Both the position numbers and the translations under genes were made by a program. 64,000 nucleotides of DNA from Kudoa neothunni (taxonomy: Eukaryota; Animalia; Cnidaria), in assembly GCA_964304625.1 (NCBI GenBank), contig OZ199838.1, positions 336,148 through 400,147 of the forward strand. Reading direction: 5' to 3'. The notes below the pieces were generated by a model, which did no database searches, had not been told where the DNA came from, and saw nothing but the letters and a program-made list of their open reading frames with translations. This document shows positions 1 through 64,000 of the stretch, in pieces. Position 1 is the first letter of the stretch. Each line of letters begins with the position of its first letter.

Positions 1-39
1 CATGCATAGCTATATTTTTTTTTATTTTTAAAGCATACT

Positions 40-451
40 GACCAAAAAACGTTATGGGGTTCAAAAGACCCCAAGAGTCCTTAGGGCAGCGGTTCCCAAC
101 TAAAGCTGGGCTCGCACCCCCATTTTTTGACAAAATGAAATTCGCACCCTTTTTCATACGATAAGGTGTAACTGACTTAAAATTCATCAAAAATTATTTT
201 CAATTTTGATAGGATCTCGCATCACCTGAAACCAAAGTTCGCACCCCAAATTGAGAACCCCTGCCTTAGAGGATAATTTTTTGTCTACACCTAATTTTTG
301 TTCGCTCGACGTAAGATTGTCAGAAAATGGTCATTATTGAAAGTTAGGAGATTGGATAGAGTTATGCGAATTTCTGATTATTACTTACATAATACTGGGA
401 AAATTAATTTTAATTTGGGATCCAAAAGATCCCAAAATCATTAAAGGGTTA
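40..451. mobile_element. piggyBac-type non-autonomous remnant (right end); second copy ~49040-49270
   Basis: Subterminal palindromes GGGGTTCAAAAGACCCC and TTGGGATCCAAAAGATCCCAA, ending in AGGG+TTAA, like the piggyBac ends at 12.2-17.1 kb. Confidence 0.5.
87..263. mobile_element. hAT (Buster-like) MITE
   Basis: TIRs CAGCGGTTCCCAA / TTGAGAACCCCTG. 8-bp TSD ccttaggg/ccttagag with central TA. The paralogous spacer has the empty site at ~49083. Confidence 0.85.
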
Positions 452-1632
452 AAAAAATTTAACCCAATAAATATTCGAATTTGTTATTTTGACGAATATA
501 TAAAATTGAAGATCTGAGAAACAATATATTCAAAAGTAAAATATAATAATTCATAATCATGCCGTCGGGTCGACTATTGTTCATTTTATTACAAAAAAGA
601 TAAAAAATTGTACGTAAAAATATTTTACAATAGTATCTGATATTATAGTTAAAAATTTAATTAAAAAATTATAGTACAATGTATTATATTAATTCTAAAT
701 ATAATTCAACGAAACATAAAAACGGATGACAACTATGAAAACAATCCTTTCATCACTAATTGTTTGCATTACACAAAATAAGACATTGAGTAGAATTCAT
801 AATATTTTCTCCAACTTTGGTCTTTTCCCTTAGTTTTGCATAACTCCGTAAATTATTGCTTTTATCGATGAATTAATCGTCAGAATTAATTATCTCTTTA
901 TCATTTATATAGCATAATAGCTCATTTATTTCAAAAATACATAATCTGAGACGTATCCTTCGTTAATATCAATGCTTTTGTCACTTTATTGCATAAAAAT
1001 CCCCAATCGCTTTGACAATTAAAAATTATGGCGTGTGCACGCGTCACCAAAAAATTTTCGAATTTTGGCATAATAATTATCTGTTTAGTTTTAAATTGAA
1101 AAAATATTTTATCAATTTTTTTAAAATATTAAAAAAACTGTGGTCCAAACCAACCCCTGGATAACGTTGAAGGTGTTTTTATTATAAAAATTACTTCGAT
1201 AATCAGAAAATAACTTTATTTTATCGTAGATAAACATATTTTACATAAATGTAAATAATTTAGATCCTGTAAATTATTATGCACTTAAGAAAATTATTGA
1301 AGAATTTAATTAATCTGATCAATTTCCTTAAAACGTTGTTATAGCTTTTTTATTGTCCAAATTAATTTAATTCCCTATCATATGAAAATTAAACATTTCA
1401 CGATTATCACTAACGAAACAAAAGAGTTAAATTTTAATTGTTAATTAGTTTTTGTGTCTGAAATTTTTGTATATTTCTTTTGTGCAATATATTCCTTAGT
1501 TGTTAATTAATACCGCGTGATCCGGTTAAAAAATTTGGCTAATTTAGCTAGTAATTTTTCTTTTTCTATAACAAACTGAAAAACTCTCTATATATTTGAA
1601 CTAAAATTTTATCCGTTAAAGATCTTATAAAC

Positions 1633-2160
1633 CAGGGGTCGGCAACCTAAGACCCGCTATACATTGAATGACATAAAAATTTTTCTTAATATCTAAAATA
1701 AACAAATTATTTTTAAGTTTTTTCTAGATTGTTATTCTAAATGTTAATATATTGTCGATATAAACATTTTAACCGACTAAAATTAGTTTTCATTAAATAG
1801 GAAAACCTGAATAAATATGATAGTTAAAATAACATTATAATTATTTCCATAAAAGTACAAAATATTTTTAAAAGGCATATAGGTACATCTCATATTATTT
1901 GACGTTGTCCAATAAATCGTTCATTCACAAGTTTAGCACTAGTTGATTACATTGGAAGTGAAAATTAATAGAATATAATACTATTAATTTGACTTATTTT
2001 TCTACTTTAAAAGACATTTATCAATTATTATTTATATATTTAAACCTGAAATAAGAACTACGAATAATTTAAAATTTGTATGGATTAATTTTAATACGGC
2101 CCGCATTAGAGTTAAGGTATGTCTGTTCGGCCCGTCACTAAAAAAGGTTTCCGACCCCTG
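1633..2160. mobile_element. hAT MITE
   Basis: TIRs CAGGGGTCGGCAACCT / AGGTTTCCGACCCCTG and a perfect 8-bp TSD TTATAAAC. Confidence 0.9.
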
Positions 2161-2794
2161 TTATAAACGATAAAAAAATCTAAAAATTGAAAAACACATT
2201 TTAATTTTCTGAAATTTAATATCAATTAATCCCATTTGGTTGTGTGTGGAATCTACAATGGATGTTAAAATCGGTATATTGTTTCGTGAGGATTATGTCT
2301 AATATTAGCTAGCATTGCATTTCTTTTGAATATATAAAATTAATTAAGATTTAAATTATAACTTACAGCGGAATTTATTTATTAATTTAATAATTTCTGA
2401 GAAAATAAGCTAACTTTTGTCGCTACAATTACTTACTAAAAGATAGTCTCATTGTGTGGACAATAGAAAACTACTTGTGTATATATTTAATGGATAAATG
2501 CGCTGCAAGATAAAAATTAATGGATTTAGTATCTTTACTATTTTAACTTAGATATATTAATTTGGATTATTTCCCATTATACATAATACATTTTTAAGAT
2601 GATTAATATATCAAATTTATTTCAATGAATAAAAATTAAGAAGTGATACGCATAATAAATGTTGTTAAGATTTTATATATTTTTAGAAAAAAATAAATCT
2701 AAGTTCAATATGAAAAGATACTAAAAGTTATCTATTATAATAATTTTATAATAATATTGGTAACTGATGTAATGGATGATGAATATATCAGTTT

Positions 2795-5700
2795 TTATAG
2801 ATCGTAAGAAATTTCCTTAGAATTCTTTCTGTAAACAGCTACACCTATCACCCCCAAAAGTGAAGCCACGATGGGTATCATTGCATATAATCTAAGAAAG
2901 CTTATCTACAACAAATATGTATATTCTATTACATGTAACTTCCAACAGACCTATCTAATGTCAAACATGAAAATATAAATGTAAATTACGAATAACTATT
3001 CTTTGCAGCATCAAAATTGTGATTGTCTTTACTATCTACAATGTTTCTTTTTTATCAGATCATTAAATTAAAATAATTTTACTAAATAAAATCTTATAAA
3101 TATAACATGAAAATTGTTTTTACCCTTTCTCAACCTTTTCTACTACTTTTTGAACAATATCATCTATTACAATGTTTGCATACTCACTCCTAATGTTTTC
3201 TCCCCCTATAAATTTTTTATTCCACCAAGATTTTTATTTAATTTACTAGAGAAATCATTTTAATTATATATTAAATAATTGGAATTTAATTACCCTTTCA
3301 TTTGACCTATTCTTGAGTCTTCGCAAAATATATTATTAGAAAATAAGGATTATTTAATAATTTAAACAAAATATATATACACTGAATACTATATTTGTTA
3401 TAGAGTGAGTAATCTTTTGCTTTTAACTTCAAAATGTAATCTTTTTCCCTCGACAAATTATTGATGTTAACGATACACTTATTAGCAGAACATTCTTCAT
3501 CATCATTACACCATGTAACAATTTTTCCCTCCTGGTTGTCTACGATTTTTTCCTGAATCATAAACGGACATTTTGAATTGTCATCTTTTCCTGTGAAATC
3601 CACTTTAATTGTCAAGTCACTATCTCCATTCAACGAATGCTTAAGTGAAATAGTACCATTTACTAAATAATATTATTAAAACATAAGATTATTGATTATG
3701 AATACTTGTCTCAACAGAATACTCCTTATGTTTTTTGCCATCAGATGGTTCGACGGTTACGTTGTAAGTCACTCCCAATTCTAGGTTGACAATTTTGAAC
3801 ATAGCGTCACATCTATTCTCGCATGCTCCCATTCCATCACACGAAGCCATATATTTTGGATCTGAGACATCACTTTTTTTAACATAAATTCTACAGACCG
3901 GAAAATAATTATTATGTCCAAATGGTGTTATTGTAGCAGTGGAATTCTTTATGGTAGGTTCTGAATCATTCGCAGTTAAATTTTCTCCTCCAGCTAAATA
4001 TGATGTTCAAATGTAATGTTTAAGTATGCTTTTACATGTTCGGAATGTTGTTTTCCTCGTGTATCCATCAATCCCAATGTTGTTTACCGTTACAGAAACT
4101 ACATAACTTGTATCCGCAGCAAGCCCATTAATTGAATAAGTCGCTTCACAACTAGTATTACATACACGAGTGTCCTTACACTCAGCTTGTTTTTCAGTCG
4201 AATAAGTATTTGCTCTGCGTATTTTAATTGTACACTCAGAACCGGAGGTATCTGTTCTCATATGCGTATAGGCGTTAAGTCCGGTAAGGGTGACTTCCGT
4301 TTCATTAATGTCGCTTATATTTATGCCACTGTCATTTCCTATAAAACATTATTTATGAATTAAAATCCAATGTTACTTTTAAAGTATTGTTTGAATCCAT
4401 CAGTGTCAAATCTTCGTTTAACAATTATTCCGATGTTCTCAATGTCTTCTGTCAAACTGATAATATCATCTTGACAAAGTTGAAAGCACTCTTTTTTCTC
4501 TCCAATACATCCATTCAGAACAGTACTTTGTTGAGTTGGGTCACTTCCATCTACCTTAAATACCTTGATGTGACAAATCTCGCCATTATATGGACCAGGA
4601 GAGAATTTTATCTGAAGTTTTCTAGTGCTACCCTCAACGCCTGAAACAGAATAAATGATCTCAGATTTTAGTGGGGTCTCAGAATTCAAATAAGTATTAT
4701 TAATGTAATATAATATGTCAGGCCATAATAGTGTTGAACTGATATTATAATAACTTATGTATCTATCAATTGAGAGAGCAGCAGATTTATCTTGTGGAGC
4801 CTCAGAATTAGCATCGATTTTTAAGTTGTCCTTTTCTGTACTGTTGTGTTCATCATTATTTCCGTCATTTTGTATACTCCATTTAGTTATTGAGTTTGAT
4901 TTATATGAGAAGCTAACTTCGCCGTCAGTATGAGATATTTTATAAGTGTTATCTTGCTTGTAATCTATAAATATTATTTAGATTTTAAAATAAAATATTA
5001 TTTATTTTAATTACTCATTATTATTGGAAACACTTGAACTTTTTTACATCTTTTGGCTTCTTCTTTGTCTGTGCCAAAACAAACTGATATATATCGATCA
5101 ACTTTCGAATTAAAATGTCCAATATTAAGATCATTTCTATCGCAATTCACTAAACAACCAATTCCTTCTACGTCTGCACAAAGTTGTGGCTTTTTAAATT
5201 CAGTTCCTTCAAAATTAGCTATTTTTATTACACATTTATTGTTTTCAGGAAAATTAGACAGTTTAATTGAAAACTTGTCAATTCCTTTATCTGAAGTTGG
5301 TACATACTTCTGTTCAAGCTTTCCGCGTCGAATAAAAGCTATAATGTATGTCAATTGGGATTCTTTTAAAAGTTACCTGGTATAAATAACTTGAATGGCG
5401 ACGATTTTTGGTCTGCATATATCATCAACCTGTAATTGTATTTATTATCATATATCTTATTAGCAAACTGGATATTGTTGCATTTTTTTTCCTCACTATT
5501 ATCACAACCAATGCAAGACTTTATTATTCTCGTGGGTGAAGCTATTTAAGATAAAAAAAGTAATATGACATTATTACTTTCGTTGGTTTCATGTTTATAT
5601 AACTGATAGTAGCAGTCTGTAGTACTAGCTTCTTCCAAAGATTGTTTCATTTGTATTACGAGCTTGTTCTTCTCAGAATTAGTTGAAATTTTAAATTGAA

Positions 5701-8700
5701 TTATTTTACCGCCTATTTATTATTTATTCACATATTAAATCCATGAATAATGAATTTTACTTGTTTCTTTATTTTCAATAATTTGAATATTATAACTACC
5801 ACTGGGAACAATTTTGAGAGTATAAGTTGTGTGGGAGTTAAGTCCAATAATCTCGAACCGTGAGTTGCACGATTTTACACACAACTCGTTTTTTGAACAA
5901 ATTGCTGGATAATAGAATTTATTATTCTCTTTTATGTAGATTTTACAGATATTTGTTGATGTTGTAGAGTTTTCAGTGATTGTGATTCCATTCGCACTGG
6001 TATCGACTGAAGTACCCTGAATGGAAAGTTCGTTGTCTTGAGCTGAAAATATATTTAAAACCCGTTTAATTTCATAAAATACTTATTTTATGGAAAAAAT
6101 ATTTTCTTGGTGAGTAATTAGGTATATCTGTTATGGTTACCATAACATCATTATGTAAATGAGTTGGTTCAGGATTTATTTGAACCTCCCCGAAGCTACA
6201 AGCAGGCGATGAATTACTCACATCTTTCCTTCCAGTTTCAGTAACTAATGGAGCGTATGTGTTCCATATCTTTAATGAGCATAAAGCAGTTAGAGGGGTG
6301 ATTTCCTCACCATCTTCGTTTTTATTTTTTCCGCTAATGTTTATTTTAATCTTTTTTTCTTCGGTTGTGACAGAAACATCGTTTCCATGCTCCACTAAAA
6401 ACTTTTATGTAATTTAATAAATATATCTAAATCTTACATATATGTATATTATTTTGATAACCGATAGTAGGTTTCATTCCTAGTTTTAGGACCCTTATTT
6501 TAACCGCCTTTACACTTGGCTGCACATTTTCAAATCTGTATCGGTTGCATATACTGATAAAACAATTTTCTTTATTATCACATTTATTCGAAAAAAAACT
6601 GTTTGAATTTGCTGCCGTGGCGTCTATCCATTCGAATGTGCACATTTCAGATGGCTCTGAATTTACCAGTTGAACTGTGAATGCATTCTTTGTTGCATCA
6701 TGTGTGAATTCGTAATAAAATCTACTGAAAATTGGAGCTTGATTTTTAACGAATGTATTGTCGTAGAAATAATGAAAATCGAAATATTTTGGGCAGCTTA
6801 TATAATAGTCTTTTATTAACTCATCGAATTGAATCGAGTAACTTTGGAAATTGCAATCGGAGTTGACAGTTCGTGGTTCCTCCACATGACTTTTCTCTTG
6901 GGTATCCGTGAATGATTTGCATGATAATGAACATTTATTAATACCCAATTTTATATTGTCGCCTTCTAATTTAGCTATGTGAGTAAGTTCTTTGAAATGA
7001 TCTTCAAAAAAAAGGTTATATATAATGTAATTATATAATACCTATGTAATATGAATAGACCTTTCCTATTTTAATTTCGACTTCTGTCGGTGATTTTGGG
7101 GCTGGTTTTCTTGCAGGCAGAGAGGAATCAACTTCTCCCTCCCCCAGGCCACTGTTATCTTTTAAAGGTGTCTTTACTGAATCTGCTTGCGATTTTTCGG
7201 CAGTTATTAAGTTAATAATTTTTTTCTCTGGATAGGTGATGGAAATATAATTTAATTTATTCTGACTATCAGGATCAATGTAGAGTTTATTTGATAGGTT
7301 GTTGCATTTGTTTTGAGCTTCCCTGCTAATTCCAGCATTTCCATAACCCGAACGATCATTATTATATTTTCGAATTGTACATTCTTTTTCACTCTTATTA
7401 GTAAGGTCATTATTTCGGAATTTTACCCCGTATTTTAGTTTCGATTTAATGTAATATAGAATCATATCTTTATCACCTTCTTCAATATCACCTATGAAAA
7501 TAAAATTAATATTTCTACAAAACAGAAGTTACATTCTATGTTGTTTTCTGTTGGTTTAGAATGACCTATGTTTATAATAACTAGTTTATACGTATCTTCG
7601 CAATTAAGGGAAGCCCATGAGAAATCTATTGTGTTAGTTTCAGTCGCTATAGGGGGATCACATGCGCTATTCAAACAATCCATTATAATTTTGTTAGATC
7701 CGTGTTCCAGTAGGATGTATGCCCAAGACGTTCCTGAACTATTAGGTGAAGAAGTCAATGTAACTGTTGTTTTCTTTCCAACATTATTTGTTGAGGTTTT
7801 TATTATTATCTCGATTCCGGTAGCTATTTAATCTCATTATTAATAAAATTTATAAATAAATTACTCGAAGTTGCGGAGCTTTCAACGCAATTATATCCTT
7901 TCGGACAAATAGTTATTTTGTAGCTCGTTTTAGGATCAAGGTTTATTATATTAAAATTGCCATTACAAGCACCAGAACAAAATTTTTTTCCCTTCACAAG
8001 TAGCAGGGTACATGGGTGAATAATTTTCAGTAGATGAATAATAGAGATCACATTTTGCCTGATTAACTCTTTCATCTGCAAATGAACTAGATAGATTTAG
8101 AGTTAGTGCATTACGTTGACCAGAAGTAGATGTTAGCGTTAGCTCACCAGTTATTATTTCTTCTCCTATATAAATTTAGAAATATAGAGTTAATATTTAA
8201 CGTTACCTTTAGTTTTGAAATAGAAATAACGATGGTAATAATTAACTTCCGGAGAATCTAATGTTGTAAGTCCTTTTATTTTAAGTTTTAAAATATATTC
8301 TGTTAGTGGCAGAAGATGGCTCAAACTGATTGATTCAAATGCTTTACACCCTCCTTCACACGTTAGATCGTTCCAATTATCTTTAACTCCCAGATTTTTC
8401 TCTATTATTTTAACTTCTAAAATATCTGTTTCTGTTACAGCACTATCTCCGCCTTCATTTTGATTTAACTTAGTTAACATTAAGGTCGCCTCATTCTTTT
8501 TAGTTACAGTAACAGTGGGTTGATTGATACCGACTATAGAATCGATATGAAACACTAGATAAAATTATAATTTACATGTTATAGTTTGGATAAACTCTTT
8601 TGATGTTATCTTATCTAAAGATTTTACATGTACTTGAGCAAAATTGAGAGTTTGATCATGATATAAGGTAGCTTTGAAGCAAGGCTGAAGACAGGGCCCA

Positions 8701-9614
8701 GCTCTATTCATATCTGAGCAATTGGAGGAAAAATGAGAGTCATTAATATCTTTTATTCCAAAGTAACAAATTTGCGAAGGTTTTGGATTCTGGAGTGTAA
8801 CTGTATAATAATTACTATCGATTCCTTTTGACCCTGCTGCAATAAACCAATCCTCATTAAGGTTTTTTGGATTCAATAAAATTTCTGGTGACACATTGTC
8901 GGCTTCAACCACATACGTAGGTTGATATGATTTAGAAATTAGTTTAATAGATTTGGCTGAAAAAAAAGTTTGCGACGATCCTTGACTGTGCTCTGAAACA
9001 GAACCTTCGACAATCAACTCTCTGCTTTCTTTCCTTTGAACGGAAAGAGTGAATATATTATTTTCTATGGTTGCTGTCAACGAACTCTTTATGTAAAGAT
9101 CTATTTTATTGTATTAAAATATTACAAAATAAATTAATATACCATTTACAGAAAAAACCTTCTTGGTGGGACAGTTTTTCACTTCAGTATCATCCTTACC
9201 TTGGCACCATTTTATATATTTAATGGATTTAAACTCCTGACCACTGAGATTTAGTTCGACTTTTTTACACTTGAAAATACACATCTTTGAATCATCATCC
9301 ATTCGTCTACCATCTATGCCCTGAGTACACTCAGAGATTTCAATCTTCGCCCTATTTTGTCCATAATATTGGAAGGCGCAATGTTTGAAGCTATTCTCCA
9401 TATTGTACCCAGAAAGTGAAATAATATATTTCTTTTGACTGTATGAAAAATTCACTTTCATTATATTATTATCAATATTATTAGAGATCACATTTTTTGC
9501 ACATAACACTAATAACGATTAATCTATATAATCATAATGAAAATTACAAGGTAAAATGACGAGATATATCGTAGAAGCATATCGTTGTCTCAATGACAGT
9601 CTGATCATCATCAT
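2795..9614 (-). CDS. Surface protein paralog 1: multi-exon type I membrane protein with Cys-rich FN3-like repeats (~1,950 aa); one apparent +1 frameshift in an A7 run at 7983-7989
   Basis: Exon 1 plus exon 2 give signal peptide MMMIRLSLRQRYASTIYLVILPLLCA. About 22 exons are split by mostly 36-50 nt GT-AG introns, and modules carry L-x-P-x-T-x-Y-like motifs. The last exon gives LYAMIPIVASLLGVIGVAVY-RKNSKEISYDL* (stop 2795-2797). The minus ORFs from 3307 to 9509 are its exons. Confidence 0.85.
3036..3124 (-). other. Putative [D1,2] stwintron (internal intron 3082-3123 interrupts the G|T donor of a 47-nt external intron); orthologous sites 17810-17898, 38775-38863, 51855-51943
   Basis: AAAG-G-[gtaaaa...tttag]-TAAAAT...ttgtag. 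Two-step excision restores the frame into the TM-encoding exons using normal-sized introns. Confidence 0.65.
3206..3294 (-). other. Possible second [D1,2] stwintron (internal 3246-3293); orthologous sites 17980-18069, 38945-39034, 52025-52114
   Basis: Same AAAG-G-[gtaatt...ctag]-TAAATT...tatag layout. Ambiguous, because the outer segment is stop-free and in frame in copies 2-4. Confidence 0.45.
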
Positions 9615-11109
9615 TAGCTTATTAGTGGTGAATTAACAAAAAATATTTTGTTTAAATTTGTATCGATATGAATAGAGGAATTAATCTTGCCAATTATTCA
9701 TATGTCCAATTCAATTAAAAAATTACCAACCTCGATCTTACGAAAAGATAATAACTATTCAAATGTGACAACATTTTATGTGAATGGACAATTATCCTTT
9801 CGTTTATTATTGATTATTTCGAATGCCCCAACTATCTAGCTCTTCATTCAAGCGATTTTTAGATAATGTACATGAAATATTATTTTAATATTATGAAACG
9901 TATATAATTTATAAAAATTCCATGTGGCTGATTTATGATTAGTTAATAAGCATAAAAAATTAATTTTGTAAACTGCATAATTGATAAATTTTAGGCAGAA
10001 GTTATTTAAATGGTAAATTTAAAACCTTAATATCACGTAAATGTGTATTACGAGAATTTTAATTCCGCCAGCTCTTACTCGCAAGTTTTTTCTAGATTTA
10101 CTTATAGCCTAAACGACTGACATCTGAATAGTATTTTTAGGTATTCCATTGTAAGATAAATTTGTCAGTGTTAAATTAGAATTTCACTTATACTATTCAA
10201 TAATACCTAGTTTTTGAAAAATAAAAATTGTTCGTATTTATTTAAAAACTTATTTTAATGTAAAAATATTTACTTTGTTTTATAAATTTTTGTATGAAAT
10301 TTTTTGTTGAAATAAAGAAATTATGTAATCATTTTCCTAAAAAATTAGGCGACCATTAATATTTGGCGTTATTGTTAAAAATTATTGTAATAAATTCCCA
10401 TTTAAATATGTTTAATATACATTAAACAAAAATATTCGTAACTCCTGAATTTTACAACATAGCCAAATTGAATATCAAAAGTGTGACGTTCACAAACACT
10501 TGTCATCTGTTTCATTTTATAAATAAATTTTTCATAAGGAGCAAATTTACATGATTTTATAAAATTATCGTGATAATTCAAAATAAACATTATTTTATAA
10601 ACTTATTTTATATAAAATTAATAATATATTACCTGCCATGATGAAGATATTTATGAGTTATCATACCTCACAAATAAATAATAATTTACAATTTATGAAA
10701 TTTATTATAATTCAATTAAAATTTATAGTAGAAAAGACTAACTTCGAATATCGAAGTTTAGAGAACTAGATTTACTCATTTATTTCAATGAATCTAACTA
10801 TTTTACAACATTTTCATTACTCATTTACCTTTAAATATCGAAGGGAATAATAAATTCAATGCTCATATTTTTAAACTTATTCACACATATTTAGAGATGA
10901 CAATACAGAATGACAATTCATTTAATAAAAAAGAACGAGTGAGCATATAATAACACAAGATAGATAATTTAAAATAAAAATATTTATTTTTATAAAAATA
11001 CTACCCAATAACTATATTTGTGATCCCATATTCGGTCAAAAGTATTCTTCTTGAAGGTATCGAATTAAATTTATAGCTAAAACTCCTCTACTTATTCCAG
11101 GAATTTTTT

Positions 11110-11520
11110 TAGTGGACCCCAGCAAGCATCTATTTTGTTACTGTTTTCCCAATATATTCTTCGGAATGGCTGATTGTGGTATGTCGACACACCAATGATC
11201 CCAAATAATTGCAGGCTGCCTATTCGTCCTCATAGTAAAAAGAGCTGGGATTGGTTTCATTTTGGATAATTTGGGTTAAATTTTCCATATCTCATGCTTG
11301 GAGAAATAATAACCGAACCTCGTTAAAGGATCTCTCACTTCTATCTCTACTTGGCAAAGTGATAACCCAAATATCCCGGATCCATCAACAAGGTTCTACG
11401 GTCATTCCCTCTGATGAGGCTTACGTATTACAAAATTATACACAGATATCATCAATTATTACGAGAGGTTTCCTCATCAAAAAGATACTATTCGCTCTCA
11501 CTCATTCTCCGTAGCTACGT
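11110..11520 (-). pseudogene. Degenerate Merlin/ISXO2-like DDE transposase fragment
   Basis: Manual minus-strand translation DMENLTQIIQNETNPSSFYYEDE*AACNYLGSLVCRHTTISHSEEY resembles the ISXO2 pattern TL.PIIQ..I.PGS.I.SD.W.AY..L...GY.H..VNHS. A paralogous remnant lies at 60300-60720. Confidence 0.6.
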
Positions 11521-12177
11521 CGTTAAATTCATAATATTTAATCCTTTTGTGTCCAAATTATAATTATTAGACCTGATTAATATTTTTATGTTTAGTTTCT
11601 AGTTATCTCCTATTAGTAAACGATGTTTGTCTTTTCTTTTTCCTTATAAAGGATACCCATCACTCCCCACAAATTATTCTTATCCGCTAATTGGATGTTT
11701 TTTTTACAATACTAGCACCAAATAGATTCTGGAGTTGTTCAACCCAGTTCGAAGCTGTCAGTTTGCTCGTGTTTATCGTATCTATCTTTCTATATAAGGT
11801 AGCAGTGTCCGTGTGTGTGTACGCACACATCATCTCCTTATACATAGACTTTTTGAACTATTTGAGTTTCTTAGTACACTTTAAAAAATCCAAAACTAAC
11901 TACAAAAATACAACGGAGTTGTCTGCTTTCTTATAAAGTGGTGAATTTGTAATGTAAACTTTTTGTAAACAGATTAGCACTGACAATAATAAGATTACTT
12001 TATCATGTGATTCGCTATAATGTTCAATAATATGCGTATATAACTTTAATTTATGTTATTTAAATACACCTGAAACTTAAACTTTACTCTATTTACAATT
12101 CCAACTAAGTTAACAGGTTCTACAAAATTCGTTGATGCGTAGGCGGATTCGGTGTAAACGAAGATTTGTTGTTTAAA

Positions 12178-14721
12178 CCTTCCGAGCGCTTTGGGGTCTA
12201 ATAGACCCCAAAGCATTTTGTGTTACTAATTTTATATACTTATTGGAATCAGATAAAATTTATATCTGATTTATTCTCCTACAATGAACACATGAATATT
12301 ATAATACTTTATTTTATAAAAATATTACAGTTATAAGGGAAATAAATAAACTTTATACACTTTGTGCTTTTTGGGGTCTATTAGACCCCACGTTTTTTAT
12401 TGTCTCAAACAACTGTAAAAACTATTATATGCATTATCTTAAAATTAAAACAGATTCTATCAAATCAATTAAAAGAAAATAACGAAACAAACGACGACGA
12501 TGATTCTCGAGGAGTACCGAAGCGAACGACCGTAGATATGAATGCATCTGATGATGTATATTCTGATAGTTGTGAAAGTTACTGCAGTGAATCCGTTGAT
12601 GTGGAACTGTATAGCGATAATTTGTCCGATTCTTTCGAATCTTATGATAATGATATTGAATCCCTCGATGTATACTCCGACAAAAATGGTGTAATATGGA
12701 ATACTGAAGTCCCGAAAACATCGAAAGTGTGCAAAGAAAATATTTTAAACAAAGCTCCGGGTGTTACTGCTTATGCAACACATAGAATAAAAGGATTTGT
12801 TGATTGCTTAGATATATTTTTTGATGACGGCATTTATGATACCATTTTACGAAATACAAATAAATTTGGCTCATATCACTACAGTCGATCTTGGAAACAG
12901 TTATCAAATGTGGAATTATGCGCCTACATAGGTGTGCTGATATATCTGGCGATATTTAAATCAAAATTAGAGTCTTTAAAAACACTTTGGAGTAAGGATA
13001 AAGGTAGGGAAATATTTAGAAGTATCATGCCTTTGAGAAGATTTATCGAAATTAAAAGAGCACTACATTTCGACGATTATACAACCAGAGCCGAAAGAAA
13101 ACCAGCTGATAAGTTTTGCCAAATACGGGAAATATTTGATAAATGGAAAGAAATTCTTCCTATTTGTCTTGTTCTTAATTCCAATTTAACTGTTGATGAG
13201 AAACTGGTTGCTTTCAGGGGGGAAATGCCCTTTCAAGAAATATATGCCTTCTAAACCGGCTGTGTATGGAATCAAATTTTTCTTGCTTGTTGACCCATCA
13301 ACGAACTTTTGTCACAATATCTCAATTTATCTTGGAAAACAAAATAATCAAAGAGCAAAATGTTTAGGTGAAAATATAGTGTTAGACCTTGTGTCTTATT
13401 TAAAAGACAGTGGTAGAAATATTGTCGCTGATAATTATTTCACGTCAGTTCCCCTCGCCAATAAACTATTAAACCTCGGTGTGACTATGGTTGGAACCAT
13501 TAGGCCAAATAAAAGAGACATCCCCGAAGTATTGAAGGCAAATAAGTCAAGGGAACTTAATAGTTCACTTTTCTTTTCCATGGGAAAAAATGTTAGTGTC
13601 TTACGTCCCAAAAAGAAATAAGTCAGTTATACTTTAGGTAACCTCCTCAGTAAATAAAAATGTGACTTATGACGAATGCAAAAAAACCTGAAGTCACTAC
13701 ATATTACAACAAAAATAAAGGTGGTGTGGATACTGTCGACCGAATTCTCGCTTCGACTAGTGTTAAAAGATACTCAAAACGTTGGCCAACCGTTGTTTTT
13801 TTTAATGTTTTAGATATCAGCCTAATAAACTCATTTTATCTTTACAAAGCCGTATTTAATGACAACAAAATTAGGAGAGAACAGTTTCTGGATAAACTTG
13901 CGGACGAATTTGTCAAACCATTTGTGCTAGAAAAAAATGTGCTGGTTAAAACTCAACTATTACCAAAATATTATCCTATTCCTTTGCCAAATTGCCGAAA
14001 AGATGTGCACTGTGTTCAAGGAACAATGACCGAAAAACTAAGAATTCGTGCTTTATTTGTTTAAGATTTTGTTGTGAGAAACACTCTCAGTTTGTCTGCG
14101 TTGATTGCTCAGCAGATAATAGAAATTAATATTCTTTGATGATGGTTTTCTATCATTTCACCTCAAGTAATTTGAGATTTCTCTCAATTAAAATTTAAGT
14201 TGCATGTAGGGTCATTCGAATTCGCTGGAACCATTTATTAATTATATCGACTTCATTAATTTAGAATGACTATTTTAATTCTTATGAATAATAATAACAA
14301 GATATTTATTTAACGGAAAACTGTAAAAATCTATATGCGTATGTAACTAAGAATACTTATTAGAATATTTGATAAGTTTTCTACTAAATCATTCAGGTTT
14401 ATAATGTTAAAATATTAATTAAACGATCAAATCCCCCTGAAATCAATTTATTTTGTGAATGAGAAACGATTATTATCAGACGGGATTGGGGCGAAGTAAC
14501 CCTAAGAAGGAATTAAATCTATCGTGATGCGTTAATCCCACTCGTACATTGTCGTCATTTAATATTTTTACAATAGTGTCTAAATTCCTCGATAGAATTT
14601 TTTTCAAATTTACATACGAGATTAAAAAAAACTATCGCCTTTAATGAGCAAATAAAAACCTGGGGTCTAATAGACCCCAAAAAGCACAAAGTGTATAGTG
14701 GATTTTGAGGCGCTCAGAAGG
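12178..14721 (+). mobile_element. piggyBac transposon, near full length, transposase frameshifted (ORFs 12400-13254, 13193-13621, 13669-14064)
   Basis: TIRs CCTTCCGAGCGC / GCGCTCAGAAGG with TTAA-type flanks and repeated GGGGTCTAATAGACCCC palindromes. Motifs TVDE, YMPSKPAVYGIK, ADNYFTS, YNKNKGGVDTVD, RWP. Confidence 0.95.
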
Positions 14722-14725
14722 TTAA

Positions 14726-15076
14726 AGAGACAACCAAATAAAGACGCCAACCTTATATATAAAGATAGATAGAAGCAGTTAATGAATATATGATGGAGCA
14801 TATAAGGGAGATAGTTAACTTCGGCGGACTATAACCATGAAATAACTAAGTGCCAATCCTATAGTTGAACTTATTTAATCCAAAAAACAAACTTTAAATC
14901 GACAAAATCACTATTTCATAAATACTTTTTGGAAACTTTAGTCGTCCGAAAACAATTGAACGATTTTTTTAAATATCACAAATTTATAAAAATTTTATAT
15001 ATGGCTCTCTATAAGGAAAAAATTATCCGCACATGCGTACTTAGGGGCATACACACAAACAAACATACCGACAGTC

Positions 15077-15112
<36 letters not shown>
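14726..15112 (-). mobile_element. Non-autonomous Helitron-like repeat, 5' part, ending in (CT)n(AT)n
   Basis: Reverse-complement match to 36446-36830 and a weaker match to 28040-28180. Confidence 0.65.
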
Positions 15113-15113
<1 letters not shown>

Positions 15114-15234
15114 AAGGAAAGGATGATACGATTCATTATAGTTGAGATCTTTGCGCATGCGTCGGAGAGTTTTCTTTTTATGAGATAAGATAGTTTTAAA
15201 CTATTAACAATAATATTTTAATAAAAACCTTTAA

Positions 15235-17116
15235 CCCTTCGTCACACACGCAAAAAAACTTTACGCGGTTACACGCATGGGGTCCATTGGACCCCATCAA
15301 AAAGAAACAGTGATTTAATACTAATAAATAGGGAAATCAATTATTTTTTAAACAGTTATTGCAAATGATATTTAAATGCATTTTACAGACAAATTTTGAG
15401 CATGTCTGACAACTTGTTCTTGTTTTTTTATCATGTAAACGGGTGCATAATTGGCATCTTCCTCTGTCAACGAGAGAGATTCTTGGTTCCATATTGACAG
15501 GTTTTTGGATTTCTACTAAATTTAAGTTTAAAAAAATTATCAATGTATTTACCTTTTTTATTCAACTGAGGTTATATTAATTGCATACTCAACGACTTCA
15601 AAAACTCCTTCCGACGAATAATTTTATCGGCCTTGATGCAATATATAACATATGCATTTATTGCTACAATATCTAGAAGTGTATGAAATATGACAACAGG
15701 CCATCTTCTTGTAATTCGATAAGTAGAGTAGTTCCCGCACATTTGATCTATTGTATCAACTCCACCCTTTGTTGAATTGTAAAAAGAGACGATCTCTGGT
15801 AGCTTTTTAGGATGGTTCAAATCAACGGTTGACTTGTGGTGAAACGAACTCAGCAGTGTAACGGCTTTGTTTCTTTTGGGGACATAAGGCACTAAGGTTA
15901 GATCTTCGTAAATGAAAAAGATGAGTATTGTTCACGTGTTTTTGAAGCCAGGAATTCAGGAGGTATTTCTTTCTTGTTTTTTCTAATGGTACCACAAGCA
16001 GTTATTCCATTCATTAATAATTCCTGAAACAATGGAACTGATGTAAATCAGTTGTCAACAATGATGTTTCTTCCTGAGTCCAGAATTGGTTGAAACAGGC
16101 GCATAACTAAACTATGGGGTGAGTTGTCAACTTTATATGGGGCGCTATTCTGGGCTCCCAGGTAAACTTCAAGATTAAGAGTGTAAAAAGTTTTAGAATC
16201 ACACAGGTTAAAAATCTTAATCCCATATTTCGCTGGCTTAGAAGGCATATACTGTTTAAAAATACAGCGACCCCGGAATGATCTAAGTATTTCATCGATC
16301 GTCAAACATTCGGTGGGTATATCATATTTGATGAAATTAGAATTTATTTTATTAAAAATATCTCTAATTTTTGACATTTTATCTTGATTATTTTCATTTG
16401 AATTACTTGAACCAGTTGCAAAACATAGACATGTTTTTAACAAGGAAAATCTATTCTGGTTGAATATTTTTTTGTAAATTGGAAAACCAAAGGCGTCATC
16501 TGCTCATAATTCATTCAAATGAGTAAGATTTACTTTCTTCACGCCAAGAAAATAGTGCAAACCAATGTAAGCTTTTAATTCACACATATCAAATGCCATA
16601 CAATCTCGCGATCGTTTGTAATTTGGTTGGATGTTTCGAAGGTAGTAATTGATACATTGCAATATTTCACTTAATATATTCACAGTGATAAATAAACCCC
16701 AAATTTAAGATTCAGATTCCACATCATCAGAAATTTTTACTCCATGTTTATCCGTTATAATGTCGTGTTTTCTCTTTCTTGAAAATAATCCCACAGGCTT
16801 TTAGTTCCATTCAAAATTTTTGGAGTATAACAAATGTTCGCTATCATCTAAACCCTTTATTTAAGAAATATTTATTTCTTTTATTATATTACTTTTAGAT
16901 GATACATCAGAGTTTGAATCATTGCTTTTTTCATCATAACAATCATCAAAATCATGTTTTAAAAATTTTCCAAAGTCCATTTCTTATTTTCATTTTGAAG
17001 AAAACGTTAAAAAACATGAATATTTTAATTTTAGTGTTATTATAAAAAACACAACGATAGCTATTTGCAGATTGAAATCACGTGGGTCCATTGGACCCCA
17101 TGCGTGTGACGGAGGA
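15235..17116 (-). mobile_element. piggyBac transposon with decayed transposase
   Basis: TTAA on both sides and TIRs CCCTTCGTCACAC / GTGTGACGGAGGA. Motifs TIDE, YMPSKPAKYGIK, YNSTKGGVDTID, and the C-terminal Cys-rich domain RGRCQLC...CQTCSKFVCKMH...CNNC. Confidence 0.95.
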
Positions 17117-17568
17117 TTAATGGAATTAATAACGATAATGTATGGAAATAAATTACACTTTTTAAAACGGCGCCATGTTTTTTTGAATACATATTCTAAT
17201 GGTTAATTCATTAAAATTATCGTTAAATTGTATTTAAATAGATAATAATTACCATAACGTTTTAAATATATTTCAGAGAAAATATTGAAAATAAAGAACC
17301 GTGTAAATGCAATTTTTTCTCATGTTCATTTAAATTTTAAATGAACATTAGGCACGAGAGGTTTAATAAATAGGAATTAAGAAGTGATGCGAAAAATAAA
17401 TGTTGTTAAGAGTTTATATTTTTAGAAAAAAATAAATCTAAGTTCAATATGAAAAGATATTAATAGTTATCTATTACAATTATTATAATTAAAATAATGA
17501 AAAATTTATTAACTAAATTTTATAATAATATTGGTAACTAATGTAATGGATGATGAATATATCAGTTT

Positions 17569-20500
17569 TTATAGATCGTAAGAAATTTCCTTAGAATTTT
17601 TTCTGTAAACAGCTACACCTATCACAACCAAAAGTGAAACCACGATGGGTATCATTGCATATAATCTAAGAAAGCTTATCTATTACAAATATGTATATTC
17701 TATTACATGTAACTTCCAACAGACCTATCTAATGTCAAACATGAAAATATAAATGTAAATTACGAATAACTATTCTTTGCAGCATCAAAATTGTGATTGT
17801 CTTTACTATCTACAATGTTTCTTTTTTATCAGATCATTAAATTAAAATAATTTTACTAAATAAAATCTTATAAATATGACATGAAAATTGTTTTTACCCT
17901 TTCTCAACCTTTTCTACTACTTTTTGAACGATATCATCTACTACAATGTTGGCATACTCACTCCTAATGTTTTCTCCTCCTATAAATTTTTTATTCCACA
18001 AGGATTTTTTATTTAATTTACTAGAGAAATCATTTTAATTATATATTAAATAATTGGAATTTAATTACCCTTTCATTTGACCTATTCTTGAGTCTTCGCA
18101 AAATATATTATTAGAAAATAAGGATTATTTAATAATTTAAACAAAATATATATACACTGAATACTATATTTGTTATAGAGTGAGTAATCCTTTGCTTTTA
18201 ATTTCAATATGTAATCTTTTTCCCTCGACAAATTATTGATGTTAACGATACACTTATTAGCAGAACATTCTTCATCATCATTACACCATGTAACAATTTT
18301 TCCCTCCTGATTGTCTCCAGTCTTTTCCTGAATCATAAATGGACATTTTGAATTATCATCTTTTCCGTCGAAACCCACTTCAATTCTTAAGTCACTATCT
18401 CCATTCAACGAATGCTTAAGTGAAATAGTACCATTTACTAAATAATATTATTAAAACATAAGATTATTGATTATGAATACTTGTCTCAACAGAATACTCC
18501 TTATGTATTTTGCCATCAGATGGTTCGACGATTACGTTGTAAGTCACTCCTAATTCTAGGTTGACAATTTTGAACGTAGCATCACATCTATTCTCGCATG
18601 CTCCCATTCCATCACACGAAGCCATATATTTTGGATCTGAGGCCCCACTTTTTTTAACATATATTCTGCAGACCGGCGAGTAATTATCGGTTCCAAATGG
18701 TGTTATTGTAGCTGTGGAACTTTGTATGTTTGGTTTTGAATCATTTGCAGCTAAAGTTCCTCCCTCAGCTAAATGTATTGTTAAACTTTAATGTTTAAAT
18801 ATGCTTCTACCTGTTCGGAATGTTGTTTTCTTGGTATATCCATCAATCCCAATGTTGTTTACCGTTACGGAAACCACATAATTTGTACCCGCCTCAAGCT
18901 CATTAATTGAATACGTCGCTTCACAACTAGTATTACATACACCAGTGTCCTTACATCGAGCTTTTGTTTCAGCCGAAAAAGTATTTGCTCGACGTATTGT
19001 AATTGTACACACTGAATTAGATTCACTAGTCTTCATAGTCTGATAGACGTTAAGTCCGGTAAGAATGACTGCCGTATCCTTAATGTCGCTTATATTTATG
19101 CCACTGTCATTTCCTATAAAACATTATTTATGAATTAAAATCCAATGTTACTTTTAAAGTATTGTTTGAATCCACCGGTATCAAACCTTCGTTTAACAAT
19201 TATTCCAATTTTATCAGTTGCATCTGTCAAACTGATAAAACCATCTTGGCAAAGATGGAAACACTCTTTTTTCTCCCCGGTACATCCATTAAGGACATCG
19301 CTTTGTTGATCTGAGCCATTTTCATCTACCTTGAATACCTTGATATGACAAATCTCGCCATTATATGGACCAGGAGAGAATTTTATTTCAAGTTCCCTAT
19401 TGTCATTAGCAATTCTTGAAACAGAATAAATGATTTGAGATTTTAGAGGGGTCTCAGATTTCACGTAATTATTATTTATGTAATATAATATTCCAGGCCA
19501 TAACAATGTTGAACTCACATTATAATAACTCATATATCTATCAAATGGAAGAGAAGCAGTTTTAACGTCTGTAGTCTCGGAATAACTTGATGTCGCTAAT
19601 GAAGTCTTTTGTGTATCGCTATGTTTATCATCGTTTCCATCATTTTGTATACTCCATTCAGTTATTGAGTTAGATTTGTATGAGAAGCTAACTTTGCCGC
19701 CAATATGAGATATTTTATAAGTGTTATCTTGTTTGTAATCTATAAATATTATTTAGATTTTAAAGTAAAATATTATTTATTTTAATTACTCATTATTATT
19801 GGGAACACTTGAACTTTTTTACATTTTTTGGCTTCTTCTTTGTCTGCGTCGTAACAAACTGATATATATCGATCAACTTTTGAATTAATATATCCGACGT
19901 TAAGATCACTTCTGGTGCATTCCACCAAACAATCACCTTTATCGTCGTCTGTGCAGAGTTGTGGCTTTTTAAATACAGTTCCCTCAAAATTAACTATCTT
20001 TATTACACACTTATTGGTATTAGGAAAATCTTTCAATGTAATTGAGAATTTCTCTGCTTCTGCATCCAAAGATTTTATAAACTTTTGTTCAAGTTTTCCA
20101 CGTCGAATAAAAGCTATAAATGTATGTCAATGTAAACTTCTGTGTAAATGTTACCTGGTATCGATAGCTTGAATGGTGAAGATTTTTTGTCTGCATAAAT
20201 CATCAACCTGTAGTTATATTTGTTATCGTAAATATCATTATCAAATTGGATTTCATTGCATTTTTTAACATCACGATTATTACAACCAATGCAAGACTTC
20301 ATTATTTTCGTGAGTGAAGCTATATGAAGATAATAAAAATAATATGACACTACTACTTTCATTTGTTTCATGTTTATACAGCTGGTAGTAACAGTTTGTA
20401 GTGCTTGCCCAACTTGAAGTTTGTTTCATTTGTATTATAAGCTGGTTCTTCTTGGAATTATTTGAAATTACAAATTCAATTGTTTCACCGCCTATTAATT

Positions 20501-23500
20501 ATTTATTCTTTCATTAAATATATAAGTAATGACTGTTGCTTGTTTTTTTGTTTATAATTAGAAAGTTATAGTTTCCACTAGGAATAATTTTGAGATCGTA
20601 AGTAGTATCGGAGTTAAGTCCAGTAATGACGAACTGTGAGTCGCACGGTTTTACACACAACTCCTTTAATGAACAAATTGCGGGGTAATACAAACCACTT
20701 TTCTCTTTTAGATAGATGGTACAAATTTTTTCTGGAGCCACTGAACTTTGGGTAATTGTGATTCCGTTCGCACTGATAGAGATTGAAGTGTCTGCAATGG
20801 AAACTTGGTTGCTTTGATCTGAATATATATTTAAAAAAAGTTTAATTTTACTAACTACTTATTTTATGGAAAAAATATTTCCTTGGTGAGTAATTTGGTA
20901 TCTCAGTTATGGTTACCATAACATCATTATGCAAATGAGATGGATCGGGAGTAATTTTCACTTCCCCAAAGCTACAAGCTGACGATGGATTACTCACATC
21001 TTTCCTTTCGATTTCAGTAACTAATGGAGCATATGTGTTCCATAACTTTACCGAGCATTTAACAGCCTCATCAGTAAGGTTCTCACCATCATCATTTTTA
21101 TCTTTCCCACTGATGTCGATTTTAATTTTCGTTTGTTCGGTTGTCACAGAAATATCGTTTCCATGTTTCACTAAAAATTCCAGATTATTTATTAAATATA
21201 TCTAAATCTTACGTATGTGTATATTATTTTGATAACCAATAGTAGGTTTCATTCCTAGTTTTAGCACCCTTATTTTAACCGCCTTTACACTCGACTGCAC
21301 ATTTCCAAATTTGTAGCTGTTGCACATACTGATAAAACAGTTTTCCATATTGTTACATTCACTCGAAAAAAAACTGTTTGAATTTGATGCTGTGGCGTCT
21401 ATCCATTCGAATGTGCACATTTCAGATGGTTCTGGGTTAACCAGTTGAACTGTAAATGCATTGGGTTTTTTATCAATTTTTAATTCGTAATAAAATCTAC
21501 TGAAAATTGGGGCGTGATTTTTAACAAATGTATTGTCATAGAAGTAATGAAAATCGAAATATTTTGGGCAGCTTATATAATAATCTTCTATTAACTCATC
21601 GAATTGAATCGAATAACTTTGGAAATTACACTTATCGTTGACAGTTTGTGGTTTCACCACAGAACTTTGCTTTTGGGTATCTTTGAATGAATTGCATGAT
21701 AATGAACATTTACTTAAACCCAATTGTATATTGTCGCCTTCTAATTTAGCTGTGTGAGTAAGTTCTTCGAAATAATCTTCAAAAAAATGATTAATTTTAT
21801 TACGAAATTTTATATTACCTATGTAGTATGAATAGACATTTCCTATTTTAATTTCGACTTCTATCGATGTTTCTGGTGGTTTAGTTTGTCCGGTTTGTAA
21901 AGAAGTCGGAGGTAAACTTTCTTTTTTTTCCCCTTCCTCGTTATGTTGACCTAAAGGTAGGCCATTACCCTTTGTGCCCGATTTCGCAATGAATTGTTTA
22001 TTAATACTTGATTTTCTCATAGTTTGTTTATTTTTAGTTTTCTTGTCTGAATAAGTGACAGAAATATAATTTGGTTTATTAGGACTATTAAGATCAATTT
22101 CAAATTCCGTTAACAGTAAGTTGCATTTTTTTGAAGTTTCTTCGCCAATTTTTACATTGGAATAACTCAAAAGTTTATCTTCAGATTTCTGGACTGTGCA
22201 TACTTTATCCATCTTATTAGTTATTTCATTATTCTTGAATTTTACCTTGTACTTTTTTTCTAATTCATTATGATGAAGAATCATTCCGTGGTTTCCTTCA
22301 TCAATATCACCTATAAATATAAAATTAATATTTCTATAAAAGAGCAGTTACATTCTAGAATTTTTTCTGCTGGTTTAGAATAATTTAAATTTATAACAAC
22401 TAGTTTATATTTAGCATCGCAATTGAGAAACTCCCATGAGAAATCTATTGTGTTAGCTCCAGGCGTTATAGGGGGATCGCATGCGCTATTCAAACAATCC
22501 TTGATAATTTTGTTAGAATCTTGCTCCAGTAGAATGTATGCCCAAGAAGGTCCTAATGTTTGACCTGCAGTAGCAGTTAATGTAGCCATTGTTGTCTTTC
22601 CTCCTTTATTTGTTGAGGTATCTATTGTTATTTCGGTTCCAGAAGCTATTTAAATTCATTATTATTAGAAAAATAAAAATAAATTACTTGATATTTCATT
22701 TCTATCAATACAATTATATCCTTTCGGACAAACAGTTATTTTGTACGTTGTTTTAGGGTCAAGATTTATAATATTGAACTCATTCTTACAAGTATCAGAA
22801 CAAAATTTTTTATCATTACCTTCTTCACATGTAGCAGGATATATTATCGGTGCATCATTTCCAGTGAATGAATAAAAGAGATCACATTTTGCGTCATTAC
22901 TTTTGTCATCAGTAAATAAATTTGATAGAGTTAAAGTCAGCTTATTATGTTGGTTAGAAGTGATGCCTGGCGTAATATTTCCATTGTTTATTAATTCATC
23001 CCCTATTTGAAGTTATTAATATAAGGTTAATGTTTAAAGTTACCTTTAGTTTTGAAATAATAATAACGATGATAATAATTAACTTCAGGAGAATCTAACG
23101 TCTTTAGACCTCTTATTTTAATTTTTAAAATGTATTCTGTTAACGGCTGAAGCGAATTCAAATTGATAGGTTGGAATGCTTTACACTCCCCGCTACACGT
23201 AGGATCTTTCCAATTATCTTTAATTCCCAGATTTTTCTCAATTATTTTAACTTCGACGATACCTACTCCGTTTACAACACTATTGTCGCCCTCATTTGTT
23301 TTTAAATTAGTTAAATCTAAAGATGCCACATCCTTTCCAATGTCAGTAATAGTAGGTTGACTACCGACTACAGAATCGATGAGAAACATTAGAAAAATTA
23401 CAATTTACATGTGATAGTTTGAATAAACTCTTTGGATGTCATCTTGTTTAGAGGTTTTACAAGTACTTGAACGAATTTCAAAATTGGATGATGTTGATGA

Positions 23501-24460
23501 TATAAGGTCGCTTTGTAGCAAGGTTGAAGGCATGGCCCAGCTCTATTCATATCTGAGCAATTGGAGGAAAAATGAGAGTCATTAATATCTTTTATTCCAA
23601 AGTAACAAATTTGCGAAGGTTTTGGATTTTGGAGTGTAATTGTATAAAAATAATTAGTGGTTCCTTTTGACCCTGTTGCAATAAACCAATCCTCATCGAG
23701 GTTTTTTGGGCTCAATAAAATTTCTGGTGGGTGATTGTCGACTTCAACCACGTACGTTGGTTTATATGATTGTGAAGGCAATGTAATAGACTTGGGCGTG
23801 TAAAAAGTAGTCGAAGATCCTTGACTACTTTTTAAAAGGAGATTTTCTTTGACAGTCAAATCGAGGCTTTCTTTACTTCGAACTGAAACAGTGAACGTAC
23901 TATTTGTTTTGTTTGCTGTCAGTAAACTCTTTAAGTAAAGATCTATTTTATTATATTAAAATATTATTAAATAAGTTAATATACCTTTTATAGCAAAAAC
24001 CCTCTTGATAGGGCAGTTTTTTTACATCATTACCATTCTTACCTTGACACCATTTTATGAATTTAATGGTTTTAAACTTTGCATCACTGAGATTTAGTTC
24101 GACTTTTTTACATTTGTAAATACACATCTTTGAATCATCATTCATTTGCGTACCACCTATGTCCGTATTGCAGTTAGAGACGTCAACTTTCTCCCTATTT
24201 CGTCTATGGTATTGGAGAGCGCAATATTTGGAGCTATTCTCAATATTGTACCCAGTAAGTGAAATAATATATTTGTTTGAAATGCGTGAAAAATCCACTT
24301 TCATTATATTATTATCAATATTATCAGAGATCACATTTTTTGCACATAACACTAATAACGATTAATCTATATATATATATATATAATCTCAGAGAAAATT
24401 ACGACTGAAAATGACGAGATATATTGTAGAAGCATATCGTTGTCTCAATGACAATCTCAT
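17569..24460 (-). CDS. Surface protein paralog 2; apparent +1 frameshift in an A7 run at 24017-24023 (exon 2)
   Basis: Same exon series as copy 1. Signal peptide MRLSLRQRYASTIYLVIFSLLCA; TM plus RKNSKEISYDL*. Confidence 0.85.
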
Positions 24461-25447
24461 CGTCGTTAGCTTCCTAGTTGTCAATTAATAAAAAATGTTT
24501 TGTTTAAATTTATATCGATATGAACAGAGGAACTCAACTGACTAATTATTCATACGTCCAATTCAATTAAAAAACTACAAACCTCGATCTTCCGAAAAGA
24601 TAATAACAATTCATATGCGACAAAATTTTATGTGAATAGACAATCATCTTTTCGAGCATCATTAATTGTTTCTGATGCCCAAACTATCACGTTCTTCATT
24701 TACTCCAACAATTTTTATATAATATACAGGAAATATTTTAACATTAGTGCGAACTGCCCAACGTTGCTTGGGGATGATTTCGTCTAGAGACGTTTTTAAT
24801 GGCATTCAAACTAAAATTGAAGTTTCAAATTAACCCATAGAAACAAAAAACTAAAAATGTTTAAGCAATATACTTTAACGATTTGGATTATGAAATTTAA
24901 ACTATGATCATTTCTTTGAATGAGTGTTCCAATCTCGGCGTTCATGTAAAAATTTCGTGACTCGGCACCAAAACTAAATAATTTAACATAAATGTCGTAT
25001 TTAATTTGCATCCCGAATTATTTAAATTCCATAAAGTGCTATTTAAAACATTTTTTGGGTCGGAGGATTTTTAAAAGTCGAATTCTGGCCCGGCTCGGTA
25101 ACTGTGTGCATCACTAACTTTTTAAGAGATAAAAAAATAGGAAAAGTAATAGAGATAGAATAAAATGTATGAAGATTAATTGATATTGCTAAAATTAGCA
25201 TCGCTTGGTCCGGCAAGAGCTTAACGTATTTTTTCCCCATAAACAGTCATAAATCGCGCCAGCTTTAACACAAGAAATTTAAATAATTTGGTGAAATAAA
25301 AGTACAGCCATCTACATTGAATTTAATCAAGGAAAGTTAAACTTAGCGGACGATTTTAATGAAATCTACGGACGCAATTTTTCCATTATAATACTCCAAT
25401 CAATGAAATTTTAATGTTCCCCACTAATTCGTTATTCAAGAAACATA

Positions 25448-27352
25448 CAATCGAACCAGGATATTGCGTAATTTTTTGGGAATGAAAAAAAATTACGCAA
25501 TATAGGGTCTTGGCGCAAGCGCATTATGTATAAGAACAAAACTTTATTTTGGTTTAAAATGACTGGTAATTTCAGTCTGTTTATGCCTTTTTTTGATTAT
25601 TTCAGATATGAAATCCATAACTGGATGCGTTGAAAATAAAGCTTTTGGGTTTTCTTTCATAAAAGCTTCTCTGATTAAATTGATCGCTTGTTTAAGTTCC
25701 GAAGTTGACACAAGCGTTTCATCTTTTACAAAATCCGGATCGACATTCTCTTTAAATTTATCAGATTCGTGCGTTTCAAGTAAATCTATCTTTTTCTCCT
25801 CTTCAATGTTGTTGATTTCGTCAAATTTTTTATCTAAAAAATAAGGTTGATGTACAATGTAAAAGTGTGACAAAATTTTCACCATCATTATCAGAAAAAT
25901 CTTGAGGTAAGATTTCACCATCTAATAATTTTTAATCCAGCGTGATAAAGGATGGAATTACAACGCTCGAAAAGTCTAGATTTTCTGAAACAATTTTGAA
26001 TAGTAATCGAAGATACGTTTTCCCATGTCTACTTCAAAGTTTTTATACAGTCCAAAACGGTATACTTAATTAAATTTGAATTGTTGTCTTCAGATAATTG
26101 ATAGGTTGTCAAAATTTTACGGTACTGGCATTTTAAACTGCGTATGACACCAAGGTCCATTGGTTGTAATACATTTATGGTGTTTTTAGGTAAAAATACC
26201 AGTTTAACATTTTTAAATTCATGAAGGTTTTGTGGATGCACAGGGCACTGATCCAATAATATTAGAACTTTCCTTTTTTCTTCTTGGAATTTTTTATCAT
26301 AGCATTTAAGGACATCGTAAAAAATTTCAGAAGACATCCTAGCATTTTTTGTGCATAACATTTCATAGGAAGTGGCTCTGATTTATTAAAACACCTGGGT
26401 TTTTGATACTTCCCTATTTATAATAAGTGGGAATTTTTCCCCTGTTCAGGACGCAGACACAAGAACAGTAACCTTTTTCTTGGATTGTTTCATTCCTTAT
26501 ACGTCGGATTCGTCATTTTAAGTATACGTGTGTAAGAGTAACTTTTCATAAAAAAAGACATTTCATCCGTATTTATTATGTTGCATTTTTTGTATCCTAG
26601 TGAGATTTCTGGAAATTTAACCAAAAAATCCCGTACAGTTTGATTATTCACACTGCTGGCTTCGCTGTGCAATTTTTTATAATGAATACAGTATCTATTT
26701 TTAAATCCCACGAACCAACCATTACTACAGGCAAATTCATCAAGCCCTAGAGATTTAGCGATAATTTTGGCCTTTTCAACAATTAAGTATGCAGAGACAA
26801 TCTTCTGATTTCGCATTTTAGTGATCCAAGCGTAGAGTAAATTGTCCAACTCCTTGTATTTGCCTTCTTTCATTCTTTTTCTTGAAGCTGAAACAGTAGA
26901 ATTAACAATATCATTTTGAGCAGCTAAAATCCTATCAAGTGTAGAGTGCCCTGCAAATATACTTTAATAGGGTTAGATAATTTTATATTATTAGATAGCT
27001 TGAAATGTTTAACAGTCATTGCTTTTGCTCCTTTAAGAGATTTAATTGAATTATAGTGTTCAATAATTTCAATTTTTTCAGCCACCGTTCGCCGGTTCCT
27101 TGCCAGTTTTGTTTCGCATAATTCGAAAAGAAGATTAAGGGAGATTAAACCAAACAAAATGTTACGCAGTAGAGAGATTTTAGTTTTAGCGCAATATCTT
27201 AAATTTTTACATCGTTAGCAACAACTTTTTATCTTAGCTTGTTTTGTTAGCATCTATTTAAATAGTATATACGCAATGTTTTATTAAACAATCCAAAATA
27301 CACGTTATATTTCAAAAAACTTGTGAAATTACGCAATATCCAGGTTCGACTG
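25448..27352 (-). mobile_element. Tigger/pogo (Tc1-mariner superfamily) transposon, decayed
   Basis: TIRs CA(A/G)TCGAACC(A/T)GGATATTGCGTAATTT with TA TSDs. CENP-B HTH motif (F-A-CSNGWF..FKNR) and DDE_1 motifs (NTDE, LLDQCPVH, LPKNT..LQPMDLGVI). Confidence 0.92.
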
Positions 27353-27482
27353 TATATGGATTTTTTATCATATCTAAAACCATTAATAGAACCCCTAGTA
27401 TGAGTTTATCAAGTCAAGTACGTTAAACTCCACAAAAAAGGAGTGTATTTGCACGAACACCCAAATAGAAACGCCAATCGTA

Positions 27483-27901
27483 GGCTAAAGTTTATTTTAG
27501 CACTAGTGCGCGTCGATATACGCGAAAAAAAGAATTTTAGTAAAATCACATTTTTAATTATTGAAGCTATAGATCAGTTTTATTTGATTAATGGTTTCTC
27601 TAAAAACTCTATTTTTGATTTTTTTTTGAAAATATATTCTGACAAATATGATTTTATCAGATTGGGTTCCTTGTTTCGATTAAGTAGCCCAATATGCATT
27701 AGAAAATCGATACAGTATTTTTGGTTGAAGGATAATAAATCAATAAAAGAAATATTGACTTAATCTAGATCTATTGATCCTACTTCGGGAAGAGTTATCG
27801 TTAAATCCATGCTACCACCAAAAAAACCGCTCTCAATATTGTCCTGAAATTAACCGATATTTATATCGACGCGCGCACTAGTGCTAAAGTAAATTTTAGC
27901 C
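27483..27901. mobile_element. MITE with ~38-bp TIRs and 8-bp TSD (possibly Merlin-related)
   Basis: GGCTAAAGTTTATTTTAGCACTAGTGCGCGTCGATAT is inverted at the right end; flanks caatcgta/ccatcgta. Confidence 0.75.
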
Positions 27902-28720
27902 CCATCGTATACATAACGATAGATGATATCGTTAACTAATTTAAATTTGACAAAGTATATAATGAGGAAAGTTAACTTCAGCCAACCATCAGCAGGTCAT
28001 AAGTAGCGTTAATCCTATTATCGAACTCAAGTAATCTGCTTAACAAACTTTGAATCGACAAAATCACCATTTTATAAAACACTTTTTGGAACATTTGGCA
28101 GTGTAAAAATGATTTAACGATTTTTTGAAATATTGCGATTTTTAACAAATTCCATAAATGTCTCTCTATAAGGAAAAAATGGTGATGGGGGAATGTGTGG
28201 CACCTAAAAATCACTATCTTACGCATGTTCCTTCTTTCTAATTTTTCACTATTGTTTATAATAAAATAAAATAATACCGAATACAAAGACTCAGCTCAAA
28301 ATAACAACTTCTAAATTCTAACAATTCTTAACCCGAACAATGTCGGATGCACGTGCAATCTCCATTCTGTGACAATAAACATTAATTTTCTCTTTCTGTC
28401 TCCGCTTATTAACTCGACTGTTACATATTATCAATAGTTAAATTTTCGTCTATTTTAATATAACAACTTTAAATTGATGAATATAAAAGCAGGCCTTTCG
28501 TATTTTCCACAAAAAACATCATATTTGCTATTACATAAATATGTTTTATTAACTACAAATGTGTATAAACAAGTTTACTATAGGTGTTTTTAGTTCATTG
28601 TTTTTTTGGACGATTTTATATTTACTTACAGAATGGTTATACATGCATTTTTATTAACATTTATTAACTGCAAAAATTATGTATGTTAATATCAACAATT
28701 CTAAATTTTCATCCTAATAA

Positions 28721-29896
28721 CTCTTTCATTCCCAGTGTCCCATTGGTGGGACAAACAATTTGTACATTATTTACGATTTCTATTTACCATTACCTACTCT
28801 AAATGTGAATAATTGATTTCTACTTGTCGATATTAATGTTATTTTTCCATCACTAATTAAATAATAAAATAATATTTATTATAATAAACATTTAAATCAT
28901 CGCCATCCATTAAGGCAATGTAACGAAAAGTGATTGATTAATATACCATGAATATAGAGTAATAAATATACGATAATTTTTTGTATAATATATAAATCAT
29001 AACTAAAATAAAAAATGATAAATTAATAATAAATCAAATAAACTTCACGTGAGTCACACAAGGGACAATGGGGTTTTGAGGAACGCCGAAGATTGGGATA
29101 ATGGATCATGACCTAGTTTTCAAATCTGATGATGAGTGGAAAGCCTTGGCTGAGTTCGTTGTTTTGCCCGATGCAGATATTTCGGAATCAGACATTATTT
29201 GTGACATCGAAGATGCGTCTTTTTTGGAAACTATTACTCATGGCGAAAATTATGACCAAACTCAAAATTCTGAGAGTTCTGATGATGATATCTGCCAGAA
29301 TACAATTTCCAAAAAGATTTTGTTCCACCAAATATAGAAAATGGATTAGAGATATCTACCACAAATTTTGATGAGTTAAAAGATTTGGTTATGCCGATAG
29401 ACTACTATAAATTCTTTTTTGGTAATGATCTCTTCGAAAATATTGTCGTAGAGACAAATTTATATGCCGTTCAGCAAAATTACAGTTTCAAAACCGATAT
29501 TGAAGAAATTCAAAAATACCTTGGTGTCTTGATTATCATGGGCATAGTTAAAATGCCCAGATATAGGTGATACTGGACAAAACTCTTGCGATATCCCATT
29601 GTTACTGAATGTTTTTCGAGAAATCGCTTGGGGCAATGTCGAAATATTTACACTTCGTAAATAATAATAACATTGTGACCTACCCAAACTCTCCCAAATA
29701 TCAAATATGACAAATTTTGCAAAAATTCTCCCTTTACTAAATTCGATCAGAGAAGCCTGCCCGAAAGTAGAATGTGAGAGGAATAATTCTATAGATGAGA
29801 AAATTATTCCTATTAGAGGAAAATGTAAGGCTAAGCAATACATTCCGAAAAAACCGACAAAATGAGGTTTCAAAATGTTTGCCAGAATGATTCGTT
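28721..29896 (+). mobile_element. 5' half of a third piggyBac (transposase pseudogene 29101-29890), truncated by a Helitron fragment
   Basis: Motifs IVVETNLYAVQ, EEIQKYLGVLIIMGIVKMP and SIDEKIIPIRGK...KQYIPKKPTK*GFK. Terminal palindrome TGTCCCATTGGTGGGACA. Confidence 0.85.
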
Positions 29897-32800
29897 GACA
29901 CAAACTCTATCATATGACCAAATTCCCTCTTATTTCATATGGAAAGATTACAAATGGATTAGACAAAAGAGAGGAATTCCTGTAGAGCAGTATTTTCCTA
30001 CAAATCTTACATCCGTACCCCCATCCTAATTTCCGCGTTCACTTCGTACCCCCTCCTCTACGTGAATATCAATATTCAATTGTTCTTTTCATTTAAATAC
30101 GAAAATAATAATACTAATAAAAAATGTCTCAAAATCATATTTGTATTATTTTAGTTTTTATTTTAACTCCAAATTTCCCCCTTTACTTCTAAACTAAATT
30201 AAAACCGAAATGTTTTGGTTAACTCAATTTGCTATGCATAATTGAAAAGGGACGAACATTATCTTTTCACTCCTCATGACTTAACATTCAATGATCGGAG
30301 CTATTATTCATTCTTGCTTATGTATACCATTTTTGTGTAAAGTAATAAATAAGTCAAATAAATTATGTTATTATAATTATTCCAAAATATTAGACGCAAG
30401 GAATAAATATAAACTTAATACTTAATTATAAAAGGTATAGTTGCTTAAATAAATTCTGTACTTAAAGGTGAAAATTAAATGAACCAAATAAAATTAGTCA
30501 ATTCATATAGTTCATAAGAAACATTATTTCAAAATCAATTGTTATTTAGTATTTATTTGATCTGGCAGTTCTCTTGCTCGAGCTCGGTTTTCATACGTAA
30601 TTAAAAGCAAGAGATTTTGTTGGAATATGAAACATGAAAATCGTTTTCGGGGTTTAATGAGTTCCGATATTTATTATTTGTGCATAATGAAGTCGATTAG
30701 CTTGTTTCATATATCATCTAGTACGGAAAAACCTAGCAAATTCCTCACTCTATATTGAGTCATATTTTAATTTAAACATAGAGACAGTGGGTTAAGAGAA
30801 TTCCGATAATTCTAAACAGACGATTCCTTAATGTACCTGAATAAAAATAACTAATTATTCTTTTAAAATTGTCAATCGTATATTTAAATGTATTAATAAA
30901 TGCTCGGATTTTTGTCGTACCAATATTTTTCATGAAAATTTAGCCAAAATTCATGTTAAACGTCAGGTACAAATTCGGGCATAAAACTTAAATTGTAACA
31001 TGTTAAATCATATACAATAAAATGATGGATCTAAAATTTGGACAGAAGACAAAGTTTAAACCACATTGTGGTTTTATTTTTATAGATAGGGATTATTCCT
31101 AAGTAGATAAAAATGCGGACAACCTAATTACAGCTTAAGCATATAAATATGTTATTTTGAAAGATAACAAAGTTACGATTTTACATGAAAATAGCGATAG
31201 TTAGATTTTGTAAGTTGAACAGGCTTAATATAAACTATTGCTCTACTGCGCTATTTCGTAGAATCAAGCAGAATAAATTATAAATTAAATACTTATCAAA
31301 TCCCATTATTGAATCAAAATTGATTGATATCAAAACAACCAGAAATATTATTGCACGCATTACGTCCTTACATGATTTAAACGGGGACTAACAAAAATTA
31401 CGACATGAATAAACTAAGATTAATTTTTAAATTTATTCTTGAATGACTCCCGCACCCTCAATGATGGCTCTTCACACCCCTAGGGGGTGCGGGAACCCCC
31501 TGTAGAGAAACACTTCTGTAGAGGGTCATGTCGATGTAAAATTTGATAATACGCTGGAAAGAGTTTACACTGTACATCCGAAGTATAGTGAATGTTTTTA
31601 CTTGAGGATGCTTTTACATGAAATTAGAGGACCGAAGTGTTTTCAAGATCTGCGAATATTTGATGGTCAGCTGCACTCAACGTATAGAGAGGCACGTATG
31701 AAACTTGGTATGCTTCAAGATGATAATCATTGGGAGAACACTTTAAACGAAACTGTTGTTACTAATACACCACACCAATTACGACGACTTTTCGCTTTAA
31801 GAACATGCGAATTAAGTTGTCCATACAATTTGTGGATGAAATTCAGAATTGATATGTGTGAAGATTATCAACATCAAATACAGTTACAAAATCCTGGCGA
31901 TCATGTGGAATGTAGTTCGATAGTTTTCAACATGGCACTTATCGATATCGAAAATGTAGTTATCGAAATGGGAGGTGAAACATTGGATAAATATGGGTTT
32001 CCACCAATCGATAGAACGTTTGATAATCATATCCAAAACGAAATTCAAAGAGAGTTTGGATATAACATTGTAAGTTTGAGAGAGTTTGTGTTAGTTAATA
32101 AACCAAAACTAATGAATGATCAGTTTTATTCATTTAACTCCAAGATGGATAGGGTTAACAATGGTAATGCACATGATCATATCTTCTTTATAGATGCTCC
32201 TAGTGGAATAGGGAAAACATTTATTATTAACCTGCTATTAGGAGAGCTGAGAAGTCGGTCGAAAATTGTTTTGGTTGTTGCTTCTTCAGGCATTGTCGCT
32301 ATTTTACTTCCAGATGGTAGAACAGCCCGCATCACATTCAAGTTGCCATTAATTTTAAATAATGATTCTACTGTTACATGTAAAATATCTAAAGGAACTG
32401 GACTCTCAGAATTGTTAAGATGTTGCAGCGCAATCATTGGGGATGAATGTACTATGGCGAGTAATGTAGCTCTAGGAGCATTGGATCCTACTTTAAGAGA
32501 CGTAACAGATAATAATAATTCGTTTGGAGGTATCACTGTTGTATTATCTGGTGATTTTCGTCAAACATTACCAGTTATATCAGAAGGAACCAGATGTGAT
32601 CAGGTCGATTAATGTTTAAAATCTTCATATTTTCGATCCAGAGAAAAAACATTAAAACTTTCCATCAATATGCGAGTTTATTTGAACAACGATCATCATG
32701 CAGGTGAATTTGCTGCTAATGTTTTGAAAGTTGGGGAGAAAAAATTTGTAAGCTATGCTAATAGAAACGTACCATTACACTTAATAGCCAACTTGGTTAA

Positions 32801-33378
32801 TAAACTGGATGAATTACGGTGTAAAGTATTCCCTGATATACATTTAAACGTTTCAAATATGGGTTGGTTACGTGGGTGAGGAATTTTGGCACCAACAAAC
32901 AATATTGTTAACACTATAAATAATCGGATGGTAAGACATACCATGAAAGGAGAGAGTTTACAAATCTTTTGATACCGTTGTAGATCCCTCGGAAACTGTA
33001 AATTATTCTGTGGAATTTTTGAAAAGTATTGAAATGTCAGGGCTACCATCTCATAACATTGCTTTAAAGGTGGGGGTACAAAGAATGTTAAAGAGGAATA
33101 TTGATTCATCAAAATTATGTAACGGTACGCGGCTGGCTGTGAAAAGAATGATGGCATACTTTATTGAAGCCCCAATTATGACCGGATGTAACAAAGGTGA
33201 GGATGTGTACATTCCACGAATTCCATCTAATAGTACTTTTAATTTCTGTCGACTTCGGTTGCCAATTAAACCCTGTTTTGCAATATCTCTAAATAAATCA
33301 CAGGGAAAAACCTTTAAAATAACTGATCTACCTATAGAGGACTCATGTTTTCCACATGACCAATTTTTTTACTTATAA
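29897..33378 (+). pseudogene. Helitron RepHel fragment (PIF1-family helicase part), interrupted by a hAT insertion
   Basis: RVYTVHP...ECFYLRMLLHEIRGP, Walker A DAPSGIGKT, IGDECTM, GDFRQTLPV, LCNGTRL and NKSQGKT. The reading frame continues across 29987/31524. Confidence 0.92.
29988..31515. mobile_element. Non-autonomous hAT (Buster-like) element nested in the Helitron ORF
   Basis: Perfect 8-bp TSD CTGTAGAG at 29980-29987 and 31516-31523. Imperfect TIRs CAGTATTTTCCTACA / TGTAGAGAAACACTT. Confidence 0.85.
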
Positions 33379-34601
33379 GATAACTTATCTGTAGTTCTAC
33401 TTGTAACAGTGGAGCACTACAGAATTTCATATTTATTTGTCAACGTATATTATAACGTTTTTAATTCATTAACACAATCTATGGAATGCAAAAAACAGAG
33501 CAAGTTTAAAATTTTTTTAGTTCGATGTTGTCACTCCGATATATCAAAATATTGACTGTAATCAGTAGAATTAATTCGCACAATCGATAGTTAAGTGTGA
33601 CTGAGATCTTTTAGCGAATATGTAGATTCCATTTCAAATACTATAACTTAAATAATTTACTTCCAGTTACATCATGTAAATTCCCAATGAATATATTTTG
33701 ACGAATATTAATATTTTTTGCTTCCATAAATACATTTTTTATCCTCATTATATGCTTTTTTAACCAACATGGGCCTTACATATGGGTTAAAAACATATTT
33801 ATTGTTTAAACAATGATTTTTTAGCAAAAATATAATGAGGTTACTTTAAATAGGCTAAACCTTTTGCCCAAATTGAGAATTAAATTTGAATATGATTTTC
33901 TCTAACAAAATCAATTATTTACATTTGCTCCAATTCGGTAGCTTTCAATTCTCAAAATAAAAATCGCCTAGAATAGCCTTAAATTCAATAAAAATATTCG
34001 CAATTACTTAAAACAACATGTCCTTCATGTTAGCTTCAATTCTAGGTATGGGAAGCTCCAGTATTTTATAGAAAAAAATTCTGAAAATCGACGACAAACA
34101 CGGTTTCAAATAATTATAATCCTCTCGGAGCCGAATTTTAATCAGCTTAAAATTTAGCGCGTATTTGTACGCCTTGAAAGTAACAATAAGATCGATTCTG
34201 TATTTTTTCATAAACTTTACATTTTCCTAAATGCGCTTAGATATTGAAACCAAACGTTGGAGCTATATATAAGAAAGCAAATTTTACCGGACATGTGTAC
34301 TTGTGGCCACACACATATCTTCGGCCCTCTTCGGAGCAACATCTTTATCCTTCCTTTATACAGTGGATGACGGCTAATTCGCACTTTTTTCATTGTCGCC
34401 AAAATAAATAAACCCGGAGGTTTTTATCATTATATATATATATGAGTAGAATAATTAATTATGACGATATACAACTTTAAAATGTTTTATCCTATTAAAT
34501 ATGAGAAAATGTTATGAGTTAAACCCATTGATGGATAATTCGCACTAATTTCCGTGGAACAGGGATGCAAAGCGCGCGCCGGAATCATTTAATACAGAAA
34601 T

Positions 34602-36313
34602 ATGGATGAACAAAGAAAGCATAAATGGATGACACTTACCGAAAAATATAATATTATTAAATATTTCGAAATTCAGCCTCCAAAAAATGCTAAAAGTCAC
34701 ACAGTGAAACACTTTGGTTTATTCTCTATTTCAACTTTGAATGGAATATTATTGAAAAAAGAGGAAATAAAGAGCTCCGTTGAGACCGGAGTAGTCAAGA
34801 AAAATCGTAAAACCTTGAAAAAGGGTTCAAATGATGAAATTGATCAACAAGTTTTTGAGTAGTTAATATGGATGAGGTCTAAAAAATTGGAAATTTCGTC
34901 GTTGGAAATTATTTCGAAACGAAATGAATTTGCAAAAAACATTAATAAAGAAGCGGAAGATATGAGCTATGGTTGGTTTCGTGGATTCAATGAAAGATTT
35001 AATTTCCGACGACTAAATTTTCATGGTGAGGCAAACATGGTAAACATGGAACCTGTCGATGATTGGAAACTTCAATTAAAAAATATATTGAAAAATTATA
35101 AAGCTGGACAAGTGTACAACATTGATGAAACAGCTTTATTCTATAAACAACATCCCAGTAAGATATATAAGCTATACAGTAACGACAAAAAGCGTCATTG
35201 ACTTGCTACATGTCGTTAAAAAAATAATTATATCAACATCTAATTTATGTCAATCATCAACAAATACCCATTGGAATTTTTTAAGAACTATTTTACAATA
35301 CGTTATATTCACGCGAACGTATTTATGGTAGCCTAATTTAGGAAGAAGTTATGTTCTATCTACTGAGGTAAATGCAAAATGCTCAAAGCGATAAAAAAAA
35401 GAGTTACGCTTTTATTGGGAGCATCATTATTAGGCGAAAAATTGGAACCATTAGTGATTGGTCATAATGAAAAACCAAGGTGTTTTAAAAATTTGAAAGA
35501 TAATCCAGTTTCTTACTTCTCCAATAAGAAAGCATGGATGACCTCAGAGATATTTAAGAAATATTTAGTTAAATTAAATTCTAACTTCAAAGAGCAGAAC
35601 AAAAAAATTGTGCTATTTCATGATAATGCGAGTTGCCATTCACCATTATAATTATCAAATATTGAATTATTATTTTTCCCTAAAAACACAACTAATGTTT
35701 TGAAACCTATGAATCAAGGGATTATTAATTCATTTAAAGCTGTTTATAGAAGATATCTAATAAATAGATCTACATTTTTAGTTGAGAATGATATTGAACT
35801 TAAGCCAATTGATTGATTAGAGGCGTTGGTACTTGTAAAAAAATCGTGGGAGGACGTAACGATCCAAACAATATCCAATTGTTTCAAGAAAGCTGGATTT
35901 AGATTCGATGGTAACGAAGACCCTTATTACTATTTTATACAAACTTAATAATTGTACATAGACGAACCTATAAACCATGAAGTTTTAGATGAAATCGACG
36001 ATCCAGAGATAATACAATGCCAAGATGAAGAAGAACTCGTTCAAGTCTGTGAATTTGAGGACAACCGTGGAAACGATAGCGTAACCATTGATATAAAGAA
36101 ATTGTCTGATTGTGAACCCGAAACATACAAAGAAAAGTCATATACCACGAAAGAAGCGCTGAAGTGCTTTGAATATTTAAAGGGATACTTCATTAAGAAT
36201 GGATCAAATATGTTGGATTATCTTATCTTCACAAACTAGAAGAAGAAATGTTTCTAATCTCAAAAAAAGGATTTAAGCAAACGAAAATAGCAAATTTTAT
36301 TTAAAAAAAGTAG
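34602..36313 (+). pseudogene. Tigger/pogo transposase pseudogene
   Basis: HTH-psq/CENP-B region (SYGWFRGFNERF), YNIDETALFYK, KRVTLLLGASLLGEKLEPLVIG, NKKAWMTSEIF and HDNASCH. Contains stops and frameshifts; TIRs not resolved. Confidence 0.9.
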
Positions 36314-36445
36314 GATAATAGATTTCTTATAAAATCGACCCCATCTTTTGCGCGTGCGCCAAATAAATGCGAATTAGCCAGCAGTGATGTTTAATTTGCA
36401 CTTTTTCTCTGGTCCCAAAGGGATTACGAATTAGTCGTCACCCAT

Positions 36446-37595
36446 TGTATATATAAAAGAGGACTTTCGGTATGTTTGTTTGTGTGTCAGTGTGTGTATG
36501 CCCCTAAGTACGCATGTGCGGATAATTTTTTCCTTATAGAGAGCCATATATAAAATTTTTATAAATTTTTGATATTTAAAGAAATCGTTTAATTGTTTTC
36601 GGAGTACTAAAATTTCCAAAAAGTATTTATGAAATACTGATTTTATCGATTTAAAGTTTGCTTTTCGGATTAAATGAGTTCAACTATTGGATTAGCACTT
36701 GCTTATTTCATGGTTATGGTCGGTTGAAGTTAACTATCTCCCTTATATGCTCCTTCATATGTTCATTAACTGCTTCTATCTATCTATCTTTATATATAAG
36801 GTTGGCGTTTCTATTTGGTTGTCTGTTTAAATATACTCCTTATTTGCGGAGTTTTAACGTATATGACTTGATAAGTATATCTTATAAGTTCTACTAATGG
36901 TTTTCAATGTGGGAAAAAATCTATATATGTTTCATAAATAACGAATTCGTGGAGAACGTTAAAGTTATGTTGATTGAAGCGTTATAATGGAAATACTGCG
37001 TTCATAGGCTTCATTAAATTGTCCGCTAAGTTTTACGTGATTAAGTTCAATACGGATGGTTGTACTTTTATTTCACCAAATTATTTAAATTGTTTATGAT
37101 AAAAGCGCATGTATGTTTATGCCGAGTTAAACAATGCTAATTTTAACAATATCGATTAATTTTCATAAGTTTTCTTCTATCTCTTTTATTTTTTCTATTT
37201 TTTTACCTCTTAAAAAGTTAGTGGTGCACCCAGTTACCGAGCCAGGCCAGAATTCGACTTTTAAAAATCCTCCGGTCCAAAAAATAACGTTTTAGATAAC
37301 ACTTTGACGGGATTTAAATAATTCGGAATGAAAAAAGTACAACGCTGACCTTAACTTGTTTAGCGTTGATGCCGAGCCACGAAATTTTTTAATGGGCGCA
37401 GTGATTGATACTTTCCTTCGCAGAAATTATCATAATTTAGATTGCATAATCCAAATCGTTATAGCAAGTTACTTAAAAATTTTTAGTTATTTTGTTTCTA
37501 TGGGTTAATTCGAGATTTCAATATATTTTTTGAATGCTATTAAAAATTCCTCTAGGCGAAATCTTCCCCAAGCAACGCTGGGCAGTTCCAGCTAA
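36446..37595 (+). mobile_element. Non-autonomous Helitron-like element
   Basis: 5' microsatellite-rich start shared with 14726-15112. 3' hairpin CCCAAGCAACGCTGGG followed by CTAA|T, shared with 24744. Confidence 0.65.
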
Positions 37596-38533
37596 TATAT
37601 AATATAGATATAGATGATCATAATTTATTTTGCTTGTCTATATCCATAACGCTCGAAAAGAGAAAATACACATAGAATAACTTGTTTATACTTTAACTTT
37701 TAAGGGAAATAAGACAACTCTTGTAAATGTGACGTTAATAGTTTTATTTGTCTCAAAATTGCTCCGAACAGGCATACATAAAGTTTTTAGAACATTCTAT
37801 ACCATAATTAAGAGACTCTTTTTCTATATAATGAGTAAAAGTTTATTTTATTTGACTATCAACCAGAAGTAAACAAATATCAATATTATTCAGGTTTTTT
37901 TAATCTGCCATTTGTGAAGACAACCAGAAAGTGGCTTACTTCGGACTGTGTTATTGACTATATTTATACTTTTAAGTAAATGATAGATTTTTATTAATAG
38001 TTTTATCTATTCAAATACAAACTTACAACTATATTTAAAGAAAGTTTCTCCGTGTCACATGCGTACTATTGCAAACTGACACACACACGGATAGACAAGA
38101 ACTTTATTATGTATGTAGATTTGTTTTGATATATTTTAATTTGTTTATAATGTTTTTTATGCAATTTACGAAATTGACCGTCGACGTTTCCGAAATAGGG
38201 AGTAAAACCCGGTATTATAATAAAGATAGATTTAAAAAAAAGTTATAAATGGTCAAAACACTCACAAAATTAAAATGTTGCCATTTGGCAACATTGAAAT
38301 TCAAAGGAGTAATATATTAAACTTTTTTTAATGAATAAGAATTAAAAAGTGATACGCATAATAAATGTTGTTAAGAGTTTATATTTTTAGAAAAAAATAA
38401 ATCTAAGTTCAATATGAAAAGATATTAATAGTTATCTATTACAATTATTATAATTAAAATAATGAAAAATTTATTAACTAAATTTTATAATAATATTGGT
38501 AACTAATGTAATGGATGATGAATATATCAGTTT

Positions 38534-41500
38534 TTATAGATCGTAAGAAATTTCCTTAGAATTCTTTCTGTAAACAGCTACACCTATCACAACCAAAAGT
38601 GAAGCCACGATGGGTATCATTGCATATAATCTAAGAAAGCTTATCTACAACAAATATGTATATTCTATTACATGTAACTTCCAACAGACCTATCTAATGT
38701 CAAACTTGAAAATATAAATGTAAATTACGAATAACTATTCTTTTCAGCATCAAAATTGTGATTTTCTTTACTATCTACAATGTTTCTTTTTTATCAGATC
38801 ATTAAATTAAAATAATTTTACTAAATAAAATCTTATAAATATGACATGAAAATTGTTTTTACCCTTTCTCAACCTTTTCTACTACTTTTTGAACGATATC
38901 ATCTACTACAATGTTGGCATACTCACTCCTTATGTTTTCTCCTCCTATAAATTTTTTATTCCACAAGGATTTTTTATTTAATTTACTAGAGAAATCATTT
39001 TAATTATATATTAAATAATTGGAATTTAATTACCCTTTCATTTGACCTATTCTTGAGTCTTCGCAAAATATATTATTAGAAAATAAGGATTATTTAATAA
39101 TTTAAACAAAATATATATACACTGAATACTATATTTGTTATAGAGTGAGTAATCCTTTGCTTTTAACTTCAAAATATAATCTTTTTCTCTCGACAAATTA
39201 TTGATGTTAACGGTACACTTATTAGCAGAACATTCTTCATCATCATTACACCATGTAACAATTTTTCCCTCCTGATTGTCTCCAGTCTTTTCCTGAATCA
39301 TAAATGGACATTTTGAATTATCATCTTTTCCGTCGAAACCCACTTCAATTCTTAAGTCACTATCTCCATTCAACGAATGCTTAAGTGAAATAGTACCATT
39401 TACTAAATAATATTATTAAAACATAAGATTATTGATTATGAATACTTGTCTCAACAGAATACTCCTTATGTATTTTGCCATCAGATGGCTCGACGGTTAC
39501 GTTGTAAGTCACTCCTAATTCTAGGTTGACAATTTTGAACGTAGCATCACATCTATTCTCGCATGCTCCCATTCCCTCACACGAAGCCATATATTTTGGA
39601 TCTAAGGCCCCACTTTTTTTAACATATATTCTGCAGACCGGCGAGTAATTATCGGTTCCAAATGGTGTTATTGTAGCTGTGGAACTTTGTATGTTTGGTT
39701 TTGAATCATTTGCAGCTAAAGTTCCTCCCTCAGCTAAATGTATTGTTAAACTTTAATGTTTAAAAATGCTTCTACCTGTTCGGAATGTTGTTTTCTTTGT
39801 ATATCCATTAATCCCAATGTTGTTTACCGTTACGGAAACCACATAATTTGTACCCGCCTCAAGCTCATTAATTGAATACGTCGCTCCACAGCTAGTATTA
39901 CATTCACCAATGCCATTACATTTAGCTTGTTTTTCAGTCGAAAAAGTATTTGCTCGACGTATTGTAATTGTACACACTGAATCAGTGGTATCTGTTTTCA
40001 TATCCTGATAGACGTTAAGTCCGTTGAGAGTGATTTCTCTATCCCTAATGTCGCTTATATTTATGCCATTGTCATTTCCTATACGACATTATTTTTGAAG
40101 TTGAATCCAAAACTACTTTTAAAGTATTGTTTGAATCCATCGGTATCAAACCTTCGTTTTACAATTATTCCAATTTTATCAGTTGCATCTGTCAAACTGA
40201 TAAAACCATCTTGGCAAAGATGGAAACACTCTTTTTTCTCCCCGGTACATCCATTAAGGACATCGCTTTGTTGATCTGAGCCATTTTCATCTACCTTGAA
40301 TACCTTGATATGACAAATCTCGCCATTATATGGACCAGGAGAGAATTTTATTTCAAGTTCCCTATTGTCATTAGCAATTCTTGAAACAGAATAAATGATT
40401 TGAGATTTTAGAGGGGTCTCAGATTTCACGTAATTATTATTTATGTAATATAATATTCCAGGCCATAACAATGTTGAACTCACATTATAATAACTTATGT
40501 ATCTATCGATTAAGAGAGAGGCAGATTTATCTTCTGGAGTCTCAGAATACACTTCTATTTTCAAACTAGTCTTATCTGTGTCACTATGTGGAACATCCTT
40601 CCCGTCATATTGTATATTCCAATCAGTTATTGAGTTTGATTTGAAGGAGAAATTAATTTTTCCGTCAATATGAGATATTGCATAAGTGTTATCCTGTTTG
40701 TAATCTAGAAAAAATATCAGTGAAAATTATATTATAAAAATATAATTTTTAATTACTCATTATTATTGGGAACACTTGCATCTTTTTACATCTTTTGGCT
40801 TCTGCGTCGTCTGTACCATAACAAACTGATATATATCGATCAATTTTTGAATTTATATATCCGACCTCAAATTCATTTGCGTTGCAGTTCACTAAACAAT
40901 CGTCGCCATTTTCGTTTGTGCAGATTTGAGGCTTTTTAAATTCAGTTACTGCAAAATTAGCTATTTTTATCACACACTTATCCACTAAAAAATTAGACAG
41001 GGTAACCGAAAATTTCCCAGTTCCTTTATTTGAAGATTTTATAAACTTCTGTTCAAGCTTTCCACGCCGAATAAAAGCTATAAATGTATGTCACTTTAAA
41101 TATTTTTGTGTAAGTCACCTGGTATCGATAGTTTGGATGGTGATGATTTTCGATCTGCATAAATCATCAACCTGTAGTTATACTTATTATCGTATATATC
41201 ATCAAATTCAATTTTGTTGCACTTTTTAACATCATCAGCTTTATTACAGTCAATGCAAGACTTTATTATTCTCGTGGGAGAAGCTATTTGAAGATAATAA
41301 AAATAATATGATACTATTACTTTCGTTTGTCTCATGTTTATATAGCTGATAGAAACAGTTTGTATTGCTTGCTTCAGTGAATGATTGTTTTATTTGTATT
41401 ATGAGCTTGTTCTTTTTGGACTGATTAGAAACTCCAAATTCAATTGTCTCGCCGCCTGTTTATTATTAATTAATTAATTCAATATATAATTAATTACCAT

Positions 41501-44500
41501 TAGTGGTTTTTTTGTTTTTAATAATTTGAGTATCATAAGCTCCATTAGGAACAATTTTTAGTTCGTACGTAGTATAGGTATTAAGCCCAATAATGTCGAA
41601 CTTTGAGTTGCAGGGTTTTACACACAACTCCTTTTCTGCACAAATAGCAGGATAGAAAAATTTATCATTTTCTCTTATATAGATGCTACAAATTATTGAT
41701 TCACCTACTGAATCTTGGGGGATTGTGATTCTATTTTCACTGGTAGAGACTGAAGTATCTGGAATGGAAAGTTGTTGGCTTTGAACTGAAAATACATTTT
41801 AAAAAAATTTAAATTCTGTTAAATACTTATTTTATGAAAAAAATATTTTCTTGGTGAGTAATTAGGTATACCCGTTATGATTACCATAATATCATTATGC
41901 AAATGAGTTGGATTGGGAGTAATTTTAACTTCCCCAAAGCTACATGCAGATGATGGATCTTTAACATCTTTCCTTCCAGTTTCAGTTACTAATGGAGCGT
42001 ATGCGTTCCAATACTTTGCCGTACATGTAACTTCTTGACCAGTAATTCCCCCTCCATCATCATTTTTATTTTTTCCAATTAGGTTAATTTGAATTTTTGT
42101 ATCTGCTGTTGTCACAGAAACATCATTTCCATGTTTCACTAAAACATTTTATCTTATCTATTAAATATACCTAAATCTTACATAAGTGTATATTGTTTTG
42201 ATAACCGATAGTAGGTTTCGTTCCTAGTTTTAGGACCCTTATTTTAACGGCCTTTACACTCGACTGCACATTTCCAAATTTGTAGCTGTTGCACATACTG
42301 ATAAAACAGTTTTCCATATTGTTACATTCACTCGAAAAAAAACTGTTTGAATTTGATGCTGTGGCGTCTATCCATTCGAATGTGCACATTTCAGATGGTT
42401 CTGGGTTAACCAGTTGAACTGTAAATGCATTGGGTTTTTTATCAATTTTTAATTCGTAATAAAATCTACTGAAAATAGGGGCGTGATTTTTAACAAATGT
42501 ATTGTCATAGAAGTAATGAAAATCGAAATATTTTGGGCAGCTTATATAATAATCTTCTATTAACTCATCGAATTGAATCGAATAACTTCCAAAATCACAT
42601 TGGGAGGTTTTAGATTGTGTTTCCGTCACTGAACTTTGCTCTTGGGTATCCTTGAATGATTTGCATGATAATGAACATTTATTTAAACCTAATTTAATTT
42701 TATCGTCATCTAATTCAGCTATGTGAGTAAGTTCCTCGAAATGATCTTAAGAAAAATGGTTACATTTTTTAAGAAACTATATATTACCTATGTAATAGGA
42801 ATAGACATTTCCTGCATTAAACTTGACTTCTACTTCTTTAGTTTGTTCTGACACTGGTCCAACAGATTTTAATAGTACATGTGACGAAGGTGATCCATTA
42901 AAATTTTTTTTTTCCCCTTCACCGCCGTTTTTTCCCGCAGATGGATCTCCGTCCGCTGCTTGCGATTTTGCTATAATTTTTGTCCTAATACCAGATTTTT
43001 CAGTCCTTTTTACAGTGAGAGTTTTTTTGTCTGGATAAGTGATGGAAATATAGTATAGTTTATTCTGACTATCAGGATCAATTTCGAAAAAAGTTGTAAG
43101 TTCGTTGCATTGTTTTTTGATTTCTGCGCCATTTTTTCCAGCATTTTTATATCCCGAAAGATTATCATTAGATTTTTGAACTGTACATTTTTCACCATTC
43201 TTTTTAGTTAGAGCATCCTTCTTGAGTTTTACCTTTGAATTTTTTCCTGATTTATCATAATATAGAACCATTTTCTGATCACCTTCATCAATATCACCTA
43301 TAAATATAAAATTAATTTTCCTATAGAAGAGCAATTACATTCTATATCTGTATCTTTTGGTTTAGAATGATCTACATTTATAACAACTAGTTTATATGTA
43401 AGTTCGCAGTTGAGAGAAGCCCATGAGAATTCTATTGTGATCTCACTTGTCGTTATAGGGGGATCACATGCGCTATTCAAACAATCCTTGATAATTTTCT
43501 TAGATTCTTGTTCCAATAGAATGTAGACCCAAGAAGTTCCTAATGTTTCACCTGAAGAAGCAGCGGCCAATGTAGCTGTTGTTGTCTTTCCCTGACCATT
43601 TTCTGAGGTTTTTATTGTAATATCGATTCCGGTAGCTATTTAAATTTATTATTATTAGAATAATAAAAAGAAATTACTCGATTTTGTAGTGCTCTTAACA
43701 CAGTTATATCCTTTCGGACAAACAGTTATTATGTAGCTCGTATTAGGATCAAGGTTTATTATATTAAAATTGTCATTACAAGCACCAGAACAAAAATTTT
43801 TTCCTTCACAAGTAGCAGGATACATCGGTCCATCATTTTCGACGGCTGAATAATAAAGATCACACTTTGCTCCATTACTACTATCACCAGAAAATAAATT
43901 CAATAGATTTAGATGAAGTTTATTATGTTGAATCGAAGTAGTGCTTGGTGTAATAGTACCAGTATTTGCCAAGTCATCTCCTATGTGAAGTTATTAATAT
44001 AAGATTAATGTTTAAAGTTACCTTTAGTTTTGAAATAGAAATAACGGTGGTAATAATTAACTTCCGGTGAATCTAATGTTGTAAGTCCTTTTATCTTAAC
44101 TTTTAAAATATATTCTGTTAGAGGCAGAAGAGAGCTCAAACTAACTGTTCCAAATTCTTTACACCCTCCATCACACGGTAGATCGTTCCAATTATCTTTA
44201 ATTCCCAGATTTTTCTCGATTATTTTAACTTCTAAAATAACTGCTCCTGTTAAAGCACCATTTCTGTCTTCATTTTGTTTTAAATTAGTTAACGTTAAGG
44301 TCGCCTGATCCTTTCCAATGCCAGTAACAGTAGGTTGACCGGTAGCGACTATAAAATTGATAAGACATATTAGATAGATTAAAATTTACACGTTATAGTT
44401 TGAATAAACTCTTTTGATGTTATCTTATCAAAGGGTTTAACGAGTACTTGGGCGAACTTTAAGTCTGTCTCATGATATAAGGTAGCTTTGTAGCAGGGCT

Positions 44501-45427
44501 GAAGGCAGGGTCCAGCTCTATTCGTACCTGAGCAATTGGAGGAAAAATGAGAGTCATTAATATCTTTTATTCCAAAGTAACAAATTTGCGAAGGTTTTGG
44601 ATTTTGGAGTGTAATTGTATAAAAATAATTAGTGGTTCCTTTTGACCCTGTTGCAATAAACCAATCCTCATCGAGGTTTTTTGGGCTCAATAAAATTTCT
44701 GGTGGGTGATTGTCGACTTCAACCACGTACGTTGGTTTATATGATTGTGAAGGCAATGTAATAGACTTGGGCGTGTAAAAAAGTAGTCGAAGATCCTTGA
44801 CTACTTTTTAAAAGGAGATTTTCTTTGACAGTCAAATCGAGGCTTTCTTTACTTCGAACTGAAACAGTGAACGTACTATTTGTTTTGTTTGCTGTCAGTA
44901 AACTCTTTAAGTAAAGATCTATTTTATTATATTAAAATATTATTAAATAAGTTAATATACCTTTTATAGCAAAAACCCTCTTGATAGGGCAGTTTTTTTA
45001 CATCATTACCATTCTTACCTTGACACCATTTTATGAATTTAATGGTTTTAAACTTTGCATCACTGAGATTTAGTTCGACTTTTTTACATTTGTAAATACA
45101 CATCTTTGAATCATCACCTACTGGCGTACCATCTATGTCCTGAGCGCAAGTAGAGACGTCAAATTTCGCCCCATTAAGGCCATAGTATTGGAGAGCGCAA
45201 TATTTGGAGCTATTCTCAATATTGTACCCAGAAAGTGAAATAATATATTTCTCTGAAGTGCGTGAAAAATCCACTTTCATTATATTATTATCAATATTAT
45301 CAGAGATCACATTTTTTGCACATAACACTAATAACGATTAATCTGTATAATCTTAATGAAAATTACAAGTTAAAATGACGAGATATATCGTAGAAGCAAA
45401 TCGTTGTCTCAAAGACAGTCTCATCAT
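38534..45427 (-). CDS. Surface protein paralog 3; two apparent +1 homopolymer frameshifts (44993-44999, 44777-44782), possibly a pseudogene
   Basis: Same exon series. Signal peptide MMRLSLRQRFASTIYLVILTLLCA; TM plus RKNSKEISYDL*. Confidence 0.8.
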
Positions 45428-47104
45428 TATTAGCTTACTAGTTGTGAATTAACAAAAAATGTTTTGTTTAAATTTGTATCGATATGAATAGAGGAATTCA
45501 TTTTTGCTAATTATTCATACTTCCAATTCAATTAAAAAAATTACCAACCTCGATCTTACGAAAAGATAATAACTATTCAAATTGACAAAATTTTATGTGA
45601 ATAGACAATCATATTTTAGAGTGTTATTGATTATTTTTGATGCCCCAATTATCACGTATTCCATTCATTCGAACGATTTTAAGATAATATACATGAAATA
45701 TTATTTTAATATTAGACAACGTATATAATTTATAAAAATTCCTTGTGGCTGATTTACGATCAGTCAATAAGAATAAAAAAATAATTTTGTAAACTGCATA
45801 ATTGATAAATTTTAGGCCGAAATTATTTACATGGTAAATTTAAAACCCAAATATAATATAAATGTGCACTACGAAAATTTTAATTCCGCCAACTCTTACA
45901 CGCAAGCTATATACAGATTTAATTAAATATAATCTAAACTAGTGACATCCGAATAGTATTTACCATGCCAATAGCAACTTCCTTTATTTTAGGATAATCG
46001 CTAATAGTATTTTTAGGTATCACTATAAGATAAATTTGTCATTGTTAAATTAGAATTTCACTTATACTATTCAATAATACCTAGTTTTTAAAAAATAAAA
46101 TATTTAATTTGTTTTATAAATTTGTATGTGAAATTTTTGGTTGAAATAAAGAAATTATGTAATCATTTTCCAAAAAAATTAGATGACGTTTAATATTTGG
46201 CGTTATTGTTAAAAATTATTAATTTATATTAAATAATTATTATAAAAAAGTTTCACAATTAAATATGTTTTATATACATTAAACAAAAATATGTGTAACT
46301 CCCGAATTTTACAGCATAACAAACTTGAATACCAAAAGTTTAACATTTAAGAACATTTATCATCTATTTCATTTTAAAAATATATTTTTCATAAGGAACG
46401 AGTTTACATAATTTTATTAAATTATTGTGATAATTCAAAATAAATTTTATTTTATACACTTATTTTAAGTAAAATTAATAATATATTACTTGCCATGATG
46501 ACGATATTTATGAATTTTTATATCTCACAAATCAATCATAATTTACCATATATTTAATTTATTCTAATTCAATTAAAATTTATAAACGACTAACTTCAAA
46601 TAAAGAGGTTTAGAGAACTAGATTTTACTCGTTTAATTCAATGAATCTAATTATTTTACAACATTTTTATTCCTCAATTTGGCATTTAATATTGAAGAAA
46701 ATAATAAATTCAATGTTTATAATTTTGCACTTATTCACACTTATTTAGGGATGACAATAGAGAATGGAAATTCATTCAATAAAAAAGCACAAGTGATCTT
46801 ATATAATAACATAAGATGAACATTTTTAAATAAAAATGTTTATTTTTATAAAAATATTATTCAATAATTATATTTGTGACCCCATAGTCGGTCAAAAACA
46901 TTCTTCTTGAAGGTATTGAATTAAATTTTTAGCGAACACTCCGCTACTTATTCCAAGAATTTATTTTGTTTGGAAATGAAAGTTTACCGTATCTATTTAA
47001 ATTAACGGTCACGTGTGAATAATTAATTCCGTACTAGAAATAAACATTATTTAATTAAGTTCGTATCATATTTCTAAATTTATATGTGACTAAAATGAAT
47101 AATA

Positions 47105-49001
47105 CAGTAAGAAAACAATTTCACGTAATCCCCTTGGGACAAAGGAAAAAGTTAGTCAAATAGGTCACATTAAGGGCATCCAAACCTTGGGTTTTCCCAA
47201 GATCTTAGGATTTTTCTACTAAATTTGAGTTCTGGGGGTTTTTGTTTATTTACGAAACTTATAGCTTATTGTATTCTTTGAGATCAATTATAAATAATAC
47301 GTTTTAGAATTAGTTAGAATAATTATATTAATTATTTTAGTAATTGAGAGAAGAATTAAAATTATTTGAAATTTTAAAAAGACGTCGCGATCGTCGGCAA
47401 CGCGCTGTTTTCCGGTCCTTGGATTATTGTTATTTAATCAATTGTTCTTATTATTCTGTGATTGTATTTGGATATTTCAATGTTGTTTTAAAATTTTATA
47501 ATTTTTTTAATAACATATTTTTAAATTATTGGCGTATATTATTTTAAAGTATGCGTGAAATTTCAAACGGAGCTCAAAAAAGAATGGGGGATAATATGTG
47601 CTTTGACTAAGATTGGTTAAAAATAGATTTTAAAGATTGGCTTGATCATGATGCTAAGGACAGAAATTCCAGCTACTGCAAATGTTGAACAATTTTTTTC
47701 ATTAATGAACACAGTAAAAACTAAATGAACCAACTCATTAAAGGTTGAAACTGTAAAATGTAAATTTCTCGCAAACCAATTGATCAGAAGAAATAATAAT
47801 ACGTGTTTGACGTCGCATCCAACAAGTAAACTAATACATGATGTACACAGCGGTGTTGTGAGACAACGATAACTTGAGCGCTTGAAAAATAGATCAAACT
47901 TCTTAACTGAGGATTGTGAAGATGATAAAGACGATTCGATTGTCGACAATAATTAGAAAAAATATATAAAATAAAAATTTGTGTTATTTTAATAATAATA
48001 ATAATATTGTTTTCTTTGCGATCTTGGGGTTTCCCGATGGTCTCATTGGACGTCCTAGTCACATCCAATTTCAATTGCGTGCTCAATTATTCTAGAAAAA
48101 AATTAACATTTAATCAAGATTATATTTTGTTTAAACGGGTCAGCTAATTATAAATTAATTTTTATAAAATAACTAAAACTCAAGAAACGTATTAACAGCA
48201 AAAAACTATTTTTCAAAGATCTATGAAATATTCCCCTTGCTGATATCGATAGAATTAGGCATTTTTGTCTACATTGTAAATAAAATTTTCAGAGTATCTT
48301 TTAAACAATGTTCTGAATTGATTGATCCACTCTGAAGTAATTTCAGACGTAGCATCAGCTGATGGATTAATAAAATTTGATGTTTAAATGTTGAACCGTT
48401 TTTAAAACAACGAAACCCTCCACGAGTTTCACATGAAGGTAAATCTTTTTCTTTGACTAATTAATTTGTCGTGATGATTATCGATAGGACGTTTACTACA
48501 ATCTTTTCGCTTCGTGTCTACTCAATCCAATCATGTACATCTTCGTCGACAGAATGAAATTGCCCTGCATGCAAATAATTTCTTTTTATAGATTCTAAAA
48601 ACATTTCTAGGTTTTGCTTATTTTATTTTTCATTTATAGGATGCCAGTAGGAGTCAAGATAATGAATATTTTAAAACATGATATAATGACAGTTTTTGGG
48701 TAATTAGATTGGAGACTTTCATAATAATAAGTAATATTGTACTGTCTGGCAATAGGTATAGTTATTGGAGTTTTTTGACATTAAATATTGACTTAATGAA
48801 ATAAAAAACAAGAAGTACCCGAAAAAGTGCGTGAAATTGATAAATCACGGATGTTTGGTTCCACTATTTGGCAACTTTTTAAAATAATTTTTATAAAAAT
48901 TTGGATTGAAATATAATAAAAAATATATTATATAAACAATAACTAATCAATATTCTAAATAAATAGATTTTTAAAAAGTGCGTGAAATTGGCTACCTACT
49001 G
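47105..49001 (-). mobile_element. Heavily decayed Tigger/pogo element
   Basis: Imperfect TIRs TA-CAGTA......CAATTTCACG at both ends. Minus-strand remnants GQFHSVDEDVHDWI and RYSENFIYNVDKNA*FYR. Confidence 0.65.
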
Positions 49002-50452
49002 TATTTGTGTAGTTACATTTTGATTTATTTTTAAAGCATGTTGACCAAAAAACGTCGTGGGGCTCAAAAGTCCCCAAAATTCTTTAGAGGATAATTTTTT
49101 TCATACATTTAATTTTTATTCGCTCGGCTTAAGATTTTCAAAGAATGATCCTTATTGAAAGTTAGGAGATTAGATAGAATTTTGCGAATTTTTGATTATT
49201 ACATACATAATACTGGGGAAATTAATTTTAATTTGGGATCCAAAAGATCTCAAAATCACTAGAGGGTTAATAAAATTTAGCCCAATAAATATTTAATTTG
49301 TTAATTTGATGAATATATAAAATTGAACATCTGAAAACAGTATATTCAAAAGTAAAATTAGTAGTTCATAATCATGGCGTCGGGTCGAGTACTGTTCATT
49401 TTACTACCAAAAAAGATAAAAAATTTCCCGGAAAAATATTTTGCAGTAATATCTAATATTATAGTTAAAAATTTAATTAAAAAATTAAAGTAAAATGTAT
49501 TATCTTAATTCTAAATATAATTCCACGAAACATGTAATAAAAATGGATGAAAACCATGGAAACAATCTTTTCATCAATAATCGTTTGCATTACAAAAAAT
49601 AAGACATTGAATAGAATTAATCATATTCTCTCAAACTTTCGTCTTTTCCCTTAGTTTAGCATAAATCCATAAATTATTGCTTTTATCGATGAATGAATCA
49701 TCAGAATTAATTATCTCTTTATCATTTAAATAGCATAATAGCTCATTTATTTCAATAATATATAATCTGAGACATATTTTTCGTTAATATCAGGGCTTTT
49801 GTCTCTTTATTGCATAAAAACCCCTTATCGCTTTGACAATTAAAAATTATGGCGCGCGCACGTGCCACCCAAAAATTTCGAACTTTGGCACATAATAATT
49901 AACCGTTTGATTTTAAATTGGAAAAATATTTTATCAATTTTTTTAAAATATTAAAAAAACTGTGGTCCAAACCAAACCCAGGATAACGTTGAAGGTGTTT
50001 TTGTTATAAAAATTATTACGATAATCACGAAATAATTTTATTTTCTCGTAGATAAACATATTTTACATAAATGTAAATAATTTGGATCCTGTAAATTATT
50101 ATGCGCTTAGGAAAATTATTGAAGAATTTAATTAATCTGATCAATTTCCTTAAAACATTTTTATAAGTTTTTTATTGTCCAAATTAATTTAATTCCCTAT
50201 CATATGAAAATTAAACATTTCACGATTATCACTAACGAAACAAAAGAGTTAAATTTTAATTGTTAATTAGTTTTTGTGTCTGAAATTTTTGTATATTTCT
50301 TTTGTGCAATATATTCCTTAGTTGTTAATTAATACCGCGTGATCTGGTTAAAAAATTTGACTAATTTAGCTAGTAATTTTTTTTTCCATAACAAACTGAA
50401 AAATTCTCTATATATTCGAACTAAAATTTTATCCGTTGAAGATCTTAAAAAC

Positions 50453-50977
50453 AAGGGGTCGGCAATCTAAACCCACCATACATTGAATGACAGAAATTTT
50501 TCTTAATATCGAAAATAAACAAATTATTTTTAGGTTTTTTCTAGATCGTTATTCTAAATGTTAATATGTTGTCGATATAAACATTTTAACCAACTAATAT
50601 TTATTTTCATTAAATAGGAAAACCAGAATAAATATAATTGTTAAAATAACGTTATAATTATTTCCATATAAGTACAAAATATTTTTAAAAGACATTTAGA
50701 TACATCTCATGTTATTCGACATAGTTCAATAAATCGTTCATTCACAAGTTTAGCACGAGTTGATTACATTGGAAGTGAAAATTATCAGAATATAATACTA
50801 TTAATTTGACTTATTTTTCTACTTTAAAAGACATTTATAAATTATTATTTATATATTTAAACCTGAAATAAGAACTACGAATAATTTAAAATTTTTATGG
50901 ATTAATTTTAATAATGCCCGCATTAGAGTTAAGGTATGTCTGTTCGGCCCGTCACCAAAAAAGGTTTCCGACCCCTG
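50453..50977. mobile_element. hAT MITE (duplicated copy of 1633-2160)
   Basis: Same TIRs and same insertion site as 1633-2160, so it predates the duplication. Confidence 0.85.
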
Positions 50978-51613
50978 TTATAAACGATAAAAAAATCTAA
51001 AAATTGACAAACACATTTTAATTTTCTGAAATTTAATATCAATTAATCCCATTTGGTTGTGTGTGAAATCTACAATGGATGCCGAAATCGGTACTTTGAT
51101 TCTTGAGGCTTATATGCCTCGCATATGCCAGCATCGCATTTCTTTTGGAAATATAAAATAAATTAAGATTTAAATTATAATTTACAGCGGAATTTATTTA
51201 TTAATTTAATAATTTCTGAGAAAATAAGCTAACTTTTGTCGCTACAATTACTTACTAAAAGATAGTCTCATTGTGTGGACAATAGAAAACTACTTGTGTA
51301 TATATTTAATGGATAAATGCGCTGCAAGATAAAAATTAATGGATTTAGTATCTTTACTATTTTAACTTAGATATATTAATTTGGATTATTTCCCATTATA
51401 CATAATACATTTTTAAGATGATTAATATATCAAATTTATTTCAATGAATAAAAATTAAGAAGTGATACGCATAATAAATGTTGTTAAGATTTTATATATT
51501 TTTAGAAAAAAATAAATCTAAGTTCAATATGAAAAGATACTAAAAGTTATCTATTATAATAATTTTATAATAATATTGGTAACTGATGTAATGGATGATG
51601 AATATATCAGTTT

Positions 51614-54600
51614 TTATAGATCGTAAGAAATTTCCTTAGAATTCTTTCTGTAAACAGCTACACCTATCACAACCAAAAGTGAAGCCACGATGGGTATCAT
51701 TGCATATAATCTAAGAAAGCTTATCTACAACAAATATGTATATTCTATTACATGTAACTTCCAACAGACCTATCTAATGTCAAACATGAAAATATAAATG
51801 TAAATTACGAATAACTATTCTTTGCAGCATCAAAATTGTGATTTTCTTTACCATCTACAATGTTTCTTTTTTATCAGATCATTAAATTAAAATAATTTTA
51901 CTAAATATAACCTTATAAATATAACATGAAAATTGTTTTTACCCTTTCTCAACCTTTTCTACTACTTTTTGAACAATATCATCTACTACAATGTTTGCAT
52001 ACTCACTCCTAATGTTTTCTCCCCCTATAAATTTTTTATTCCACAAGGATTTTTTATTTAATTTACTAGAGAAATCATTTTAATTATATATTAAATAATT
52101 GGAATTTAATTACCCTTTCATTTGACCTATTCTTGAGTCTTCGCAAAATATATTATTAGAAAATAAGGATTATTTAATAATTTAAACAAAATATATATAC
52201 ACTGAATACTATATTTGTTATAGAGTGAGTAATCCTTTGCTTTTAACTTCAAAATGTAATCTTTTTCCCTCGACAAATTATTGATGCTAACTGTACATTT
52301 ATTGGCAGAGCATTCTTCGTCATCATTACACCATGTAACAATTTTTCCCTCCTGATTGTCTCCGATTTTTTCCTGAATCATAAACGGACATTTTGAATTG
52401 TCATCTTTTCCTTTGAAATCCACTTTAATTGTCAAGTCACTATCTCCATTCAACGAATGCTTAAGTGAAATAGTACCATTTACTAAAAAAAATAATTAAA
52501 CATAAGCTTATTGATTTTGAGTACTTGTTTCAATGGAATACTCCTTTTGTTGTTTTCCATCAGATGGTTCTACGGTTATGTTGTAAGTCACTCCTAATTC
52601 GAGGTTAACAATTTTGAACCTAGCATCACATCTATTCTGGCATGCTCCCATTGCATCACACGTAGCCATATATTTTGAATCTGAGGCTCCACTTTTTTTA
52701 ACATAAATTCTACAGACCGGCAAATAAGTTTCGGTTCCAAATGGTGTTATTGTAACCGTAGAACCCTTTTTGATTGGATCAGAATTATTCGCGGTTAAAG
52801 TTACTCCCTCAGCTAAATGCGCTATTAATATATGGCCGTTTAATTTTCCGTTACCTGTTCGGAATGTTGTTTTCTTTGTATACCCGTTGATCCCGATGTT
52901 GGTTACCGTTACAGAGATTACATAAGTTGTGCCGGCGAGAAGCCTCTTAATAGGGTATGACTCTTTACAGCTAGTGTCGCATTGATTATTATTACTACAA
53001 ATAGCCCTTGCTTCAGTCGAAAAAGTATTTGCAAGACGTATTGTAATCGTACACACTGAAGCAGGGATCCCTGTTTTCATAACTTTATAAACGTTAAGTC
53101 CGGTAAGGTTGACCTCCGTATCCTTAATGTCTGTTAAAATTATGCCCTTGTCATTTCCTATAACACATTATTTTCAAAGTTGAGTCTAAAATTACTTTTA
53201 AAGTATTGTTTGAATCCAACGGTATCAAACCTTCGTTTTACAATTATTCCAACTTTATCACCTTCTTCCGTCAACTTGATGATACCATCTTGACAAAGCT
53301 GAAAGCACTCTTTGTTCTCCCCAGTACAACCATTCAAAACAGTACTCTGTTGATTTTGATTATGTTCATCTACCTTAAATACTTTGATATGACAAATCTC
53401 GCCATTGTATGGACCAGGAGAGAATTTTATCTGAAGTTTTCTAGTGCTACCCTCAACGCCTGAAACAGAGTAAATGATCTCAGATTTTAGAGGGGACTCA
53501 GAATTCAAATAAGTATTATCAATGTAATATAATATGTCAGGCCATAACAGTGTTGAACTGATATTATAATAACTTATGTGTCTATCAATTGAGAGAGCAA
53601 CAGATTTATCTTGTGGAGCCTCAGAATTGGCTTCGATTTTTAAGTTGGCCTTTTGTGTGCTGCTGTGTTTATCATCGTTTCCATCATATTGTATATTCCA
53701 ATCAGTCATTGAGTTTGATTTGTAAGTGAAGTTAACTTTGCCGTCAGCATACGATATTGCATAAGTGTTATTTTGTATGTTGTCTATAAAAAATATCGTT
53801 GAAAATTATATTATATAAATATTAGTATTTTTAATTACTCGTTATTATTGGGAACACTTGCATTTTTTTACATCTTTTGGCTTCTGCGTTATCTATGCCA
53901 TAACAAACGGATATATATCGATCAACTTTGGAATTAATATATCCGACATTAAGATCACTTTTGGTGCATTCCACCAAACAATTACCTTCATCTTCTTCTG
54001 TACAGAGTTGTGGCTTTATAAATTCAGTTCCTGCTAAATTAGCAATTTTTATCACACACTTCTTTGCGGAGAAATCTTTCAATGTAACTAAAAATTTCTC
54101 AGTTTCTGTACCCAAAGATTTCATTAACTTTTGTTCAAGTTTTCCACTTCGAGTAAAAGCTATAAATGTATGTAAATTTAAACTTCTTTGTAAATTTTAC
54201 CAGGTATCGATAACTTGAATGGAGATGATTTTTTGTCCGCATAAACCATTAGCCTGTAGTTGTATTTATTATCGTATATATCATCAAATTCAATGTTATC
54301 ACATTTTTTAACATCATCAATATTACAACCAATGCAAGACTTTATTATTGTCGTGGGTGAAGCTATTTGAAGATAATGAAAATAATATGATACGATTACC
54401 TGTGTCTGTATCATGTTTATATAACTGGTAGTAACAATTTGTATCGCTTGCGTTTTCCCAAGACTTTTTCGTTTGTATTACGAGCTTATTCTTCTTGGAA
54501 TTATTTGAAATTACAAATTCAATTGTCTCGCCACCTGTTTATTATTATTTGACTCATTAAATATATAAATAATGAATGTTACTTGTTTCTTTATTTGCAA

Positions 54601-57600
54601 TAATTTGAATATTATAACTACCACTGGGAACAACTTTGAGAGTATAAGTTGTGTGGGAGTTGAGTCCAATGATGTCGAACGGTGCTTTGCACGATTTTAC
54701 ACACAACTCGTTTTTTGAACAAATTGCTGGATAATAGAATTTATCATTCTCTTTTATGTAGATTTTACAAATATTTGTTGATGTTGTAGAGTTTTCAGTG
54801 ATTGTGATTCCATTCGCACTGGTATCGACTGAAGTATCCTGAATGGAAAGTTTGTTGTCTTGAGCTGAAAATATATTTAAAACCCGTTTAATTTCATAAA
54901 ATACTTATTTTATGGAAAAAATATTTTCTTAGTATGTAATTATGTATTCCCGTTATGGTTACCATAATATCATTATGTAAATGAGTTGGATCGGGAGTAA
55001 TTTTAACTTCCCCAAAGCTACAATCGGGTGATGAACTACTCACATCTTCCCTCCCAACTTCAGTAACTAATGGAGCGTATGTGTTCCAAAATTTTAATGA
55101 GCATGAAGCAGCTAAATTGATAACTTCTACGTCATCTTCATTTTTATTTTTTCCAGAAAGGTTAATTTGAATTTTTTTATCTACTGTTTTCACAGAAACA
55201 TCATTTCCATGTTTCACTAAAAAATTTTATCTTATATATTAAATATACCTAAATCATACATATATATATATTATTTTGATAACCGATAGTAGGTTTCATT
55301 CCTAGTTTTAGGACCCTTATTTTAACGGCCTTTACATTCGTGTGCACATTTCCAAATGTATAGCTGTTGCACAAACTGAAGAAACAATTTTCTTTATTAT
55401 CACATTGACTCGAAAAAAAGCTGTTTGGATTTGCTGCCGTGGCGTCTAGCCATTCGAATGTGCACATTTCAGATGGCTCTGGGTTAACCAATTGAACTGT
55501 GAATGCATTGTTTTTTTCATCAATTTTTAGTTCATAATAAAATCTACTAAAAACAGGAGCTTGTGTTTTAACGAATGTATTGTCGTAGAAATAGTGAAAG
55601 TCAAAATATTCCGGACAGCTTATGTAATAGTCGTTGACTAACTCATCGAATCGAATCGAATAACTTCCAAAATCACATGCGGGGGTTCCAGATGATGTTT
55701 CCTTTACAAATCCTTGCTCATCTGCATCCTTATATGATTTGCATGATAATGAACATTTGTTTAAACCCAATTTTATATTGTCATCTTCTAATTCAACTTT
55801 GTGAGTAAGTTCTTTGAAATGATCTTGAAAAAATGATTAAAGTTATAATGAAATTGTATATTACCTATGTAATATGAATAGACCTTCCCTACATTAAAAG
55901 TGACAGTTTTTTTCACTTGTTCCGGCGTCTTTTTTGATTCAGATTTTTGAGATAGTGGAGTTGACGGTGAGGGACCTTTACTTATTTCCCCTGCGTCACC
56001 TTTTTCTCCTGCAAGTAACTCTCTCCCATTTGTTTGCGATTTTGCAATAATTTCTTTATTAATACCCGATTTTCCCGGATTATTTCTGGGGGTATTTTCA
56101 GTGTGTGAATAAGTGACCGAAATATAATTTAATCCATCCTGACTAATGGGATCAATTTCGAATTCTGTTGAAAGGTCGGCGCATTGTTTTGGCGTTTCCC
56201 CACTGATTATATCATCGGAATAACCCAAAAGGTCATTCTTAGATTTTTTGATTGTACATTGCTTGCTGCTCTTACTAATTAGCTCATTATCTATGAATTT
56301 TACCTTGTGCTTTCGTGTAGATTTATCGTAATAAAGCACCATTTTCTGATCACCTTCATCGATACCACCTATAAATAAAAAGTTAATATTTCTACAAACG
56401 AACAATTACATTCTAGGCTGTCTTCTTTTGGTTTAGAGTAATCTACATTTATAGCTACTAGTGTATATGTAACTTCACAGTTGAGAGAATTCCATGAGAA
56501 ATCTATGGCATTAGATCCACTCGTTACGACAGGTTTGCAACCGCCATTCAAACAATCCCGAATAATTTTGTTAGATCCTTGTTCCAGTAGAACGTATTCC
56601 CAAGATGCTCCTGAACTTTCGGCTGAAGTAACTCCCAATGTCATTTTTGTTTTCTTATCCTGATCCTCTTTTGACATGTTCATTGTTATATCGGTTCCAG
56701 AAGCTGTTTAAATTCATTATTATTGGAATAATAAAAATAAATTACTCAACATCGCAGTGCTTTTAACGCAGTTATATCCAATCGGACAAACAATTATTTT
56801 ATAGCTTGTTTTAGGATCAAGATTTATTACAGTGAACTCGCCAATACAAGGACCGGAACAAAATTTTTTAGTTCTATCTTTCTCACATGTAGCAGGATAT
56901 ATCGGTGTATCGTTTTCAGAAAATGCATAATAGAGATCACATTTTGCGTCATCACCTCTTTCATCGGAAAATAAATTAGATAAACTTAAAGTTAGTTTAT
57001 TATGTTGACTCGAAGTAGTGCCTGGCGTAATATTTCCACTATTTGCTAAGTTATCCCCTATTTGAAGTTATAAGTATAGAATTAATATTTATCGCTACCT
57101 TTAGTTTTGAAATAAAAATACCGATGATAACAATTTACTTCAGGAGAATCTAATGTTTTAAGTCCTTTTATTTTAACTTTTAAAATGTATTCTGTTTGTG
57201 GTACAAGCGAACTCAAAGTTATTTGTTGAAACCTGCTACATTCTCCGTTACAATGAAGATTTTCCCAATTATCTTTAATTCCCAGATTTTTCTTTATTAT
57301 TTTAATTTCTGCAATAGATGTTCCAACTTCAGTTTGATCTACGCCTTCATTTTTATTTAGATTACTTAAATCTACAGATGGCCCATTCTCTCCAGTTACA
57401 GTAATAATGGGTTGATCGTCACCGACTATAAAATCGATGAGATACATTGTATAAATTACAATTTACATGTTATAGTTTGAATAAACTCTTTTGATGTTAT
57501 CTTGTCAATTGGTTTTACAAGTACTTGGGCGAACTTGAAATCTGTCTCATGATATAAGGTTGCCTTGTAGCAAGGCTGAAGACAGGGCCCAGCTCTATTC

Positions 57601-58514
57601 ATATCTGAGCAATTAGATGAAAAATGAGAGTCATTAATATCTTTAATTCCAAAATAGCAAATTTGCGAAGGTTTTGGATTTTGTAGAGTAATCGTATAAT
57701 ATTTATTAACGCTGTTATCTTTTGACCCTGATGCAATAAACCAATCCTCATTAAGGTTTTTTGGGCTCAATAAAATTTCTGGCGTCTTTTGACCGACTTC
57801 AATCACATACGTAGGTTGATATGATTTAGAAGGTAGTGTAATAGATTTGGCTGTATAAAATTCAGACAACGATTCTTGTTTTTGTTCTGGAGCAGAACCT
57901 TTGATTGTTAATTCACTGTTTTGTTTACTTTGAACTGAAACACTGAATATATTATTTTCTTTAGTTGCTGCCAACGAACTTTTTATGTAAAGATCTATTT
58001 TATGATAATAAAGTATTAGAATATACGTTATTATACTTTTTATAGGAAAAACTCTCTTGATAAGGCATTTTTTTACATCATCATCATCATCATCATCCTT
58101 ACCTTGACACCATTTTATAAATTTAATGGTTTTAAACTCTGCATCTTTGAACTTTAATTCGACTTTTTGACATTTATAAATACACATCTTTGAAGGTTGA
58201 TCTATTTGGGAACAGTTTACGCTATTAGATCCTGTGGAGACGATGTTTATTGCTTCCCTAGTATATCCATAGTATTGGAGGGCACAGTGTCTGATGCTAT
58301 TTTCAATATTGTATCCAGAAAGTGAAATAAGATATTCATTTTTTCCGTGTGGAAAATTCACTTTCATTATATTATTATCAATGTTATCAGAGATCACATT
58401 TTTCGCACATAACACTAATAACGATTAATCTATATAATCTCAATGAAAATTACAAGTTATAATGACGAGATAGATTGTATAATCATATCGCCCCAAGGAC
58501 AATATCGTCATCAT
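51614..58514 (-). CDS. Surface protein paralog 4; no lesion found in the exons checked
   Basis: Signal peptide MMTILSLGRYDYTIYLVIITLLCA (exon 1 58454-58514, intron 58415-58453). Full exon series, poly-Asp from a (GAT)n repeat near 58076-58097, TM plus RKNSKEISYDL*. Confidence 0.9.
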
Positions 58515-59393
58515 CTTACTATTTTTGAATAAACAAAAAACGTTTTATTTAAATTTGTATCGATATGAATAGAGGATTCAACTTGCTAATTATTCATACG
58601 TCAAATTCAATTAAAAAATTACCAACTTCGATCTTACGAAAAGATAATAACTATTCAAATTTGATAAAATTTTATGTGAATAGAAAATCATCTTTTCGAG
58701 TATTATTAATTGTTTCCGATGCCACAACTATCACGTTCTTCATTCACTCGAACGATTTTTGTATAATATACAGGAAATATTATTTTAATATTATATTATA
58801 AATCGTATATAATTTTTTGTTAAAATTTCATATCACCGATTTGAAATTATTCAACAACCATAATGAAAAGAAACTATCAATTGTATGATTGATAAAATAT
58901 AGGCTGAGATTATTCACATAATAAAATTTAATCCTAAATAAAACACACGCACTGGGAAGTTTTATTTAAGCAACTATTACTCACAAACTGTACACAGATT
59001 TAATTGAATATAGTCAAAACTAGTGACGTCAGCATATTATTTATCATGCCAATGTCCATTTTCTTAATTTTAGAATAATCGTTAATACTATTTTTTAGTT
59101 ATCATGTTGTAAGATTGAGTTTCACACGGTTAAATTAAAATTTCATTTATACTATTCAATAATGCCTAGTTTAAAAAATACTATTCATATTTTCTAAGAA
59201 TATGATTAAATACAACAATTTTTAAGTTATTTTATAGATTCTCATATGAAATATTGTGCTGAAATAAAGAAATTATGCTATCATTTACATATAAAGTTAG
59301 GGGCCATTATTATTTGACGTTATTATTAAAAGTTATTCATTTAAATTGCGTATTTAATATACTAAAATTTTCAAATTAAATATTTTTTATGTA

Positions 59394-59596
59394 TGTCATA
59401 ATCCGAGAATCACGATCCCTCACAATAAAGAGGGAAGTCGTTCCCGGGTGGGCGACCGGTGGAGACCGAGGCGGGGCCCACGCTACAGGGAGATATACAT
59501 AGACACGACTAAACTGGGAGGAATACCATCACTACCTTTAGTCAGTTTTATTCCAGTTCTCTTTCTTTTGCGCGGCCTTAATCCTAAACTATAACA
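59394..59596. mobile_element. Solo LTR (203 bp)
   Basis: TGTCATA...TATAACA termini and 5-bp TSD ATGTA. GC-rich and absent from the paralogous upstream regions of copies 1 and 3. Confidence 0.85.
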
Positions 59597-60299
59597 ATGT
59601 ACATTAAGCAAAAATATATATAACTCCTGAATTTTTTAACATAAAATATTGAATACAAAAAGTTTAACGTTTACGAACATTTGTTATCTGTTTCATTTAA
59701 AAAAATATTTTTCATAAAAAAAACAAATTTACGTGATTTTATAATATTATTGTGATAATTCTAAATAAATTTCATTTTTTAAACTTATTTTAAGTAAAAT
59801 TAGTAATAATGTATTAACTGCCAAGATGACGATATTTATGAAAAATTATGCCTCGCAAATTAATACTAATTTACAATATATATTTTAATTCATTATAATT
59901 TAATTAAAATTTTTAAAAGAGGACTAATTTCAAATATGGAAATTCAGAGAACTAGATATACTCATTTAATCTAATGAATCTAATTATTTTACATCATTTT
60001 TATTACTCATTTTAATATTAAATATTGAAGGAAATAATAAATCCATTACTCATATTTTTAAACTTATTCACACGTATTTAGGGATGAAAATATAGAATGG
60101 TAATTCATTCGATAAAAAAGCACGAGTGAACATATAATAACACAAGATAAATAATTTAAAATAAAAAATGTCTTATTTCTAGAAAAGTATTGTTAAATAA
60201 TTATGTTTTTGATCCCATAGTTATTCAAAAACATTCATCTTGAAAGTATTAAATTAAATTTTTATCTAAAACTTATTCTCTTATTCCAATAATTTTTTT

Positions 60300-60720
60300 A
60301 TAGTGGACCTCAGCAAGCATCTATTTCGTTACTGTTTTCCCAACAGATTTTTTGGAGTGGCTGATTGCGATATGTCGTTACATCAATGATCTCGAATAAT
60401 TGCAGGATTCCTATCCGTTTCCGTACGAAAAAGAACTGGGATTGATTTTGTTTTGGATGATTTGAATTAGAGTTTCCATATCTCCTTGTTTGTAAAAATA
60501 ATAACCGAACCTCAACCTCATTCAAGGATCTCTCACTTCTACTTGGTACAGTGATAACCCGAATATCCCGGGTCCATCAGTAAGGTTCTCGGATCTTTCC
60601 CTCTGATGCTGATTACGTTTTATAAAATTATGCAAACAAATCATCAGTTAGTAAGAGACGTTTCCTCACCAAAAAGACTATATCCGCTTTCATTCATATT
60701 CTCCGTAGAAATGTCATAAA
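60300..60720 (-). pseudogene. Degenerate Merlin/ISXO2-like transposase fragment (paralog of 11110-11520)
   Basis: Translation DMETLIQIIQNKINPSSFSYGNG*...RHIAISHSKK, plus DNA similarity to 11110-11520. Confidence 0.55.
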
Positions 60721-60779
60721 ATTTATAATATTTAATCGTTTCGTATCAAAATTATAATTACTAGACTCAATTCTCGTGA

Positions 60780-61390
60780 GGCGAAATTCTGCCTAACTTT
60801 CCTTGTTGACTGCGATAGGTTGGAATAACATAGAAAAAAACAATTTTTTGTGGCAAACTAACATAATTACATAAAATAAATGGCTGATTCGGACTTTAGG
60901 CACGTCTTATACTTTGTTAATCCCAATAATAATATTTAACTAATTCGAGATTAGTATTAATTATGAAGGTAAAAGTTAGTCTGCCACCTGTGGAAAGCAA
61001 TCTTATAAGTGATATAAATGTTTCTTTTATCGATTCTTTAAATCTGAATCAGAGATGTGCCATAGATTTCTTAAGGTACATTGGTCTGATTATCAATAAA
61101 GATACCGTGTGTTGTGATTTACATATGAGACTTATAAGACGAAAAAGAGCCATTTATGGTTATGTGTACTATAGTAGCGCTTGCGAGAAATACGTATCGG
61201 TACGAAGAAGATCATTATTTGAACACGGTCATCTCGAATTTTACCAAATATTGATATTAATATATTATTATTCGAATGATATTGGTAAACAGATTTTCTG
61301 GAAAAAGAAGTCAAAATCTTGTTGAAAAATAGTCGTTGATTGGAGGAACTTATTACGCGACGTTTACTTCAATTTTGTACTTCGGTATTC
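60780..61390 (+). mobile_element. Merlin transposon 5' part (N-terminal zinc-ribbon-like region)
   Basis: ORF 60963-61325 (AIDFLRYIGLI...CC..HMRL...C.KYVSVRRRSLFE..HLEFYQILILIYYY) followed by VVDWRNLLRDV. A GGCGA putative terminus lies at 60780. Confidence 0.6.
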
Positions 61391-62688
61391 CAGAAAGGAT
61401 TTGGACGGAATTCGTGGAAGCGTCAAAACTAACTGAGGAGGATGTCAAACTTGATGCCACCAGGTTGATGCAATTAATATGCGAAGCCAGACCAAATGCT
61501 ACGATAGAGGATAAAATTTTTTTCATTAGACCAAAGCTTTTACAACTTGTTCCAACTGTCTATAAACCAATCGTAGCGACTGAGATCAATCATGACCTCA
61601 GGACATTTGTCGCAAAAATACAGCTATACATTGATGCCACAACTGATATTATTGATGATGTTAAAGCTATCAAAAGAAGTGATAGAAGACCGTTATGTTC
61701 GGTTCGTGGAAAACCCAACCATGTAGAAGCAAAGGATTGCTATAAAAAACTTAAATGCCGTAAGTGTGAGAAACTTGGACACATTGCAAAATTCTGTAGA
61801 TCCAAGAGAAATATCAATAATCTTATTGACAGTAGTGAAAATGATAATTATAATGTTGATGATCTAGTTTATAGAAAGATTTTTGTCAACGGTCCTGAAT
61901 ACATGAAATTATACGTTCCTATCCGCTCAAGAAAAATGGTGCTAGAGAACGCTCATAATGATTCTGGTCACTTTGGATATTTTAAAACATATTACCGAAT
62001 AAGGGACAAGTTTTATTGGCCGGAATATGAATTGGAAACTAGAGCTTATGTTCAATGTTGTGATAACTGCCAGAGAAATAACGAAAAAAAAGGAAAGCTC
62101 CATTAATACCGTTAAATCCTTGAAAACCACCTGATATTATTGAAATCGACATTATTGGACCCCTAACTCCTACCAAATATGGGAATAGGTATACACTGTG
62201 TATAGTTGACTTGTTTTCTAGACTTGCTCAAGCTATTCCATTATCTGATCTGTCTGCCACCTCTGTCTCGAAAGCATTACTTGACAAATTTATTTACATT
62301 TATGGTATTCCCAACAGGATCCATAGTGATAATGGCAAAAATTTTACTCTTCAACTCATGAAAGAGGTCATGAATTTAATTGGAATTAAACAATCATTAA
62401 CTACCCCATATCATCCACAAGGCAACGGTGCCGTTGAGAGATTCGACAAAATTATTAAAGCTATAATGATCAAATGTGGGTGCTCCGATAATTGGGATGA
62501 ATTGCTGCCCCTCTTGGTTTTATAATTACAATAACAACGTTAACAGATCTACAAATTTTGCTCCTTTTCAGGTAATCTATGGTCGCCCTTCTAATTCCAA
62601 AGAATCTAATAAGAACTATTTTCAAAAAGGCAGTGACTATTGGTTCGACAGATCAATTTTACGATTTTGTAATATTAAAAAAAAGTAA
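61390..62688 (+). mobile_element. Internally deleted Ty3/Gypsy LTR retrotransposon fragment (gag zinc knuckle + integrase)
   Basis: CRKCEKLGHIAKFC knuckle; integrase HHCC (AHNDSGHFG...CDNCQRN); core IDI.GP, IHSDNGKNF, TTPYHPQGNGAVER. Confidence 0.9.
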
Positions 62689-62945
62689 AATTAGGTTTTT
62701 CATTTCCCAATTGTTAAATTACAAAGTTCACAAACATATTTTTGATATTCGAGTCGCTCCAATTAGGAATTGTTACCTGCACGGCGTGATTATCGTTTTC
62801 AAATATTATATATTTATATTTTTTCGCGGAAATTTGAGAATAAATTGATCTGGTGATCGCATTTAAATTAAACAGTGACGTTGAATTTTGTGAACCTTGT
62901 GTTTCGTGTAGCGAGCTTATTCGTACGCAATGAACAGCAACGAAA

Positions 62946-64000
62946 GTGGTGGAAGCAATCATGATGTTAACTCTAACGAGAATAGTTTTTTTAAAGTTGA
63001 AAATTGAACAGTTGGAATTACTCGATAAATATACGATGTCCGTATTAGATTGCAAAACCATTGAGAGTGGTCAAAAACGATGTGATCGAGTGTTAAATTC
63101 ACTATTAAAATATTATCAATTAAAATATAGTTGTATTCACAGCGGGAAAAAGGTAAATCGTTTTATTTTGTTAAATATTTTTTATTTAAGGTTAATTATT
63201 TTTTTGTCTTTAGAAATATTTGTATTTATTTGCTAAGTTATTTATTGGTTTGATTACTTTAAAGAAAGCGATCAACTGGTCAACGAAATACGAACTCTTA
63301 TTATAAGGGATGCCCAGTGTTTTTAAGATTTCTAATAGACACCGATGGGAAAAAACTTGTGTTAAAATCTCCTAATTTATCACATAACCACGATTCTCTT
63401 GGTTTAACCTCAAAATTTTCGTCAAAGGCAAAAAAACTTAATGATGAGGAGATTACATATATCACCCAACATGTTGAATTCGACGGTAATTCAAAGGCTA
63501 TCCAAGAAAAAATTTTAAGGGAGAAGGGAAAGTACGTTTCACTGAAAAAGCTAAGAAACATTGAATATTAAATTAAGTCCCATTCAACCACAGTTGATTG
63601 TATGTTAACTCTAAAAAATAATCCTAATGTATTTATTGAAGTGTTAGAAGGTGAAAATAATTTTAAGGGCCTTTTTTATCAAGATTTGGACATGAAAAAA
63701 TGCCTGAAAGCTTACCCCGAAATAATATTTATTGACGCCACATATAAATTATTAGACTGTAGGGCTCCAGTTTATTTTCTTGTGGTAATGGATGGAAGAG
63801 GAATGAGCGAGATTGTGGCAACAGGAATCCTCACTGAAGAAACTGAGGAAATATTATCGTGGTTTATTAAAACAATTAAAAAGCATAACCCAGTGATAGA
63901 AAATGAGACTAAAATTTTTATGACAGACAAAGACATGGTAGAACGAAAAGTTTTAAAAAATATTTTTCCAAATGTTAACATTCAATTATGTCTTTATCAT
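62946..64000 (+). mobile_element. MULE/Mutator transposase (FAR1/ZSWIM3-like), intron-containing, frameshifted, runs off the window
   Basis: YSCIHSG...KGCPV...HNH, then YPEIIFIDATYKL, MDGRG.SEIVA, FMTDKDMVER..L...FP...IQLCLYH. Confidence 0.9.

Follow-up and report, generated by a model that had tools for sequence, protein, structure and literature searches.

The 64-kb window, by which we mean the whole stretch of DNA analyzed here, contains four colinear copies of one gene at approximately 2600-9900, 17360-24750, 38300-45720, and 51420-58800, with 75 to 88% DNA identity between copies. All four have the minus strand as their coding strand, as do all parts of the genes described below. The genes themselves (g1 to g4) occupy 9614-2795, 24460-17569, 45427-38534, and 58514-51614, in agreement with a first-pass annotation that had described four co-oriented paralogs and whose outer limits fall at the copy 1 stop codon (2795) and, at the far end, at the copy 4 ATG (58514). 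Each copy has approximately 19 exons, nearly all of phase 1-1, and a predicted product of approximately 1,940 amino acids. Only copy 4 has an uninterrupted 19-exon model, which runs from the ATG at 58514 to a TAA at 51614-51616 and comprises 5,820 coding nt, or 1,939 amino acids and the stop. This model has no in-frame stops, its splice sites are all GT-AG, and its internal exons are phase 1-1 through exon 17. The other three copies follow the same layout. The gene models are computed, with exon boundaries conserved across the four copies; the junctions linking exons 17, 18, and 19 were placed by phase logic and conserved sites.

The features that the first-pass annotation had assigned to the products, namely, a signal peptide, a long ectodomain, a single transmembrane (TM) helix, and a short tail, could all be read from the sequence; the tail has 11 amino acids. 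Exon 1 encodes a hydrophobic leader. In g4 (58454-58514), this signal peptide exon reads MMTILSLGRYDYTIYLVIIT, followed by LLCA|KN from exon 2, and its equivalents lie at 9548-9614 (g1), 24403-24460 (g2), and 45367-45427 (g3). The one strong hydrophobic segment (KD19, 2.58) is confined to the last exon, exon 19, which in g4 (51614-51710) encodes the TM helix and tail, LYAMIPIVASLLVVIGVAVY RKNSKEISYDL, with the stop immediately after it; the equivalents are at 2795-2891 (g1), 17569-17665 (g2), and 38534-38630 (g3). The ectodomain carries 18 N-glycosylation sequons (NxS/T) and approximately 65 cysteines. A low-complexity, hypervariable linker is encoded by exon 7 (55865-56368 in g4, 7042-7491 in g1, 21819-22310 in g2, and 42788-43297 in g3), for which identity between copies is 64 to 68%, Ka is 0.45, and Ka/Ks is 0.75. 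From their sequence, the proteins are predicted to be type I single-pass surface molecules.

The repeated modules of the ectodomain align with each other and share a conserved four-cysteine pattern. Exon 16 of g4 (52525-52812) encodes a typical single module of 95 amino acids with four cysteines, for which AlphaFold produced a seven-strand model (pLDDT, 82; pTM, 0.70). When this model was compared with the PDB by using Foldseek, a placement that the first-pass annotation had recommended, nearly all of the top matches were FN3 domains or monobodies (TM-score, 0.55 to 0.74); those named include FN3 domains of CD148, fibronectin, and titin as well as monobodies. As modeled, the module is thus a beta sandwich of seven strands that can be laid over experimentally solved FN3 domains, and it would be classed as FN3 at the level of the fold. 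Exon 8 of g4 (55260-55823) is long, at 187 amino acids, has exons 3 and 14 as its paralogs, and probably encodes two beta-sandwich modules; its low-confidence model (pLDDT, 62) resembles tandem FN3 pairs with TM-scores of just 0.23 to 0.34. Overall, each protein would contain about 18 cysteine-bearing, divergent FN3-fold modules, one per phase-1 exon except that each of the three long exons probably encodes a pair, and the whole protein looks like an internal triplication.

At the sequence level, this relationship is faint. The one score tabulated for Pfam PF00041 was 19.4 bits, below the gathering cutoff of 25; a second Pfam scan gave weak fn3 matches in 5 of 31 modules (best E value, 3.6e-5), and a PDB profile search matched fibronectin, Dscam, and tenascin weakly around strands E and F (best E value, 1e-3). 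Apart from these weak fn3 matches, the Pfam and PDB sequence searches returned no family. When exons and modules were scanned against Pfam, no Ig, V-set, or TIG matches were obtained, and domain homology to VSG, PfEMP1, MSG, Alr, or Tgr was not detected. Databases were searched by single exons with exon 8 of g4 as the query, and full-length relatives were sought only via the exon 8 profile, which retrieved seven unnamed fragments among 1.84 billion proteins. Relatives in other samples keep the layout of exon 8, intron, and exon 9 at approximately 70% DNA identity. Data sets that contain relatives include ERZ28624939, SRR33529766, SRR33849685, and SRR31175926. A JGI metagenome scan yielded no relatives, and a literature search for an equivalent described family found nothing. 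The family therefore appears to be an orphan at the sequence level that is lineage restricted, fast evolving, and formerly unannotated. The earlier remark that the family was not recognized was a fair one for an orphan by sequence, though its modules have the FN3 fold.

The surroundings of the genes are repeat rich and full of broken transposons. A pogo-type element lies approximately 270 nt upstream of copy 2, and the best relatives of a Helitron helicase, which are at most 47% identical, come from nematodes, insects, spiders, rotifers, molluscs, and bryozoans. A search that used a piggyBac fragment as the query returned nothing at an E value of ≤1e-10, and neither Rfam families nor tRNAs were found within the window. 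The source is probably an invertebrate eukaryote, with AT-rich DNA and short introns, and not human. An acanthocephalan is judged unlikely: the published GC content of P. laevis (32.9%) would agree, but its genes are the least compact of that group (PMC8351084), at odds with the 40-nt introns of this locus. The upstream flanks of the four genes are homologous, clearly in three and least clearly for copy 2, and the conserved 2.5-kb downstream flank has no ORF of at least 70 amino acids. Searches with tblastn found no other family fragments, silent donors, or truncated cassettes within the 64-kb window.

The four copies are not related by one tree. Among 460 informative sites, the three possible quartet topologies are supported by 257, 109, and 94 sites, and this support differs from one part of the gene to another (chi-square, 286; df, 42; P = 4e-38). 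Neighboring informative sites favored the same topology 324 times, compared with 188 ± 9 in 5,000 shuffles, and a runs test was significant. Each of the three topologies reaches at least 91% bootstrap support in some segment. The first-pass annotation had claimed that the nearest relative switches along the gene, and this claim was upheld by sliding-window identity, site clustering, the runs test, a per-segment table, and the bootstraps; sliding-window identity and per-segment trees, the check that it had called for, yielded three topologies rather than a single tree. It had also reported all six possible pairings. The underlying tracts were reproduced, and the pairing of copies 3 and 4 occurs only in short stretches, namely, intron 13, intron 8, and the 3' end of exon 8.

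Very recent exchanges appear to link copies 2 and 3, which share 2.3 kb of exact identity in 10 blocks. The longest tract (23553-24140 in g2 and 44528-45116 in g3) spans part of exon 2, intron 2, and part of exon 3, and its 588 nt are identical except for one extra T in g3. A second tract, in exon 14 (19196-19530 and 40161-40495), is exact over 335 nt. Further exact blocks are located at 21281-21619 and 42250-42588, at 18640-18799 and 39605-39764, and at 18249-18523 and 39214-39488. The three tracts first proposed for this pair were recovered at 23553-24140, 19196-19530, and 21281-21619, exact apart from the extra T. Two proposed tracts between copies 1 and 4 were likewise reproduced, at 94 to 96% identity. 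One covers exon 10 and intron 9 (5759-6105 in g1 and 54581-54927 in g4), where the pair is 95% identical in the exon, compared with 73 to 76% for other pairs, and 100% identical in the intron; the other is at 4612-4828 and 53431-53647.

The remaining pairings occur elsewhere in the gene. In exon 4, copy 1 is nearest copy 3, as had been proposed (8207-8533 and 44022-44348; 88% identity versus 73 to 79% for other pairs), and the 13|24 topology is favored by 20 of 29 informative sites with 99% bootstrap support. Exon 13 has the same topology (bootstrap, 93%), here with copy 2 nearest copy 4 (19790-20113 and 53839-54159; 85% versus 76 to 80%), again matching the initial reading. A topology switch is found at 4339-5014, which comprises introns 13 and 14 with exon 14 between them. 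In intron 13 (4965-5014) and intron 14 (4339-4376), copy 1 groups with copy 2 at 98 to 100% identity and copy 3 with copy 4 at 81 to 84%, which confirms the grouping first noted from these introns; 10 and 6 informative sites, respectively, support 1 with 2, and none are contrary. Within exon 14, 53 sites group 1 with 4 and 2 with 3, 48 of them in its 3' three-quarters (4829-4377).

A different pattern is found at the 3' end, where a block of approximately 0.9 kb, composed of exons 17 to 19 and two introns (175 and 232 nt), is 92 to 100% identical across the four copies (2795-3662 in g1, 17569-18437 in g2, 38534-39402 in g3, and 51614-52482 in g4). Introns 17 and 18 are 96 to 100% identical in all four copies, while the upstream exons differ by 15 to 35%. 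The near identity of these introns beside diverged exons suggests homogenization rather than selection alone. The membrane-proximal module, stalk, TM helix, and tail, together with their introns, thus seem to be held nearly identical in the four copies.

Both the mosaic and the 3' block point to exchange between loci. Judged from the alignments, the patchwork is best explained by repeated interlocus gene conversion of short tracts (about 30 to 600 nt) among tandem paralogs, and such repeated conversion would account for a nearest paralog that differs from segment to segment. The clustered topologies, exact tracts, and bootstraps support the mechanism of segmental gene conversion put forward initially, and the combination of clustered incongruence with identity tracts that span introns is what would be expected of interlocus conversion and concerted evolution.

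Selection on the four copies was assessed from Ka/Ks per exon and per window, another of the checks proposed at the outset. Ka/Ks is below 1 in every exon (0.06 to 0.75), being 0.06 to 0.13 in exons 17 and 18 and 0.15 to 0.75 elsewhere. Among sliding windows, the median is 0.45 and Ka/Ks exceeds 1 in 17 of 155; windows near or above 1 (about 1 to 1.7) fall in the linker and in exons 4 and 6, where they lie in the N-terminal half. These local excesses are not significant: one-sided Fisher tests, which have little power with four sequences, gave P values of ≥0.15 in 11 of 12 cases and 0.039, uncorrected, in the other. Positions outside strands are more variable than strand positions (0.32 versus 0.24; P = 0.014). 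The distal ectodomain would thus diverge under relaxed to moderate purifying selection.

Taken together, the locus is likely to be a tandem array of four paralogous genes that evolves by short-tract conversion and whose products, giant type I membrane proteins, form an orphan family. Each protein would consist of a signal peptide, approximately 18 disulfide-bearing FN3-fold modules interrupted midway by a hypervariable linker, a TM helix, and an 11-residue tail that would lack a signaling domain. From this architecture, we infer that the proteins act as cell surface adhesion, recognition, or coat molecules and that the conserved anchor works with a common partner.

The first-pass annotation had gone further, proposing a candidate locus for antigenic variation or host recognition in which a repertoire of surface molecules recombines, as in variant antigen families and allorecognition loci. 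In such a diversity-generating recognition locus, either a variant antigen repertoire of a parasite or a polymorphic system for allorecognition or host recognition, conversion would be selected for new combinations of ectodomains. The density of the mosaic, with events as recent as the exact g2/g3 blocks, would fit this proposal, as would the conserved anchor beside a variable ectodomain, the windows with Ka/Ks around 1 to 1.7 in the linker and the N-terminal halves of some modules, the greater variability of nonstrand positions, and the fast evolution and lineage restriction of the family. In addition, one relative comes from a metagenome with a label, RIIS20-1, that might stand for the codfish gut metagenomes of Riiser et al. 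2020 (PMC7054092; PRJEB31095), which would hint at a gut-dwelling animal. However, the window holds just four copies in 64 kb, all of them full genes and three with clear upstream flank homology, and no donor fragments or truncated cassettes. No exon has a Ka/Ks above 1, the local excesses lack significance, and the domains bear no likeness to those of known variant antigens (VSG, PfEMP1, and MSG) or allorecognition proteins (Alr and Tgr). Furthermore, conversion homogenizes as well as diversifies, as in the 3' block, and the same kind of mosaic occurs in tandem paralogs of ordinary receptor families. A repertoire of this kind is therefore unsupported by the data, and we consider it unlikely.

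A second alternative is that the array is decaying: tandem duplication in a region rich in transposons would have left three of its four copies as pseudogenes, and conversion would be a neutral by-product of no functional bearing. When the conserved splice sites are applied, the reading frame breaks in g1, g2, and g3. The single break in g1 lies in exon 5 (8165-7865, 301 nt) at an A7 run (7983-7989), and the remaining exons are open. Exon 2 of g2 has 367 nt, one base over, at an A7 run (24017-24023), and the frame is kept only if an upstream GT at 24000 serves as the donor. The same A7 run occurs in g3 (44993-44999), which also carries an additional T, in a T6 run (44777-44782) within the tract that is otherwise identical to g2. 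With one of four copies intact under this splice model, some copies may be true pseudogenes; the broken transposons of the surroundings and the rather high window median of Ka/Ks would agree with decay. However, every break is a +1 change in a homopolymer (A7, T6, and A7), and apart from these single-base changes, all exons of all copies are open in the homologous frame over approximately 5.8 kb. Splice sites are kept at nearly all junctions, and where an aligned donor is lost, a GT lies 6 to 16 nt away (in g2, the exon 10 donor has moved by 6 nt). Most exons have a Ka/Ks well below 1, also in comparisons among the "broken" copies, which suggests that selection acted on them until very recently. 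We infer that the three single-base breaks are assembly errors or very recent slips, in which case all four genes would be functional now or would have been recently. Decay of the array is thus quite improbable.

The least probable reading is that the mosaic itself is an assembly artifact in which misassigned or mispolished reads from paralogs that are 80 to 88% identical created the tracts and switches, with the frameshifts from the same error pattern: the three breaks are homopolymer length errors typical of long-read assemblies, one of them lies within the longest "identical" tract, and polishing errors in a repeat-rich assembly could in principle have inflated the exact tracts, but older tracts at 85 to 96% identity, which polishing would not yield, also back all three topologies, switches take place at a scale of 40 to 600 nt in copies that are 14 to 49 kb apart, reads of several kilobases would easily separate copies at 12 to 25% divergence, and haplotype switching swaps alleles of one locus rather than paralogs.

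The likely reading, an array of orphan membrane protein genes evolving by conversion, can be compared with several known systems. The R3-subtype receptor protein tyrosine phosphatases (PTPRB, PTPRJ/CD148, PTPRQ, and the Drosophila Ptp10D type) have an ectodomain of many FN3 modules and a single TM helix. The proteins described here are similar in that the ectodomain consists solely of many FN3-like modules followed by a single TM helix, each module has its own phase-1 exon, and FN3 domain 2 of CD148 ranks first among the structural matches of the module. In contrast, they have no PTP or other cytoplasmic domain, with the stop 11 residues past the TM helix in all four copies; no sequence homology was detected, and their modules add the four-cysteine pattern. 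The clustered protocadherin variable exons represent a receptor family under partial concerted evolution. There, too, conversion homogenizes the membrane-proximal, TM, and cytoplasmic parts while the distal ectodomains of tandem paralogs stay diverse, but the protocadherins join alternative first exons to a common set of constant exons and are built of cadherin repeats, whereas the array consists of separate complete genes with FN3-like modules.

Among recognition systems, segmental gene conversion has shaped the variant antigen families of trypanosomes (VSG), Plasmodium (var), and Pneumocystis (MSG). The array shares with them surface protein genes that are patchworks of paralogs, with a conserved anchoring end and a variable exposed part. 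It differs in having four complete genes in the window instead of a large archive with silent donors, in its intron-rich genes, in a different fold without domain homology, and in that positive selection is not demonstrable from four sequences with per-exon Ka/Ks values in the range given above. Allorecognition clusters of invertebrates and amoebae, such as Hydractinia Alr1/Alr2, Botryllus fuhc, and Dictyostelium tgrB1/tgrC1, are defined by allelic hyperpolymorphism. They resemble the array in that their genes are clustered, encode type I membrane proteins with short tails and beta-sandwich ectodomain modules in tandem, and recombine between paralogs. Their modules, however, are Ig V-set-like or IPT/TIG rather than FN3-like, and the proteins of the array are about two to three times longer and are known from one haplotype.

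At present, what has been documented is an orphan family together with a mechanism of evolution that is an ordinary one, and the locus provides a clean, well-resolved case of fine-scale conversion, with all three quartet topologies and switches at the scale of exons and introns. A constant membrane anchor combined with a shuffled ectodomain is also a layout used by recognition systems. It is conceivable, although rather doubtful, that conversion among these FN3 array genes, with a constant anchor and new ectodomain combinations, constitutes an undescribed recognition system of an invertebrate lineage that is possibly gut dwelling or parasitic. If true, the system would bear on host-parasite interaction or on discrimination between self and nonself, and it would correspond in function to var/VSG or Alr while using another fold. 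A parasitic or colonial animal as the source would make the locus a good candidate for such a recognition system.

Self-comparison of the window (24 to 33% G+C, no N) returned four colinear copies with 75 to 88% DNA identity, and in each of the four regions of interest the open reading frames are on the minus strand, in agreement with the four co-oriented paralogs that the first-pass annotation had described. We aligned these loci, copies 1 to 4 (9614-2795, 24460-17569, 45427-38534, and 58514-51614), on the minus strand, projected the exon boundaries, and set them to splice sites conserved across all copies. The resulting model has 19 exons per gene, numbered from the ATG, of which exons 2 to 17 have lengths that are multiples of 3 nt and a starting phase of 1. 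The introns are very short and canonical (GT-AG), measuring 32 to 50 nt for introns 1 to 16, 175 nt for intron 17, and 232 nt for intron 18. Copy 4 runs uninterrupted from ATG to TAA over 5,820 nt with GT-AG at every site; the outer limits originally proposed for the array are the copy 1 stop (2795) and the copy 4 start (58514). The signal peptide, transmembrane helix, and short tail claimed earlier could also be read directly, as a leader (for example, MMTILSLGRYDYTIYLVIIT...LLCA) and, in the last exon, a sole hydrophobic segment followed by RKNSKEISYDL and the stop.

The reading frame is lost in exon 5 of copy 1 at an A7 run (7983-7989) and in exon 3 of copy 3 at a T6 run (44777-44782) inside a tract identical to copy 2, and exon 2 is one base too long in copies 2 and 3 at a common A7 run (24017-24023 and 44993-44999). 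Each of the three disruptions consists of one extra base within a homopolymer 6 to 7 nt long. Because the rest of every exon is open in the homologous frame, the breaks are either errors of the assembly or the result of slippage in the very recent past, and the homopolymer pattern points to sequencing error no less than to mutation.

The exon peptides align with one another and define a repeated module of approximately 95 to 100 amino acids with four conserved cysteines and a C-terminal "L..T.Y.L.V" motif; exons 11 and 12 jointly make up one module. The first-pass annotation had not recognized the family. In Pfam scans all fn3 matches fell below threshold, and in a PDB profile search the E-F strands of fibronectin, Dscam, and tenascin were matched weakly. 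We modeled exon 16 with AlphaFold from an alignment of 31 modules; the model has seven strands (pLDDT 82), and its Foldseek matches, at TM-scores of 0.55 to 0.74, are fibronectin type III (FN3) domains from CD148, fibronectin, titin, and monobodies, which places the module by fold. The model of exon 8, though of poor quality (pLDDT 62), resembles FN3 domain pairs. Relationships among the long exons (3, 8, and 14), and likewise among exons 5, 10, and 15, suggest that the gene underwent an internal triplication. The ectodomain carries 18 sequons and about 65 cysteines, and its most divergent part is the low-complexity linker of exon 7 (identity 64 to 68%, Ka 0.45).

Single exons served as database queries. 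We built an exon 8 profile from the four copies and compared it with 1.84 billion representative proteins, where it matched seven short fragments, all unnamed and all derived from ENA and Logan assemblies; one further relative came from a second search, and no relatives were found in JGI metagenomes. The contigs L002 (ENA ERZ28624939) and L007 (Logan SRR33529766) share about 70% DNA identity with the array and have exons 7, 8, and 9 in the same arrangement, with a 45-nt intron. The remaining relative contigs (L001, L003, and L004 from Logan SRR31175926 and SRR33849685, together with L005 and L006) have 20 to 35% protein identity and are colinear with exons 12 to 16. All are short and AT rich (23 to 35% G+C) and derive from a small number of recent runs and metagenomes, with two diverged paralogs apiece in two of the samples; no other relatives turned up in the databases searched. 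The L002 record label, RIIS20-1_SAMEA5316497, may denote codfish-gut metagenomes (PMC7054092). Because of the layout of L002 and L007 and the colinear contigs, we conclude that the family is real, that it is multicopy in the relatives, and that it is restricted to organisms with little sampling.

Sliding identity revealed that the nearest paralog changes along the gene, as the first-pass annotation had reported. Among 460 parsimony-informative sites, 257 support 14|23 (copy 1 with 4, copy 2 with 3), 109 support 12|34, and 94 support 13|24, and this support is unevenly distributed along the gene (chi-square 286, df 42, p = 4e-38). Adjacent informative sites are concordant 324 times, compared with 188 +/- 9 in shuffles. 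A GENECONV-style runs test recovered the previously noted tracts pairing copies 2 and 3 and copies 1 and 4 (p < 0.001). Exact-match blocks between copies 2 and 3 sum to 2.3 kb and include 23553-24140/44528-45116 (588 nt except one T), 19196-19530/40161-40495, and 21281-21619/42250-42588. Bootstrap support of at least 91% was obtained for 14|23 in exons 2, 3, 8b, 10, 14b, and 16, for 13|24 in the upstream flank and exons 4, 5, and 13, and for 12|34 in introns 13 and 14. In the 3' part of exon 14, 48 sites favor 14|23 and the introns on both sides pair copy 1 with copy 2, a grouping that had been noted before; a single tree for all exons is therefore refuted. All six pairings had been claimed, and the mosaic stands, with copies 3 and 4 as the weakest pairing, limited to short stretches. 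Mosaicism extends to the flanks: the upstream flank pairs copy 1 with copy 3, and 2.5 kb of downstream flank is common to copies 1 and 4 at 85 to 100% identity. The stretch at 46000-51400 has 24 to 27% G+C and is nearly devoid of open frames of at least 70 amino acids (one, in the 46- to 48-kb bin); on its right, 49084-51420 corresponds to the conserved downstream flank also present at copy 1 (266-2600).

Between the start of exon 17 and the stop, all four copies are 92 to 100% identical, and the long introns of this 3' block are 96 to 100% identical; the exons upstream differ by 15 to 35%. Exons 17 and 18 have the lowest Ka/Ks of the gene (0.06 to 0.13). Because the introns too are near-identical, the identity of the block argues for homogenization by conversion, not selection alone. 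These final two introns (2892-3380 in copy 1, and equivalents) exceed the other sixteen in length four- to fivefold; they may contain alternative exons or regulatory elements, and no Rfam match to them was found.

The spaces between the genes hold broken piggyBac, pogo/Tc5, Helitron, and LTR-retroelement genes. Two piggyBac-type transposase genes (DDE_Tnp_1_7) lie in opposite orientation between copies 1 and 2 (12400-14064, plus strand; 15337-16443, minus strand); a database search with piggyBac gave no match. Two pogo/Tc5-type elements (HTH_Tnp_Tc5, DDE_1) are inverted relative to each other (25544-27157, minus strand; 34602-36239, plus strand). An inverted repeat with 78% identity (24734-25447/36926-37606) starts upstream of copy 2, about 270 nt from the ATG, and its partner lies about 900 nt downstream of copy 3. 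The best database relatives of a Helitron-type PIF1 helicase fragment (31602-33378, plus strand) are only 35 to 47% identical and spread across many invertebrate phyla, so that the databases contain no close genome. An LTR-retroelement remnant in several broken frames (60963-62700, plus strand) encodes a zinc knuckle and, immediately after it, the H2C2 and core domains of an integrase. The intergenic regions also contain three copies, with 72 to 90% identity, of a short repeat of approximately 270 to 370 nt (14722-15080, 27908-28180, and 36458-36830); this interspersed repeat may be a non-autonomous element. No Rfam families or tRNA genes were found in the 64-kb window. The DNA is not human and has the look of an AT-rich eukaryote with many introns, probably an invertebrate.

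The first-pass annotation had proposed a recombining repertoire of surface molecules, possibly an antigenic-variation or allorecognition locus. Gene conversion is borne out; the repertoire reading is possible and found no positive support. The window contains four full genes and no donor fragments of the family, and the known systems have no homology to the array proteins. Ka/Ks per exon is 0.06 to 0.75, with none above 1 (NG86). Values above 1 occurred in 17 of 155 windows of 25 codons, mainly in the N-terminal halves of exons 4 and 6 and in the linker, and were not significant: 11 of 12 one-sided Fisher tests gave p >= 0.15, and the other gave an uncorrected p of 0.039. Within modules, non-strand positions are somewhat more variable than strands (0.32 versus 0.24, p = 0.014). 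Relaxed constraint on parts of the ectodomain fits these data; diversifying selection is not demonstrated. That the mosaic was instead created during assembly is unlikely because older tracts, 85 to 96% identical, switch topology too. On the best-supported reading, the four genes form a tandem family that encodes FN3-array type I surface proteins and evolves by frequent short-tract interlocus gene conversion. Such conversion would recur among the four tandem copies, homogenizing the anchor end while the ectodomain diverges.
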